The notes beneath the pieces were generated by a model. The model was not told where the DNA came from, searched no databases, and saw only the letters and a program-made list of their open reading frames with translations. Positions 1 to 43,537 of a DNA stretch of 43,537 nucleotides are shown piece by piece. The DNA is taken from assembly GCA_021815205.1 (NCBI GenBank), contig JAKAHD010000002.1:1-43537 (forward strand), given 5' to 3'. Source of the DNA: a bacterium. GTDB taxonomy: Bacteria > Patescibacteriota > Minisyncoccia > UBA6257 > GWB1-50-10. The translations under genes and the position numbers were made by a program. Numbering within the stretch: the stretch's first letter is position 1; each line of letters starts with the position of its first letter.

Positions 1-62
1 GTCCTGCCTTCCCGTTCGACCTGCCGGTACCACAGGAACCGCACTTCTTTAGGATATTTCAT
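1..62 (-). CDS. 5' fragment of a putative transposase (MKYPKEVRFLWYRQVEREGR...)
   Basis: ATG at 62 on the minus strand, open to the window edge and lying just inside the putative IS end; only 20 codons are visible. Confidence 0.4.
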   Translation of the reverse strand, partial: MKYPKEVRFLWYRQVEREGR

Positions 63-127
63 ATATTCATAGTGAACACTGTCACCCTTTGGTTTGTCGA
101 GTGTCACCTTCTGGTGTTAACTGTACA
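1..127 (-). mobile_element. Probable left end of an IS481-like insertion sequence, truncated by the window edge
   Basis: Minus strand from 127 reads TGTACAGTTAACACCAGAAGGTGACAC...AAAGGGTGACAG: a 5'-TGT terminus plus a repeated GGTGACA sub-terminal motif, followed by an ORF running off the window. Confidence 0.5.
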
Positions 128-193
128 TTTGCTTCTGCGTGATCCGCTTCTATTGTATAATCAGGAAAAGGTCGTTTTTTTTCGAAATAGTAT

Positions 194-424
194 ATGCAGG
201 CATTTCTTCAGAGTAACTGGATAGTACTCTTACTCCTTATATGGACCTTGCCGTGGAAGGGGGTGGCACTATGGAAAGCGGCCCGCCTTTCCGAGAAGTG
301 GTGGTTCGTGATCTTGCTCGTCGTGAACACAATAGGGATTCTCGAGATACTCTATATTTTCGTCTTCTCGAAATACGCGGCGAAGCGATCGGTATCGGGA
401 ACCCAGGAACCTCAAATACAGTAG
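194..424 (+). CDS. Small membrane protein, DUF5652-like
   Basis: WTLPWKGVALWKAAR...WWFVILLVVNTIGILEILYIF pattern with hydrophobic helices; TATAAT at 156-161 upstream. Confidence 0.75.
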   Translation: MQAFLQSNWIVLLLLIWTLPWKGVALWKAARLSEKWWFVILLVVNTIGILEILYIFVFSKYAAKRSVSGTQEPQIQ

Positions 425-459
425 GATAGGTACAAGTTCGGTAGAAAAGCCGAGTAGCA

Positions 460-695
460 AAAATCCAAAATCCAAAATTCGAATGTCTCTCCCTACGAGA
501 GATGTCTGTCCTTACGGGACATCTCCCGCAGGGATGACCGAAGGGACAGAGATACAAAACAATATCGAATGTCAAAAATTGGAATTTTTAAAACACGTGT
601 TTTGAATTTCTAAACATTTGATTATTAGTGCTTGTTTCGGATTTTCCTCTGGAGGAGGATCGTCCTTCGGAGGACGAATTTCGTGCTTCGGATTT
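460..695. repeat. Heptamer (AAATCCA/AAATTCG-type) hairpin element with nested small palindromes
   Basis: Left arm aaaatccaaaatccaaaattcgaa and right arm tgcttgtttcggattt...ttcgtgcttcggattt, resembling 25270-25410; inner palindromes tctccctacgagaga, gtccttacgggac and cgtccttcggaggacg. Confidence 0.7.
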
Positions 696-830
696 ATCCC
701 GTGAGAAGCAAGAAACCCCGTAGCGTGCCGCGAGGATGAACCCCCACACTCATTTCGTGTGGGGGGGGTGAATGCCTCGTCCCGCGGCGAACGCGGGGTT
801 TCCTACCCCCATGTGAGCTTCTCACGGGAT
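696..830. mobile_element. MITE-like element with 14-bp terminal inverted repeats, copy 1
   Basis: ATCCCGTGAGAAGC (696-709) / GCTTCTCACGGGAT (817-830); its reverse complement aligns along its length with 7459-7589. Confidence 0.75.
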
Positions 831-864
831 TTATGTTCTGAATCGCAGGTGGTAGAATCAGATT

Positions 865-1599
865 ATGAACGGTACCAGGATTCGCAATGTGTATAGTCCT
901 TCCTTAAGAACTCCTTTTAAATTGAGCCGTTCGAAAATTGAGCTCTACACGGAATGCAAACGGTGTTTTTATCTCGACCGTCGGCTCGGCGTGGGACGCC
1001 CGCCGGGATTTCCTTTCACGCTGAACTCCGCGGTCGATGCGCTCCTCAAAAAAGAATTTGATATCCATCGCGCGGCGGGCACCCCGCATCCTTTAATGAA
1101 AGCATACGGCGTGGACGCGGTGCCCTTCCCTCACGAGATGATGAACGAGTGGCGGGAAAACTTCAAAGGAATCCAATATTTGCACGAACCGACGAATTTC
1201 ATCGTGACGGGTGCCGTGGATGATATCTGGGTGAATCCGAAGCAAGAACTTATCGTCGTGGATTACAAAGCGACCTCGACTTCAGGCGAAATCACGCTTG
1301 ATGCCGAATACCGGCAATCCTATAAGCGCCAGATGGAAATCTACCAGTGGCTTCTAAGAAAGAGCGGATTCAAGGTTTGGGACACTGGGTACTTCGTGTA
1401 TGCGAACGGTGACAAGGACAAGGAGGCCTTCGATGGAAAACTGGAATTTAACGTAGTACTCCTCCCATATACGGGAAATGATACGTGGGTGGAGCCGACG
1501 CTCCACGAGATCAAGAAATGCCTCGAAGGGGAACTGCCTGCCGCAGATTCGGAGTGCGAGTATTGTGCGTACCGCGACGCGGCGGGGGAGTATGAATAG
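865..1599 (+). CDS. PD-(D/E)XK nuclease family protein (Cas4/AddB-like, stand-alone)
   Basis: SRSKIELYTECKRC, GAVDDIW, VDYKAT, QMEIY and C-terminal CEYC motifs. Confidence 0.8.
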   Translation: MNGTRIRNVYSPSLRTPFKLSRSKIELYTECKRCFYLDRRLGVGRPPGFPFTLNSAVDALLKKEFDIHRAAGTPHPLMKAYGVDAVPFPHEMMNEWRENFKGIQYLHEPTNFIVTGAVDDIWVNPKQELIVVDYKATSTSGEITLDAEYRQSYKRQMEIYQWLLRKSGFKVWDTGYFVYANGDKDKEAFDGKLEFNVVLLPYTGNDTWVEPTLHEIKKCLEGELPAADSECEYCAYRDAAGEYE

Positions 1600-1733
1600 G
1601 AAATGGAATACAGCGCGAGCAATAATTTTGCCCGCGCTGGAATTTATCCTCCACACCTATACATTGGTGTGGGGAATAAGTGTGCATCCGCCGAAGAGCT
1701 CGTCGCGTGCGGTGTATTAAAATTTGAAACGTA

Positions 1734-1771
1734 ACACCAAGTTATTTCGCCATGGCGAAATAACTTGGTGT
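1734..1771. repeat. 38-bp perfect palindrome (REP-like)
   Basis: acaccaagttatttcgccatggcgaaataacttggtgt is self-complementary. Confidence 0.9.
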
Positions 1772-1828
1772 AAAAGGAGACAAACCCACGAATACCGCAT
1801 ATGGGCCGACATGCAGTATAATTAACAC

Positions 1829-3466
1829 ATGTTCGTAGATGAAATAAAGAACATTATTCGGGGCGATGTGCTCACGGATGAGACAACGCTCAACACCTAC
1901 TCGAGCGATTACTCAATCTTCAAGGTGAAGCCGCGGGTCGTGGTGTTCCCGAAGGATACGGTGGACGTCGAGAAACTCGTCGCGTATGCCGTAGAGAAAA
2001 AGAAAAACGGCGAGGACATCTCGCTCACGGGCCGCTCGGCGGGCACGGATATGTCGGGGGGGCCGTTGAACGACTCGGTGATCGTCGAGTTCGTAAAGTA
2101 TTTCAATCATGTGCGGGAGATAGGGGAGGATTACGCCGTTGTTGAACCCGGCGTCTACTTCCGTGATTTCGAAAAAGAACTCGATAAAAAAGGACTGCTC
2201 TACCCGCCGTACCCCGCCTCGAAGGATCTTTGTGCGCTCGGGGGTATGGTGAATAATAACTCGGGCGGGGAAAAAACTTTGGAATATGGAAAAACGGAGC
2301 AGTATCTCGAGGAGGTGCATATCGTGCTCGCGGACGGGAAGGAGCATATAGTAAGGCCGCTCTCCAGTGGTGCTCTGGAGATAAAGCTCAAGGAACAGGG
2401 TTTTGAGGGGGATATATATAGGAAACTCTATAAACTTATCGAGGATAACTACGATGCGATTCAAGCGGCAAAGCCGAAGGTATCGAAGAACTCTGCCGGG
2501 TATTTTTTATGGAACGTATGGGATAGGAAGACGTTTGATATTACGAAGGTGATCGTGGGTTCGCAGGGAACACTCGGGCTTCTTACCGCGGCGAAGCTCC
2601 GCCTTGTGAAGAAGAAAAAACACTCCGCGCTTGCGGTGATTTTTTCAAAAGATTTGAAGTCGGTGCCCGATCTCGTGGACGATCTTCTGAAGTTCCATCC
2701 GGAAAGCATGGAATCATACGATGATAAGACGTTGAAGCTCGCAATAAAATTCCTTCCTTCGCTCCTCAAGCTTATGAAAGGAGGGATAGTGAAACTTTTT
2801 TTCCAATTTATTCCGGAATTCCTTATGGTGATGAAGGGCGGCATGCCGCAGATGGTACTTCTTATATCCTTTACGTCGGACAATAAGGAGGAGCTCCGCA
2901 AGGATATGGAGGAAGTACGTATGGTTGCAAAGAAATATCCTGTTCGGGCGCGCATCATAAAAACGGAAGAAGGCGCGCAGAAGTACTGGGTGATCCGAAG
3001 GCAGAGCTTCGCGCTCCTCCATAGCCATGTGAGGGGCATGTATGCCGCGCCCTTCATTGACGACATCATTGTTGATCCGAAGTACATGCCGGAGCTCCTC
3101 CCGCAGGTAAACGCGATATTAGACAGACACAAGGACAAGTTAATCTACACGATCGCGGGGCACCCGGGAAACGGGAACTTCCATATTATTCCGCTCGTGC
3201 ATTTGGACGACGAGGAGACGCGGAAAATTATTCCCCAGGTGACGGAAGAGGTCTATAAGCTTGTCTTCAAATACGGCGGCTCCATCACCGCGGAGCATAA
3301 CGACGGATTGATCCGCACGCCGTATCTCGAGGAGATGTACGGCCCGAAGATCGCGGAACTTTTCAAGGAGGTGAAAAACATCTTTGATCCCCTGGGTGTT
3401 TTCAACCCGCGGAAGAAAGTGGGAGCCACGCTCGAATATGCGGAGGAACATATGAGGTGGAGGTAG
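1829..3466 (+). CDS. FAD-binding oxidoreductase (GlcD / D-lactate dehydrogenase-like FAD-linked oxidase)
   Basis: RSAGTDMSGG, VEPGV, LGGMVNNNSGG, GSQGTLG, GHPGNGNFH, AEHNDG and FDPLGVFNP motifs. Confidence 0.9.
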   Translation: MFVDEIKNIIRGDVLTDETTLNTYSSDYSIFKVKPRVVVFPKDTVDVEKLVAYAVEKKKNGEDISLTGRSAGTDMSGGPLNDSVIVEFVKYFNHVREIGEDYAVVEPGVYFRDFEKELDKKGLLYPPYPASKDLCALGGMVNNNSGGEKTLEYGKTEQYLEEVHIVLADGKEHIVRPLSSGALEIKLKEQGFEGDIYRKLYKLIEDNYDAIQAAKPKVSKNSAGYFLWNVWDRKTFDITKVIVGSQGTLGLLTAAKLRLVKKKKHSALAVIFSKDLKSVPDLVDDLLKFHPESMESYDDKTLKLAIKFLPSLLKLMKGGIVKLFFQFIPEFLMVMKGGMPQMVLLISFTSDNKEELRKDMEEVRMVAKKYPVRARIIKTEEGAQKYWVIRRQSFALLHSHVRGMYAAPFIDDIIVDPKYMPELLPQVNAILDRHKDKLIYTIAGHPGNGNFHIIPLVHLDDEETRKIIPQVTEEVYKLVFKYGGSITAEHNDGLIRTPYLEEMYGPKIAELFKEVKNIFDPLGVFNPRKKVGATLEYAEEHMRWR

Positions 3467-3532
3467 GCGCAGCATATAGGGAATAGTATATAATATCTAG
3501 AGACAAGAATCAGGAATAAGGAATTAGGAATT

Positions 3533-5287
3533 ATGGATACCGAAAAACGAATATGCCAAAACTGCAAACAGGAATTTGTCATCGAACCCGATGATTTTTC
3601 ATTCTATGAGAAAATAAGGGTTCCGCCGCCCACGTGGTGCCCGGAGTGCAGGATGAAGCGGCGGATGGTCTTCAGAAATGAGCGGAAGCTCTTCCACACT
3701 AAAGACGGAATAACAGGCAACTCAATCCTCGCACTTTACCCGCCCGAATCCGGCTACATTATTTATGACGATACGTATTGGTGGGATACAAGTAAATGGG
3801 ATCCGATTTCTTACGGTGTTGATTTTGACGAGAACAGGCCGTTCTTACTTCAATTATTTGAGCTTAATAAACGTGTTCCTAAATATCGCCGTGCCGCTAT
3901 CAATATGGTAAATAGCGAATACTCCGCGAATGCCGCCGATCTCAAGAACTGCTATCTTTTGTTCAATTCGAACTATTCGGAGGACTGTGCTTATGGAAAT
4001 GGCATTGATTACAGCCGCAATTGCTATGATAACTCTCATATTCAAAAATCAGAAAAATGCTATGGTTCTTTTTGGCTCACCGCGTGTTACGAAAGTCATT
4101 TTTCTTCTCAGTGCGAAAATTGCATTTCCGTATGGTTTTCAAAAAATTGCCGCGGTTGCAATAACTGCTTCGGTTGTGTGAATTTAAGAAACAAAAACTA
4201 TTGTTTCTTTAATGAACAGCTTCACAAAGAAGAATACGAACGCAGATTTGCAGAACTTCATCTTGATACGTGGAGCGGTCTCGCGGTCGCGCAAAAAAAA
4301 GCCGACGCCTTTTGGCTTCAGTTCCCCATTAAATATCTGCAAGGCATTCAGAACGCGAACGTGAGTGGTGATTTTATCTCCCACTCAAAGAATGTTTACC
4401 GAGGTTATCTAATCCGTGAATGTGAAGATGTTCGCTATATCCAGTATTCACAAGTTCCCTCAAGTCGTGACTGTATGGACGGAACACTCATCGGCAATCA
4501 TTCGGAGTTGTTGTACGAGACTTCAGTGTGTGGGTGGGGTGGCAGTAATCTGAAGTTTTGTTGGGAGTGTTGGGATGACGTTCGCGATCTGGAATATTGT
4601 ATTTTCTGCGGGCACGGCGCTTCCAATCTTTTCGGCTGTGCTGGTGTTTTGAAACATCAGTACTGCATTTTAAATAAACAATACAGTAAAAATGATTATG
4701 AGTTTCTGAAAAAAAGAATCATCGAGCATATGGATAAACTGCCGTATGTTGATAGAAAAGGAAGGGTGTATAAATACGGAGAATTTTTTCCGCCGGAGTT
4801 CAGCGCATTTGCTTACAACCAGACAATCGCATCGGAGCATTTTCCGCCCACACAGGAAGAGGCCGAAAAGTTGGGAATCCGCTTACAAGAACCAAACCCG
4901 ACTGAATATGAAACGACCATACACGCAAGCGACCTTCCCGATTCAATCAAAGATGCAGCGGATTCGATACTCAAGGAAGTAGTTCGGTGTGAAACGTGTA
5001 AACGTGCTTATCGGATAATTCCAGTCGAGCTGCACTTCTTGCGCCAGATGAATTTGCCTCTTCCTCGGCACTGTATCGACTGCCGTCATTTAGCACGGGT
5101 AAGCAAGCGCAATAAGGCAGTATTTTATGAGCGGCAGTGCTCCTGTGATTATAAGGTCTATAAAAATACTGGTGGTCATATGCACCACCCAACGGGTCGC
5201 TGTTTGAATAGGTTTATTACTAGCTACGCCCCCGACCGACCGGAGATCGTGTACTGCGAACAATGCTACCAGACGGAGGTAGTGTAA
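3533..5287 (+). CDS. Cys-rich multi-zinc-ribbon repeat protein of unknown function, paralog 1
   Basis: CQNC, CPEC, repeated CxNCFGC units, CETC/CIDC and terminal PDRPEIVYCEQCY; colinear with 34335-36113. Confidence 0.8.
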   Translation: MDTEKRICQNCKQEFVIEPDDFSFYEKIRVPPPTWCPECRMKRRMVFRNERKLFHTKDGITGNSILALYPPESGYIIYDDTYWWDTSKWDPISYGVDFDENRPFLLQLFELNKRVPKYRRAAINMVNSEYSANAADLKNCYLLFNSNYSEDCAYGNGIDYSRNCYDNSHIQKSEKCYGSFWLTACYESHFSSQCENCISVWFSKNCRGCNNCFGCVNLRNKNYCFFNEQLHKEEYERRFAELHLDTWSGLAVAQKKADAFWLQFPIKYLQGIQNANVSGDFISHSKNVYRGYLIRECEDVRYIQYSQVPSSRDCMDGTLIGNHSELLYETSVCGWGGSNLKFCWECWDDVRDLEYCIFCGHGASNLFGCAGVLKHQYCILNKQYSKNDYEFLKKRIIEHMDKLPYVDRKGRVYKYGEFFPPEFSAFAYNQTIASEHFPPTQEEAEKLGIRLQEPNPTEYETTIHASDLPDSIKDAADSILKEVVRCETCKRAYRIIPVELHFLRQMNLPLPRHCIDCRHLARVSKRNKAVFYERQCSCDYKVYKNTGGHMHHPTGRCLNRFITSYAPDRPEIVYCEQCYQTEVV

Positions 5288-5316
5288 CAGGTACTATGAG
5301 GCCTCATAGTACCTGT
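5287..5316. repeat. 24-bp-core palindrome family, variant GGTACTATG-AGGCCT-CATAGTACC
   Basis: 30-bp perfect palindrome overlapping the last base of the upstream stop codon. Confidence 0.9.
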
Positions 5317-5475
5317 CTTCTCATATTAGTCCTGTGTTTTAATCCGTCTTATAAGATGGTTGTTCAAGATTGGTAAACCTTGTCCATTAAGATTATTAGT
5401 TTGCCAATCTTAAATTACGGATACGTGTATTATCCGTGTTCTGTGGTAATCTGTATCAATTGTGAGATATTTGGT

Positions 5476-6729
5476 ATGGACTACTTTGAGATCATAAAGA
5501 AAGATCAGGAGACCAACGCGAGGGCTGGAATTTTACGCACCCCGCACGGAGAGGTGCGGACGCCTTCCTATGTCGTCGTGGGGACTGATGCGGCGGTCAG
5601 GTGCGTGCCGCCCGAGGAACTTCCGCGCACGAAGACGCAGCTCATTATCGCGAACACCTACCATTTATGGCGGACGTTCGGGCTAAACCCACGGCCCGCA
5701 GAGCGGGCTGGGTCGCCCGAACATTTTCCGAGGGAAAATGTTTTAGGGAAAAACTTGGAAACGTTCGAGGGATTGCACGAGCGGATGAAGTGGAACGGCC
5801 CCCTCATGACTGACAGCGGGGGATTTCAGGTATTCAGTTTCGGATTCGGAAGAGCGCACGGTCTTGGGAAAATGATGCCGCGATCATCCGAAAGTGGCGC
5901 GCGGAGTTTCAAGATGGGAGAAAATCTCGTGCGGGTGACGGAAGACGGCGCGTATTTTACTGACGGGGGAGAAGAGCTGTATCTTGACGCCGAGACCTCG
6001 ATCCGTATTCAGGAGAAACTCGGCGCGGATATTATCGTGGCGTTCGATGAACCCACTTCTCCTTTACACGATCATACGTATACAAAAGAATCGCTCGTGC
6101 GGACGCATGCGTGGGCCCTCAAGTCCTTGAAGGCGAGGACGCGCAAAGACCAGATGATGTACGGGGTGGTGCAGGGCGGCGCGTTCGAGGACCTGCGGAA
6201 AGAGAGCGCGGAGTTTATCGGGAAGCAGGCGTTCGAAGGATTTGCAATCGGCGGATCGTACGGCGAATCAATGGGTGCGCCGCGGGAGCAGATGCTTTCC
6301 GTCTTGAAGTGGAGCGTGCCGTATCTCCCGGAAGGAAAGCCCCGCCATCTTTTGGGGATCGGGCGCATCGAGGATGTGTTCGATGCGGTCGAGCTCGGAA
6401 TGGATACCTTCGACTGTGTGATTCCGACGCGGGAGGCGCGCCACGGCTCGATATGGAGCGCGTTGGGGAGGTTCGACATGCGGAAGGGAATGTTTGAGAA
6501 AAGCGATGCGCCGCTCGAAGAGGGGTGCGGTTGCATTGCGTGCGCCGAGAAAAAAATCACCCGCGGCGAGCTCCGCAAGCTTTTTAAATCGAAGGATAGG
6601 GAAGCCGGTCATCTTGCAACGCTCCATAATATCTATTTTTTCAACAATCTTTTGGAAAAGATAAGAACCTCGATTCTCGAGGGGAGGTTTTCGGAGTTTA
6701 AAGAAGAATTCCTTCGGAATTTACGATAG
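5476..6729 (+). CDS. tgt: tRNA-guanine transglycosylase
   Basis: ARAGILRTPHG, NTYHL, TDSGGFQVFS, VQGG, KPRHLLG, DTFDCVIPTR, CGCIAC and HN motifs; start moved to ATG 5476 (MDYFEI). Confidence 0.95.
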   Translation: MDYFEIIKKDQETNARAGILRTPHGEVRTPSYVVVGTDAAVRCVPPEELPRTKTQLIIANTYHLWRTFGLNPRPAERAGSPEHFPRENVLGKNLETFEGLHERMKWNGPLMTDSGGFQVFSFGFGRAHGLGKMMPRSSESGARSFKMGENLVRVTEDGAYFTDGGEELYLDAETSIRIQEKLGADIIVAFDEPTSPLHDHTYTKESLVRTHAWALKSLKARTRKDQMMYGVVQGGAFEDLRKESAEFIGKQAFEGFAIGGSYGESMGAPREQMLSVLKWSVPYLPEGKPRHLLGIGRIEDVFDAVELGMDTFDCVIPTREARHGSIWSALGRFDMRKGMFEKSDAPLEEGCGCIACAEKKITRGELRKLFKSKDREAGHLATLHNIYFFNNLLEKIRTSILEGRFSEFKEEFLRNLR

Positions 6730-6812
6730 AAGCGGATTACGCAGAATGAAACGCAAATTAACGCAGATAAGTGTTCTGCGTTATTCGGTGCAGCTTCTGC
6801 GTTTTCTACTTC
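6730..6812. repeat. ACGCAGA/TCTGCGT-type hairpin element
   Basis: agcggattacgcagaatgaaacgcaaattaacgcagat...ttctgcgtt...cttctgcgtt; same motif at 128-152, 7592-7707, 19425-19517 and 36113-36227. Confidence 0.75.
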
Positions 6813-6826
6813 TAACGCAAAAGTGA

Positions 6827-6860
6827 TTGACACGGCATCCGATTCCTTGTATGGTATTTT
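6827..6860 (+). promoter_or_regulatory. sigma70-type promoter
   Basis: TTGACA at 6827-6832 with weak -10 candidates (TATGGT 6850 or TATTTT 6855); GGAGGT RBS before ATG 6890. Confidence 0.5.
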
Positions 6861-6889
6861 CATCTTTAACAATTTAATGGAGGTTCTTT

Positions 6890-7393
6890 ATGGAAAGGCA
6901 AGTAAGAGAACATCTTCTCGCTGTAGCGAACCGCACCTTTATGTCCGTTATGGAGGTGTTGCGTCTAAACAAAATATACGCACCCCTACTTACCGGAAGA
7001 GAGGGAGTATGTTATGCGGTTCTGAATCTTAATACCGGCCAGATGGAATTCGCGGAAGCGATAGGAGTGCGAATCGCTCCGGAAAAGGAGAAGAAATATC
7101 TCACTCTTGCGCAGGAAAAGGCATACAGACTTTTCCGAAACATCAAAAAGGGACACCTCACCAGCCTGGAGAGTGTCAATAAAGAATGCAACATGTGGGG
7201 GGGCGCGGTGAAAGGAGAGAAGTATATTCACTCGGTCTCCGGCCTGCCGGATGTTTGTGTATCAGGACTCCTTGATTCGGTCATGGCAATATCTATTGCG
7301 GCGGCAGTGCAAGATGTCGGCGGGCGCATAGCAGGAATAGAGGTAGTAATAAGAGATAGCCATCTTAGGTTACAGTACACCTTGCCTCAGTAA
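6890..7393 (+). CDS. Hypothetical protein, possibly GlcG/HbpS-like fold
   Basis: 167-aa ORF with RBS, promoter and terminator; AQEKAYR...WGGAV...SVSGLP loosely recalls GlcG-like proteins (weak). Confidence 0.6.
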   Translation: MERQVREHLLAVANRTFMSVMEVLRLNKIYAPLLTGREGVCYAVLNLNTGQMEFAEAIGVRIAPEKEKKYLTLAQEKAYRLFRNIKKGHLTSLESVNKECNMWGGAVKGEKYIHSVSGLPDVCVSGLLDSVMAISIAAAVQDVGGRIAGIEVVIRDSHLRLQYTLPQ

Positions 7394-7405
7394 GTTTTTT
7401 CGACG

Positions 7406-7442
7406 GAACCCGACATTCAAATGTTCGGGTTCTTATATTTTA
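7406..7442 (+). terminator. Intrinsic terminator
   Basis: gaacccgacat/atgttcgggttc stem followed by a T-rich tract just after the stop codon. Confidence 0.6.
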
Positions 7443-7458
7443 TGAACAAATTCCATAA

Positions 7459-7589
7459 ATCCCGTTAGAAGCTCACACGGAGTAGTAAACCCCGCGTTCG
7501 CCACGGGACAAGGCATTCACCCCCACACTAAATGAGTGTGGGGGTTCATCCCCGTAGCAAGCCACGGGGTTTTCTGCTTCTAACGGGAT
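7459..7589. mobile_element. MITE-like element, copy 2 (inverted relative to 696-830)
   Basis: ATCCCGTTAGAAGC / GCTTCTAACGGGAT termini; internal aaaccccgcgttcgcc, ggcattcacccccacac and gagtgtgggggttcatcc shared with copy 1. Confidence 0.75.
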
Positions 7590-7783
7590 AAAGGCAGATA
7601 ACGCTGAAGCGTACGCAGAAAAAGGCAGAACGTATCCGCATGCATCTGCATCTATCTCTGCGCCCGCCCGACCGAATGACGGTCATTCGGGCAGGTCATC
7701 CGCTTCTCTATTTAAGAGATTCTTCTTTCCCCCTACGGGGGATCAGAATGACAACTCAATAGAGGAGGATTAGAATAAGAGCG

Positions 7784-8827
7784 ATGAAATACGTCGTACT
7801 TATGCTTGTGATTGCCGGCATTGCGCTTATAGGCGGGTTCGCGCTCACACAGGAACGATCACAGATGATTGTTCCGAATGTCGCGACCTCTTCCCAAGAG
7901 ACCGCCTCGCTTTCTTCATCGGTTAACGTGCAGGAAGCAACATCGAGCGCGACATTTTCAATCCCGGCGGCGACATCTTCGGTTACTTCGACTGCACCTG
8001 CGCCGCCCGCAACGTCTCCCGCGACGACAACTCAAGAAACAAACATGGTATTGAGCGATGCCGTGCGTTTCTCCGATATCGCGCCCTCGCAGGGAGAAAC
8101 GGTGCGGATGGATATTCCCAGAAACTTCAGAAATGTCACAGTGACGTTCGATGGAAAAAACATGCCGGTATTTGCCTTCGAAGGAGAACAGCACGCCCTC
8201 CTTCCTATAAAAGCGCAGGAGACCGAAGGCGCGCATACGGTAACCGTCGCGGCGGCGGGAGAGAAGAATTATTTAAAAACGATTACGGTGCGGAATGGAA
8301 ACTTTCCGGTTGTCGCCTTAGGCATCCCGCCGAAGCTCGGCGTGACGCCCGCGGAGCTCGTGCAGGGGCTCGAGAAAGAGAATGCAAATATTAACGCGCG
8401 TGTCGCCAAGGTAACGCCGCAACTGTATTTCACGAAAGGATTTGGACTGCCGCTCGCAGATAACACGAAAATCGGATCGCGGTACGGTGAGATACGGAAA
8501 ACGGGAGATCAGGTAATCTACCACATGGGCGTGGATTTTGAGGGTAAGGAGGGGGATAGCATCGCCGCGATGAATGACGGCGTCGTGCGGGAGGCGCAGC
8601 ACACCCAGCTCTATGGGAATATCGTGATTATCGATCACGGCGAGGGGATCTATACGATGTACCTCCACCTCAAAACCATTCTTACTTCGGTCGGCGCGCG
8701 TGTCCGCAAGGGACAGGTAATCGGCGTGATGGGTGAGACGGGGTATGCGACAGGCCCGCATCTCCATCTTTCGGTGAAGGTGAACGGAGTCTCCATTGAT
8801 CCACTCAGGTTTATTAAAGAATTCTAG
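7784..8827 (+). CDS. M23 family metallopeptidase with N-terminal anchor and Ser/Thr-rich linker
   Basis: HMGVD (HxxxD), YGNIVIIDHG, YLHL and TGPHLH motifs. Confidence 0.92.
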   Translation: MKYVVLMLVIAGIALIGGFALTQERSQMIVPNVATSSQETASLSSSVNVQEATSSATFSIPAATSSVTSTAPAPPATSPATTTQETNMVLSDAVRFSDIAPSQGETVRMDIPRNFRNVTVTFDGKNMPVFAFEGEQHALLPIKAQETEGAHTVTVAAAGEKNYLKTITVRNGNFPVVALGIPPKLGVTPAELVQGLEKENANINARVAKVTPQLYFTKGFGLPLADNTKIGSRYGEIRKTGDQVIYHMGVDFEGKEGDSIAAMNDGVVREAQHTQLYGNIVIIDHGEGIYTMYLHLKTILTSVGARVRKGQVIGVMGETGYATGPHLHLSVKVNGVSIDPLRFIKEF

Positions 8828-8918
8828 TTTGAGAAATTGCCGCTGATTGGCAAGCTGATCTCCGCTTATGTCGTATCAGCGTACATCAGCCATACATCAG
8901 TGGGAATCAGCCGCAAAT

Positions 8919-9941
8919 CTATTTAGTGAAATAGATAAATTCGAGGATGATAAGAATGAACCATCCCGCCTGGAGCACGAACCAGGCGATGATCTCGATC
9001 CACTCCGCGCGATCCTTCTCGGAGACGCTGAAATTATCCATAAACGTCGCGTATACCTCTTCGATGGATTCGAGCTTCTCCTTAATCGAGGTGCGCCACT
9101 CGTTCAGTTTGAATTTCTTCGCGGCAAGGTCGTAGAAGCGCGCCGAGTACCAGTCGCCGATGAGTTTCAGATCGCGTTCAAGTGATTGGAATGCGGAGAT
9201 GAGTGTGATCCTGTCCTTAATGATATTTTTTACCTCGCTTGCGAGTTCCTTATCACGGAAGAAATGTTTTTTTTCGGGGCGCCGCACGAGCGCGGTGATC
9301 CGCGAGAGGCGTTCATCGAGTTTTCGGTCGAGGATCCGATGCCGCAGAAGTTGAAGGTTCGCGAGCGTGAGGAGCTCGATCGCGAGTCCGAAATCGCCCT
9401 CCGTGTCGAAGAGGAACGCGCCGTCCCAATCCACAATCGAGAGATCGTATTTCGCATATTTGATCTGTGCGGAGATGGTATACTCGATCTCTTTTGGGTC
9501 AAGCGGAAGCTTCTCGGATTTTAGAAGACCCGCGATATCCGCGGCGTGGCTTTTAAGAAATTGTTCCGGATCGCCCGTATACTCCGACACGCGGAAGATG
9601 GAGTAAAGCTCGCTGTACTGCTCGTTTCCTCCCCGCGCCTTGAGCAGTGTGTAACTTTCCGCGTAGCAGAGCCCCTCGAGTTCGGAGATCGTTTTCTGAT
9701 CGAAGATATCCGAAACGTCAAGCGTCGCCTGGATAACGGCGATATCGGGTTCGTATCCTTGGATGGAGAATACGACGTTTTTTCCTTTAATATTTGCCTT
9801 CGCCGTATCGATCGCGACCTGATGCGGCACCGAGGCGGGGAAGTAGTGCGGGCCGCTTTTCTCGGACTTTGATTCCGCCGCCGTGCCGCGCACCGATTTT
9901 CCCACCTCTCCTACGACAAGCGTCGTGAGTTGATTCTTCAT
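8919..9941 (-). CDS. RMD1/DUF155-like protein with C-terminal membrane helix
   Basis: IGDWYSARFY...WRTSIKEKLESIEEVY...EWIEII pattern followed by a hydrophobic tail. Confidence 0.6.
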   Translation of the reverse strand: MKNQLTTLVVGEVGKSVRGTAAESKSEKSGPHYFPASVPHQVAIDTAKANIKGKNVVFSIQGYEPDIAVIQATLDVSDIFDQKTISELEGLCYAESYTLLKARGGNEQYSELYSIFRVSEYTGDPEQFLKSHAADIAGLLKSEKLPLDPKEIEYTISAQIKYAKYDLSIVDWDGAFLFDTEGDFGLAIELLTLANLQLLRHRILDRKLDERLSRITALVRRPEKKHFFRDKELASEVKNIIKDRITLISAFQSLERDLKLIGDWYSARFYDLAAKKFKLNEWRTSIKEKLESIEEVYATFMDNFSVSEKDRAEWIEIIAWFVLQAGWFILIILEFIYFTK

Positions 9942-9965
9942 TTCTCTTATTATACACTGGAGGCA
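9942..9965. promoter_or_regulatory. Bidirectional leaderless-type promoter
   Basis: TATAAT on the minus strand (9949-9954) and TACACT on the plus strand (9953-9958), each 7 nt from a divergent ATG. Confidence 0.55.
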
Positions 9966-11261
9966 ATGTTTGCAAAGAAAAGCGCGGGAACGATCTTACT
10001 CGTTATCATGCTGCTTTCGGCGTGCGCCGCGGTCTTCGACTACGATCCGTTATGGCGCACGATAAGCTCCTTCCGCCCGTGGAACCTGGGGCTCGATCTC
10101 GCGGGAGGGAGCCTTTTGAAGTATCAGATCGATCTTTCGCAGATCCCTTCCGCGGACAAAAACTCCGTGGTCTCGGGCATGCGCGACGTGATCGAAAAAC
10201 GCGTGAACCTCTTCGGTGTAAGCGAGCCGCGGGTCTACACGGAGGCGAGCGGCGACACTTCGCGCCTCGTCGTGGAACTTGCGGGCGTGAAGGATGTGCA
10301 TCAGGCAATCCAGCAGATCGGCGCGACGCCGTATCTCGATTTCCGAACGGTAACGCAGACGGGAACGAGCACGGAGACTTTTACTCCTACGGCATTGAAC
10401 GGGCGGTACGTGCAGGGCGCACAAATCGGATTCAATCAGACGACGCGCGTGCCGGAGATTGATTTTTCGCTGAATACGGAGGGCGCGAAACTTTTTCAAG
10501 AGATTACGAAACGCAACATAGGGAAGCCTCTCTGTATTTTTATTGATAATCAACCGATCATTCCCGATAGCTACATCGACAGTTGTCCCACAGTGCAGTC
10601 GGAGATCCCGGGAGGGAAGGCGGTGATCTCCGGAAACTTCACGCTCCCGCGCGTGCAGCAGATCGTGGAACGTTTCAATGCCGGCGCGCTTCCCGCCCCG
10701 ATCACGCTTATCAATCAGCAGACGATAAGCCCGGATTTCGGGCGGAACGCCCTCGACACCTCGATCTTCGCGGGAATCTTGGGAACGCTTGCGGTAATGC
10801 TCTTTATGATCCTGTATTACCGGAAGCTCGGTTTCTTTGCCGCCGCGGCGCTTTGTATGTATATTGCGCTCACGCTCGCGGTCTTCAAGATCGTACCGGT
10901 CACGATGACGCTTTCGGGGATCGCGGGGTTTATTCTTTCAATCGGCATGGCGGTTGATGCGAACGTGCTCGTCTTTGAGCGCACAAAAGAGGAGTTGAAG
11001 AAGGGTTTGAGCCATGTCGCGGCGATTGAGGAAGGATTCAAGCGGGCATGGACCTCGATCAGGGACTCGAATATCTCGACGATGATCACGGCCGCGGTAC
11101 TCTACTACCTTACCTCGAGTTTTGTGCGCGGGTTCGCCTTGGCGCTCTTTCTCGGGGTCGTGATGAGCATGTTTTCCGCAATCACGATCACCCGCACCAT
11201 GTTGCGCGTCGCGATGAAACGGGATGATAAAAAGCTTGCGGAGGCCGCAGCGCAAAAATAA
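9966..11261 (+). CDS. secD: Protein translocase subunit SecD
   Basis: LGLDLAGG, RVNLFGVSEP, GALPAP, IGMAVDANVLVFER, IRDSN and VRGFA motifs; start at ATG 9966. Confidence 0.97.
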   Translation: MFAKKSAGTILLVIMLLSACAAVFDYDPLWRTISSFRPWNLGLDLAGGSLLKYQIDLSQIPSADKNSVVSGMRDVIEKRVNLFGVSEPRVYTEASGDTSRLVVELAGVKDVHQAIQQIGATPYLDFRTVTQTGTSTETFTPTALNGRYVQGAQIGFNQTTRVPEIDFSLNTEGAKLFQEITKRNIGKPLCIFIDNQPIIPDSYIDSCPTVQSEIPGGKAVISGNFTLPRVQQIVERFNAGALPAPITLINQQTISPDFGRNALDTSIFAGILGTLAVMLFMILYYRKLGFFAAAALCMYIALTLAVFKIVPVTMTLSGIAGFILSIGMAVDANVLVFERTKEELKKGLSHVAAIEEGFKRAWTSIRDSNISTMITAAVLYYLTSSFVRGFALALFLGVVMSMFSAITITRTMLRVAMKRDDKKLAEAAAQK

Positions 11262-11273
11262 AACCACACCGCC

Positions 11274-12182
11274 ATGACAATACGCAATCTTGAGGTCGTC
11301 GGAAAGAGAAAATACTTTTTAGGATTTTCCGGGTTTCTTGTCGCGGTTTCGATCACGCTCGTGATCGTACTAGGATTGAAGCCCGGAATCGATCTCGAGG
11401 GAGGAACAGAGTGGCAGATCGCATTTCAGAAGAGCGGCGTGACGTCGCAGGAGATACGGTCGGTGATTCAAGGGGCGAATATCAGTAACAAAGACGTATT
11501 GGTACAGCAGGAAGGCGACGGGAGTTTCACGGTGCGCGCGCATACCTTGAGTGAAGCGGAGCATCAGATGCTCGTGCACGCGCTTGATCAGAAGATAGGC
11601 ACCGTGAACGAAAAGAACTACTCCTCGATCGGCCCCTCGGTCGGGGCAGAACTCCGCACGAACGCCATCTGGGCGATCGGAGCGGTGCTCTTCGGTATCT
11701 CGCTCTTCATCGCCTACGCGTTCCGGAAGGTCTCCGAGCCCGTGAAGTCATGGAAGTACGGTGTGGTGACGCTCCTCACCCTCGTGCATGACGTGAGCAT
11801 CCCAACAGGGCTCCTCGCGGTTTTGGGCGCGTGGAAGGGGATTGAGATTGATACGAATTTTATCGTAGCTCTCTTGGTGGTTATGGGATTCTCGGTACAC
11901 GACACAATCGTCGTCTTCGACCGCATCCGGGAAAACCTTCTTCTCCAGAGAGGCAAGAAGATAGCACTCGGAGAAGTCATTAACTACAGCATCCGCGAGA
12001 CATTCGCCCGTTCGGTGAACACCTCGTTCACGCTGTTCCTTGTTCTTGTCGCGCTCCTCTTTTTCGGTCCCTCTTCACTTTTTTACTTTGTGCTCACGAT
12101 CCTCGTGGGTACGATATTCGGCACCTACTCCTCGATTTTCGTGGCAAGCCCGCTCCTCTTTATGTGGCAGAAGAAACAGTAG
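11274..12182 (+). CDS. secF: Protein translocase subunit SecF
   Basis: GIDLEGG, IGPSVG, HDV, GFSVHDTIVVFDRIREN, RSVNTS and GTYSSIFVA motifs; follows secD. Confidence 0.97.
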   Translation: MTIRNLEVVGKRKYFLGFSGFLVAVSITLVIVLGLKPGIDLEGGTEWQIAFQKSGVTSQEIRSVIQGANISNKDVLVQQEGDGSFTVRAHTLSEAEHQMLVHALDQKIGTVNEKNYSSIGPSVGAELRTNAIWAIGAVLFGISLFIAYAFRKVSEPVKSWKYGVVTLLTLVHDVSIPTGLLAVLGAWKGIEIDTNFIVALLVVMGFSVHDTIVVFDRIRENLLLQRGKKIALGEVINYSIRETFARSVNTSFTLFLVLVALLFFGPSSLFYFVLTILVGTIFGTYSSIFVASPLLFMWQKKQ

Positions 12183-12312
12183 GAGAAGGGAAAAGGAGAG
12201 GGGGAGGGGTTGACCCTTCATATAACCCTAGTATTTAAATCAAATATAATAGTATTGAGGCAAAACCCAAAACAAGAGCGCCCGTTCGCAGTGCGGAGTG
12301 TTATGTGAGGGG

Positions 12313-12341
12313 TTGACCCAGAAAATAAATTATGTTAGTAT
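12313..12341 (+). promoter_or_regulatory. sigma70-type promoter, probably leaderless
   Basis: TTGACC (12313-18), 17-bp spacer, TAGTAT (12336-41), ATG at 12350. Confidence 0.6.
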
Positions 12342-12349
12342 CGAATCGT

Positions 12350-13372
12350 ATGAAATCAATTGATTTGAACCAGCTTATTGATGATCTTCTTTCGGACTTT
12401 ACCCCAAAACAGCGCCGCGTCGTGATGGGCCGTTTCGGATTGAAGAACGGCGAGCCGATGACGCTCCAGAGTATCGGCGATGAACTGGGGATCACACGCG
12501 AACGCGTTCGCCAGATCGAAGCGCAGGCGACAAAGAAACTTCGTGAGAAAGCGAAGATGTCTTTGGCGGCGCTTCTTGACGAGGCTCACGCACACTTGAA
12601 AGCGGTGGGAGGCGTGCGCCGCGACGATTATTTTATCCAAGATATGCTTTTCGCCCTTAAGGTGGAGCGTGCGGTGAGGTATCCCGGCGAGAAGCTCCGT
12701 TTCCTGATGCGAGTGGGGGGCGCGCCCCATTATTCCAAGGAAGATGATGCAATGTATGCCTATTGGTATCTTGATCAAGATGCGAAGGCGAAGTTCTTGG
12801 ATTTTGTGAAGGAAGTAACCGCGTTCCTGAAGACCGGAAGGAAGCAGGAAGTAATCGACAAAAAATTATATCTCATGCACTGCAAGGATCTTACCTCGTG
12901 CCACCTCGTTTCGATCCCGAAGCATTTCGCGGTGAACGTGTTTGGCGATTTTGGTTTGAAGGCATGGCCCGAGATCGAACCAAAGACGATCCGCGACAAA
13001 ATGTATCTTGTGCTCAAAAAACACGAGAAACCGCTTCATTTCCAGGACATCGCGAGATACATCAGCAAGTACGGGCTCTCGAAAAATACGGCGCATGTGC
13101 AGACGGTGCATAACGAGCTCATCAAGGATACGCGCTTTGTGCTCGTGGGGAGAGGCATCTACGGCCTCCGCGAGAACGGCTTCGAACCGGGAACGGTGCG
13201 CGAAGTGATTGCGCGGCTCCTCGAGACGCACGGGCCGCTCCACTCGACCGAGGTGGTAAACCTCGTAAATCAGCAGCGATTTTTGAAGGAGAACACGATC
13301 CTTTTAAATCTCCAGAACCGCCGCCACTTCACGCGGCTCGAGGACGGGAGGTACAAGATAAAGGAGGCGTAA
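12350..13372 (+). CDS. Sigma-70 region-4 HTH protein with C-terminal winged-HTH (HARE-HTH/RNAP delta-like) domains
   Basis: RFGL...TLQSIGDELGITRERVRQIE; PLHFQDI...QTVHNELIKDTRFVLVGRGIYGL; no sigma region 2. Alternative start 12332. Confidence 0.8.
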   Translation: MKSIDLNQLIDDLLSDFTPKQRRVVMGRFGLKNGEPMTLQSIGDELGITRERVRQIEAQATKKLREKAKMSLAALLDEAHAHLKAVGGVRRDDYFIQDMLFALKVERAVRYPGEKLRFLMRVGGAPHYSKEDDAMYAYWYLDQDAKAKFLDFVKEVTAFLKTGRKQEVIDKKLYLMHCKDLTSCHLVSIPKHFAVNVFGDFGLKAWPEIEPKTIRDKMYLVLKKHEKPLHFQDIARYISKYGLSKNTAHVQTVHNELIKDTRFVLVGRGIYGLRENGFEPGTVREVIARLLETHGPLHSTEVVNLVNQQRFLKENTILLNLQNRRHFTRLEDGRYKIKEA

Positions 13373-13375
13373 GAC

Positions 13376-13450
13376 GGTGATACGATCGAGATGTCATAGT
13401 GATACGATGGAAATACAATCGTATCACTATGGTATCACTACTGTATCACC
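13376..13450. repeat. GTGATAC/GTATCAC repeat hairpin element
   Basis: ggtgatacgat...tagtgatacgat...atcgtatcacta...gtatcacta...gtatcacc; related half-element at 28878-28951. Confidence 0.75.
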
Positions 13451-13521
13451 GTCCTGTATTCGTATTTCACGGCAAGATGCAATACAATGAGAGCTAGAGG
13501 AACATTCTCGGCTTTCCTAGT

Positions 13522-14937
13522 ATGATCGACCATCTCTTCAGGGAAATAGGATCCTTTTTCGAGGAACTCGTGCGGAAGGAAGAGTTCTGGGTGATTCTCT
13601 TTCTCCTGGGGATAGGAGGGACTCTTGCGGCGCCTTCTTTAGGCGGAAGGAGTATAGGTGATGCACTGCGTTATTTTCTCGAACTCACGTGGTGGTTGTG
13701 GGCATTTCTCATCTTGCTCCCGATCTTTAGCGGAACATGGCTCCACTGGCGGCAGGAAAAATATATTGAAGGGATTGAGTGGGTGCTCTTGGAACTCCGC
13801 ATGCCGCGCCACGTGGAAAAAAGTCCGCAGGCGATGGAGCAGGTGTTTGCGGCAATTCATACCTTAAGAAACGCCCCTGCGGACGTGAAGGAAAAATACG
13901 GGGATGGCGAAGTGACGAGGTGGTTCTCGTTCGAGATGGTATCGTTCGGAGGAGAGATCCATTTCTATGTCCGCACCTATGTAGGACTCCGGAATCTCGT
14001 CGAGGCGGCGTTCTTCTCATACTATCCCGATCTTGATATCGTGGAGGTTCAGGACTATATTGACCGGTTTCCCGATACCGTGCACGGGCTGTACGAGAAA
14101 GGGCTTGATATGTGGGGCACGGAGATGATCCTTAAAAAAGAGGAGTATTATCCGATAAAAACATACGCCGATTTTGAGAGTCCGGACGATGAAAAGAAGT
14201 TTGATCCCATCTCCACCTTTCTCGAGGTCTTGGGGAAGATAAACAAAAACGAGTTCGTCGGCATACAAATATTGGCCGCTCCCGCGGCAAGCGAGGAATG
14301 GGATGAGAAGTGGGGGGAAGAGCTTAAGAAATTGAGAGAGCCGGAAGGGAAGAAAAGAAAGTTCGTTTCTCCCGAAGGCGTGACGCAGGAGTATGAATCC
14401 CTCATGATCCGTTCCCCGGGGCAGACCGATGTTTTGAAGGCGGTCGAGAAGAATCTTTCGAAGCCCGCATTCAAGACGATTATTCGTTTCGTGTATTTTT
14501 CTCCCAAGGTGACGTTCTACGATAGTTATCCGAGAAGAGGGCTCGTGGGCGCCTTCAACCAATACGGCGCGCTCGATCTGAACTCGTTCCTGCAGAACTA
14601 TTCGGTAAGTACCCGCGCGAGAATCTGGAACAAGCCGTACCTATTCCCGGGCATCCGCGTTGAGTATCGCAAGGCGCGTCTCCTCATCAACTATCGTACT
14701 CGCATGGTGCCGCCCGAGATGAAGATGGGACGCCTTATCACCTCGTATTTCTTGAACTGGAACACCGTATCGCACCGGTTTATGATGAATACCGAGTGCC
14801 TTGCGTCGCTCTTCCATGTACCGACGATCGTGGTACTTACGGAACCTCACATACGGCACCTCGAGAGCAAGCGCACAGGGCCGCCTGCCGGACTCGCGAT
14901 CTTCGGCGAGGACGAGGAGGTAAAGCCCTACGAATAA
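13522..14937 (+). CDS. Membrane-anchored hypothetical protein, likely partner of the downstream TraD/VirD4-like ATPase
   Basis: N-terminal TM helices; LLELRMPR...AMEQVF...FSFEM...IHFY...YPIKTY...LASLFHVP pattern recalled from CPR proteins adjacent or fused to such ATPases. Confidence 0.65.
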   Translation: MIDHLFREIGSFFEELVRKEEFWVILFLLGIGGTLAAPSLGGRSIGDALRYFLELTWWLWAFLILLPIFSGTWLHWRQEKYIEGIEWVLLELRMPRHVEKSPQAMEQVFAAIHTLRNAPADVKEKYGDGEVTRWFSFEMVSFGGEIHFYVRTYVGLRNLVEAAFFSYYPDLDIVEVQDYIDRFPDTVHGLYEKGLDMWGTEMILKKEEYYPIKTYADFESPDDEKKFDPISTFLEVLGKINKNEFVGIQILAAPAASEEWDEKWGEELKKLREPEGKKRKFVSPEGVTQEYESLMIRSPGQTDVLKAVEKNLSKPAFKTIIRFVYFSPKVTFYDSYPRRGLVGAFNQYGALDLNSFLQNYSVSTRARIWNKPYLFPGIRVEYRKARLLINYRTRMVPPEMKMGRLITSYFLNWNTVSHRFMMNTECLASLFHVPTIVVLTEPHIRHLESKRTGPPAGLAIFGEDEEVKPYE

Positions 14938-14942
14938 AGCCA

Positions 14943-15473
14943 ATGTCTTTCCTTGTAAATCCTTTTGCGAACGCCCTTTCCTCCCTTACATGGGAAGGGT
15001 TCTTTGCTACCGCTCGCATCATTATTATTATCCTGGATGTTGCGCTTTTTCTGGGGATTATCATTCTCATATGGAAAGCGTGGGAGTTCCGTCCGCGGCT
15101 CGAGGAGAATTTCCGAGGCACGGGCGAGGACGAGGAACTTACCTTCGATCATAAAGCGATTCTCAGCCAATGGAAGAAGCTACACAACGACGCGGCAAGC
15201 GCGCCCCCGCATTCCGTAACGCTCGCGGTAATCGCGGCTGATAACTTCGTGGATACGATCTTGAAGGGCATGGGGCTCGAAGGGGATTCCATGGCGGATC
15301 GGCTCCAGAAGTTCGATCCGCGGGAGTACCATACCTTGGAAGGCCTTTGGAAGGCGCACAAAATAAGGAACCAGCTCGTGCACACGCCGGGATTCGAGAT
15401 CTCGGAACGCGAAGGGAGCGAACTGCTCAAGGCGTATGAAGCATTTCTTAAGGAATTGGGAGCACTCGAATAG
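14943..15473 (+). CDS. Hypothetical single-TM protein with a HEPN-like RxxxxH motif
   Basis: Start at ATG 14943; LAVIAAD...G.SMADRL...WKAHKIRNQLVH. Confidence 0.7.
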   Translation: MSFLVNPFANALSSLTWEGFFATARIIIIILDVALFLGIIILIWKAWEFRPRLEENFRGTGEDEELTFDHKAILSQWKKLHNDAASAPPHSVTLAVIAADNFVDTILKGMGLEGDSMADRLQKFDPREYHTLEGLWKAHKIRNQLVHTPGFEISEREGSELLKAYEAFLKELGALE

Positions 15474-15479
15474 TTAACG

Positions 15480-15590
15480 AATTTTTAATTTACAATTTAC
15501 AATTCGAAATCAATTTTTAATGATATAAATTCGAAAGTAATAAACTCGTTTCGCCGTAATTGAAAATTTAAAATTTCAAATTAAAAATTA
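15480..15590. repeat. AT-rich heptamer hairpin element
   Basis: aatttttaatttacaatttacaatt ... aattgaaaatttaaaatttcaaattaaaaatt inverted arms with 7-nt periodicity; similar element at 17048-17130. Confidence 0.75.
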
Positions 15591-15599
15591 TCACCTACT

Positions 15600-17045
15600 A
15601 TGGCTCGCGAATCAAAACTGCAAATCATCAAGTACGCGCCTCCACCGCCGGAGCTGCCGATCTATGGGAAGATTGACCCGAAGGATGTCTCATTTATCGG
15701 GAGAACGAACTACGTCGCGGCGCTCGAACGGAAGAACTTCATCTTCGGCATCAAGCGCGTCGATCGGAAGCGACATGTGTACATCATCGGGAAGAGCGGC
15801 GTCGGGAAATCAAAGCTTCTCGAGATATTTACGCGGCAGGATATCGCCTATGGCCACGGCCTATGCCTCATCGACCCGCACGGCGATACGATCGAGGATA
15901 TCCTGCCTTTTATTCCCGAGCATCGCATTGATGATGTGTGCCTCATCGACCCCTCGGATATCGATTATCCCGTCTCCTTCAACCCGCTCGCGAACATTGA
16001 CCCCTCGTTTAAGCATCAGCTTACCCAAGGGCTCATCGAAGTTATGGAAAAACAGTTCGGCGCGAACTGGACGCCGCGCTTAGAACACGTATTCCGCTTT
16101 ACCTGCCTTGCACTCCTCGATTATCCGCATGCGACGATGCGCGGCATGATCTCGATGCTCACGGACCGTAACTATCGCCAGAAGGTAGTCGAATATATAG
16201 AAGACGATATGGTGAAGCGTTTCTGGGCAATCGAGTTCGCGGACTGGTCGGAGAAGTTTGATACCGAGGCAATTATCCCGCTCGTGAACAAGCTTGGGCA
16301 GTTTCTCTCGGATCCCATGCTTAGGAACATCTTCGGGCAGAAAGAGAACAAGGTGAAGCTTGAAGAACTGATGCAGGAGAAGAAGATTATTTTGATCAAT
16401 CTCTCGAAGGGAAAAATCGGGGAGGAGAACTCGAGCTTCTTCGGCTCGATGTTCATCACGAAAATCAAGCAGGCGGGCATGGCGCGGGCCGCGCTCCCAA
16501 GCTCCGAACGCCACGACTACTATGTGTACGTGGACGAGTTTCAGAACCTCGTGACGGACACATTTGAGAATCTCTTATCCGAATCCCGCAAGTACGCCCT
16601 ATGTCTTACGATTGCGCACCAGTACGTGGGGCAGCTCTTGCCTAAGGTGCAGGCGGCCGTCCTCGGGAATACGGGCACCATCATCATCTTTCGCGTGGGA
16701 GGCGAGGACGCGGTGAAGCTGAAGCCGGAGATGGCGCCCATCTTCGATATCAAGGATATGATCAACCTCGGCATGGGGCAGATCTACATCAAGATGACGA
16801 TCGACGGAGAGACCTACGATCCGTTTTCCGCGGAAACTCTGAAGGTGTTGCCGCCCACACACCCCTCCTTCAAAGAGGAGATTATCAAACGTTCCCGCGA
16901 AAAATACTCGATCTCTGCCGATGCCGCAAAGCGGCTCATCGCCGAAGAGGAAGAAGGGATATTCCGTAGCGCGCAGGAAAAAGCGGCAATCACAAGCAAG
17001 CCACAAACCGCCGCGCAAAACGACACGCCGGAGCCGCTCATCTGA
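15600..17045 (+). CDS. TraD/VirD4/HerA-like P-loop ATPase (type IV coupling-protein-like), paralog 1
   Basis: RHVYIIGKSGVGKS (Walker A), IDPHG, YVDEFQN (Walker B), SESRKY and AHQY. Confidence 0.88.
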   Translation: MARESKLQIIKYAPPPPELPIYGKIDPKDVSFIGRTNYVAALERKNFIFGIKRVDRKRHVYIIGKSGVGKSKLLEIFTRQDIAYGHGLCLIDPHGDTIEDILPFIPEHRIDDVCLIDPSDIDYPVSFNPLANIDPSFKHQLTQGLIEVMEKQFGANWTPRLEHVFRFTCLALLDYPHATMRGMISMLTDRNYRQKVVEYIEDDMVKRFWAIEFADWSEKFDTEAIIPLVNKLGQFLSDPMLRNIFGQKENKVKLEELMQEKKIILINLSKGKIGEENSSFFGSMFITKIKQAGMARAALPSSERHDYYVYVDEFQNLVTDTFENLLSESRKYALCLTIAHQYVGQLLPKVQAAVLGNTGTIIIFRVGGEDAVKLKPEMAPIFDIKDMINLGMGQIYIKMTIDGETYDPFSAETLKVLPPTHPSFKEEIIKRSREKYSISADAAKRLIAEEEEGIFRSAQEKAAITSKPQTAAQNDTPEPLI

Positions 17046-17162
17046 CGAATTCTGAATTTTAAGTTTCAAATTTCAAATAAATTTTAATTTACTTAATTTT
17101 AAAATCATTCAATTAAAATTTATAATTTTTGAGAAAGGTCGCTAGTTTAAAAAGTAAGTTAT

Positions 17163-17468
17163 ATGATTCTCATCTATACCACATGTAAAAACGAAGAAGA
17201 GGGGAAAAAGCTCGCGAAGCTCATCATCGAACATCACATTGCGTCGTGCGTGAATATGTGGCCGATCGGATCAACCTATCGGTGGGAAGGAGAGATAAAG
17301 GAAGATCAGGAGTTCGCATTGCTTATAAAGACGCTCGAATCGAAACTCCAGCCCATTGAAGACCTCATTTCACGGAACCACTCCTACTCAACGCCCTTTA
17401 TTGGGGCGATAGAGGTAAAACGCATCAATCACGCGTACCGGGAGTGGATGTCAGGAGTAGTACGGTAG
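17163..17468 (+). CDS. cutA: Divalent-cation tolerance protein CutA
   Basis: ASCVN, STYRWEG, LLIKT, HSYSTP and YREW motifs; 101 aa. Confidence 0.92.
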   Translation: MILIYTTCKNEEEGKKLAKLIIEHHIASCVNMWPIGSTYRWEGEIKEDQEFALLIKTLESKLQPIEDLISRNHSYSTPFIGAIEVKRINHAYREWMSGVVR

Positions 17469-17496
17469 TTGCATTTTTTCAAAGTTATGATATAAT
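17469..17496 (+). promoter_or_regulatory. sigma70 promoter with extended -10
   Basis: TTGCAT, 16 bp, TATAAT, with TG one base upstream of the -10. Confidence 0.6.
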
Positions 17497-17595
17497 AAAG
17501 GGTAGTGAACCCTTTTTGACTTGCGCGCTCGGCAATAGAAAAAGAGAAGGCATGGTTTTTTCTATCGTACTCGCCGCGCGATATCAATAAAGACG

Positions 17596-17781
17596 ATGCC
17601 ATTCTGGGGAACGGTCATTGTAATGGTAGTTCTCATATACATGATCTACTCGATCGTGAAGGGTTTTTTGCTCACCCAAAAATGCAAGAATATTTTGAAG
17701 CGTCGGAGGATGCTTATGGGATTCAAGGAGGAAAACCATAAGAACAAAGACTCGGAGAGCGGCGATTCGGGAGGGTTATAA
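17596..17781 (+). CDS. Small single-TM hypothetical protein
   Basis: 61 aa, hydrophobic N-terminal helix and charged tail; lies between a promoter and a terminator-like hairpin (17826-17853). Confidence 0.5.
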   Translation: MPFWGTVIVMVVLIYMIYSIVKGFLLTQKCKNILKRRRMLMGFKEENHKNKDSESGDSGGL

Positions 17782-17931
17782 CGGATTACCGCTGATTGCG
17801 AGCTGATTTTCGCTGATGTAATGAGGAAGGGGGATGCCCTTTTTTATTTTTTTTATCTATTTTATCCACAATACCCGCTAATTGCTCGTTACCAATTACT
17901 GAATTACCTGTTTTGCGCTATACTTATTTCT

Positions 17932-19425
17932 ATGAGAATCACACTCTCCAATTTTCTCCCGAAGGACGTTGTCCGAGTTATTGTAGTAAAAAGCAATATC
18001 GATATCGCGGCGCATCCGTTTTTTAAAGATACCCCGAGAGAAAATAAAAAGTATCTTGAAGCGATCGTGAAACGGTTGGAGAAGGAAAGGGAATTCGCGG
18101 ATATCGTGTTGCTTCCCTTGGGCGGCATGTACGCGCTTCTTATTTCTCTTGACACGAACGCGGCGTGGAGAAGGATGATACTCACAATGCGCAAGGTGAT
18201 CGCGGTGGCGCGGAAGGAGCGCATGAGAAAACTCGCGGTGCGGCTCGAGGATTTTATACCGAGGGGAGATGCCATCGCTCCGGAGATCGTTGCGGAGGTG
18301 ATGGCGCTTCAATTCGAGTTGGCAAACTTCGATTTTGTGGAGCATAAGACCCCGCCCAAAGAGGGATGGAGTTTCGTGCAGGACGCACTGATTTACACGG
18401 ATGAGAAACGGATTCACACAGATATTAAAAAGGGGATTGAGAGGGGGAAAATCATCGGAGAAGAAACAAACAAGGCGCGGCATCTCTCAAACACGCCCGG
18501 GGGGATTATGACGCCGCGGAAACTTGCGGACGCGGCGGCGCGCGCCGGAAAAATCTCGGGGTTCAAAACGAAGATTCTGCAAGAGACGGAGATGCGAAAG
18601 CTCGCAATGGGAGGCGTGATCGGCGTGTCGCAGGGATCGTCGGAGCGCCCGCGATTTATCGTGATGGAATACCTGCCTGCGCAGGCAGGCTCCGGGGGAA
18701 AGAAAAGCGAGAAGCCGGTAGTGCTTGTGGGGAAAGGAGTCACCTTCGATACGGGCGGATTGAATTTGAAACCGACCGAGCACATTTACGAGATGCATAT
18801 GGACATGTCGGGCGGTGCGGCGGTGATCCATACGCTCGCGGCATTGGCAAGAATGAAGGTGAAGCGGAATGTCGTGGGGCTCGTGCCGGCGGTCGAGAAC
18901 ATGCCTTCGGGATCGAGTTATCATCCGGGCGATCTTTTGCGTACGATGTCCGGGAAGACGATCGAGGTTTTAAATACGGATGCGGAGGGAAGGATTATCC
19001 TCGCGGATGCCCTCCATTATGCGAAAAGGTATGACCCCGGCCTTGTGATTGATGTCGCAACACTCACGGGTTCCGCAATGGCCGCCCTGGGCCAGCGCGC
19101 ATCCGCAATCTTTGCGACACACGAAACGACATCGAAACGAATCCGGGAAAGCGGTGAAACAGTAGGGGATTTCGTGTGGCCACTTCCCTTATGGGAGGAG
19201 TATGAGGAAGAGATCCGAGGGACGTTCGGCGATGTGGCGAATGCGGGGAAAACCCGCTACGGCGACGCGGTGAACGCCGCGGTGTTCTTGTGGCAATTTA
19301 TCAAGGGCTGGAACTGGGTGCACTTGGACATCGCGCCGCGCATGACGGCGATCGAGGGCGAGTTCCTCGCGAAAGGCGCCGCGGGCGCAAGCGTCCCGCT
19401 TCTCTCATATTTCTTGAGTCAATAG
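17932..19425 (+). CDS. pepA: Leucyl aminopeptidase (M17)
   Basis: VGKGVTFDTGG, MHMDMSG, NTDAEGR, ATLTG and HLDIA motifs; start at ATG 17932 after TATACT. Confidence 0.95.
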   Translation: MRITLSNFLPKDVVRVIVVKSNIDIAAHPFFKDTPRENKKYLEAIVKRLEKEREFADIVLLPLGGMYALLISLDTNAAWRRMILTMRKVIAVARKERMRKLAVRLEDFIPRGDAIAPEIVAEVMALQFELANFDFVEHKTPPKEGWSFVQDALIYTDEKRIHTDIKKGIERGKIIGEETNKARHLSNTPGGIMTPRKLADAAARAGKISGFKTKILQETEMRKLAMGGVIGVSQGSSERPRFIVMEYLPAQAGSGGKKSEKPVVLVGKGVTFDTGGLNLKPTEHIYEMHMDMSGGAAVIHTLAALARMKVKRNVVGLVPAVENMPSGSSYHPGDLLRTMSGKTIEVLNTDAEGRIILADALHYAKRYDPGLVIDVATLTGSAMAALGQRASAIFATHETTSKRIRESGETVGDFVWPLPLWEEYEEEIRGTFGDVANAGKTRYGDAVNAAVFLWQFIKGWNWVHLDIAPRMTAIEGEFLAKGAAGASVPLLSYFLSQ

Positions 19426-19517
19426 AAGCAAATCACGCAGATGAGACGCAAATACACCCCTCACATAAATACCTATGTGAGAGGTGTATCTGCGTGCGCT
19501 TCTGCGTTATCCGCTTC
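19425..19517. repeat. ACGCAGA-type hairpin with nested CCCCTCACATA hairpin
   Basis: Closely resembles 36113-36227, including the nested cccctcacataaatac(c/t)tatgtgag(a/g)ggt. Confidence 0.8.
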
Positions 19518-19544
19518 TATATACTATGGTGCTATAATAGGGAC

Positions 19545-21407
19545 ATGCCAAGCGAGGGTCTCGACAAAGATGTAGTATATTTCGCACGGACGAATTTCAG
19601 AAATGCGAATCGGCTTTTCGGCATCAAACGGAAAGATCGGCGCCAGCATATGTATGTAATCGGAAAAACAGGCGTCGGAAAGTCCGCGCTTTTGAACAAT
19701 CTTATCGTGCAGGATATCGCGAACGGCGAAGGACTTTGTATCGTCGATCCTCACGGGGAGCTTATTGAGGAGGTCTTGCATAGGATTCCGGAGGAACGCG
19801 TGAAAGACGTAATCTATTTCAATCCCGCCGACACCGATTTCCATCTCGGCTTCAATGTGCTCGAGCTTCCCGATCCGAAGTACAAGCACCTCGTGGCGTC
19901 AGGGCTCATGGGGATATTCACGAAGATCTGGTCGAACGTCTGGTCGGCGAGGATGGAATACATTCTGAATAACGCGATTTTGGCGCTTCTCGATACGCCG
20001 GGCTCGACGCTTTTGGGTATCACGCGGCTTCTGGTCGACAAGGAATATCGAGGGAAAATCGTTTCAAATCTCAAAGACCCCGTCGTGAAGGCATTCTGGG
20101 TGAACGAGTATGAAGAATGGCGTGACCAGTTCAGGAATGAAGCGATCGCGCCCATTCAGAACAAGGTGGGCCAATTTCTCTCGACCTCGGTCGTGCGAAA
20201 CATCGTAGGACAGGCGAAGAGCACATTTGATATTTTCGATATTATGAACACGGGGAAGATTTTCCTCGTGAATGTATCGAAAGGAAGAATAGGAGAAGAT
20301 AATTCGGCGCTCTTAGGAGCCATGCTTATCACGAAGATTCAGCTCTCGGCGATGGAACGCGTGCGCGTTCCCGAAGACGAGCGCGTGGACTTTTTTTTGT
20401 ATGTTGACGAGTTTCAAAACTTCGCGACGGATTCCTTCGCGAGCATTCTCTCCGAGGCGCGAAAATACCGCCTTGATCTGGTACTCGCACACCAATACGT
20501 GGGTCAGCTCGTCACGGACGTTTCAACCAAGGTGCGCGATGCGGTATTTGGAAACGTGGGAACCATAATTGTATTCCGCGTCGGCGCCGCAGATGCGGAG
20601 TTCCTAGAAAAGGAGTTCGAGCCTGAGTTTGTTCCGGAAGATTTTGTGAATCTCCCGAACTATAACGTTTACCTGAAGCTTATGGTGGATGGTGTAACCT
20701 CGCGCCCTTTTTCGGCGCACACGCTTCCGCCCTTTAAGCTTGGTTCCGCGGAAGATAATTCCCAGAAGATTATCGAGTACTCAAGGAAACATTATGCCCG
20801 CCCGCGGTGGGTGGTAGAAGAAGAGATCAATAAATGGACTGGTGTGATGGGATCTACGGAAGGTCAATTTGAGGTAACTTGTTCTTCGTGCGGCAAGCAG
20901 ACGACGGTTCCATTCGAACCCGAAGAGGGGCGGCCGGTCTATTGCAAGGACTGTCTGCAGAAGATAAAGGCGGGGGAGATGAAGCCGGTGCATATTCCGA
21001 GAGGGAACGGCAGTGCGGGATTCGAAAACCGCCCGCAGGCACAGCAGTACGCCGCCCTCGCCGATCTTGGAATAGAGTTTGAAAAGACGCAGGCGGCGCA
21101 GGCGGGCGGCGGAGTACCACAAGGGCATGGCGTGCAGGAAAAGAGGAGCCATGATCGAAGGCCGCCGCGGGAGCATGCACGGGAACAAAGAACGCCGGTT
21201 CGAGAGAAACCTTCCACAACATTCGACGAAGAATCAATAGTCGCGTCTTCCGCGGAGACTCCCACACTCTCACTGCATGCGCTCGAATCGTCGTCTCCCG
21301 CAATATCTGCGGAAAAAAAAGAAGTGCCCTCCAAACATCCGTTGGATGTCGAGGGGTTACGTGACGCTCTGAAGGATGCGTTGGAAAAGATAAAGAGAGA
21401 GGAATAG
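19545..21407 (+). CDS. TraD/VirD4-like ATPase, paralog 2, with C-terminal CxxC-x17-CxxC zinc ribbon and disordered tail
   Basis: GKTGVGKS, DPHG, YVDEFQNF, SEARKY; CSSCGKQTTVPFEPEEGRPVYCKDC; start ATG 19545. Confidence 0.88.
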   Translation: MPSEGLDKDVVYFARTNFRNANRLFGIKRKDRRQHMYVIGKTGVGKSALLNNLIVQDIANGEGLCIVDPHGELIEEVLHRIPEERVKDVIYFNPADTDFHLGFNVLELPDPKYKHLVASGLMGIFTKIWSNVWSARMEYILNNAILALLDTPGSTLLGITRLLVDKEYRGKIVSNLKDPVVKAFWVNEYEEWRDQFRNEAIAPIQNKVGQFLSTSVVRNIVGQAKSTFDIFDIMNTGKIFLVNVSKGRIGEDNSALLGAMLITKIQLSAMERVRVPEDERVDFFLYVDEFQNFATDSFASILSEARKYRLDLVLAHQYVGQLVTDVSTKVRDAVFGNVGTIIVFRVGAADAEFLEKEFEPEFVPEDFVNLPNYNVYLKLMVDGVTSRPFSAHTLPPFKLGSAEDNSQKIIEYSRKHYARPRWVVEEEINKWTGVMGSTEGQFEVTCSSCGKQTTVPFEPEEGRPVYCKDCLQKIKAGEMKPVHIPRGNGSAGFENRPQAQQYAALADLGIEFEKTQAAQAGGGVPQGHGVQEKRSHDRRPPREHAREQRTPVREKPSTTFDEESIVASSAETPTLSLHALESSSPAISAEKKEVPSKHPLDVEGLRDALKDALEKIKREE

Positions 21408-21455
21408 AGCCCTTCCATTTTAGAAGACTAACGTGGGTCGGGTAAGCGTGCTGGG

Positions 21456-22031
21456 TTAGTTTTTCTCCACTCGCTCGATATACTCTCCAGTCGAGGTATT
21501 GACTCGTACCACATCTCCTTCGTTTACGAAGAGGGGGACGTTTACTTTTGCTCCTGTTTCGAGCGTCGCGAGTTTCGTGCCGCCCTGTGCGGTATTGCCC
21601 TTGATTGCGGGAGGCGCCTCGGTAACCTTCAAATCTATTTTAATCGGGAGTTCGATGTTGATAATCCTTTCCTCGAATGTGTCGGCGGTGACGTCCGTAT
21701 TCGCTTTCAGGAACTGCACGCCCTCGCCGATCGCTTCCGCGGGAAGCTGAAATCGATTTTTCGGGTTACCCGCTTCATGAAACCAGTACTGGCCGCGATT
21801 CTCATAGATGAACTTCACGGGCGTCTGGGTAATCTCCGCTTCCTCGAAAGTATCATTCACGTGCGCGGTGAATTCCTGCACCTTGCCGCTTATGAGGTTC
21901 TTGATCTTGAGCTGGGCAACCGGTTTCCTCTGCTGCATGCGGATGAACGCGTATTCCAGTACGCGAAACGGAGCCCCGTCTTTCACGAATACCGTGCCGA
22001 TTTTAAGTTCGTTATAGGATAGGCGAGACAT
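21456..22031 (-). CDS. efp: Elongation factor P
   Basis: KGNTAQGGTKLATLETGAKVNVPLFVNEGDVVRVNTSTGEYIER C-terminal signature; 191 aa. Confidence 0.95.
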   Translation of the reverse strand: MSRLSYNELKIGTVFVKDGAPFRVLEYAFIRMQQRKPVAQLKIKNLISGKVQEFTAHVNDTFEEAEITQTPVKFIYENRGQYWFHEAGNPKNRFQLPAEAIGEGVQFLKANTDVTADTFEERIINIELPIKIDLKVTEAPPAIKGNTAQGGTKLATLETGAKVNVPLFVNEGDVVRVNTSTGEYIERVEKN

Positions 22032-22343
22032 AAGTTAAAAATCAAAATCAGAATTTCAAATACCAAATCAATGTTTAAAATCTAAATAACAAAACAGGCA
22101 TTTTTGATATTTGGCATTTGAGCTTTAACATTTCGTCTTATTCTATTGAAAAATCGAAAAGATTTCAAGAGAAAGGGCGTTCGCCCCTTTTGACTTGTGT
22201 GCTCGGTAATGCAAAACACTTCGTGTGTTGCATTCCGCTCGCTGCGCTGCGTCAATGATGCATCTGCAATATTCGCTTCACCCGTCGCCCCTATTCTCGC
22301 CGCTTGCGGCGAGGCATTCGGTGGGTGCACAATAATCAGTGCA

Positions 22344-23621
22344 GTGAAGAAAAAAGTAAAAAGAGTTCACTCTGATTTATCCCAAGCGCAGTCGAGGGAG
22401 CGAAGTCGACCCCTCGACAAAACTCGGGGCAAAAGAGTGTTTGTCGGCATGTCCGGCGGAGTCGATTCCTCAGTCGCCGCATATCTTTTGAAGGAACAGG
22501 GCTACGACGTCGTGGGTGTCTTTATTATGGGCTATAACGTCGACGGATGCGCGGAGCGCGATGCGGAGGACGCGCGGCGCGTGGCGGGGTATCTCGACAT
22601 TCCTTTTTATGTGTTTGATTTTGGGAAGGAGTATAAAAAGAAGGTGGTGGAGTATATGATCGACGGATACCGAAAGGGAATCACGCCGAACCCCGACGTG
22701 ATATGCAACAAGGAAATAAAATTCGGATTATTCCTTGAAAAAGCGCGCGAGATGGGCGCGGATTACATCGCAACCGGCCATTATGTAAGGCTACGAAATA
22801 CGAAAAAGTACGAATATACGAAAACGAAAGCGTGGAGTAATTCGTATATTCGTAATCAATTCGTATTTCGTAGTATGTATCAAGCGAAGGACAAGAATAA
22901 AGATCAGTCATACTTCCTCTGGACGCTTACACAAGAGCAACTCAAATACTGTCTCTTTCCGATCGGGGAGTATACGAAACCGAGGGTGAGGGGAATCGCG
23001 AGGAATGCGGGACTTCCGACCGCGGAGAAAAAAGATTCGCAAGGTATTTGTTTTTTAGGACAGGTGTCCATCAAGGATTTCTTGAAGGAATACATCCCCA
23101 CGCACGAAGGAGCGGTCGTGACCGCGGACGGAATGCGGGTGGGAACGCACGAAGGCGCGGAGTTCTACACTATTGGCCAGCGCCACGGTCTGAATTTGGG
23201 AATTAAGAATAAAGAATTAGGGATAACAGGGAAGATGGAAACGAAGGCGCATTATGTGGCGGAAAAAGATGTGAAGCATAATACGATCATGGTGGCGGAA
23301 GGGGATAATAATCCATTGCTTGAAAAGAAGGAGGTTATAATCACGAATGTAAATTTCATAACCGCGACGCCCCACGAGGACGATTTGAAAAGAGGAGTTA
23401 CCGTGTACGCGAGAATCCGCTACCGCCAGCCGCTCGTCGAAGCGACGCTCATTGCCACCGATGGTAAAAAGACGCGTGCGGATAGATATCAGCATCAATC
23501 AGCGTCATCAGCATCAATCAGCGTCAAATTTTCGAAACCGATAAAATTTGTCGCACCGGGCCAGTCCGCGGTGTTTTATTCGAAGAAAGGAAGGGTACTT
23601 GGAGGAGGAGTTATTATCTAA
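22344..23621 (+). CDS. mnmA: tRNA 2-thiouridine(34) synthase MnmA with several in-frame insertions
   Basis: MSGGVDSS, TPNPDVICNKEIKF, ATGHY, KDQSYFL, KKDSQGICF, YTIGQR, RIRYRQ and APGQSAVFY; probable start GTG 22344. Confidence 0.95.
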   Translation: MKKKVKRVHSDLSQAQSRERSRPLDKTRGKRVFVGMSGGVDSSVAAYLLKEQGYDVVGVFIMGYNVDGCAERDAEDARRVAGYLDIPFYVFDFGKEYKKKVVEYMIDGYRKGITPNPDVICNKEIKFGLFLEKAREMGADYIATGHYVRLRNTKKYEYTKTKAWSNSYIRNQFVFRSMYQAKDKNKDQSYFLWTLTQEQLKYCLFPIGEYTKPRVRGIARNAGLPTAEKKDSQGICFLGQVSIKDFLKEYIPTHEGAVVTADGMRVGTHEGAEFYTIGQRHGLNLGIKNKELGITGKMETKAHYVAEKDVKHNTIMVAEGDNNPLLEKKEVIITNVNFITATPHEDDLKRGVTVYARIRYRQPLVEATLIATDGKKTRADRYQHQSASSASISVKFSKPIKFVAPGQSAVFYSKKGRVLGGGVII

Positions 23622-23652
23622 CACAATCTTGGAAACGAACGGCTCATTCTAA

Positions 23653-23692
23653 GGGTGTCCAACCTCCTTAATTTTAAGGAGGTTGGACACCC
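23653..23692. repeat. REP-like hairpin with 19-bp perfect arms
   Basis: gggtgtccaacctccttaa-tt-ttaaggaggttggacaccc. Confidence 0.9.
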
Positions 23693-23788
23693 ATAGCATT
23701 TTTGGTTTATCAGTTATCAGAGCGCGGCTCTGATAATTTTGTGGATATCTTTTGAGGAAATGGTGTTTTCTCATTCTATAATAGGAAT

Positions 23789-25270
23789 GTGCCTGCATAC
23801 AATGTGTTCTTCTACGGCGCACTGTTTTTTCTCACGGGGGTTCTCGGAGCGAGCGTAGCATTGCACTCCTCAATACTTATCATTGTCGCCGCGTGTGCCG
23901 CGGTATTTTTATTCGTATGGCGCTCGAAGAAAGAAAAACGGTTTGTGTGGCTTGCAGGACTGTCGCTCTTTACGGTTGCGGGAGCGATGTATTATACGGG
24001 ATTCACCGCGAAGCGTTTTTCGGAGCCCGCTTCGGGAACGCAGATAAAATTCAGCGGGACGGTTGTCGAGAACCCGGAGATAAAAGATGCGTCGCAGGCG
24101 ATCGTGCTCAAAGCAATTAATGGAGAATATAAAGGCGCGCGCTTTCTGCTCACGACGGATCGCTCTCCCGCGTACCATTACGGAGATGTGCTTGAAATAT
24201 CGGGAAGCATAGGGGCGCCGATCTCCGATCCCTTCGATGCATATCTTGCAAAAGAGCGTATTGTTGCCGCGATACGATTCCCCGCGATTACGCGTGCCGG
24301 GGAACACAAAGGATCGGCAATAAGGGAGTACTTGTTTTCGTTCCGCGAGCGCGTGCTTGCTTCCTTTAATTCCTTTCTTCCGCAGGAGCAGGCAGCGTTT
24401 TTGGGCGGGCTTACCTTGGGAGACAAGACCGGGTTTTCAAAAGAATTCACCGCGGCGATGCAAGGGAGCGGGACGACGCATCTCGTGGCGCTCTCGGGAT
24501 ACAACATCACGATTATCGTACTTGCCGCGATGTCGCTCTTCCTTCTTTTTTTTGGCAGAAAGGCGGCACTCCTCCTCACCGCACTCGTGATCGTCGGGTT
24601 TGTCGTTATGACGGGCGTCGAAGCTTCCGTCGTGCGCGCCGCGATCATGGGAGTATTGATTCTTATTGCGAAAGAAGAGGGAAGAGTATTTGATGTACGA
24701 AATGTCGTCGTATGCGCCGGACTTATCATGGTGCTTTTAAATCCCCGGATTCTCGTGTTCGATGTGGGATTCGAACTCTCGTTCCTTGCGTTTTTCGGTA
24801 TCGTGTATCTGGAGCCGGCATTGCAGCGCGCGGTGGTGTTTTTCAGAAAAGAAGGCGCGCTTTCGTGGAGAAAGAATCTTCTCACAACCTCCGCGGCGCA
24901 GATTATGGTCTTGCCCGTACTCTTCGGTTCGTTCGGTTCGTTCTCTCCACTCTCGCTCCTCTCAAATATGCTGATTCTCGAATGTGTCCCTATCACGATG
25001 GCACTAGGATTTGCGGCGGGGGCGCTCGCTTCGATCTCATACTATGCGGGGCTTGCGGCGAGCTGGTTCGTCGCACCACTTCTCTACTTCGAGACGGGGC
25101 TCATCAAGTTTTTCGGAAATCTCGGTGCGGTGCTTCAAGCGCCGATGCATTGGAGTGTCGCAGTAGTCTATTACATAGGGGTTGGGTATTTTATATGGAG
25201 GATAAACAGGAATGAGAGCAATGAAGATAAATATCCTGAAAATGCCAAATCACAAATGCCAAATCAATGA
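23789..25270 (+). CDS. comEC: ComEC/Rec2 competence membrane protein (OB-fold plus Competence domain)
   Basis: GTTHLVALSGYN, SVVRAAIMG and DVGFELSFLA motifs; multiple TM helices. Confidence 0.92.
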   Translation: MPAYNVFFYGALFFLTGVLGASVALHSSILIIVAACAAVFLFVWRSKKEKRFVWLAGLSLFTVAGAMYYTGFTAKRFSEPASGTQIKFSGTVVENPEIKDASQAIVLKAINGEYKGARFLLTTDRSPAYHYGDVLEISGSIGAPISDPFDAYLAKERIVAAIRFPAITRAGEHKGSAIREYLFSFRERVLASFNSFLPQEQAAFLGGLTLGDKTGFSKEFTAAMQGSGTTHLVALSGYNITIIVLAAMSLFLLFFGRKAALLLTALVIVGFVVMTGVEASVVRAAIMGVLILIAKEEGRVFDVRNVVVCAGLIMVLLNPRILVFDVGFELSFLAFFGIVYLEPALQRAVVFFRKEGALSWRKNLLTTSAAQIMVLPVLFGSFGSFSPLSLLSNMLILECVPITMALGFAAGALASISYYAGLAASWFVAPLLYFETGLIKFFGNLGAVLQAPMHWSVAVVYYIGVGYFIWRINRNESNEDKYPENAKSQMPNQ

Positions 25271-25470
25271 CGAAATCCGAAGCACGAAATCCGAAATCCG
25301 AAACAAATTCTAAATTATAATGCACTAATGACGAAAACCGTACTTCTTGTCATTCGTCGCTTCGGACATTCGTGCTTGTTTTGGATTTCGATATTCGTAT
25401 TTCGAATTTAATGTGATGTTCGTTCTTTGTCTCCCTACGGGAGATGTCCCCAAGGAACAGATTTTGAAAT
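25240..25470. repeat. Heptamer hairpin element plus TCTCCCTACGGGAGA palindrome between the ComEC halves
   Basis: aaatccgaagcacgaaatccgaaatccgaaac...gttttggatttcgatattcgtatttcgaattt; the left part is translated as the ComEC tail (NAKSQMPNQ). Confidence 0.75.
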
Positions 25471-25471
25471 C

Positions 25472-26350
25472 ATGCCCATCGTTCCCCAAGAAGTGTTCAA
25501 GTACATCGAGCGGAAATCGGGAAGATTTATTCTCATCTTCCTTCTCCTTCTTGTGCTTTGTGTGTGGCTCCTCGTGCGCATCACGCAGGCGGATCAAAAA
25601 GATCTCGCCATGTACTTTCTGCCCGTGGGGCAGGGGGACAGCGAGCTTGTGATCTTGCCCGGAGGCGCGAAGATCTTGATTGACGGGGGACCACCAACAC
25701 TCAATACGGTCCGCGCCTTGGACAAGGTGCTTCCCGAAGGCACGCGCACGATCGATGCCGTCATAATGACACACCCCCAGCTTGATCATTATGGCGGTCT
25801 TATTGACGTCGCGAGGCGGTACCAGATCGGTATATTTGTTTCAAACGGATTCTCCTCCGGTTTGGGTTCGTTCAGCGAACTGCAGTCGCTCCTTAAAGCG
25901 CACAAGGTGCCGCAGATCATTTTGCATAAAGGGGACGCGATCCGCTACGCCTCGAGTACGTTGCTCGTGCTCGCGCCTCCCGTGGAAATAAAGAGTGTTG
26001 CCGATCCAAACGAGGCGGCAATTCTCTTGGAGCTCTTCTCGAAGAACACGACGGCGCTCTTTATGAGCGATGCGACCGCAGAGATGGAACAGGATGTCGC
26101 AAAGCAAGCGGGGCCGGTGGATGTACTCAAGGTAAGCCATCACGGGTCGAAGTATTCCTCCACGGAGTATTTTCTCCGCGCAACATCACCCACAATTGCC
26201 GCGATCGAGGTCGGAAAGAACACGTACGGCCATCCCACGCCGCAAACACTCGCGCGTCTCAAGGCAGTCGGCGCAAAAATATTTCGCACGGATAAGGACG
26301 GGCTCATCATGATCCGAAGCGACGGAACAAGTATCACGGTTTTGAAATGA
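25472..26350 (+). CDS. ComEC-type metallo-beta-lactamase-fold hydrolase
   Basis: VGQGDS, LIDGG, THPQLDHYGG, LKVSHHGS, YGHP and RTDKDG motifs. Confidence 0.9.
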   Translation: MPIVPQEVFKYIERKSGRFILIFLLLLVLCVWLLVRITQADQKDLAMYFLPVGQGDSELVILPGGAKILIDGGPPTLNTVRALDKVLPEGTRTIDAVIMTHPQLDHYGGLIDVARRYQIGIFVSNGFSSGLGSFSELQSLLKAHKVPQIILHKGDAIRYASSTLLVLAPPVEIKSVADPNEAAILLELFSKNTTALFMSDATAEMEQDVAKQAGPVDVLKVSHHGSKYSSTEYFLRATSPTIAAIEVGKNTYGHPTPQTLARLKAVGAKIFRTDKDGLIMIRSDGTSITVLK

Positions 26351-26381
26351 GCCGACTCCTGTGGTAAAATTGAGCCGACGT

Positions 26382-27809
26382 ATGAGAACGTACACAAAAG
26401 ATATTACCACAGAGGAGGGGAAGAGCGTGGAACTCTTGGGGTGGGTGGATACCCGCCGCGATCACGGGAAACTTATTTTCATAGACCTCCGCGACATGAG
26501 CGGCAAGGCACAGGTGGTATTTTTACCCTCGGACAAAGAACTCCACGCGCTCGCGGAAAAACTGCGTCCCGAATGGGTGGTGAAGGCGACGGGTACCGTC
26601 GCGAAACGCCCGAAGGGAATGGAGAATGAGAAACTTCCGAACGGATTTCACGAGGTAACGGCGACGGCGCTCGAGATTATCACGGAAGCAAAGACGCCTC
26701 CCTTCGATCTCGGAAGCGACGGGAGAGAAATCGGGGAAGAGGTACGGATGAAGTACCGCTATCTTGACCTGCGCCGTCCGCGCATGCGGAAGAATCTTCG
26801 CAATCGTGCGAAGGTAAACGCGTTCATCCGCGAGTTTCTCGCCTCAAAAGATTTTACCGAAGTCGAGACGCCCTACATCAGCAAGTCAACGCCCGAAGGT
26901 GCGCGCGATTATCTTGTGCCTTCGCGCGTCTATCCCGGCAACTTTTACGCGCTTCCGCAGTCACCTCAACAGTACAAACAGCTCCTTATGGTTGCGGGCC
27001 TTGAGAGGTATTTCCAGATCGTGCGATGTTTCAGGGACGAGGATACGCGCGGTGATCGCCAGCCGGAGTTCACCCAGCTCGATCTTGAGATGAGTTTCAC
27101 CAATCAGGAAGAAGTGCTTGAGCTCACCGAGGCGCTTATGGTGGAGATGGTGAAAGGACTCTATCCCAAGAAGACAATCTCACGGGTGCCGTTTCCGCGC
27201 ATGACGTATAAGGAAGTGATGGAGAAGTACAACTCTGATAAGCCCGATATGAGAAAAAATAAGAACGACCCGAACGAGCTCGCGTTCCTTTTTATTATTG
27301 ATTTTCCCGCGTTCGAGTGGAAAGAGAATGAAAAACGGTGGGATGCGGTGCATCATCCGTTCACGAGACCAAGGGTGAACAACGTGGAAGATTTCAAGGA
27401 ACAATTCAAAAAAGATCCGGCGGCGATCCTTGCGGATCAATACGATCTCGTGCTCAATGGATACGAGATCGGCGGCGGATCCATCCGTATTCACGATCCG
27501 GCGCTCCTCGAGGAGGTATTCGAGGCGATGGGGAACACGCGCGAGGAGGTACGCTCGAAGTTCGGGCACATGCTCGAGGCGTTCGAGTACGGTGTACCGC
27601 CGCACGGAGGCATTGCCTCGGGGCTCGATCGCTTGGTCGCGATCTTGGAAGACGAACCCAACATCCGCGAAGTAATCGCGTTCCCCAAGACGGGAGACGG
27701 ACGGGACCTGATGATGCAAGCCCCCTCTGAAGTGAGTCAAGAACAACTTAAAGAACTCCACTTGAAAATAGAGAAGAATAATGGTACAAAGGAGAAAACA
27801 AATGGCTAA
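26382..27809 (+). CDS. aspS: Aspartate--tRNA ligase, short form lacking the GAD insertion; probably non-discriminating
   Basis: RRDHG, FIDLRD, RYLDLRR, STPEGARDY, LPQSPQ, CFRDED, QPEFTQLD and PPHGG...GLDR; only about 475 aa. Confidence 0.97.
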   Translation: MRTYTKDITTEEGKSVELLGWVDTRRDHGKLIFIDLRDMSGKAQVVFLPSDKELHALAEKLRPEWVVKATGTVAKRPKGMENEKLPNGFHEVTATALEIITEAKTPPFDLGSDGREIGEEVRMKYRYLDLRRPRMRKNLRNRAKVNAFIREFLASKDFTEVETPYISKSTPEGARDYLVPSRVYPGNFYALPQSPQQYKQLLMVAGLERYFQIVRCFRDEDTRGDRQPEFTQLDLEMSFTNQEEVLELTEALMVEMVKGLYPKKTISRVPFPRMTYKEVMEKYNSDKPDMRKNKNDPNELAFLFIIDFPAFEWKENEKRWDAVHHPFTRPRVNNVEDFKEQFKKDPAAILADQYDLVLNGYEIGGGSIRIHDPALLEEVFEAMGNTREEVRSKFGHMLEAFEYGVPPHGGIASGLDRLVAILEDEPNIREVIAFPKTGDGRDLMMQAPSEVSQEQLKELHLKIEKNNGTKEKTNG

Positions 27810-28878
27810 AGAATTTTCCTTTCCGGTGTTTAAAACGAAAATAGAAGGGCTCTCACAGCCCTTCGCGCTTGAAGATCCGGTTGAGCGCAGAAAATATTTC
27901 GAACTCAAAGCGGGAAAAGAGATAGAGAAGATACGGGAATATCTCGAGCGGGGAAATTTTCTCGCAATCCTTCTGGGGCCGAAGAATTCGGGGAAGGGGA
28001 CGTATTCGAAACTTTTCGCGGAGGCGATCGGCGGTGACAGAATTCGGCACATCTCGGTCGGTGATATCGTGCGCGACGTGCATGCAGGTTTCAAGGACAA
28101 GAAGGAGGAAGAAAAGCTCGCGGCGTTTTTGAGAACAAGGTATCGCGGGGCGCTTCCGCTCAATCAGGCGATTGACGCGCTCTTGGGAAGAAGCACCTCG
28201 AGTCTTCTGCCGACGGAGCTTATCCTCGCGCTTATTGAGTACGAGATTTCGAAGGATGAGAAGAAGGCGATTTTTGTGGATGGGTTCCCGAGAAGTATGG
28301 ATCAAATTTCTTACTCTATTTATTTCAGGGAACTTATGGGGTATCAAGATAATCCCGACTTCTTCGTGTTCATTGATGTACCCGAGACGATTATCGGCGA
28401 AAGGATGAAATACAGAGTAGTGTGTCCGAGGTGTCACGCGCCGAGAAATCTCAAACTGCTCCGCACGAAAGAGATCGGCTACGACAAGGAGAAAGACGAG
28501 TTTTATCTCATGTGCGATGATCCGCAGTGTGGACACGCGAGAATGAGCGTGAAGGAAGGGGACGATCTTGGAATTGAAGCTATTCGCGAAAGGATAGAAG
28601 CCGACAAGGCGGTGATGCAGACGCTCCTCAAGATGGAGGGGGTTCCGAAAGTGTATTTGAGAAACGCAATACCGGTCGCGGAAGCGGCGCAGGCAGTTGA
28701 TGCGTACGAACTCACGCCGTCCTATGAGTACACCTACGATGCGCGAGAGGGGAAGGTGCGCGTGAAAGAAATCCCTTGGGTGGTACCGGACGAAGACGGT
28801 GTGCCGTCTTACAGCTTATTACCGGCAACGGTAGTAACAGGGCTCATCAAGCAGGTGCCGGGAGCGCTCGGGATATAG
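27802..28878 (+). CDS. Adenylate-kinase-like nucleoside monophosphate kinase (extended)
   Basis: GPKNSGKGT P-loop, HISVGDIVR, VDGFPRS and Cys-containing lid (CPRC...CDDPQC); RBS aaggag. Confidence 0.8.
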   Translation: MAKEFSFPVFKTKIEGLSQPFALEDPVERRKYFELKAGKEIEKIREYLERGNFLAILLGPKNSGKGTYSKLFAEAIGGDRIRHISVGDIVRDVHAGFKDKKEEEKLAAFLRTRYRGALPLNQAIDALLGRSTSSLLPTELILALIEYEISKDEKKAIFVDGFPRSMDQISYSIYFRELMGYQDNPDFFVFIDVPETIIGERMKYRVVCPRCHAPRNLKLLRTKEIGYDKEKDEFYLMCDDPQCGHARMSVKEGDDLGIEAIRERIEADKAVMQTLLKMEGVPKVYLRNAIPVAEAAQAVDAYELTPSYEYTYDAREGKVRVKEIPWVVPDEDGVPSYSLLPATVVTGLIKQVPGALGI

Positions 28879-29014
28879 TGAGTGACACCATAGTGATTCT
28901 GTGGTGATATTGTAGTGATACGATTGTAGTACTGCGGTTTTGCTGTGATATTGCCGTCGTATTTCCCGCATTCTGTCAACTGTTGCTTTTTTCTTCACGA
29001 GGTATAATGAAAAT

Positions 29015-29155
29015 ATCCCGTCATTTAGATTCCGGATCAAATAATCCTATTTAGTGGTTCCGCGTAATTCGGTTCGATAGAGGATTCATTTCTTCTTAAG
29101 GATCGATTCAGGAGCCAGGGCTTGAAGAGAGCCGGGATTTATCTAAAGGCGGGAT
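29015..29155 (+). ncRNA. Candidate 6S-like long-hairpin RNA
   Basis: TATAAT at 29003-08; nested pairings atcccgtc/ggcgggat, tttagat/atctaaa, tccgg/ccggg, tggttcc/ggagcca and tcgat/atcga around a central bubble; T-rich 3' end. Confidence 0.35.
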
Positions 29156-29194
29156 TTTATTTTCCCTACTCATCGGAATCATACATCGTCCGCT

Positions 29195-29236
29195 CCTTCC
29201 ACGGGTGCTATGCTATAGCATAGCACCCGTGGAAGG
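29195..29236. repeat. 24-bp-core palindrome family, extended to a 42-bp perfect palindrome
   Basis: ccttccacgggtgctatgctatagcatagcacccgtggaagg. Confidence 0.92.
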
Positions 29237-29326
29237 CATCGATTCAAAAAGAGAAAAAGGGAGTATACTATAATTATAGGAGAAGAAATTATGAGCGCGG
29301 AACAAACCGTACGCGAACACTAGCAT

Positions 29327-29767
29327 ATGGGAAAAGACATCAAGAGGAAAAAAGTACGCATACCTTCCGTTTCCATGTATCCATCGCGGAAGGAGTGGGA
29401 GATTGCGGTATGGAGAATGATGATGCGCTCCCCGGATCTGCTTGGTGTGGTGATTACTCCCGGCGAACGCCACGATCTTGTGATACGTACCGCGGTGAGA
29501 GAAGGCATTCGTTCCGGAAAAAGCTATCGTGAGATCGGAAACGAATTATGGTGTTCTCCGCAAACCATAAGCGGCATCAAAAAAGCGCTTCGCGAGGAGC
29601 GCTATCGAAGCTACTGGGAGCGAGGCAAAACAGAACGGAAGAAAAAAACATACTCCCGATCTTCTCACGATACGGCATGGCGCGAGCCGCGAAGAAGGAC
29701 AAGGCGAGTTACCGGCACGGTATCGCTGGGCGGCATCACAAGAACCCGCTACCCTGAATCGAGGTAA
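29327..29767 (+). CDS. TrpR/YerC-like helix-turn-helix protein
   Basis: ITPGERHDLVIRTAV...GKSYREIGNELWCSPQTISGIKK matches the Trp-repressor-type HTH pattern; basic tail. Confidence 0.7.
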   Translation: MGKDIKRKKVRIPSVSMYPSRKEWEIAVWRMMMRSPDLLGVVITPGERHDLVIRTAVREGIRSGKSYREIGNELWCSPQTISGIKKALREERYRSYWERGKTERKKKTYSRSSHDTAWREPRRRTRRVTGTVSLGGITRTRYPESR

Positions 29768-29774
29768 GCACCAT

Positions 29775-29800
29775 GGGTGTTATGACGCGTCATAACACCC
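29775..29800. repeat. 24-bp-core palindrome family, variant GGTGTTATG-ACGCGT-CATAACACC
   Basis: 26-bp perfect palindrome 7 nt after the stop of the HTH gene. Confidence 0.92.
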
Positions 29801-29895
29801 CCCAAGAGGCATGGACTTTTTGAAAAATACATGGAAAAAAACAGAAGAATGGAATGAAGGATGATGACATGCACGGAGCGCAAGAAGTCGTCTAA

Positions 29896-29923
29896 CAGGT
29901 GCTATGCTATAGCATAGCACCTG
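29896..29923. repeat. 24-bp-core palindrome family (CTATAG centre)
   Basis: caggtgctatgctatagcatagcacctg. Confidence 0.92.
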
Positions 29924-29942
29924 AGGAAGTGAAAGATAACGT

Positions 29943-31247
29943 ATGGGGAAGATTCAAAATTTTGATGCACTTGCAACTTCTCCCGAGCGGAAGGCGGCCT
30001 TGGAAATCACCGAGGCGGCGCTTGCGGCAATTGATACGAAAGCGGTGATACGGAAGTGGGTATCGAATACGAATGGCAATCTCACGATAGGAGAGCATCT
30101 TATAAAAAAAGAGGAGTATGACCGTCTTTTCGTAGTGGGCGTCGGAAAGTGCGCACTTGAGGCGGGTATTGCGCTCGAGGAGATTCTCGGCGAACAATTG
30201 AGTAGCGGGATGTTGCTTACCCCGATTCATCCGTCGGCTTTATCAAATTTTCCTCCGGAAGATAAATTAAAAATTTTCGTGGGCTCGCATCCGTTCCCGA
30301 CGGAAGCGAACGTAAACGCGACAAGCGAGATCATCAACCTCCTCGCGACATGCACCCCGAAGGACATGGTACTTTTCGTTATCTCGGGCGGCGGTTCGAC
30401 GCTCTTGTGCCAGCCGAGGAATCTCGTGTGCGCGCAGGAAAAGGAGATCCTGAACATCCTTTTCGATAAAGGAGCAACAATCGAAGAGGATAATATTATC
30501 CGGAAACATCTCTCGCTTGCGCGAGGAGGACATCTTGCCGCGTACGCGTATCCCGCCCGCATCATCTCGCTTATTTTTTCCGATGTGCCGGGAGATGATG
30601 TGCAGTTTATCGCCTCGGGCCCCACAGTGATGGACACGACGACTGTTGCTGAAGCCGAAACAATCGTGAAGAAGTACCAACTCGAAAAGCACCTCGGGTT
30701 CAAGATCGAGCTCCTCGAGAATCCGAAGGACAAGAAGTATTTCGAGGGGGTTACGAATATTATCGTAGTGTCGAATCGGGTCGCGACAGACGCGATGGAA
30801 AAGAAAGCCGAAGAGCTCGGATGCAAGGCGACGACGGTAACACGCACACTCCAAGGCGAAGCGCGGAAGGTGGGGAAAAATATTGCGAAGAAAATTCACG
30901 GAATGCCGCCGGGGTCGGTATTGCTCTACGGCGGAGAGACGACCGTGACAGTCAAAGGGAGCGGCATTGGAGGGAGGAATCAAGAGGTGGCGCTCGGCGC
31001 GATGGGGAAGATTCGGGAGGGTGAACTCATACTCTCGTTCGCCTCGGATGGACGCGACAACAGTGACTGCGCGGGAGCGCTTTGTGATATAATGACGGGA
31101 GAAAAAGCCAAGAAATTAAGCCTTGATCCAAGGAGTTTTTTGAAACGGAATGATTCATTTCACTTTTTCGAAGCGGTCGGCGATTCGCTCAAAACGGGAG
31201 ACACGGGGTCGAATGTGTCGGATTTGATTATCGCGATGAAATTATAG
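29943..31247 (+). CDS. Glycerate 2-kinase, MOFRL family
   Basis: GVGKCA, HPFP, ISGGGS, SDVPGD...IASGPT, GGETTV, GGRNQE, SDGRD and TGSNVSD motifs. Confidence 0.92.
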   Translation: MGKIQNFDALATSPERKAALEITEAALAAIDTKAVIRKWVSNTNGNLTIGEHLIKKEEYDRLFVVGVGKCALEAGIALEEILGEQLSSGMLLTPIHPSALSNFPPEDKLKIFVGSHPFPTEANVNATSEIINLLATCTPKDMVLFVISGGGSTLLCQPRNLVCAQEKEILNILFDKGATIEEDNIIRKHLSLARGGHLAAYAYPARIISLIFSDVPGDDVQFIASGPTVMDTTTVAEAETIVKKYQLEKHLGFKIELLENPKDKKYFEGVTNIIVVSNRVATDAMEKKAEELGCKATTVTRTLQGEARKVGKNIAKKIHGMPPGSVLLYGGETTVTVKGSGIGGRNQEVALGAMGKIREGELILSFASDGRDNSDCAGALCDIMTGEKAKKLSLDPRSFLKRNDSFHFFEAVGDSLKTGDTGSNVSDLIIAMKL

Positions 31248-31337
31248 AAATTAAGTAGTAGTTAGGTAGAAATTTTTCGTACGGACAACTTCATTACCAT
31301 AAATTACCCACCTAGTTACTACGCAATTACTTTACTC

Positions 31338-33929
31338 ATGCAACGCAATAAAAAACTTATTCTCAAATTCGAGGAGATCACCATAAAGGACGTGCCGCTC
31401 GTGGGAGGAAAGAACGCTTCCCTTGGGGAAATGATCCGCTATCTTGCGCCGCAGGGGGTGAGGATTCCAAGCGGATTCGTAGTGACCGCCGCAGCATACC
31501 GCTCCTTCTTAAAAAAATCCCGAATTCCGAATCCCGAATTCCAAATAAATCCAAAATCCAAGAAAATAAAGAAGAAGATAACGCTGGAGAGTTTTATTAA
31601 AACCACTCTTAAGGGACTTGATACGAAAGATCTGAAGAATCTTGCGGAACGGGGGAGATTGGTGCGGGAAACGATAAAAAAGACGGAGCTTCCTAGCGAT
31701 CTGAAACGCGCAATCGCGAACGGGTATGCCAACCTCGAAAAGCGGTACGGCAAAAATGCCGATGTCGCGGTGCGTTCTTCGGCAACCGCGGAAGACTTGC
31801 CCGGCGCAAGTTTTGCGGGAGAGCACGACACCTATCTGAATATGCGGGGCGTTGATGAAGTAATCGAAGCGGTGCGCGCCGCGATGGCTTCGCTTTTCAC
31901 CGATCGCGCGATTTCATACCGCGTCGATAAGAAGTTTGATCATTTGAAAGTCGCGCTTTCCGTGGGAGTGCAGAAAATGGTGCGGTCCGACAAAGGCGCC
32001 TCGGGTGTGATGTTTACCGTGGACACCGAATCCGGGTTCCGTGATCTCGTGATCATAAACGGTTCGTGGGGACTTGGGGAGATGATCGTGCAGGGAGAAG
32101 TAACCCCCGACGAGTTCCTTGTTTTCAAAAAGAATTTAGAGATCAGCATACATCAGCCTCATCAGCATACATCAGTGTTGCATCCAATAATCAGCAAAAA
32201 GCTCGGAGTAAAAAACAGAAAGATGATTTACTCCGAGGGACGCGGCATTAAAACAACGAAGATCATAACTACAAACGAGAGGGAGAAAGATACTTTCGTG
32301 CTTTCGGAAAAAGAAGCGTTGCATCTTGCGGAGTGGGGGGCGCTCATAGAGAAACATTACTCAGAAAAGAATAAGAAATGGACCCCGATGGATATCGAAT
32401 GGGCGAAAGATGGGAAGAACGGCGAGCTGTATATCGTTCAGGCTCGCCCCGAAACCGTGCAGGCGGGAAAGGATTTTTCGAAAATCAAGGAATATAACCG
32501 GAAAGAGAACGGGAAGATTCTCGTACGGGGTGCGTCCGTGGGATCGAATATTGCGAGCGGGAAAGCCCGTGTAATACTCGATGCAAAACGCATTAAGGAG
32601 TTCAAGACGGGAGAGGTGCTCGTGACGACGATGACCGACCCCGACTGGGAGCCGATTATGAAGATCGCCTCGGCGATCGTGACGGACAAGGGCGGCCGCA
32701 CCTCCCACGCCGCAATCGTTTCGCGCGAGTTGGGGATTCCTTGTGTAGTGGGCACGGAGAACGCGACAAGGATCATACGGACGGGGCAGGAGGTTACCGT
32801 AGATACGACGGGAAGCGAGGGGTTCGTGTTTGCGGGCACGTTGAAGTTCGAGGTAGTTGAACATGATATAAAAAAGATTCCGAAACCGAAGGTGCATATC
32901 ATGGTGAATATTGCGACTCCCGATTCCGCGTTCGAAAAGTCATTCCTGCCGACAAACGGCGTGGGACTCGCGCGCGAAGAATTCATCATCGCGGGCGATA
33001 TCGGCATTCATCCGAATCTGCTCCTTAATTTTGAAAAAATCAAGAAGAAATTCAAAATTCTCCCCCTGCGGGGGATCTCCCAAAGAGACACAAATTCTAA
33101 ATTACAAACAAATTCCAAATTCAAAATTTCAAAAGACGAAGTAAAACGTTTGGTAAAAAAAGTGGAAGAAAAAATGGGAGGGTGGAAAAGCCCGACGCAA
33201 TTCTATGTCGATAAGTTGGCATACGGGATCGCGAAAATCGGCGCGGCATTCTATCCGAAGCCGGTTATCGTGCGATTTTCCGACTTCAAAACGAACGAAT
33301 ATCGTACGCTTTTGGGCGGCGATCTCTACGAACCCAAGGAGGAGAACCCGATGATCGGATGGCGCGGCGCATCGCGATATTACAACCCGAATTTCGCCGA
33401 TGCCTTCGCGCTCGAGGTAAAGGCAATGAAAAAAGTGCGAAACGAGATGGGGCTCACGAATATCATTCCGATGATCCCGTTCGTGAGGACCCCCGAGGAG
33501 GGGAAGAGGGTGGTGGGTATTATGAAAAAGAACGGGCTCTCGAGGAAAAAGGATGCGACCCTCAAGATATACATGATGTGCGAAATTCCATCGGATGTGC
33601 TCCGCGCGGACGAGTTTCTCGACATCTTCGACGGCATGTCGATCGGCTCGAACGATTTGACCCAGCTTACGGTGGGGATCGACCGCGACGGGAATGAGTC
33701 CGTGCGCGGCATCACGAACGAGAACGACGAGTCGGTGAAGAAATTTATTTCCGAAGTTATTCAGACGTGTAAGAGAAGGAAAAAATACATCGGCATCTGC
33801 GGCCAGGCGCCGTCGGATTACCCCGAGTTTGCCGAATTCCTCTTAAAAGAAGGAATCGACAGCATTTCCCTGAATCCCGATACGGTTATCAAGACCACAA
33901 TTGCGCTTGCGAAAAAACACGGTAAATAG
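31338..33929 (+). CDS. ppsA: Phosphoenolpyruvate synthase (pyruvate, water dikinase) with in-frame insertions
   Basis: VGGKNASLGEM, VRSSATAEDL, DIEWA, GGRTSHAAIVSRE, EENPMIGWRG, SIGSNDLTQ and ICGQAPSDYP. Confidence 0.97.
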   Translation: MQRNKKLILKFEEITIKDVPLVGGKNASLGEMIRYLAPQGVRIPSGFVVTAAAYRSFLKKSRIPNPEFQINPKSKKIKKKITLESFIKTTLKGLDTKDLKNLAERGRLVRETIKKTELPSDLKRAIANGYANLEKRYGKNADVAVRSSATAEDLPGASFAGEHDTYLNMRGVDEVIEAVRAAMASLFTDRAISYRVDKKFDHLKVALSVGVQKMVRSDKGASGVMFTVDTESGFRDLVIINGSWGLGEMIVQGEVTPDEFLVFKKNLEISIHQPHQHTSVLHPIISKKLGVKNRKMIYSEGRGIKTTKIITTNEREKDTFVLSEKEALHLAEWGALIEKHYSEKNKKWTPMDIEWAKDGKNGELYIVQARPETVQAGKDFSKIKEYNRKENGKILVRGASVGSNIASGKARVILDAKRIKEFKTGEVLVTTMTDPDWEPIMKIASAIVTDKGGRTSHAAIVSRELGIPCVVGTENATRIIRTGQEVTVDTTGSEGFVFAGTLKFEVVEHDIKKIPKPKVHIMVNIATPDSAFEKSFLPTNGVGLAREEFIIAGDIGIHPNLLLNFEKIKKKFKILPLRGISQRDTNSKLQTNSKFKISKDEVKRLVKKVEEKMGGWKSPTQFYVDKLAYGIAKIGAAFYPKPVIVRFSDFKTNEYRTLLGGDLYEPKEENPMIGWRGASRYYNPNFADAFALEVKAMKKVRNEMGLTNIIPMIPFVRTPEEGKRVVGIMKKNGLSRKKDATLKIYMMCEIPSDVLRADEFLDIFDGMSIGSNDLTQLTVGIDRDGNESVRGITNENDESVKKFISEVIQTCKRRKKYIGICGQAPSDYPEFAEFLLKEGIDSISLNPDTVIKTTIALAKKHGK

Positions 33930-34083
33930 GAATTGGGAATTGAGTAATTAGTAATTTGAAATCTGGATACATAAATCAAAATCTCCAAGTAGAAACATTC
34001 TTTTACCCAAGGAGGAACCAAGCGGAGCGGTAATCACCGTGGTGTATCGTCAGAAAAAGTCATTTTAGCTGTAGGGAATGTAA

Positions 34084-34107
34084 GGTGTTATGACGCGTCA
34101 TAACACC
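34084..34107. repeat. 24-bp-core palindrome family (ACGCGT centre)
   Basis: ggtgttatgacgcgtcataacacc, identical to the core at 29776-29799. Confidence 0.92.
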
Positions 34108-34246
34108 CGTGTCTTTTTTAGGACCTCAGTTTCGTGCGTATGCACGGAACTGAGGCCAGCGCCCGCATGTTCAATAGTTCCGAGATTGTTATATAATAAC
34201 GGTATGTCTGCCTATGGCAGATCTCCCGTAGGGAGACAACCCATTC

Positions 34247-34300
34247 ATGAACCCCGAAGTAAAAATCTGCAAAGATTGCCATCAATTCGGGGTTATATGA
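34247..34300 (+). pseudogene. Truncated 5' remnant of a third Cys-rich paralog (MNPEVKICKDCHQ...)
   Basis: The first 13 codons align with MDTEKRICQNCKQ and MNQEKRTCQNCKQ; the frame stops immediately before a palindrome. Confidence 0.6.
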
Positions 34301-34301
34301 C

Positions 34302-34327
34302 GGGTGCTATGCTATAGCATAGCACCC
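34302..34327. repeat. 24-bp-core palindrome family (CTATAG centre)
   Basis: gggtgctatgctatagcatagcaccc, 7 nt before ATG 34335. Confidence 0.92.
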
Positions 34328-34334
34328 CACTTCC

Positions 34335-36113
34335 ATGAATCAGGAGAAAAGAACATGTCAGAATTGTAAGCAATCCTTCGTCATTGAACCGGATGATTTC
34401 GGTTTCTATGAGAGGATGCGGGTGCCGGCGCCGACATTCTGTCCTGCCTGCCGCACGCAACGGAGAATGGCATTCCGGAACGATGGATTTTTATATAAGC
34501 GAAAGAGCGATTTTTCCGGAGAGAGCATTTTCTCGATGTATTCGGAGAAATCCCCAATAAAGGTATATGAGCTTGAAGCGTGGTATTCGGATAAGTGGGA
34601 CCCCATAAGTTATGGCAGGGATGTTGATTTTTCAAGGCCGTTTTTCGAGCAGATTCGCGAGATGTTTCAAGAAGTCCCGTGGCGAGCGAGAGGTATTATT
34701 AAGCCCGTGGGGAGCGAATACTCGAACAACTTCACTGGATTCAAAAATTGCTACCTCTGCTTTAACGGCAGCGAATCGGAGGAATGCGGCTATTCGAACG
34801 GGCTGGATTATTCCAAAAACTCTTTCGACAACTCCCATATCGCGTATTGCGAACTCGCCTACGAAGGGTTTTGGCTCACGAGATGCAATACGATCGCGTT
34901 CTCGTCACAATGCGAGGACAGCTTCAATATTTGGTTTTCAAAGAATTTGCGGGGATGTTCGAATTGTTTCGGATGTGCGAACCTCACGAATAAAAGTTTC
35001 TGTATTTTCAACAGACAATATACGAAAGAAGAATATGAAAAGGAAATCCAGAAATACAATCTCGGTTCCCGTAGCGCGGTAAAAATGTTATGGCAGAGGG
35101 CGCAAAAGTTTTGGTTGCAGTTTCCCGAAAAGTTCATGCAAGGAGCGAAAAACTCCAGAGTGAGCGGAAACTACATCAATCAGTCGAAAAACGTGTTCGA
35201 GTCGTATCTCGTTCGAAGCGGCGAAGACTTGAAGAGTTGCCAATATCTTCAGACGGGACCCAACAAGGACTGCCGGGACCTTACGTTCTTTGTGGGGAAC
35301 GAACTTGTGTATGAAGCAGCCCAATGTGGTGATGGCGCGTATAATCTGAAATTCTGTTTTCAGTGCTGGACGAATGTAAAAAATCTCCAATATTGTACGA
35401 GCTGTCTTTCTTCTTCCGATTGCTTCGGGTGTTCAAGTTTGCGCAATAAGCAATATTGTATTTTGAACAAGCAATATACGAAAGAAGAATATGAAAAACT
35501 CGTTCCGAAAATCATCGCGCACATGAACGAGATGCCGTATGTGGATGAAAAAGGAAGAAAATATTGCTATGGTGAATTCTTCCCGGCCGCGTTTTCTCCC
35601 TTTGCATACAACGAAACGATTGCACAAGAGTATTTTCCGCTCACGAAAGACGAAGCGGCGGAACAAGGATATGCATGGAAAGATCAGGAGGCAAAGGGAT
35701 ATAGCGTTACGCTTCCCGTCGAAGAAATAGTGGACGATATCAAATTCGCGGACGAGAGCATTTTAAATCAGGTAATAGAATGCGCGCATGAAGGAAGATG
35801 CAACGATCAGTGCACGAAGGCATTTAGAATCATTCCGCAGGAACTCTTATTCTATAAAAGAATGAATCTGCCCATCCCCGATCTCTGTCCGAACTGCAGG
35901 CATTTCGAACGCTTGAAGCGAAGAAATCCGATTCACCTCTGGCACCGCGCCTGCCAGTGCGCAGGTACGAAATCGGAAAACGGAGTATATACGAATACCG
36001 CAGCGCATCAACACGGGGCGGGGAAGTGTACAAACGAATTCGAAACCAGTTATTCGCCCGACCGTCCCGAGATCGTGTACTGCGAGCAGTGCTATCAAGC
36101 TGAGATAATTTAG
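34335..36113 (+). CDS. Cys-rich multi-zinc-ribbon repeat protein of unknown function, paralog 2
   Basis: Colinear with 3533-5287: CQNCKQ.FVIEPDDF.FYE, KWDPISYG, CSNCFGC, YCILNKQY, YGEFFP and PDRPEIVYCEQCYQ. Confidence 0.8.
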   Translation: MNQEKRTCQNCKQSFVIEPDDFGFYERMRVPAPTFCPACRTQRRMAFRNDGFLYKRKSDFSGESIFSMYSEKSPIKVYELEAWYSDKWDPISYGRDVDFSRPFFEQIREMFQEVPWRARGIIKPVGSEYSNNFTGFKNCYLCFNGSESEECGYSNGLDYSKNSFDNSHIAYCELAYEGFWLTRCNTIAFSSQCEDSFNIWFSKNLRGCSNCFGCANLTNKSFCIFNRQYTKEEYEKEIQKYNLGSRSAVKMLWQRAQKFWLQFPEKFMQGAKNSRVSGNYINQSKNVFESYLVRSGEDLKSCQYLQTGPNKDCRDLTFFVGNELVYEAAQCGDGAYNLKFCFQCWTNVKNLQYCTSCLSSSDCFGCSSLRNKQYCILNKQYTKEEYEKLVPKIIAHMNEMPYVDEKGRKYCYGEFFPAAFSPFAYNETIAQEYFPLTKDEAAEQGYAWKDQEAKGYSVTLPVEEIVDDIKFADESILNQVIECAHEGRCNDQCTKAFRIIPQELLFYKRMNLPIPDLCPNCRHFERLKRRNPIHLWHRACQCAGTKSENGVYTNTAAHQHGAGKCTNEFETSYSPDRPEIVYCEQCYQAEII

Positions 36114-36247
36114 AAGCAGATCACGCAGAAATGTACGCGGATATACCCCTCACATAAATACTTATGTGAGGGGTATACGCAGATGCGTTCTGCGTCAATC
36201 TGCGGCGCTTCTGCGTTATCCGCTTCTATGTGTTACAATATCGGTAT

Positions 36248-37261
36248 ATGAAAATAGGTTTTTTTGAGCTTGAGGGATGGGAGAAGGATGTTATCATAAA
36301 AGCGCTTCCGGAGCATGAGTTGTATTTCAGCGACAAGAAGATCAGCGAAGACGAGATGCCCGAGAGGCGCGACTTCGACATCGTTTCCCTCTTTGTGAGT
36401 TCGCGGGTCACCGCGAAAGTGATTGAAGAGTTCCCGAATCTGAAGCTCGTCACGACGAATTCGACGGGATTCGACCATATCGACTGCGCGGCATGCAGGG
36501 CGCGCGGCATCACGGTGGCATATGTTCCCGGGTATGGCAATAATACCGTCGCGGAGTATGCGTTTGGCCTCCTTTTGAATCTTACGAGGAAGATTTACCA
36601 GGCGATTGATCAGATCAAGGAACGCGACGATTTTTCGCAGAATAACCTCCGCGGTATCGACTTGAAGGGGAGAACAATGGGAGTCTTGGGTACAGGGAGA
36701 ATCGGAAGGGAAACGATCGCGATCGCGAAAGGGTTCGGGATGAAAGTGATCGCGTTCGACCCGTACCCGAACGCGCAGGCGGTGCAGGAGCTCGGATTCG
36801 AGTATAAAACGCTCGACGAGGTGCTCGCGAATGCCGATTGTATTTTGATTCATTGTCCACTCTCGGACTCGACGCGCCATCTTATCAACATGGAGAATGT
36901 AAAAAGGATGAAACGCGGCGCGTATCTCGTGAATACCGCACGGGGGCCGATCGTCGAGACCGACGCGATCGTGTACGGACTCCAAAACGGCATTCTCGCG
37001 GGCGTGGGTCTCGACGTACTCGAAGAGGAGGGGGAGACGAAAGATGAGTTGCAATTTCTCGCAAAATCCGGAACCCGCGAGGAAGAACTGCGGACAATTC
37101 TTGAGAATCACGTGCTCATGAAAATGCCGAATGTCCTCATCACGCCGCACAACGCGTTTAATTCACAGGAAGCGTTGATGCGCATCTTAGGCACTACGAT
37201 AGAAAATATCAAAGGGTTCGTTGGAAATACGCTTAATCCGAAAAATATTGTTCCAGTGTAA
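36248..37261 (+). CDS. D-isomer-specific 2-hydroxyacid dehydrogenase (D-lactate dehydrogenase-like)
   Basis: STGFDHID, VAEY, GTGRIG, HCPL, VNTARG, LDVLEEE and TPHNAF motifs. Confidence 0.92.
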   Translation: MKIGFFELEGWEKDVIIKALPEHELYFSDKKISEDEMPERRDFDIVSLFVSSRVTAKVIEEFPNLKLVTTNSTGFDHIDCAACRARGITVAYVPGYGNNTVAEYAFGLLLNLTRKIYQAIDQIKERDDFSQNNLRGIDLKGRTMGVLGTGRIGRETIAIAKGFGMKVIAFDPYPNAQAVQELGFEYKTLDEVLANADCILIHCPLSDSTRHLINMENVKRMKRGAYLVNTARGPIVETDAIVYGLQNGILAGVGLDVLEEEGETKDELQFLAKSGTREEELRTILENHVLMKMPNVLITPHNAFNSQEALMRILGTTIENIKGFVGNTLNPKNIVPV

Positions 37262-37307
37262 GTTTACCCTTTCTATAACATGCGTTATTTATCATGCAAA
37301 CAAATGA

Positions 37308-37412
37308 ATCCCCACACCCTCCTGCGAGGTATTAAACCCCGCAGGAAGGACTTCTACGCCACCCATTCATCCCCGTAGCAAGCTACGAGGTATTCTGGGA
37401 AGGTGTGGGGAT
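37308..37412. repeat. CCCCACACC-ended hairpin element sharing an internal motif with the MITE-like copies
   Basis: atccccacacc...ggtgtggggat termini; internal ttcatccccgtagcaagctacg nearly matches 7545-7566. Confidence 0.7.
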
Positions 37413-37483
37413 AAATACGGGATCAAGTCGAACCGTACGGATTTGCATTATTTGCTGTAGTTCGCATCATTAGCGATTACTCC

Positions 37484-38683
37484 ATGATTATCGAATCACT
37501 CACCATACAAGAGATTTTCGATTCGAGAGGAGCACCGACGATCGAGGTTACGCTCACGGCGCCCGGGCATCATTCATTCCTTGCAAGAATTCCCTCGGGA
37601 AAGAGCAGGGGAACGCACGAGGCGGCGGTGCTTTCGTATGCGGATGCAGAAAAAGCGCTCCACAATATACTCCGCACGAGAGTAGTGGGGCTCGATTTCC
37701 AGACAATCAAGGAGCTCGACACGTTCCTTATAAAGCTCGACGGCACCGAACAAAAAGAAAAACTCGGCGGTAACGTAATGCTCGGCATATCGCTCGCGTT
37801 CGCGCGGGCGCTTGCGTATGAGAAGGGAGAGGAATTATGGAAGGTATTGCACGAAGAGTTTTTTCCGCGGACGGATATCTCAAAGAGACCACTCATCTTC
37901 GCGAACCTCATAAACGGCGGCGCGCATGCGGACAATAATCTCGATATTCAGGAGTATATGGTAGTCGCCGAACCAAACGCGGAGTATCGGCAAACGGTGC
38001 AGAAACTTATCTCCTTCTACGAACGGTTGGGGTTCATGATAGCAGAAGAGCGTGGAGTTGCGCGCCTTCCCCTGGGAGACGAAGAGGGGTATGAGGTGAA
38101 CTTCAAGGATAACTTCGCGCCGGTCGCGCTTCTCGAGAGATTCATCAAGGAGAGCGAGTTGCAGAATGAGTTCAAAATCGCGCTCGATGCGGCGGCATCG
38201 AGTTTTTATGAAAATGGGAGTTATCGTCTTGAAGGATCATTGTTGTCTATGGAGCAACTCGTCGAGCGGTATAGGGAATATTTCGAAAGATCGAAGTTGT
38301 TGTATTCCATCGAAGATCCGTGTGATGAGGGTGACTTCGAGGGATTCAAGAAGATAATGGAGATCGCGGGAGACCGCTGGATTGTTGCGGACGATCTCAC
38401 GACGACCAACCCGCGTAGGATAGACAAGTATGCGGGAGAGGGGTTGATGACCGGCGTGATTATCAAGGCAAATCAAATCGGTACGCTTACCGAGACATGC
38501 GAGGCGATTAACGCCGCAAAAAAGCGGGGAGTGCGCGTAATCGTGTCGCACCGTTCGGGAGAGACGGATGATGCGTTTCTTATTCACATCGCGAAAGCGT
38601 GCGGGGCGGACGGGGTGAAGATCGGAGCGCCCGCGAAGGAACGGATCTCGAAGTATGACGAGCTGATACGGTTGTATTCATGA
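37484..38683 (+). CDS. eno: Enolase
   Basis: DSRG.PT, INGGAHA, QEYM, DAAAS, IEDP, DDL, KANQIGTLTE and VSHRSGET motifs. Confidence 0.95.
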   Translation: MIIESLTIQEIFDSRGAPTIEVTLTAPGHHSFLARIPSGKSRGTHEAAVLSYADAEKALHNILRTRVVGLDFQTIKELDTFLIKLDGTEQKEKLGGNVMLGISLAFARALAYEKGEELWKVLHEEFFPRTDISKRPLIFANLINGGAHADNNLDIQEYMVVAEPNAEYRQTVQKLISFYERLGFMIAEERGVARLPLGDEEGYEVNFKDNFAPVALLERFIKESELQNEFKIALDAAASSFYENGSYRLEGSLLSMEQLVERYREYFERSKLLYSIEDPCDEGDFEGFKKIMEIAGDRWIVADDLTTTNPRRIDKYAGEGLMTGVIIKANQIGTLTETCEAINAAKKRGVRVIVSHRSGETDDAFLIHIAKACGADGVKIGAPAKERISKYDELIRLYS

Positions 38684-38735
38684 TTGCGGCACAATTCTTT
38701 TGATAAAAAGTGTGCGCTCCGGGGCGCTAGCCCAA

Positions 38736-38766
38736 GTCCCCACACCTATGGCATAGGTGTGGGGAC
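38736..38766. repeat. CCCCACACC hairpin
   Basis: gtccccacacctatg-g-cataggtgtggggac; related hairpins at 1651-1672, 741-765 and 7520-7544. Confidence 0.85.
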
Positions 38767-38976
38767 AAGTCTTACCCACTTTTTATCAAAAGAATTGTGC
38801 ACAAATGAATTTGTGGGGAGTGAGTTTGATATAATAATGTAAATGAACCCCGCACCTTTAGAGGATTGCGGAAGGTAAAATAAAAAATTGTTTTATGAAA
38901 ATAGATAAAGAAGTCGCAGGGATAATATAGAGGAGTATAATGCTTTATAAAGAGCATGGTCCTCTAAAGGTGCGAG

Positions 38977-39447
38977 ATGAAGAATTCTGATTTATCGAAA
39001 AAGGCATCGCTGTGGCTTTTTGTGTTGCGTCTCGGAGTGGGGTGGTTTTTCTTTTACGCGGGACTCACGAAGGTGCTTGACCCCTCGTGGAGCGCGGAGA
39101 AGTTCCTTATGGGAGCGAAAACGTTTCCCGGGCTTTACGCGTGGTTCGCCCAGCCGGGGCTCGTGCAGAGCATCAACCTTATCAATGAATGGGCGCTTGT
39201 CGTCTTGGGCGCCGCGCTTATCCTCGGGTTCTTCCTGCGTCCCGCGGCGCTCTTCGGGATTCTTCTCATGCTTCTTTATTATTTTGCCTCGAACGCCGTA
39301 CCTGTGGTCGAGCACGGATTCATCGTGGACGAGCACATTGTTCTTATTTTAATTCTTTCATTCTTTGTTGCCATTGATGCGGGCGATCACTGGGGATTGG
39401 ACCATTTTTTAAGAAAAGAAGAGAGGGCGAAGGTAGAGAACTATTAA
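38977..39447 (+). CDS. DoxX family membrane protein
   Basis: LRLGVGWFFFYAGLTK, GAALILGFFLR and WGLD motifs. Confidence 0.85.
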   Translation: MKNSDLSKKASLWLFVLRLGVGWFFFYAGLTKVLDPSWSAEKFLMGAKTFPGLYAWFAQPGLVQSINLINEWALVVLGAALILGFFLRPAALFGILLMLLYYFASNAVPVVEHGFIVDEHIVLILILSFFVAIDAGDHWGLDHFLRKEERAKVENY

Positions 39448-39502
39448 GGACACGGATTACACAGATAAGAATATGGACACCACAGACGGTACCTGTGTAA
39501 TA

Positions 39503-39531
39503 TTGACGCATACCGCGGCTCGCGGTATTTT
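39503..39531 (+). promoter_or_regulatory. Promoter with a palindromic operator in the spacer (CsoR/RcnR-like)
   Basis: TTGACG, 17 bp, TATTTT, with ATACCGCG-gct-CGCGGTAT at 39510-39528. Confidence 0.5.
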
Positions 39532-39559
39532 TAGTATGAAAAGATCTAAAAGGGTAAGT

Positions 39560-40279
39560 ATGAAGCAACACATCCTCTATTTCGGTCTGCTGCTTACAGC
39601 ACTCCTCATATTTTCTGGAGCAGGCATGACGCATGCGCAGATGATGGGAAGATATAACGGCTCCTACGGCGCAATGATGGGCGGATGGGTATATCCCGCG
39701 GCAACATCTTCGGAACTTTCGGCAAGCGACACTCAGGCAATCGCGGCTGGCAAGGCATGGTACGCAAAACTCCAGGCGAAACAGGTGTCGTGCGATGATC
39801 TGACGCGGAGCGACTTCGAGAATCTCGGCGAGTATGGTATGGATCAGATGATGGGGACGAGGCACGCCGCGATGAATGCGGCAATGGAGACGATGATGGG
39901 AGCACAGAATGAAGAAGCGATGCACGTCGCGATGGGCGAACGATTCTCGGGATGCGATGCGGATGCGGTATTCTCCGGCGGGTCGAGCCGTGGAAACGGT
40001 GACAATTATTTGGGATATATGCCTATGATGGGATATTTTGGATACGGCCCGATGATGGGCTACGGATACGGCAGCGGATGGTGGGGATGGATTATGATGA
40101 TCCTCTTCTGGGCCCTCATCGTGTTCGGCGTCTTCGCGCTTGTGAAGTGGCTGCGCCACGGTTACGAAGGGTATCATCATCATGCCCATTCTGCCTTGAA
40201 TGTGCTGAAGGAGCGTTACGCGAGAGGGGAAATTGACAGGAAGGAGTTCGAGGAAAAAAGGAAGGATTTAGAATCGTAG
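39560..40279 (+). CDS. Met/His-rich membrane protein with C-terminal SHOCT domain
   Basis: Signal-like N-terminus, repeated MMG, a TM helix, YHHHAH and ALNVLKERYARGEIDRKEFEEKR. Confidence 0.8.
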   Translation: MKQHILYFGLLLTALLIFSGAGMTHAQMMGRYNGSYGAMMGGWVYPAATSSELSASDTQAIAAGKAWYAKLQAKQVSCDDLTRSDFENLGEYGMDQMMGTRHAAMNAAMETMMGAQNEEAMHVAMGERFSGCDADAVFSGGSSRGNGDNYLGYMPMMGYFGYGPMMGYGYGSGWWGWIMMILFWALIVFGVFALVKWLRHGYEGYHHHAHSALNVLKERYARGEIDRKEFEEKRKDLES

Positions 40280-40304
40280 TTCAACAAGGGAAAATCTTGT
40301 AGGG

Positions 40305-40438
40305 TGTCATTCTGAACCCCGCCTGCGTCACGCAGGAGGCGGGCGGGGAGAAGAATCTTGTAACGCTGATCGGTGTCGATAAAGCTGATACCTGCTGATA
40401 CCCTGAGATCCTTCTCCTCCTTGGGGAAGAAGGATGAC
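40305..40438. repeat. GTCATTCTGA...GGATGAC-type element with nested inserts
   Basis: tgtcattctgaa...gaagaatct and gagatccttc...ggatgac, with nested cctgcgtcacgcagg and gctgat repeats; related half at 7718-7753. Confidence 0.6.
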
Positions 40439-40481
40439 CAAGATGGCGTTTGAAGGATGATTTCAGGGATTGGTTATAAGT

Positions 40482-40910
40482 ATGTCAAAGAAGATACTTC
40501 TTATTCTTTTAATCTTAGGAATTGTGGGGTTTGCGGATGCCGCATACCTTACCGCTACTCATTACGGAGGAACATCGCTCGTGTGCTCCGTGTTCAACGG
40601 ATGCGACAAAGTAACCTCGAGCGTCTACGCGGCATGGGGAGGTATTCCGGTCGCGCTCGTGGGGATGTTCTACTACGCGGCAATCGTGATCGTCGCGGGG
40701 CTCGCAGTGTGGAAGGATAAAAAATATGTGCTGTGGATCGTGGGCGTGAGCGCGCTCGGACTTTTCGCGTCAATCTGGTTCGTGTATCTTCAAGCGTTCG
40801 TACTTCACGCGTTCTGCACCTACTGCCTTATCTCCGCCGCGGTTACATTCACGATTTTTGTGATGAGCGTGAAAGCGCTACGCTTAAGGAGCAATGAAGG
40901 TGGAGCATAG
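40482..40910 (+). CDS. Vitamin K epoxide reductase (VKOR) family protein
   Basis: CSVFNGCDKVTSS, GIPVALVG and YLQAFVLHAFCTYC (CxxC). Confidence 0.92.
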   Translation: MSKKILLILLILGIVGFADAAYLTATHYGGTSLVCSVFNGCDKVTSSVYAAWGGIPVALVGMFYYAAIVIVAGLAVWKDKKYVLWIVGVSALGLFASIWFVYLQAFVLHAFCTYCLISAAVTFTIFVMSVKALRLRSNEGGA

Positions 40911-41016
40911 AAAGAGATAACACGGGAGACAAGGCGAAACTACGCGGAAACGCCCTCGTGTTAATCTGCGGACTCATATTTTGAGGTCATCCTCGATGAT
41001 AGGAAGTTGTATAGCA

Positions 41017-41040
41017 GGTGCTATGCTATAGCATAGCACC
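41017..41040. repeat. 24-bp-core palindrome family (CTATAG centre)
   Basis: ggtgctatgctatagcatagcacc. Confidence 0.92.
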
Positions 41041-41087
41041 CTCATTCGCTTTTATCTTGAAAAATTTCACCTGAAAATACCAGAGTA

Positions 41088-41410
41088 CTATGCGGCCGCA
41101 TAGTGTCCTGATTTATTCTCCTTCGCCCGAATACCTCCGTCGCGTGCGATGATGATGAAGGGCGAGAAGAACCCTTCCGTAGTCCGCTCGAGGCGGACGA
41201 AGGAGGGTTGGATCCAGGATGAATTTAGGATACCGCATCGCGTGCGTGCAGTATCTTCATTGGAGTCCGATTTTGATATGTTTCGATATGGCTTTCGGAT
41301 TCGAACGTATAACATTTAGACGATCGTCTGAAATGTTGTACGCTCTTTGCTTAGCTTATAGTCCTCGTCGCGCCCTCTCGCATTGCGGGCACGCGCTCGC
41401 GGTTTTATAA
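41088..41410. ncRNA. Candidate structured RNA or hairpin stack of unknown class
   Basis: About seven back-to-back stem-loops with G-U pairs and bulges; no convincing ORF. Confidence 0.3.
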
Positions 41411-41433
41411 CCCCCACCCATCCACAGGGAGAT

Positions 41434-41463
41434 TTGACAGGGTGATAGTATAAATGCTATATT
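41434..41463 (+). promoter_or_regulatory. sigma70 promoter
   Basis: TTGACA, 18 bp, TATATT with extended TG; GGAG RBS before ATG 41506. Confidence 0.65.
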
Positions 41464-41505
41464 ATTTCCGGTAATAATTTAAAAAAATAATCTTGGAGAA
41501 ATGAT

Positions 41506-42204
41506 ATGGGTACACAAAATAATTTTGTGGATTACAGAACATTCTATGATACCGCTGGAGAGAGCGATTTCATATTGCCCTCTGAGGTAGAAGAAGCAAC
41601 CGGACTTAAGTATGACGACGAAACATTAAGCCGTTTTCTAGAAGCCCTACCGCAAAAAGACGATATCGAATGGTGTAAAAAAATGGACTACATATTTATA
41701 CCGGGTCCGCCAGAGGTTCTTTCTATGGAAAGGATTGTTTCTATTCAGCCAAACCTTTTTCACTTCGACACTAAAGAAGTAAGTGAAACTTGTCTTAAGC
41801 GCTCGCTTAAGACGAAATGGATAATTATCAAAAAGAGTGTTCTAATGCACGAGATATATCACCGTATTCTTTCTGATCTTTATGAGAAAATTGAGAAAAG
41901 AGAAAATATATCTCATTATTGTCCAGGTCCAGCAGAATTAGCCTGGGCCATGCTTATCTATAGAATGAGCAGAAAAAAATATTTACTTAACGGATGTGAA
42001 GTCCTTTCTGACGCTACTATTGGTTTTGATTCTCCGCTCACACGCAGCTTTCCTATTATGTTCATGTGGAACAAACCGGAAGATAAGATTTTTCTCTATA
42101 GGCTTGAGGCGATGAGCATCGATATTGATGCTGTAACAATAGTAATCCCAACAAGGTTATCCACTTCTATTAATGAAGATAAAGAAGAGGATTTACCATT
42201 TTGA
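41506..42204 (+). CDS. AT-rich hypothetical protein
   Basis: 232-aa ORF with its own promoter, RBS and terminator; visibly lower GC than neighbouring genes. Confidence 0.7.
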   Translation: MGTQNNFVDYRTFYDTAGESDFILPSEVEEATGLKYDDETLSRFLEALPQKDDIEWCKKMDYIFIPGPPEVLSMERIVSIQPNLFHFDTKEVSETCLKRSLKTKWIIIKKSVLMHEIYHRILSDLYEKIEKRENISHYCPGPAELAWAMLIYRMSRKKYLLNGCEVLSDATIGFDSPLTRSFPIMFMWNKPEDKIFLYRLEAMSIDIDAVTIVIPTRLSTSINEDKEEDLPF

Positions 42205-42225
42205 TTGTGAAAGGTTCAAACAAGG

Positions 42226-42267
42226 GAAGGTTTTGTTTCTTAATGAAACAAAACCTTCTTATTTTTT
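42226..42267 (+). terminator. Intrinsic terminator
   Basis: gaaggttttgtttc/gaaacaaaaccttc 14-bp stem followed by a T tract. Confidence 0.7.
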
Positions 42268-42401
42268 GGTCGGTTATAATACCCTCACGTCCCTGTTTCC
42301 ACACGTTCCATAGTTCTCTTAACCCGAATATGAATGAGAGGCAGGCGCTGGAAGTGACCTGCCGATTTTTTTGCTTGAGATGTAGGGATAAATCAGCTAG
42401 A

Positions 42402-42521
42402 ATCCCGTAGAGAAGCAGATCGCGATCGAATGGTTGAATCCGCATTTTTCGGTTATGATTCTGCTTATATATGTCCGAGTATAGGATTGAGAAGAAGCGC
42501 GATCGCGGCTTCTCACGGGAT
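42402..42521. mobile_element. MITE-like element with the same termini but different cargo, copy 3
   Basis: atcccgtagagaagc...gcttctcacgggat termini; interior unrelated to copies 1 and 2. Confidence 0.6.
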
Positions 42522-42572
42522 AAATCAACATAGATCCCAACATCTTCTAGAGAGAAGGAATACGCCAGTCTC

Positions 42573-43537
42573 ATGAATATTACAGTAAGCGAAATACGCA
42601 AGCGATATCTCGAATTTTTTAAGAAACGGGGACACGTGATAATTCCCTCGGCGTCTTTGGTTCCAGAGAACGATCCGACAACCCTTTTCACGGGAAGCGG
42701 CATGCAACCCCTGCTCCCGTACCTTTTGGGCGCGCCGCATCCCGAGGGGAAGCGCATCGCGGATTCGCAGAAAAGTTTCCGCGCGGAAGATATTGACGAG
42801 GTGGGGGACAACCGCCACACAACATTTTTCGAAATGCTCGGGAACTGGTCCTTTGGTGATTATTTCAAAGAGGAGCAGCTCACGTGGGTTTTCGAATTTT
42901 TGACGGATAAGGCAGAAGGTGCCGGACTTAACCCTGCGAATTTGTATGTTACGGTATTTGCGGGCGACAAGGAAACCGGAATTCCGCGCGATGAAGCGTC
43001 AGTGGAAATTTGGAAAAAACTTTTTGGAGAGAAGGGCATTGAGGCGGACTACCTTGAGCTCGGTTCCACAGAGGAAGGAAGCGAGAAAGGAATGCGGGGG
43101 GGAAGAATCTTTTCCTACGATGTGAAGAAAAACTGGTGGAGCAGATCGGGCATTCCCGCGAACATGCCTCTCGGAGAGCCGGGGGGGCCGGATTCGGAGA
43201 TTTTCTATGACTTTGATCCGAGCGGGAAAACGCACAAGAAAGAGTTTGGCAAGGAATGCCATCCGAACTGCGACTGCGGACGGTTTTTGGAAATAGGGAA
43301 CTCCGTGTTCATGGAGTATAAGAAAAAAGAAAATGGAAGTTTCGAAAAGCTTGCTCAACGCAACGTGGATTTCGGTGGAGGATTGGAGCGTATCACCGCG
43401 GCGGCGAACCATAACCCCGATATTTTCTCAATTGATGTATTTGAACCGATCCTGAAATATCTCCCTAGTAATCTGCCGATCAGAAACAAGAGAATCATCG
43501 CCGATCACACGAGAGCGATGGTGTTCTTAATCGCAGA
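42573..43537 (+). CDS. alaS: Alanine--tRNA ligase, 5' part (runs off the window)
   Basis: Manual translation from ATG 42573: EIRKRYLEFF, SASLVPENDPTTLFTGSGMQ, HTTFFEMLGNWSFGDYFK, GGPDSEIF, EIGNSVFM, VDFGGGLER and IIADH. Absent from the ORF track because it has no stop. Confidence 0.97.
   Translation, partial: MNITVSEIRKRYLEFFKKRGHVIIPSASLVPENDPTTLFTGSGMQPLLPYLLGAPHPEGKRIADSQKSFRAEDIDEVGDNRHTTFFEMLGNWSFGDYFKEEQLTWVFEFLTDKAEGAGLNPANLYVTVFAGDKETGIPRDEASVEIWKKLFGEKGIEADYLELGSTEEGSEKGMRGGRIFSYDVKKNWWSRSGIPANMPLGEPGGPDSEIFYDFDPSGKTHKKEFGKECHPNCDCGRFLEIGNSVFMEYKKKENGSFEKLAQRNVDFGGGLERITAAANHNPDIFSIDVFEPILKYLPSNLPIRNKRIIADHTRAMVFLIA

What the first reader, a model, noticed from the sequence alone, without database searches (positions are those of the whole stretch)
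5287..41040. Seven-copy 24-bp perfect palindrome family with compensatory changes, marking cassette-like boundaries
Seen: the core GGTRYTATG-N6-CATARYACC occurs at 5290, 29204, 29776, 29898, 34084, 34303 and 41017 in three variants (centres AGGCCT, CTATAG, ACGCGT). Every substitution is mirrored on the other arm. Copies sit at gene edges: on the stop of Cys-rich paralog 1, 7 nt before paralog 2, and on both sides of the TrpR-like gene. Twice an ACGCGT copy is followed within 120-220 bp by a CTATAG copy. Known: HUH/RAYT transposases and integron integrases recognise single-stranded hairpins. Inference: these are recombination or insertion sites of an undescribed cassette system whose enzyme lies outside the window.
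Basis: partly seen in the sequence, partly recalled or inferred. Interest (0 to 1): 0.85.

Follow-up and report, generated by a model that had tools for sequence, protein, structure and literature searches.

The report
Palindromic repeats paired with TrpR-like gene
A 24-base perfect palindrome scattered about fifty times through a very small bacterial genome nearly always brackets the gene of a small DNA-binding protein, which points to a repeat-and-protein partnership rather than to gene cassettes.

Summary
In detail: all 7 palindromes sit where stated (0 in 100 shuffles). They belong to a genome-wide family. The 735-kb Patescibacteria (Paceibacteria-type) genome holds 46 exact and 52 relaxed copies. 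Copies are mostly intergenic, clustered, and fall into discrete classes with mirrored arms.

The cassette reading is not supported. The genes between copies are housekeeping genes, some in conserved synteny. Two copies lie in frame inside murD. The genome's Y1/HUH transposase genes are flanked by other hairpins and do not track the repeat across relatives.

The gene that does track it is the TrpR/YerC-like gene in the window (29327-29767). 17 of 21 homologues examined across many genomes are bracketed on both sides by class-matched palindromes. Gene and repeat co-occur in 8 of 8 repeat-rich relatives. In a wider sample they co-occur in 11 of 17 repeat-rich genomes against 13 of 134 others.

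Best reading: a REP-like repeat family whose partner is a dimeric TrpR-fold protein. How copies spread is unknown. I found no description of this in the searched literature.

The parts
5290..5313 (.). Palindrome copy, class AGGCCT (arms GGTAC/GTACC). It starts 2 nt after the stop of Cys-rich paralog 3533-5287 and lies 66 nt before the TGT gene.
   Evidence: No family palindrome was found upstream of TGT in G001-G003 (0 of 3).
29204..29227 (.). Palindrome copy, class CTATAG, 99 nt upstream of the TrpR-like gene. Locus-specific flanks extend it by 9 bp on each side to a 42-bp perfect palindrome.
29269..29274 (+). TATAAT, a -10-like hexamer between the upstream palindrome and the TrpR-like start. 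A similar hexamer lies at offset 42 in paralog C12.
   Evidence: The promoter is inferred, not shown.
29327..29767 (+). TrpR/YerC-like helix-turn-helix protein of 146 aa, the proposed partner of the palindromes. It is one of 4 paralogs in the genome.
29776..29799 (.). Palindrome copy, class ACGCGT (arms GGTGT/ACACC), 8 nt after the TrpR-like stop.
29898..29921 (.). Palindrome copy, class CTATAG, 21 nt before the glycerate kinase start. A palindrome lies between the TrpR-like and glycerate kinase genes in G001, G002 and G003 as well.
34084..34107 (.). Palindrome copy, class ACGCGT, 154 nt after the PPDK stop.
34247..34300 (+). A short 17-codon ORF that resembles the N-terminus of the Cys-rich family. 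It ends 2 nt before the next palindrome and is probably a gene remnant.
   Evidence: Read directly. The resemblance was judged by eye and not scored.
34303..34326 (.). Palindrome copy, class CTATAG, 8 nt before the ATG of Cys-rich paralog 34335-36113.
41017..41040 (.). Palindrome copy, class CTATAG, 106 nt after the VKOR-family gene.
   Evidence: No family palindrome was found downstream of VKOR in G001 or G002 (0 of 2).
41084..41107 (.). Degenerate eighth copy (core ACTATG-CGGCCG-CATAGT, outer arms decayed).

Best explanation
The seven sites are members of a dispersed, REP-like family of perfect palindromes with the form R-GGTRYTATG-N6-CATARYACC-Y. The family is found in Paceibacteria-type Patescibacteria. 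Its specific partner is the TrpR/YerC-like helix-turn-helix protein encoded in the window (29327-29767) and by its paralogs.

Proposed mechanism.
- The protein forms a symmetric TrpR-type dimer and binds each palindrome as double-stranded DNA, one recognition helix per arm. The invariant inner TATG/CATA and the GTRYTA half-site recall the GTACTA of the E. coli trp operator.
- Each gene copy is bracketed by its own class of sites, so gene plus sites form a unit that duplicates and diverges together.
- Solo copies were spread through the genome by a copy-and-paste process, into intergenic DNA and, in frame, into murD. They stay perfect and class-uniform either through co-evolution with the protein or through conversion from other copies.
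- They are not cassette boundaries.

What is shown: the family, its distribution, its linkage to the gene, concerted change at orthologous sites, and the TrpR fold. What is inferred: binding, the dimer, any regulatory or architectural effect of binding, and the way copies spread (unknown).
For: 1. Adjacency. Of 21 distinct TrpR-like genes examined in G000-G003, G006, G008, G012, G025, G026 and named Paceibacteria contigs, 17 have NNNNNTATG-N6-CATANNNNN palindromes on both sides, 3 on one side, and 1 (cut by the locus end) has none. The listed places add five more bracketed genes (G166 twice, G055, G138, G143) and one with a single listed site (G082).

2. Class matching per paralog. In G000 the flanking pairs are ACGCGT/ACGCGT, ACATGT/ACATGT, AGGCAT/AGGCAT and CTATAG/ACGCGT. 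The three paralogs of G012 have three different arm types.

3. Co-occurrence among 41 relatives. All 8 genomes with 4 or more copies have the gene. Of the 33 others only 1 does, and weakly (E 3e-12).

4. Co-occurrence among 151 genomes of the order. 11 of 17 genomes with 4 or more copies have the gene, against 13 of 134 others. One exception, G051, has a partial match next to the end of its locus.

5. Concerted change at orthologous sites. The murD copy of each of the four species of the genus shares its arms, and in three of the four also its centre, with a palindrome flanking that species' own TrpR-like gene.

6. Fold. A family profile hits solved TrpR-like proteins (3kor, E 2.7e-5) and E. 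coli TrpR. The model has mean pLDDT 76.6 with an HTH at residues 67-89. The top Foldseek hits are all TrpR or TrpR-like with probability 1.00, but E is only 0.025.

7. Homodimer model. Score 0.60 against a best control of 0.00. The mark was reached by 20 of 30 proteins solved as pairs of one chain and by 1 of 23 solved as single chains. The runs agree in at least 93% of contacts and the partner's pLDDT is at least 73. TrpR dimers have been solved, so this pass may reflect likeness to known structures.

8. Operator likeness. The trp operator as printed in two papers, GAACTAGTTAACTAGTAC and TGTACTAGTTAACTAGTACA, shares GTACTA with the arm GGTACTATG.

9. Against a transcript-bound role. Copies occur in tandem, convergent and divergent spacers (32/7/5). 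T-tracts are not enriched (9 of 46 against 17% in controls). TATAAT lies within 120 nt in only 7 of 104 flanks.
Against: - No binding experiment or DNA co-fold was possible.
- In the wider sample 6 of 17 repeat-rich genomes lack a TrpR-like match at E 1e-10. Four of the five that were re-tested still have none at E 0.01. 13 genomes have the gene with fewer than 4 pattern matches, perhaps because their arms differ.
- Relatives are not independent, so these counts overstate the support.
- An operator model does not explain three things. Copies are 24/24 identical with almost no degenerate tail. 16 of 46 copies carry 3-12 bp of locus-specific stem extension, against 1.8% of controls. Five other perfect-palindrome families fill the same genome. 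All three point to hairpin chemistry or a copying mechanism that this reading leaves open.
- The protein has no recognisable catalytic domain, so it cannot by itself explain the spread.
- The recognition helix is nearly invariant while the outer arms vary, so class specificity is unexplained.
- Pfam PF01371 scores below its cut-off on this protein itself (22.3 against 27 bits).
Confidence: 0.55

Rival explanations
1. Classical REP/RAYT-type system. The palindromes act as single-stranded DNA hairpins that are cut and copied by the genome's Y1 (HUH) transposases at G000:C1. The TrpR-like gene is only a frequent neighbour or a regulator.
For: - Two tandem Y1_Tnp genes are present (E 9e-8 and 6e-7, both over the Pfam cut-off).
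- 7 of 8 repeat-rich relatives have a Y1 gene.
- Copies are perfect, discrete in class, clustered and partly extended as hairpins.
- In-gene copies are known for REPs (abstract of PMC3733652).
Against: - The Y1 pair is flanked by other hairpins, not by this family: TTATCAGAGC..GCTCTGATAA, which has 3 copies in the genome, and the GGGTGTCCAACCTCC family.
- In 10 of 10 Y1 loci in relatives no perfect family palindrome was listed. Near the G006 locus one relaxed copy lies about 360 nt outside the gene.
- Y1 genes occur in 10 of 33 repeat-poor relatives and were not found in G008, which has 11 copies and is 96% complete.
- There is no GTAG or CGTC tag: only 5 of 46 copies have one within 8 nt.
Confidence: 0.15
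2. The sites are RNA-level hairpins. They would act as terminators, 3'-end stabilisers or processing sites of mRNAs, with sequence conserved because a protein or RNase reads the stem.
For: - 11 of the 39 copies in tandem or convergent spacers lie within 22 nt after a stop codon.
- The stems are stable, at -12 to -16 kcal/mol.
- A third of copies have extended stems.
- Two imperfect G001 copies are G-U compatible on the sense strand.
Against: - There is no T-tract enrichment: 9 of 46 against 17% in controls.
- Copies also lie in divergent spacers (5), in front of promoters, and inside murD.
- In G000 the 4-nt loop is itself self-complementary in 39 of 46 copies, which an RNA hairpin does not need.
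- Wobble versus A-C mismatches show no strand bias in the few informative copies (inconclusive).
- The linked protein has a DNA-binding fold.
Confidence: 0.12
3. The sites are core sites (9-6-9 architecture) for a site-specific recombinase that moves, inverts or deletes the DNA between same-class copies, as with integron cassettes or pdif modules.
For: - The architecture of 9-bp arms around a 6-bp centre, with discrete centre classes, fits such sites.
- 28 of 46 copies have a neighbour within 1.1 kb, against 9.2 +/- 3.5 for random intergenic placement.
- Gene fragments of the Cys-rich family abut copies.
- All 5 copies or fragments of that family in G000, and several in G001 and G003, are bounded by palindromes.
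- Contigs C4 and C5 share a 117-nt inverted segment next to copies.
Against: - The flanked genes are housekeeping and, where checked around the TrpR-like gene, syntenic.
- Orthologous copies persist across the genus.
- The genome has one tyrosine recombinase (C10, next to a different palindrome family) and three large serine recombinases (C2 and C11). None was checked for adjacency to, or tested against, this family.
- Symmetric centres give no directionality.
- The laid contigs show no rearranged or empty form; only repeat-length joints with sides of 22-51 nt appear.
Confidence: 0.08

Closest known systems
REP / REPIN elements with their RAYT genes (Proteobacteria; PMC3116915 and PMC5581495 seen as search listings only; PMC3733652 abstract read)
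   Same: Both are short palindromic repeats in tens of copies, mostly extragenic and often clustered. Several families can occur in one genome, and occasional copies lie inside genes. In both, a dedicated, usually low-copy gene is bracketed by its own class of repeats and the repeat classes are lineage-specific.
   Different: Here the bracketed gene encodes a TrpR-fold HTH protein with no HUH/Y1 domain. The repeats are perfect through the centre and lack the unpaired GTAG/CGTC tag. The genome's own Y1 genes are flanked by other hairpins.
E. coli Trp repressor and its operator (sequence as printed in PMC13762905 and PMC2504314)
   Same: The protein fold is the same, a symmetric dimer is predicted, and the target is palindromic with a GTACTA-type half-site.
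   Different: The half-sites here lie about 2 bp further from the dyad on each side. There are about 50 sites per 735 kb rather than a handful. Sites lie on both sides of the protein's own gene and inside coding DNA. The protein carries an extra conserved N-terminal motif and a basic C-terminal tail. No ligand is known.
Rickettsia palindromic elements (recalled; only search listings seen)
   Same: Both are palindromic repeats that insert in frame into essential protein-coding genes. Here there are two 8-codon copies in murD.
   Different: As I recall, RPEs are about 100-150 bp with no dedicated binding-protein gene. Sequence relatedness was not tested.
Integron attC sites and pdif modules (recalled)
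   Same: Both involve inverted-repeat sites at gene edges. The arm-spacer-arm layout recalls recombinase core sites.
   Different: There is no integron integrase and no array of promoterless cassettes. The flanked genes are housekeeping and, where checked, syntenic. The sites are perfect 24-mers, not imperfect 57-141-nt attC sites or 28-bp XerC/D sites.
Chromosome-organising proteins with dispersed palindromic sites, such as ParB-parS, MatP-matS and Noc-NBS (recalled)
   Same: In both a small DNA-binding dimer has tens of well-conserved palindromic sites across the chromosome, some next to its own gene and some inside genes.
   Different: The protein family is different. Nothing here links the sites to the origin, the terminus or segregation. 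This could not be tested on a 12-contig assembly.

Membership tests
REP/REPIN-RAYT systems | Short (20-40 bp) palindromic repeats in high copy, mainly extragenic | tested here: met
   There are 46 exact 24-bp copies. 6 of 46 lie mostly inside ORFs of 100 aa or more, while 83% of the genome lies in such ORFs.
REP/REPIN-RAYT systems | Unpaired GTAG or CGTC tag at one end (abstract of PMC3733652) | tested here: not met
   Only 5 of 46 copies have GTAG or CGTC on either strand within 8 nt of an end. The flanks are conserved only as purine at -1 and pyrimidine at +1.
REP/REPIN-RAYT systems | A RAYT (Y1/HUH) gene flanked by the repeats | tested here: not met
   The two Y1 genes of G000 are flanked by other hairpins. 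In 10 of 10 Y1 loci of relatives no perfect family palindrome was listed; a relaxed copy lies about 360 nt from the G006 Y1 gene.
REP/REPIN-RAYT systems | Repeat and transposase co-occur across genomes | tested here: inconclusive
   A Y1 gene is present in 7 of 8 repeat-rich relatives and in 10 of 33 repeat-poor relatives.
Integron cassette arrays (attC with IntI) | Integron integrase gene with attI, followed by same-direction, mostly promoterless cassettes each ending in an imperfect attC | tested here: not met
   The genome has one tyrosine recombinase, on another contig. The genes between copies are TGT, glycerate kinase, PPDK and the like, and the TrpR-like gene has a -10-like hexamer upstream. 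The sites are perfect 24-mers.
Xer/dif-type module sites (pdif) | 28-bp sites with 11-bp XerC and XerD arms around a 6-bp spacer, bound by XerC/D | not testable with these tools
   Only the arm-spacer-arm layout (9-6-9) is alike. No binding test was possible.
TrpR/YerC protein family (Pfam PF01371), for the protein 29327-29767 | Sequence match to the family model | tested here: inconclusive
   This protein scores 22.3 bits against a cut-off of 27. Most of its homologues carry a precomputed PF01371 hit. A profile of 29 homologues hits the solved TrpR-like proteins 3kor (E 2.7e-5), 3frw and 3g1c, and E. coli TrpR.
TrpR/YerC protein family (Pfam PF01371), for the protein 29327-29767 | All-helical TrpR fold with an HTH, forming an intertwined dimer | tested here: met
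   The model has six helices. The top Foldseek hits are all TrpR or TrpR-like (probability 1.00, E 0.025-0.18, none at E 0.001 or below). The dimer model scores 0.60 against a best control of 0.00; the mark was reached by 20 of 30 proteins solved as pairs of one chain and by 1 of 23 solved as single chains. This pass may come from likeness to solved TrpR dimers.
Intrinsic (Rho-independent) terminators | G+C-rich hairpin followed by a T-tract, downstream of genes | tested here: not met
   A T-tract follows 9 of 46 copies, against 17% of random positions. Copies also lie in divergent spacers and inside murD.

The most novel reading that the evidence does not exclude
The palindromes and the TrpR-like gene form a new kind of vertically inherited repeat-protein system in Patescibacteria. 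It would be an analogue of REPIN-RAYT in which the dedicated protein is a TrpR-fold HTH dimer. That protein, through its invariant YSSRKEWE and YRSY..ER.KTERKK motifs or by recruiting a host nuclease or polymerase, would itself copy, convert or maintain the 26-bp palindromes. This would include copies written in frame into essential genes. It would be a previously unknown route for making and homogenising short mobile DNA.
Probability: 0.2. Interest if true: 0.85.

Novelty: new variant of a known kind. Interest (0 to 1): 0.62.

Why it matters
Patescibacteria have tiny genomes and very few known regulators or mobile elements. This genome nonetheless carries at least six families of perfect palindromes. 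The most abundant family is tied to a dedicated TrpR-fold protein, not to a transposase.

If the protein binds these sites, it is one of the first candidate sequence-specific DNA-binding systems with a defined genome-wide site set in this uncultivated group. That can be tested directly with a 146-aa protein and 26-bp oligonucleotides.

If the pair behaves like REPIN-RAYT, it extends the idea of long-lived repeat-protein partnerships to a new protein fold and a new phylum.

There are practical consequences too. The repeats break assemblies, because the gene often sits on very short contigs. They also seed false ORF starts and add 8 codons to murD.

I found no description in the library searched. 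None of the papers listed dealt with such repeats in Patescibacteria.

Tried and rejected
- Phage origin: megablast of 28000-36000 against phage records found no match.
- Rfam at gathering thresholds and ARAGORN on the whole window found 0 RNA families and 0 tRNAs.
- Expression: no RNA holder was listed for 27500-36500. The four runs found are DNA contigs of one study and may be the source of the window.
- Filled versus empty sites in the population: I laid the contigs of X1-X4 on 24000-43500. This gave only joints with 22-51-nt sides at repeats and contig breaks at palindromes. No contig had a copy missing. Short-kmer contigs cannot show absence.
- Closer strains: one scan of metagenome contigs with glycerate kinase returned a single 1.6-kb locus at 59% identity with no palindrome.
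- Shared flanks: all-against-all BLAST of the 300-nt flanks showed paralogous genes and other repeats, but no common larger element around the 24-mers.
- Sense-strand wobble bias: among 68 imperfect matches most were chance hits from unrelated phyla. The few true family members showed both G-T and A-C mismatches, so the test is inconclusive.
- Promoter linkage: TATAAT lies within 120 nt in only 7 of 104 flanks.
- Terminator reading: no T-tract enrichment.
- CIRCE, LexA and NrdR boxes, DNA-uptake sequences, CRISPR repeats and hairpin-telomere sites were considered from memory. I dropped them because the layout or copy pattern did not fit. None was tested.
- PF01797 on the own genome first failed with a machine error and was repeated successfully.
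- The G046 exception of the order sample was not re-tested.
- MurD ORFs of G001 and G005-G007 were wrongly extracted. Only G000, G002, G003 and G008 were used from that alignment.

Full report
**The observation**

The pattern GGTRYTATG-N6-CATARYACC occurs exactly seven times in the window, at the coordinates given. It occurred in none of 100 dinucleotide-preserving shuffles. All seven copies are perfect 24-bp palindromes of three variants, and their positions relative to ORFs are essentially as described. An eighth, decayed copy lies at 41084-41107. The conserved unit is really 26 bp. It is preceded by a purine in 45 of 46 genome copies and followed by a pyrimidine in 46 of 46.

**The genome**

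The window is the first 43.5 kb of contig C3 of a 735,182-bp, 12-contig genome. Exact-motif hits in public genomes that occur several to a contig all carry Patescibacteria titles: Colwell-, Jorgensen- and 'Saccharibacteria' MAGs. Single hits also fall in Lipton-, Zambryski- and Harrisonbacteria and Paceibacteria MAGs, and in unrelated phyla. About 140 hits are expected by chance for this pattern in 596 Gb (my estimate).

The genes next to the copies in the window are ordinary. They are tRNA-guanine transglycosylase, an adenylate-kinase-like protein, a DUF4147/MOFRL glycerate kinase, pyruvate phosphate dikinase and a VKOR-family protein. Two members of a Cys-rich family of about 590 aa have no firm Pfam family: one had no hit and the other only a sub-threshold zinc-ribbon hit.

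**A genome-wide repeat family**

The genome holds 46 exact copies and 52 matches to the relaxed core RYTATG-N6-CATARY. They fall into discrete classes:
- 18 with centre CTATAG and arms GC
- 11 with centre ACGCGT and arms GT
- 5 with centre ACATGT
- 4 with centre AGGCCT and arms AC
- a few one-off variants

45 of 46 copies have mirrored R/Y positions. Only 6 of 46 lie mostly inside ORFs of 100 aa or more, although 83% of the genome lies in such ORFs. 28 of 46 have another copy within 1.1 kb, against 9.2 +/- 3.5 (maximum 20) in 500 random intergenic placements.

Of the 52 relaxed copies, 32 lie in tandem spacers, 7 in convergent spacers, 5 in divergent spacers, 5 inside ORFs and 3 at contig edges. 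Spacer length is split 63/16/21% among the three spacer types. T-tracts are not enriched: 9 of 46 copies against 17% of controls. TATAAT occurs within 120 nt in only 7 of 104 flanks. So the copies are neither canonical terminators nor generally promoter-linked.

16 of 46 copies carry 3-12 bp of locus-specific extension of the palindrome, against 1.8% of random positions. I cannot fully explain this.

The family is also not alone. The genome has 263 perfect hairpins with stems of 9 or more, against 19 after shuffling. At least five other palindrome families account for many of them, and several have members in the window.

**The linked gene**

The TrpR-like ORF at 29327-29767 has three paralogs in the genome. 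Each of the four genes has a palindrome on both sides. The pairs are:
- CTATAG/ACGCGT for the window copy
- ACGCGT/ACGCGT on C12
- ACATGT/ACATGT at C3:61.5-62.3 kb
- AGGCAT/AGGCAT on C1

I then examined every homologue I had DNA for, using the looser pattern NNNNNTATG-N6-CATANNNNN. Of 21 distinct genes, 17 are bracketed on both sides and 3 on one side. One, cut by the end of its locus, has none. These genes come from four species of the genus, from four other genera (G006, G008, G012, G025) and a more distant genome (G026), and from named Paceibacteria contigs.

The outer arms differ between lineages (GATATG, AGTATG, TGTATG and others) but stay complementary. The inner TATG/CATA is constant. 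Different paralogs in one genome carry different classes, for example the three in G012. The listed places add five more bracketed genes (G166 twice, G055, G138, G143) and one with a single listed site (G082).

**Co-occurrence**

Among G000 and 40 relatives, the 8 genomes with 4 or more relaxed copies are exactly those with a strong TrpR-like match. These are G000, G001, G002, G003, G006, G008, G012 and G025; the control pattern gave 0-3. Of the other 33 genomes, only G026 has a match, and it is weak.

In a sample of 151 genomes spread evenly over the order, 17 genomes have 4 or more copies, and 11 of them have the gene at E 1e-10 or better. Of the other 134 genomes, 13 have it. I re-tested five of the six exceptions at E 0.01. 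G051 has a partial match next to the end of its locus, and G056, G058, G121 and G122 have none. G046 was not re-tested.

The gene often sits on very short contigs, so some absences may be assembly losses, but that is an inference. Relatives are not independent, so these counts overstate the statistical support.

**The Y1/HUH alternative**

The genome does hold two tandem Y1_Tnp genes on C1. They are flanked by a different hairpin, which has three copies in the genome, one of them in the window at 23714. They are also flanked by members of two other palindrome families.

In none of 10 Y1 loci of relatives was a perfect family palindrome listed. Near the G006 locus one relaxed copy lies about 360 nt outside the gene. 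Y1 genes are found in 7 of the 8 repeat-rich relatives, but also in 10 of the 33 repeat-poor ones. The REP hallmark tags GTAG and CGTC are absent (abstract of PMC3733652).

The genome has one tyrosine recombinase and three large serine recombinases. I did not check any of them for adjacency to this family.

**Old and new copies**

In G001, G002 and G003 the TrpR-like gene lies upstream of glycerate kinase, as in the window, with a palindrome between the two genes.

murD of G000 carries two in-frame copies, translated as GVMTRHNT and VLCYSIAP. The first is at the same place in murD of G001, G002 and G003, and is absent from murD of G008. At this orthologous site each species has a different palindrome:
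- GGTGTTATGACGCGTCATAACACC in G000
- GGTACTATGACGCGTCATAGTACC in G003
- a CACTATGACGCGTCATAGTG core in G002
- GGTGCTATG..CATAGCACC in G001

In each case it shares its arms with a palindrome flanking that species' own TrpR-like gene, and in G000, G002 and G003 also its centre. Both arms changed together, inside a coding sequence. That calls either for conversion from other copies or for selection by a common reader.

In contrast, the copies at 5290 and 41017 have no counterpart at the corresponding places in congeners (0 of 3 and 0 of 2). G000 has 52 copies against 5-10 in its congeners. So most G000 copies are lineage-specific gains.

**The protein**

The family (62 homologues at E 0.001 or better) has, wherever a source gives an organism, Paceibacteria-type names (Lipton-, Jorgensen-, Parcu-bacteria, Paceibacterota) or simply 'bacterium'. 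Some sources annotate it as YerC or Trp operon repressor.

Its alignment shows an invariant N-terminal motif (SRKEWE..W), a nearly invariant HTH (SYREIG.ELW.SPQTISGIKKAL), a conserved YRSY.ER.KTERKK stretch and a basic tail. A profile of 29 members hits solved TrpR-like proteins (3kor at E 2.7e-5, plus 3frw and 3g1c) and E. coli TrpR.

The AlphaFold model has mean pLDDT 76.6, with the core above 87, and is all-helical. Its best Foldseek matches are all TrpR or TrpR-like, with probability 1.00. However, E is only 0.025-0.18, and nothing reaches E 0.001.

A two-copy model scores 0.60 against 0.00 for the best of three controls. The mark was reached by 20 of 30 proteins solved as pairs of one chain and by 1 of 23 solved as single chains. 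The runs agree in at least 93% of contacts, and the partner's pLDDT is at least 73. TrpR dimers have been solved, so the pass may only reflect likeness to them.

The trp operator as printed in two papers, GAACTAGTTAACTAGTAC and TGTACTAGTTAACTAGTACA, shares GTACTA with the arm GGTACTATG. The spacing to the dyad differs.

**Reading**

The palindromes are a REP-like dispersed repeat family, and the evidence does not support cassette boundaries. The most likely reader of the sites is a dimer of the TrpR-like protein, bound to double-stranded DNA.

Gene plus flanking sites behave as a unit that duplicates and diverges, much as RAYT genes do with their REPs. Here, though, the protein has no known catalytic domain.

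What binding achieves is not shown. Candidates are autoregulation, insulation of neighbouring genes, or a chromosome-wide architectural role. How copies are made is open. Three observations suggest a hairpin-dependent copying or correcting process that the operator reading does not cover: the perfect identity of copies, the stem extensions, and the many other palindrome families in the same genome.

**Rivals**

The rivals are:
- mobilisation by the Y1 enzymes (0.15)
- RNA hairpins (0.12)
- recombinase core sites or cassettes (0.08)

The last keeps some life for three reasons. All five copies or fragments of the Cys-rich family in G000, and several in G001 and G003, are bounded by palindromes. 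G000 has only 3 full copies of that family against 23-26 matches per congener. A 17-codon remnant of such a gene ends at the palindrome at 34303.

**Novelty**

The papers listed by three text searches for palindromic or REP-type repeats in Patescibacteria or the candidate phyla radiation did not describe such a family. I file it as a new variant of a known kind: REP-like repeats with a dedicated gene, but with a TrpR-fold partner.

Noticed in passing
window 1734-1771, 23653-23692, 36142-36177, 38736-38766, 42226-42258: These are further long perfect palindromes (stems of 14-19). Three belong to other genome-wide families: ACACCAAGTTATTTCGCC.., GGGTGTCCAACCTCC.. and ..CCCCACACC... The genome has 263 perfect hairpins with stems of 9 or more, against 19 after shuffling.
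   Followed up: partly
window 23714-23736; G000:C1:6004 and 7666: The hairpin TTATCAGAGC-NNN-GCTCTGATAA followed by TTTTG.GGATA has three copies in the genome. Two bracket the tandem pair of Y1 (HUH) transposase-like genes on C1, and the third lies in the window next to a GGGTGTCCAACCTCC palindrome. This may be the true REP/RAYT-type system of the genome.
   Followed up: partly
window 3533-5287 and 34335-36113: A Cys-rich family of about 590 aa has zinc-ribbon-like ends and no firm Pfam family; one member gave only a sub-threshold zinc-ribbon hit. Atlas clusters call it a hypothetical or zinc-binding protein of Patescibacteria. Each congeneric genome gives 23-26 matches, while G000 has only 3 full copies and 2 fragments, and all of these abut palindromes.
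   Followed up: partly
G000:C11:6427-8097 (murD; locus L141/L142): murD carries two in-frame 24-bp palindromes, adding GVMTRHNT and VLCYSIAP. The first is shared by all four species of the genus with species-specific sequence. The second lies in a roughly 100-bp stretch found only in G000.
   Followed up: yes
G000:C4:26856-26996 and C5:1-141: The two contig ends each hold a CTATGG-centre copy next to the same 117-nt segment in opposite orientation. This is either a long inverted repeat bounded by palindromes or an unresolved inversion, and the assembly breaks there.
   Followed up: no
G008:C2:30437-30490 and G008:C1:132075-132180: In a genome of another genus, 18-bp cores of different classes (CGGCCG, ACATGT, ACGCGT) stand back to back without spacers. 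G000 has looser clusters of different classes at C8:94515-94777 and C12:81359-81587.
   Followed up: no
G000:C3:72780-73621: A 208-aa gene (72811-73437) is bracketed by two copies of another palindrome family (ACACCAAGTTATTTCGCCATGG..). So the layout palindrome-gene-palindrome is not unique to the TrpR-like gene.
   Followed up: no
G000:C10:18081-18114 and 18283-18792: The genome's only tyrosine recombinase gene lies about 170 nt from a member of yet another palindrome family (ACTAACTTATCTGACGATCGTCAG..).
   Followed up: no
L076 (Colwellbacteria contig), L080, P0023: The palindrome carries ATG on both strands. ORF lists and deposited proteins therefore begin inside it (MIDHNT.., MLCYSIAP.., MYRALCYSTAP..), and in the Colwellbacteria contig a copy lies inside truB.
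   Followed up: partly

What the first reader, a model, noticed from the sequence alone, without database searches (positions are those of the whole stretch)
22359..23525. mnmA carries four in-frame insertions that look like non-coding repeat elements
Seen: (1) 72 bp between two copies of AAAAGAGT (22359 and 22431), an apparent 8-bp target duplication giving KRV...KRV, containing a gtcgaggg/ccctcgac hairpin. (2) An 83-bp TACGAA-repeat hairpin at 22791-22873 between ATGHY and KDQSY. (3) A GAATTAA/G heptamer run at about 23193-23223. (4) A perfect 19-bp tandem repeat at 23488-23525. All preserve frame and avoid catalytic motifs. Known precedent: Rickettsia palindromic elements insert into ORFs. 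Inference: several element families colonise surface loops of a housekeeping enzyme.
Basis: partly seen in the sequence, partly recalled or inferred. Interest (0 to 1): 0.8.

Follow-up and report, generated by a model that had tools for sequence, protein, structure and literature searches.

The report
Repeat elements translated inside mnmA
An intact tRNA-thiolation gene (mnmA) of an ultra-small Patescibacteria (CPR) bacterium carries extra codons supplied by the same small repeat and hairpin DNA elements that litter the space between its genes, much as the palindromic elements of Rickettsia do.

Summary
Three of the four features are at the stated coordinates; the fourth is weak. Insert 2 (22791-22873) is the shortest copy of a dispersed inverted-repeat element with TACGAA-rich 34-nt arms: 26 paired copies in this 735-kb genome, nearly all between genes. 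Insert 4 (23488-23525) is a copy of an ATCAGC-phased module: 56-58 copies, 18 of them in frame inside 11 ORFs such as LigA, GatB, LepA, LeuRS, ThrRS, TsaD, IscS and PPDK. Insert 1 is a 72-bp hairpin between exact 8-bp direct repeats. Removing it restores a canonical N-terminus, but it may lie upstream of the real start codon. Insert 3 is not an element. It is a 20-residue loop kept at the protein level, with synonymous DNA change, in nine relatives.

The same MnmA loops carry other hairpin or heptamer inserts in relatives (20 of 37 at the insert-2 site), always in frame and stop-free. Four independent run assemblies reproduce the sequence exactly.

Best reading: selfish repeat DNA that survives in genes only where it stays translatable and lands on permissive surface loops. 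This is a Rickettsia-palindromic-element-like (RPE-like) phenomenon with new element families in a different phylum. I found no RNA or protein data. This scan has already reported the same phenomenon in other genes of this genome.

The parts
22344..23621 (+). mnmA (tRNA 2-thiouridylase) read from GTG 22344; 425 aa plus stop
   Evidence: ORF. Pfam tRNA_Me_trans HUP, PRC-barrel and C-terminal barrel domains. E. coli MnmA 2der at E 1.5e-80. AlphaFold2 (AF2) model with mean pLDDT 87.2 matches the MnmA structures 2hma, 2der, 2det and 2deu at TMt 0.87-0.88.
22359..22438 (+). Insert 1: 72-bp hairpin-forming segment with both copies of the 8-bp direct repeat AAAAGAGT (codons 6-32 if translation starts at 22344)
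   Evidence: Deleting 72 bp gives V-KKKVKRVFVGMSGG, with the start 12 residues before SGGVDS. Relatives have their nearest upstream ATG 8-23 residues before that motif. Single copy in G000. The 3' 27 nt recur in relatives. AF2 pLDDT is below 50 for residues 2-24.
22437..22451 (+). Alternative start codons downstream of insert 1: GTG 22437 and ATG 22449
   Evidence: In-frame starts 5 and 1 residues before SGGVDS. The public collection holds this protein as 390 aa, which equals a start at ATG 22449 (P0002).
22791..22873 (+). Insert 2: 83-nt copy of the dispersed TACGAA inverted-repeat element (residues about 150-177)
   Evidence: The arms are 91-97% identical to copies on other contigs. 64 arm matches and 26 paired elements. 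AF2 models residues 148-180 as a long beta-hairpin with block pLDDT 78-94.
23187..23246 (+). 'Insert 3': loop GLNLGIKNKELGITGKMETK (residues 282-301), a lineage-conserved protein loop and not a repeat element
   Evidence: Nine relatives (L002-L006, L011, L012, L018, L029) have the same 19-20-residue loop with the pattern GL[ND]L..K...L but different codons. No TRF array. No other genomic copy. Block pLDDT 60-76.
23472..23525 (+). Insert 4: about 15 extra codons (residues 377-391, TRADRYQHQSASSAS) that contain the ATCAGC-phased module (2 x 19 nt at 23488-23525)
   Evidence: Relatives have 27-28 residues between RYRQ and GQS where this gene has 43. The module family has 58 hits, 56 after a stricter filter. 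AF2 pLDDT is below 50 for residues 376-387.
23646..23699 (.). Palindrome just downstream of the mnmA stop; another multi-copy element
   Evidence: 26-nt arms, 92% complementary (I1). Copies on C1, C2, C3, C7 and C8. 43 nt are 100% identical to the palindrome that flanks two tandem Y1_Tnp genes on C1. Contig depth rises 5-7-fold here.

Best explanation
mnmA is an intact, probably functional gene whose reading frame has absorbed pieces of the genome's own non-coding repeat DNA.

- At the tip of a beta-hairpin of the catalytic domain sits a minimal copy of a dispersed inverted-repeat element with TACGAA arms.
- In a loop of the C-terminal barrel sits a copy of a dispersed ATCAGC-phased module.
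- At the extreme N-terminus sits a 72-bp hairpin segment bracketed by an 8-bp direct repeat.

These sequences spread, or are generated, throughout the genome at the DNA level. Inside genes, only copies that keep the frame, lack stop codons and fall on permissive surface loops escape purifying selection. They are then transcribed and translated as passenger peptides. The fourth 'insert' is an older loop that is now conserved as protein.

Shown: family membership, copy numbers, in-frame and stop-free state, orientation bias, recurrence at the same loops in relatives, and intact catalytic motifs. Inferred: translation of the inserts, neutrality of the peptides, and the way the elements move.
For: Family membership
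- BLAST of the insert-2 stretch against the genome gives 38 clustered loci at E<1e-3, with arms 91-97% identical.
- There are 26 paired elements of 83-250 nt. Only the mnmA copy lies deep in a long ORF (199 and 248 codons on either side). One more has 34 and 168 codons on its sides.
- Copies also sit in five successive gaps between ribosomal-protein genes on C6, a few bases upstream of the start codons.
- The ATCAGC module has 58 hits. Eighteen are inside 11 long ORFs, all in sense orientation and in more than one frame. Pfam confirms the hosts as PPDK, LigA, LeuRS, TsaD, LepA, ThrRS, GatB and a Wzy_C-like protein. I identified the IscS host by eye from its translation.

Translatability filter
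- The sense strand has at least 2 open frames in 49 of 56 modules. The antisense strand has at most 1 in 47 of 56. The 6 inverted pairs all lie outside ORFs.

Recurrence in relatives
- In 37 mnmA genes, the stretch between GHY and DQSYF is 15-26 residues in 17 and 33-98 residues in 20. All are in frame and without stops. E. coli has 20 residues there.
- 12 of the 20 long loops fold with z < -3, against 1 of 17 short loops and 0 of 37 same-gene controls.
- The four genomes of the same genus carry four different inserts at this site.

Mobility between genes
- The insert-2-site element of G005 mnmA is 85.7% identical over 84 nt to an in-frame element in iscS of this genome.

Structure and sequence quality
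- The extra segments fall on an N-terminal tail, a hairpin tip and loops of the model. The core matches solved MnmA structures.
- All 62 columns that are invariant across 35 MnmA sequences are kept.
- The sequence is reproduced in 4 run-wise assemblies.
Against: - There is no RNA or protein evidence. No RNA run is listed for this DNA, so translation of the inserts is inferred only from frame and stop statistics.
- Counting a copy as 'inside an ORF' requires an open frame. The 18-of-18 sense orientation is therefore a filter result, not an independent test.
- Insert 1 has no second copy in this genome, and downstream start codons could leave it in the 5' leader.
- Insert 2 shows no target-site duplication, and its 83 nt exceed the net gain of about 19 codons. 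The event was therefore not a clean insertion.
- No mobilising enzyme is linked to either family. The two Y1_Tnp genes are flanked by a different palindrome.
- No allele without the inserts was found. The next-best protein in 5.8 billion is only 64% identical, so the age and exact borders of the inserts stay open.
Confidence: 0.75

Rival explanations
1. The extra segments arise in place through a genome-wide mutational habit, such as replication slippage or template switching that builds phased short repeats and hairpins. They are not pre-formed mobile elements that move. Similar motifs recur because the same bias acts everywhere.
For: - Period-7 arrays dominate the tandem repeats of this genome: 149 of 545 arrays, 39 of them inside long ORFs.
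- Relatives carry different heptamer arrays at the same MnmA loops.
- Insert 4 is a perfect tandem duplication.
- No target duplication is seen for inserts 2 and 4, and no transposase is linked to them.
Against: - The TACGAA arms are 34 nt long and 91-97% identical between distant loci. The ATCAGC modules share a fixed 4-hexamer spacing. Local slippage would not recreate either.
- An 84-nt stretch is 85.7% identical between mnmA of one genus and iscS of another.
- Insert 1 has an 8-bp direct repeat at its borders.
Confidence: 0.12
2. The hairpin inserts are removed or skipped before the protein is made, by RNA processing and religation or by ribosomal bypassing, so the mature enzyme lacks them.
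For: - Inserts 1 and 2 fold much better than shuffles.
- A related ~140-nt element at the same site in five relatives, plus iscS here, shows 43 of 53 predicted pairs with compensatory double changes. That is the signature expected of a functional RNA or single-stranded DNA.
Against: - All 20 long inserts at this site in 37 genes keep the frame and lack stops. So do all 18 in-ORF ATCAGC modules, and stop-bearing antisense copies are never found inside ORFs. Removal before translation would make this unnecessary.
- Rfam gives no intron or ribozyme family at E <= 1 on 13 loci.
- Pfam shows no intein domain.
Confidence: 0.05
3. The extra loops are adaptive protein features of MnmA in this lineage (for instance partner or tRNA contacts), and their likeness to intergenic repeats is secondary.
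For: - Insert 3 is conserved as protein in nine relatives.
- AF2 models insert 2 as an ordered extension of a native beta-hairpin with pLDDT 78-94.
Against: - The insert-2 and insert-4 sites hold unrelated sequences in each of the four same-genus genomes, and 17 of 37 relatives have none at site 2.
- The same DNA units occur in many unrelated proteins and between genes.
- The insert-1 and insert-4 peptides are modelled with pLDDT below 50.
Confidence: 0.07
4. Assembly or binning artefact: repeats were wrongly joined into the gene.
For: Contig depth rises about 20-fold over the right arm of insert 2, which shows that this arm is highly repeated in the samples.
Against: One contig per run in 4 runs spans the whole gene with 0 differences and 0 gaps, at 16-31x depth. 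The frame stays open through all inserts.
Confidence: 0.01

Closest known systems
Rickettsia palindromic elements (RPE-1 to RPE-10; Ogata et al. 2000, as described in passages of the review PMC10969869)
   Same: Small hairpin-forming repeats that are dispersed both between genes and in frame inside unrelated housekeeping genes. The host genes stay intact and the peptides sit at sites compatible with the fold. Both occur in a reduced genome.
   Different: - A different phylum (Patescibacteria/CPR).
- I could not test for sequence relationship because no RPE sequence was at hand.
- Several unrelated families sit in one gene, including a non-palindromic phased-hexamer module and heptamer arrays.
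- The elements are shorter (35-83 nt, against about 100-150 bp for RPEs).
- The same protein loop is hit by different families in different relatives.
GTAG- and CGTC-tagged REP elements, REPINs and their RAYT transposases (passages of PMC3733652)
   Same: - Short palindromic repeats that are mostly extragenic but sometimes intragenic and translated.
- The genome encodes two Y1 (IS200/RAYT-like) transposase genes flanked by perfect palindromes.
- The TACGAA element ends in GTAG.
   Different: - The 34-nt unit of the TACGAA element is not itself a palindrome, and its GTAG pairs with CTAC of the other arm.
- The Y1 genes are flanked by a different palindrome family, the one downstream of mnmA, and not by TACGAA or ATCAGC units.
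Bacterial MITEs found inside genes (ERIC, Correia and others; review PMC10969869)
   Same: Terminal inverted repeats, small size, many copies, occasional in-frame fusions with host ORFs.
   Different: No target-site duplication is seen for insert 2. I did not identify a parent insertion sequence with matching ends. Insert 4 has no inverted repeats at all.
Translational-bypass elements (phage T4 gene 60; mitochondrial 'byp' elements of Magnusiomyces).
   Same: Hairpin-forming inserts inside coding regions of essential genes.
   Different: Bypass elements need not keep the frame and often carry stops. Here every insert I examined is in frame and stop-free.

Membership tests
MnmA / TrmU tRNA 2-thiouridylase | Three-domain architecture: PP-loop HUP domain, PRC-barrel and C-terminal beta-barrel | tested here: met
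   PF03054 at 1e-72, PF20259 at 1.2e-19, PF20258 at 2.9e-12. The model matches 2hma, 2der, 2det and 2deu at TMt 0.87-0.88.
MnmA / TrmU tRNA 2-thiouridylase | PP-loop SGGxDS and the two catalytic-cysteine motifs (NPDxxCN, DSxGICF) | tested here: met
   These motifs align residue for residue with E. coli MnmA. S37-S42, D118, C121 and C236 are invariant across 35 sequences. The assignment of the catalytic role to these cysteines is recalled from memory.
Rickettsia palindromic elements (RPE) | Hairpin-forming repeat present in many copies, both between genes and inside ORFs | tested here: met
   Met for insert 2: 26 paired copies, z -7.7. Not met for insert 4, which is multi-copy but not a hairpin (z -1.8). 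Not met for insert 1, which is a hairpin but single-copy in this genome.
Rickettsia palindromic elements (RPE) | In-frame, stop-free insertion that leaves the host gene intact, at a surface site of the protein | tested here: met
   Open frame, intact motifs. The inserts map to an N-terminal tail, a hairpin tip and a loop of the AF2 model. The surface location rests on a prediction only.
Rickettsia palindromic elements (RPE) | Sequence homology to an RPE family, or presence in Rickettsiales | not tested
The organism is a Patescibacteria genome: the nearest named homologues are Wolfebacteria, Liptonbacteria and Jorgensenbacteria. I file this as 'works like', not as a member.
Rickettsia palindromic elements (RPE) | Insert shown to be transcribed and translated | not testable with these tools
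   No RNA run holds this DNA. No proteome is available.
MITE | Terminal inverted repeats plus target-site duplication, and a related autonomous element | tested here: inconclusive
   34-nt inverted arms are present. I saw no duplication at the borders of insert 2 or of the copies I inspected. Insert 1 has an 8-bp direct repeat. I did not look for a parent IS with matching ends.
REP / REPIN with RAYT | Short palindromic unit with an unpaired GTAG tag, and a RAYT gene flanked by the same units | tested here: not met
   Two Y1_Tnp genes exist (31.5 and 29 bits), but they are flanked by other palindromes. The TACGAA unit is not itself palindromic, and its GTAG is paired. The palindrome downstream of mnmA does match a palindrome next to the Y1 genes.
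Intron, intein or ribozyme | Match to a known self-splicing RNA family or to an intein domain | tested here: not met
   Rfam at E <= 1 on 13 loci, including the window locus, gives no intron or ribozyme. Pfam gives only MnmA-type and related PP-loop families.

The most novel reading that the evidence does not exclude
The hairpin and Y-shaped inserts are not mere debris. They form a CPR-wide class of structured single-stranded DNA or RNA mobile elements, perhaps moved by the HUH/Y1 transposases or the small GIY-YIG nucleases of these genomes. Their fold is maintained by selection: 43 of 53 pairs covary in the ~140-nt element. Repeated in-frame landing on a handful of permissive loops makes them a main source of protein length variation in ultra-small bacteria. 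Possibly they also act on the mRNA, for example by pausing ribosomes at domain borders.
Probability: 0.2. Interest if true: 0.8.

Novelty: new variant of a known kind. Interest (0 to 1): 0.55.

Why it matters
- It extends a phenomenon best known from Rickettsia (selfish repeats translated inside housekeeping genes) to Patescibacteria. There, one 425-codon gene holds copies of three different repeat types.
- The same loops are re-used by at least five kinds of insert across 37 relatives. In practice this gives a map of the permissive sites of MnmA.
- It is a caution for annotation: the public gene call starts at an internal ATG and cuts off the first beta-strand.
- It may explain much of the protein length variation in CPR genomes.
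- Five full-text searches found no paper describing this in CPR. Subscription journals and supplementary files were not searched.

Tried and rejected
- **RNA evidence.** The look-up of sequencing runs listed no RNA holder, so expression and splicing could not be examined.
- **Read laying.** It used contigs only, which cannot show rare insert-free alleles. A single low-depth joint 23182->23550 appeared in 2 of 4 runs (side 20 nt, depth 4-6). I take it for another organism or a repeat and did not use it.
- **Rfam.** No family covers any insert. The only hit inside an insert is a sub-threshold tmRNA-like match (21.6 bits against a gathering score of 47) on the antisense strand of the G025 site-2 insert. 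ARAGORN found no tRNA or tmRNA in that locus.
- **DNA-uptake-signal idea.** Rejected. TACGAAT is the most over-represented 7-mer, but only 264 observed against 175 expected. ATCAGC is at 398 against 359.
- **Close allele without inserts.** None found. After the protein itself, the best of 7,617 hits is 64% identical.
- **Target duplication for insert 2.** TATGTA occurs on both sides, but excising between the copies breaks the frame. Rejected (by eye).
- **The invariant-loop hairpin seen in three relatives.** It is seen at site 2 in L003, L005 and L015. A 23-nt core of it was not found in this genome with up to 4 mismatches.
- **Promoter and terminator scan.** Counts were no higher than in shuffles; not used.
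- **Errors.** Searches failed because of my own coordinate and argument slips and were corrected. The script stopped on a bug after the site-3 listing; the site-4 part was run.
Full report
**What is there**

The window is contig C3 of a 735-kb, 12-contig genome. Its nearest named MnmA homologues are from Candidatus Wolfebacteria, Liptonbacteria and Jorgensenbacteria, that is Patescibacteria/CPR.

An open frame runs 22197-23621. Read from GTG 22344, it gives a 425-residue protein.
- It has the three MnmA domains.
- It matches E. coli MnmA at E 1.5e-80 over residues 29-424.
- The PP-loop and both cysteine motifs align with E. coli.
- An AlphaFold2 (AF2) model built on 35 sequences has mean pLDDT 87.2.
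- The model superposes on solved MnmA structures at TMt 0.87-0.88.

Against E. coli, the gene has extra residues at four places: the N-terminus, about 19 between ATGHY and KDQSY, about 5 after GQRHG, and about 10 in the C-terminal barrel.

**Checking the four observations**

Insert 1
- The 80-nt segment folds with z -3.8.

Insert 2
- The hairpin has two perfect 14-nt arm pairs and z -7.7.
- Two control stretches of the gene gave z +0.26 and -0.69.

Insert 3
- The 'heptamer run' is not called by TRF at score 30.
- It does not fold (z -1.8) and has no other copy in the genome.

Insert 4
- The perfect 19-nt tandem repeat is confirmed.

Assembly
- One contig from each of four public runs spans 22150-23679 without a single difference. 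The runs come from one study and may be the source samples.
- An assembly artefact is therefore very unlikely.

**Insert 2 is a copy of a dispersed intergenic element**

- BLAST of the region against the whole genome gives 38 clustered loci at E<1e-3. The arms are 91-97% identical.
- The unit has this form: CTACGAA[A/T]TACGAAT, 4-5 variable bases, TACGAATATACGAA, a variable centre of 18 to about 180 nt, then the inverse arm ending in TTCGTAG.
- A fuzzy search finds 64 arms. A motif search finds 26 paired elements of 83-250 nt.
- The mnmA copy is the shortest. It is the only one deep inside a long open frame (199 and 248 codons on either side). One other has 34 and 168 codons on its sides. The rest lie outside long frames.
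- On contig C6, a copy sits in each of five successive gaps between ribosomal-protein genes, a few bases upstream of the start codons.
- The net gain in MnmA is about 19 codons for an 83-nt element, and I saw no target duplication. The element seems to have replaced part of the original hairpin turn; this is inference.
- AF2 models residues 148-180 as a lengthened beta-hairpin with block pLDDT 78-94.

**Insert 4 is a copy of a second dispersed family**

- The pattern is four ATCAGC hexamers spaced 10, 9-11 and 10 nt apart. It occurs 58 times, or 56 after a stricter filter.
- Eighteen copies lie inside 11 long ORFs, all in the sense orientation and in more than one reading frame.
- Pfam identifies the hosts as PPDK (in this window, 31338-33926), LigA, LeuRS, TsaD, LepA, ThrRS, GatB and a Wzy_C-like membrane protein with eight copies.
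- IscS also carries one. I identified that host by eye from its translation.
- The sense strand has at least two open frames in 49 of 56 modules. The antisense strand has at most one in 47 of 56.
- Six intergenic loci hold inverted pairs, and none of these is in an ORF.
- This is what a filter for translatability would produce. It is not an independent test, because my definition of 'inside an ORF' requires an open frame.
- In MnmA the module adds about 15 residues (377-391) to a barrel loop that is 27-28 residues long in most relatives. AF2 gives pLDDT below 50 there.

**Insert 1**

- Deleting the 72 bp gives V-KKKVKRVFVGMSGG, with the start codon 12 residues before SGGVDS.
- In 36 relatives, the nearest upstream ATG (leaving aside the Met directly before the motif) lies 8-23 residues before that motif, apart from G008. 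In this gene the GTG lies 36 before.
- That fit, more than the 8-mer itself, supports an insertion with an 8-bp duplication.
- The segment has no second copy in this genome.
- Its 3' 27 nt recur at 88-93% identity in 6 related genomes, 7 places.
- I looked at five of these places. The motif lies in frame in ORFs that I read by eye as RNase HI and Fmt.
- Whether insert 1 is translated is open. A GTG at 22437 and an ATG at 22449 lie downstream, and the public collection holds the protein as 390 residues, starting at that ATG.
- One relative (G008) has only an ATG 40 residues upstream, with hairpins in between. An N-terminal insert must be translated there.

**Insert 3 is not an element**

- Nine relatives from other genera (L002-L006, L011, L012, L018, L029) have a loop of the same length with the pattern GL[N/D]L..K...L.
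- Their codons differ from those here.
- Two same-genus genomes (L007, L034) lack the loop. Other relatives carry heptamer arrays at this point (L008, L009, L010, L013, L015). The site is therefore variable, but the sequence in this gene behaves as protein.

**The same loops are used again and again in relatives**

- I recovered mnmA in 40 of 41 related genomes and read 37 genes through.
- Between GHY and DQSYF there are 15-26 residues in 17 genes and 33-98 in 20. All are in frame and without stops.
- Twelve of the 20 long loops fold with z < -3. Only 1 of 17 short loops and 0 of 37 control segments of the same genes do.

The long loops fall into distinct kinds:
- ACGAAT-type hairpins (this gene, L006, L010).
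- A hairpin with an invariant 32-nt centre and freely varying stems (L003, L005, L015).
- A ~140-nt Y-shaped element (L016, L020, L031, L033, L034).
- Two longer structured inserts (L028, L029).
- Plain heptamer arrays (L002, L004, L007, L008, L009, L011, L025).

The four genomes of the same genus carry four different kinds.

The Y-shaped element also sits in frame in iscS of this genome. That copy is 85.7% identical over 84 nt to the mnmA copy of another genus. An alignment of the six copies gives 53 predicted pairs, 43 of them with compensatory double changes. These elements therefore move between genes and evolve under a constraint on nucleic-acid structure.

**How it most likely works**

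The genome produces or spreads short structured and phased repeats at the DNA level. Heptamer arrays alone make up 149 of 545 tandem arrays.

Copies landing in genes are lost unless three conditions hold: their length keeps the frame, the strand and frame read through are free of stops, and the site is a loop or tip that tolerates extra residues. The survivors are carried along and translated.

The evidence is statistical. Every insert I examined is in frame and stop-free, and stop-bearing orientations are missing from ORFs. Removal from the mRNA or ribosomal bypass would make these regularities unnecessary. Rfam and Pfam give no intron, ribozyme or intein.

What moves the elements is unknown. 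The genome has two tandem Y1 (IS200/RAYT-like) transposase genes flanked by perfect palindromes. One of these palindromes belongs to the same family as the palindrome just downstream of mnmA. There are also nine GIY-YIG matches. Neither is linked to the TACGAA or ATCAGC families.

**Comparison with what is known**

The closest parallel is the Rickettsia palindromic elements. They insert in frame into unrelated metabolic genes and encode peptides compatible with the fold (passages of PMC10969869). Intragenic REP units have also been listed in several phyla (passages of PMC3733652).

The present case works like these but is not a member of either family:
- The phylum is different.
- The families are different, and one of them is not palindromic.
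- Several families share one gene.
- The REP/RAYT test is not met for the inserts.

Five full-text searches found no description of this in CPR or Patescibacteria. Supplementary files and subscription journals were not searched.

Earlier notes of this scan describe the same behaviour in iscS, dus, rsmA and a glycosyltransferase of this genome. I met the iscS copy independently.

**Verdict**

This is a real feature. It is a new variant of a known kind. The main gaps are direct evidence of translation and the mechanism of spread.

Noticed in passing
window 23646-23699; G000 C1:5935-5980 and L058:1099-1148: The palindrome just downstream of the mnmA stop is multi-copy (C1, C2, C3, C7, C8). 43 nt of it are 100% identical to a perfect 24-nt-arm palindrome lying upstream of two tandem Y1_Tnp (IS200/RAYT-like) genes of 256 and 237 aa. 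A second, different perfect palindrome follows those genes. The arrangement looks like a REPtron.
   Followed up: partly
window 31338-33926 (+): A PPDK/PEP-utilising enzyme ORF (863 aa) carries an ATCAGC module in frame at 32142-32176. TRF also lists arrays at 31515-31561 and 33090-33133 inside the same ORF.
   Followed up: partly
G000 C6:500-4200: A ~130-nt copy of the TACGAA element sits in each of five successive gaps between ribosomal-protein genes (L16, S3, L22, S19, L2, L23, as I read the translations). Each copy ends a few bases upstream of the next start codon.
   Followed up: partly
L055 (G000 C12:141078-143384, minus strand): The LepA/EF4 ORF (769 aa) has a PD-(D/E)XK nuclease domain (PF13366, E 2.4e-32, residues 88-200) nested in its GTPase domain. 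It also holds an in-frame ATCAGC module.
   Followed up: no
L051 (G000 C8:47904-50486, minus strand): A Wzy_C-like membrane protein (861 aa) holds eight ATCAGC modules. Among them is a run of 45-nt repeats that encode NQRQSASNQRSSVME.
   Followed up: no
whole genome G000: Tandem repeats of period 7 are the commonest class: 149 of 545 arrays, 39 of them inside long open frames. Periods 9 (89 arrays) and 10 (66 arrays) come next. Period 7 is not a multiple of three, yet such arrays occur in frame in MnmA loops of several relatives.
   Followed up: partly
L016, L020, L031, L033, L034 (mnmA site 2) and L049:192-361 (iscS of G000): A ~140-nt Y-shaped element has a conserved hairpin loop YTCCAGCGR and a CTCTCG...CCGAGAG helix. 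43 of its 53 predicted pairs show compensatory changes. It has no Rfam match.
   Followed up: partly
L028:2281-2350 (+), antisense to mnmA of G025: A sub-threshold tmRNA-like Rfam hit (21.6 bits, E 7e-5) lies inside the 85-residue site-2 insert. ARAGORN finds nothing there.
   Followed up: partly
window 22160-22343: The leader between efp and mnmA holds three GC-rich hairpins (about 22172-22192, 22208-22234, 22297-22314). They are unique in this genome and have no Rfam match.
   Followed up: partly
window 22449: The public collection holds this protein as 390 aa starting at ATG 22449. That start removes the conserved K-R-V-F-V-G strand before the PP-loop, so it is probably called too far downstream.
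   Followed up: partly
L028, mnmA site 4 (G025): A 23-codon insert there is bracketed by a 12-bp direct repeat TATAAGCTAAAA (YKLK...YKLK). It contains a hairpin whose loop resembles the loop of insert 1 in this gene.
   Followed up: no

Follow-up and report, generated by a model that had tools for sequence, protein, structure and literature searches.

A mini-frame of 17 codons upstream of a large cysteine-rich zinc-ribbon gene of Patescibacteria is probably a dead copy of such a gene, collapsed head to tail. The window, that is, the whole 43,537-nt stretch analyzed, is part of contig 3 of a patescibacterial genome (735 kb, 12 contigs). It carries, in order, ppsA (31338-33929), a 405-nt spacer, the cysteine-rich gene (34335-36113, + strand), and a 2-hydroxyacid dehydrogenase gene (36230-37261; Pfam). 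The mini-frame occupies 34247-34300 of the + strand and is an open frame reading MNPEVKICKDCHQFGVI, followed by a stop codon. The succession reported in the earlier note, namely this frame, a palindrome (34302-34327), and the intact gene with its ATG at 34335, was confirmed at the level of coordinates.

The intact family gene encodes a 592-aa protein, for which no family in Pfam or NCBIfam was found above the cut-off, and the protein atlas labels it as a putative zinc-binding protein, nothing more. The family is very large; at least 7,992 of 8,000 scored candidates passed the family threshold of E 0.001, and all of them are unnamed or "hypothetical." The N terminus is strongly conserved in this family.

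Head and tail of the mini-frame

The family DNA profile of the head covered 33 nt, from the ATG to the second Cys codon, and was built from 30 family N termini of four congeneric genomes. When every ATG, GTG, and TTG position of the genome was scored (n = 62,293), the first 11 codons of the mini-frame reached 27.0 bits and ranked sixth. Four real family genes scored 42.4 to 32.2 bits, and three stubs scored 28.7, 27.0 (the mini-frame), and 26.7 bits. The best background start position scored 14.7 bits, leaving a 12-bit gap below the mini-frame. The other two stubs are located just 5' of the paralog on contig 12. The head of the collapsed paralog (34247-34279, +) extends from the start codon to the second Cys codon of the N-terminal zinc-knuckle motif, and the match of the nhmmer N-model covers 34247-34285. 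The family motif Met-x-x-Glu-x-Lys/Arg-x-Cys-Gln-Asn-Cys is present, with Cys-Lys-Asp-Cys replacing Cys-Gln-Asn-Cys, and the full-length body of ~590 residues with internal repeats is absent from the 17 codons. The mini-frame is a remnant, not a member gene, of the cysteine-rich zinc-ribbon family.

The match to the family N terminus claimed in the earlier note is upheld by the rank of the DNA profile, whereas a protein profile (21 residues) placed the mini-frame third among the non-gene matches with 10.8 bits and a genome-wide E of 0.63, which is not significant alone. The nhmmer N- and C-model matches on the mini-frame had E values of 1.7 and 8.9, neither of which is significant genome-wide. 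Other top profile matches, two on contig 1 (near 13141 and 35764) and two on contig 8 (near 8349 and 14602), fall within other genes or on their opposite strand and were regarded as chance matches. A further candidate for a collapsed copy, with its start at 29811, had to be rejected (rank 400, -9.5 bits).

The family consensus at the C terminus is Cys-x-x-Cys-Tyr-Gln-x-Glu-Val-Val-stop, and the mini-frame ends with Cys-His-Gln-Phe-Gly-Val-Ile-stop, followed by 2 nt and the palindrome. The putative tail of the collapsed paralog (34277-34300, +) reads as C-terminal codons in decay (Cys, Tyr>His, Gln, x, Glu>Gly, Val, Ile) up to the stop, where the match of the nhmmer C-model has its last base. 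In the DNA profiles (31 tails for the C terminus), codons 12-19 scored -17.6 bits as an N terminus and +8.2 bits as a C terminus. A head/tail chimera scored 31.6-36.6 bits with the switch anywhere in codons 7-14, as compared with 9.4 bits for an all-head and 5.4 bits for an all-tail model, placing the chimera 22-27 bits ahead of the all-head model. In the controls, real heads scored at most -9.7 bits under the tail model and real tails at least 9.6 bits. With a profile of 163 tails, the mini-frame tail scored 3.6 bits (real tails, at least 8.6; median, 29.5), ranking ninth in the genome, and this score was reached by 67 of 51,383 background stop-ended words. Protein-level scoring left the two readings tied (all-head, 22.7 bits; chimera, ~20) and cannot split them, so that the DNA profiles are needed. 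Most of the tail evidence comes from the last three to four codons of the mini-frame. The same codons precede the palindrome copies at 29898 and 41017 of the window, where no other family remnant accompanies them; the palindrome with a short flank could thus have come by another route.

Of 35 family 3' ends examined in the four congeneric genomes, 7 have a palindrome of the same superfamily ~2 nt past the stop; in this genome, one directly follows the stop at four of the six nhmmer-found family 3' ends. Because tail, stop, and palindrome appear to form a normal family 3' end, the palindrome is suggested to be the deleted gene's own downstream element and the deletion to be internal to the gene. 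The earlier note had linked the palindromes to turnover of the family and had read a scar of paralog deletion or replacement at the hairpin. The link is borne out by the family 3' ends, and the scar by the copy-number variation and the non-orthologous gene described below, but a deletion at the hairpin is not supported.

Sister modules, the inverted repeat, and the proposed origin

The module of mini-frame, palindrome, 7-12 nt, and intact family gene is also present in two congeneric genomes. In G001 (contig 2), a 20-codon frame (10 head and 10 tail codons) is followed by 2 nt, an identical palindrome, 7 nt, and a family gene. In G003 (contig 20), 10 head codons, a 57-nt in-frame hairpin insert, an intact 10-codon tail, and the stop lead, across 2 nt, to a slightly degenerate palindrome, and a family gene begins 12 nt after it. 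In the three-way alignment, the window mini-frame is 9 nt short, missing the three codons that open the C-terminal Cys-x-x-Cys. Its head is identical to those of the other two mini-frames at 22 and 23 of 30 nt, as compared with 21 of 30 for the best functional N terminus, a difference too small to show a common descent of the three modules.

Upstream of the head, a family-type promoter box of the leaderless kind, TATAAT (34192-34197, +), stands exactly at -12 from an ATG (34204-34206). This spacing is that of the family: among 30 family genes of the four congeneric genomes, 6 have a TAnAAT that starts at -12 relative to the ATG, and the G002 gene at this site is one of them. A strict two-hexamer sigma-70 scan found no + strand promoter. 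An inserted two-hairpin repeat (34207-34221 and 34222-34236) and a 10-nt spacer fill the stretch up to the new ATG (34207-34246, +). Of the second 15-nt hairpin, the genome contains 40 matches (up to two mismatches, both strands), mostly within arrays of small hairpins, and an element related to the two-hairpin repeat is found 5' of the paralog on contig 12. The intact gene itself is without a promoter box, and its position resembles that of an array-internal gene.

We propose the following course of events. A family gene would once have been the first of a two-gene array, driven by a leaderless promoter (box at 34192, old ATG at 34204) and closed by a 3' palindrome (34302-34327), both its own; 7 nt further on, what is now the 592-aa gene would have begun. 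A two-gene array with a collapsed first gene is the simplest picture because the -12 box stands at the old ATG and none at the intact gene. An internal deletion of ~1.7 kb would then have run from the N-terminal Cys-x-x-Cys codons to the last Cys-x-x-Cys-Tyr-Gln codons. These two stretches have short sequence identity in common, and such microhomology may have caused the deletion. What was left over would be ~10-13 head codons, ~5-7 tail codons, the original stop, and the palindrome, presumably as a functionless scar. The dispersed two-hairpin repeat would have lodged directly after the old start codon. Later, and only in this lineage, several neighboring bases of the tail may have changed together, which brought 9 nt into perfect complementarity with codons 2-4; template switching at a quasi-palindrome would be the simplest mechanism.

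The 9-nt perfect inverted repeat (arms 34250-34258 and 34286-34294, +) had been taken in the earlier note for a fold-back signature. The repeat itself is real and beyond chance: it occurred in 12 of 20,000 family-model sequences, in 42 of 20,000 shuffles, and in none of 930 real head-by-tail combinations, where the maximum was 7 nt. The template-switch reading attached to it, in which only 13 N-terminal codons were kept and the rest was template-switched during a deletion ending at the palindrome, is an unlikely account of the whole frame, though the best of the alternatives. Beside the rarity of the repeat, it is favored by the predicted RNA or DNA fold, in which the start and stop regions of the mini-frame pair and lengthen the stem (the 146-nt region folds at -65.5 kcal/mol with z = -7.3, of which other hairpins supply most). 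The 3' arm corresponds to the x-Glu-Val codons of the tail, exactly where the tail leaves the family consensus, and stubs elsewhere likewise break at or just past the Cys-x-x-Cys codons. However, what follows the arm, from the next codons through the stop and the 2-nt gap to the palindrome, is a standard family 3' end. The part past codon 13 resembles a family C terminus and is not foreign sequence, and the two sister modules share the layout of head, tail, and palindrome without the repeat.

No such inverted repeat is present in the G001 and G003 modules, and it is thus not needed for the structure and is lineage-specific. At the positions that create the pairing, the arm differs from the consensus and from the tails of both sister modules, which are possible homologues. 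Under the head-to-tail collapse that we prefer, the repeat fits a later quasi-palindrome template-switch change and not the cause of the truncation. Quasi-palindrome template switching is a known type of mutation (PMC7202029, PMC8604942, PMC5941160). As in those mutations, clustered base changes here would have turned an imperfect inverted repeat into a perfect one, with arms 27 nt apart; the difference is that the direction of change is deduced here from the family consensus and two possibly homologous modules.

Gene remnants, which are short relics of pseudogenes, have been described in the reduced genomes of Rickettsia and Mycobacterium leprae. The mini-frame resembles them as a probably nonfunctional leftover of a deletion in a small, deletion-biased genome with neighboring paralogs intact. 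It would differ from them as a precise fusion of first and last codons that is still open and has the original start, stop, and 3' element, and the same layout recurs in two congeners.

Palindromes and small elements around the remnant

The earlier description of the frame as trapped between palindromes does not hold, since the upstream palindrome is 140 nt off and a hairpin, the promoter-like box, and the hairpin element intervene. This upstream copy (34084-34107) is a perfect 24-nt palindrome of type P1, one of the 47 superfamily palindromes of the genome. Together with the T-run that follows (34084-34119, +), it is the sole terminator-like + strand site within 33850-34450. The intervening hairpin (34124-34155, +) is imperfect, with 14-nt arms of 93% complementarity and a 4-nt loop. 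Nearer to ppsA, 33936-33988 (+) is possibly an older relic, composed of a family-type intergenic spacer and the first codons of a further copy. This weak assignment comes from local alignment with congener copies and with the paralog at 3533, of which the spacer and start were used; the alignments scored 29-31 vs shuffle means of 18-20 (p about 0.002-0.012, 500 shuffles each); nhmmer did not detect the relic.

The palindrome after the mini-frame (34302-34327) is a perfect 26-nt palindrome of type P2 that ends 7 nt before the next ATG, and no T-run follows 34327. Its 24-nt core has 22 copies in this genome (18 exact and 4 with one mismatch), 5 in G001, none in G002 and G003, 1 in G008, and none in 36 other relatives. 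Seven of the 47 superfamily palindromes, the copies at 29898 and 41017 included, are directly after a family-like "...Val-Val-stop" tail; most of the 47 are not beside family genes, and the copies are dispersed in a REP-like manner. REP/BIME and the Rickettsia palindromic elements are dispersed, near-identical palindromes that form small hairpins between genes. The elements here are likewise dispersed and intergenic, and some are read in frame, as is the 57-nt insert of the G003 mini-frame. Unlike REP/BIME, the palindrome here is perfect, has 22 copies vs 0-5 in congeners, and prefers the position 2 nt past the stop of one family. Judged by titles and the first parts of abstracts, the papers returned by a literature search contained nothing on palindromic repeats in Patescibacteria. 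The superfamily palindromes may be 3' elements, operators, or mobile repeats.

An operator function is brought to mind by a small gene (29327-29767) between two superfamily palindromes (29204-29799), which has Trp-repressor and HTH matches of 22-23 bits (cut-off, 27). The flanking of a small HTH gene by such palindromes resembles Trp-repressor-like operators; the differences are that the Pfam matches are below the curated cut-off and that nothing ties this regulator to the copy at 34302. The arrangement enters a second alternative, in which the mini-frame and palindrome are a selected leader, with translation opening the palindrome or the palindrome acting as a repressor site. The module is open in three congeneric genomes, even with the 57-nt insert in G003, the family-conserved residues of the head are retained while variable ones differ, and neither a promoter box nor an obvious ribosome site precedes the intact gene. 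Against these points, the tails decay differently, with Tyr>His and Glu>Gly in the window and with two Cys>His changes and Val>Thr in G001, and frames of 17-49 codons are fairly often open by chance. Most family genes are without such a leader, an upstream stub being found in a minority only, and the palindrome has no T-run after it. The remnant does not fit a ribosome-mediated leader peptide or attenuator, which would be expected to have a T-run terminator or alternative pairings before the gene, conserved across the family. A selected leader is accordingly improbable, and clearly more so than the fold-back origin.

In a metagenome sample of 80 loci with family genes (497,704 nt, 148 full N termini), at least 10 N-terminal stubs lie 76-176 nt 5' of a complete family start. 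Most of these stubs break at or just past the Cys-Gln-Asn-Cys codons and are then followed by a palindromic element; four of the six distinct elements with GTCCCG...CGGGAC ends stand directly after the Cys-Gln-Asn codons. This regularity of breakpoints across loci is unexplained by random decay. The stubs also count in favor of a further reading, in which the structure is the work of a small mobile element of palindromic form: it would either have brought along a new 5' end for the gene or have deleted adjacent DNA, from its resting site before the intact gene to a target in the Cys-x-x-Cys codons of the upstream gene. The distance from stub to gene here (88 nt) is within the metagenome range, and the two stubs 5' of the contig 12 paralog are accompanied by hairpin elements. 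At this locus, however, what separates stub and gene is a family tail with its 3' palindrome, not an element with terminal repeats. New N termini beside related elements are not especially alike, and no intermediate, with an element inside an otherwise whole gene, was found. The mobile element is therefore slightly less credible than even the leader, and a replacement 5' end brought by an element was rejected as unsupported at this locus.

The regularity of the breakpoints is the basis of a broader idea, which we regard as rather unlikely: the changes of copy number in the largest protein family specific to Patescibacteria may be driven by small palindromic elements. If the recurring junctions of stub and hairpin across Patescibacteria reflect targeted insertion or element-mediated deletion, they would provide a concrete mechanism for the swings in copy number of this family. 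One kind of element sits 2 nt past the stop and others at the Cys-Gln-Asn-Cys codons or at start codons. In such a scheme, tandem paralogs would collapse precisely, and the open head-only or head-to-tail mini-frames might be reused as the leader of the next gene.

Lastly, a chance open frame unrelated to the family can practically be dismissed: the protein profile by itself (E 0.63) would allow it, but the frame ranks sixth of 62,293 with a 12-bit gap over background, lies 35 nt 5' of a family gene on the same strand, and belongs to a module present in two congeners.

Paralog turnover at the site

The comparison with relatives proposed in the earlier note, of copy number and of the interval from ppsA to the dehydrogenase gene, bore out in substance that a paralog was deleted or replaced. 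At E 1e-30, the family has 5 matches in this genome and 23 in each of three congeners; elsewhere the number varies from 0 to 25, and of the 41 genomes searched, 26 have no family match and the rest have 1-25. The congener genes stand in tandem, each stop touching or overlapping the start that follows, and the -12 box is found in first genes (the 6 of 30 mentioned above). The G002 site consists of ppsA, one family gene, and the dehydrogenase gene, with an 88-nt spacer containing only a hairpin and a promoter box. The same gene is found in G001, whose contig begins there. In both genomes, the gene at this site belongs to a different subfamily from that in the window. Among distant relatives, ppsA adjoins the dehydrogenase gene in G007 and G020, and in G022 and G005 the gap contains no family gene.

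A quick tree of 31 rows contained 23 copies from loci of the four congeneric genomes (21 of them among the ~75 matches of three congeners) and 8 database homologues. In it, the site genes of G001 and G002 pair as sisters (support 100), and the intact gene of the window groups with a database homologue in another clade (support 98). The intact gene is 48-53% identical to the G001 and G002 site genes, as compared with 85-87% for ppsA and 72-77% for the dehydrogenase. With the flanks conserved and the intact gene non-orthologous, the paralog at this site differs between close species, and these comparisons support a turnover of paralogs here.

A full-length strain variant, which the earlier note had thought might be found, was not seen in the contigs of four DNA read sets, and no RNA set containing this stretch is listed. 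In each set, a single contig spans at least 33778-34900 and agrees with the window at every base, without insertions or deletions; the four come from one study, probably the source of the assembly, and contigs cannot show the absence of a variant. Contig joints from 34108 to 34298-34302 have only 24-26 nt on one side and were set aside as cross-matches between palindromes.

The scar is real and well defined, with a finer anatomy than the earlier note proposed. It is ordinary in kind, and its use is as a dated footprint of turnover in a family with 0-25 matches per genome among 41 relatives. As we read it, it shows that the family may shrink by near-complete internal deletions, that paralogs at one site are exchangeable between close species, and that the palindromes of this genome stand at fixed places relative to family coding ends. 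Further family fragments are present in this genome, namely an internally deleted copy at position 60844 of contig 3 and C-terminal pieces on contigs 2 and 8.

Truncated N-termini upstream of other family genes

Upstream of the paralog of the cysteine-rich zinc-ribbon family on contig 12 of the same genome (~25873-26118; positions 1200-1560 of locus L029), a P1-type palindrome is accompanied by two successive N-terminal stubs, which scored 28.7 and 26.7 bits against the DNA profile of family N-termini. Both stubs end immediately 3' of the second Cys codon, where each gives way to a copy of one and the same hairpin element; the full-length gene comes after them. Among metagenome loci on diverse patescibacterial contigs, family N-terminal stubs were found 76-176 nt 5' of a complete family start (L048, L066, L083, L088, L093, L101, L105, L114, and L122). 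Most of these stubs are broken off at the Cys-Gln-Asn-Cys codons and separated from the family start by a palindromic element, and in three cases the stop codon of the stub overlaps the new ATG.

Sequence around the probable collapsed paralog and at the orthologous site

Immediately 3' of ppsA, positions 33936-33988 of the window bear a weak resemblance to the A/G-rich spacer and opening codons of family genes, and this segment may represent an older, more decayed relic. A 37-codon frame (34204-34317) opens at the old start codon, crosses the hairpin element and the 17-codon remnant frame out of phase, and closes within the palindrome. At the orthologous site in the congener G001 (contig 27, ~208-245; loci L013/L020), the family gene carries an in-frame TAA at codon 12 and is otherwise open for 565 further codons; the gene could be a recent pseudogene, the TAA could be an error of sequencing, or translation could restart downstream.

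P2 palindromes and family gene number

Two more P2 palindromes of the window (29880-29921 and 41005-41040) are each preceded by "...Glu-Val-Val-stop" codons at the usual spacing of 2 nt, resembling a family 3' end; no further family remnant was found near either site. Across the whole genome and 40 relatives, the 24-nt core of P2 occurs in 22 copies in this genome and in 0-5 copies in its congeners, whereas family gene matches show the opposite trend (5 versus 23). This inverse trend is suggestive but is drawn from four genomes.

A small gene between palindromes

Within 29204-29921 of the window, a small gene (29327-29767) is flanked by two palindromes, P2 at 29204 and P1 at 29776, and its Trp-repressor and HTH matches are both sub-threshold. 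It may be frameshifted, because a second, overlapping frame (29548-29757) encodes the conserved C-terminal end. A paralog with an identical layout is present on contig 12.
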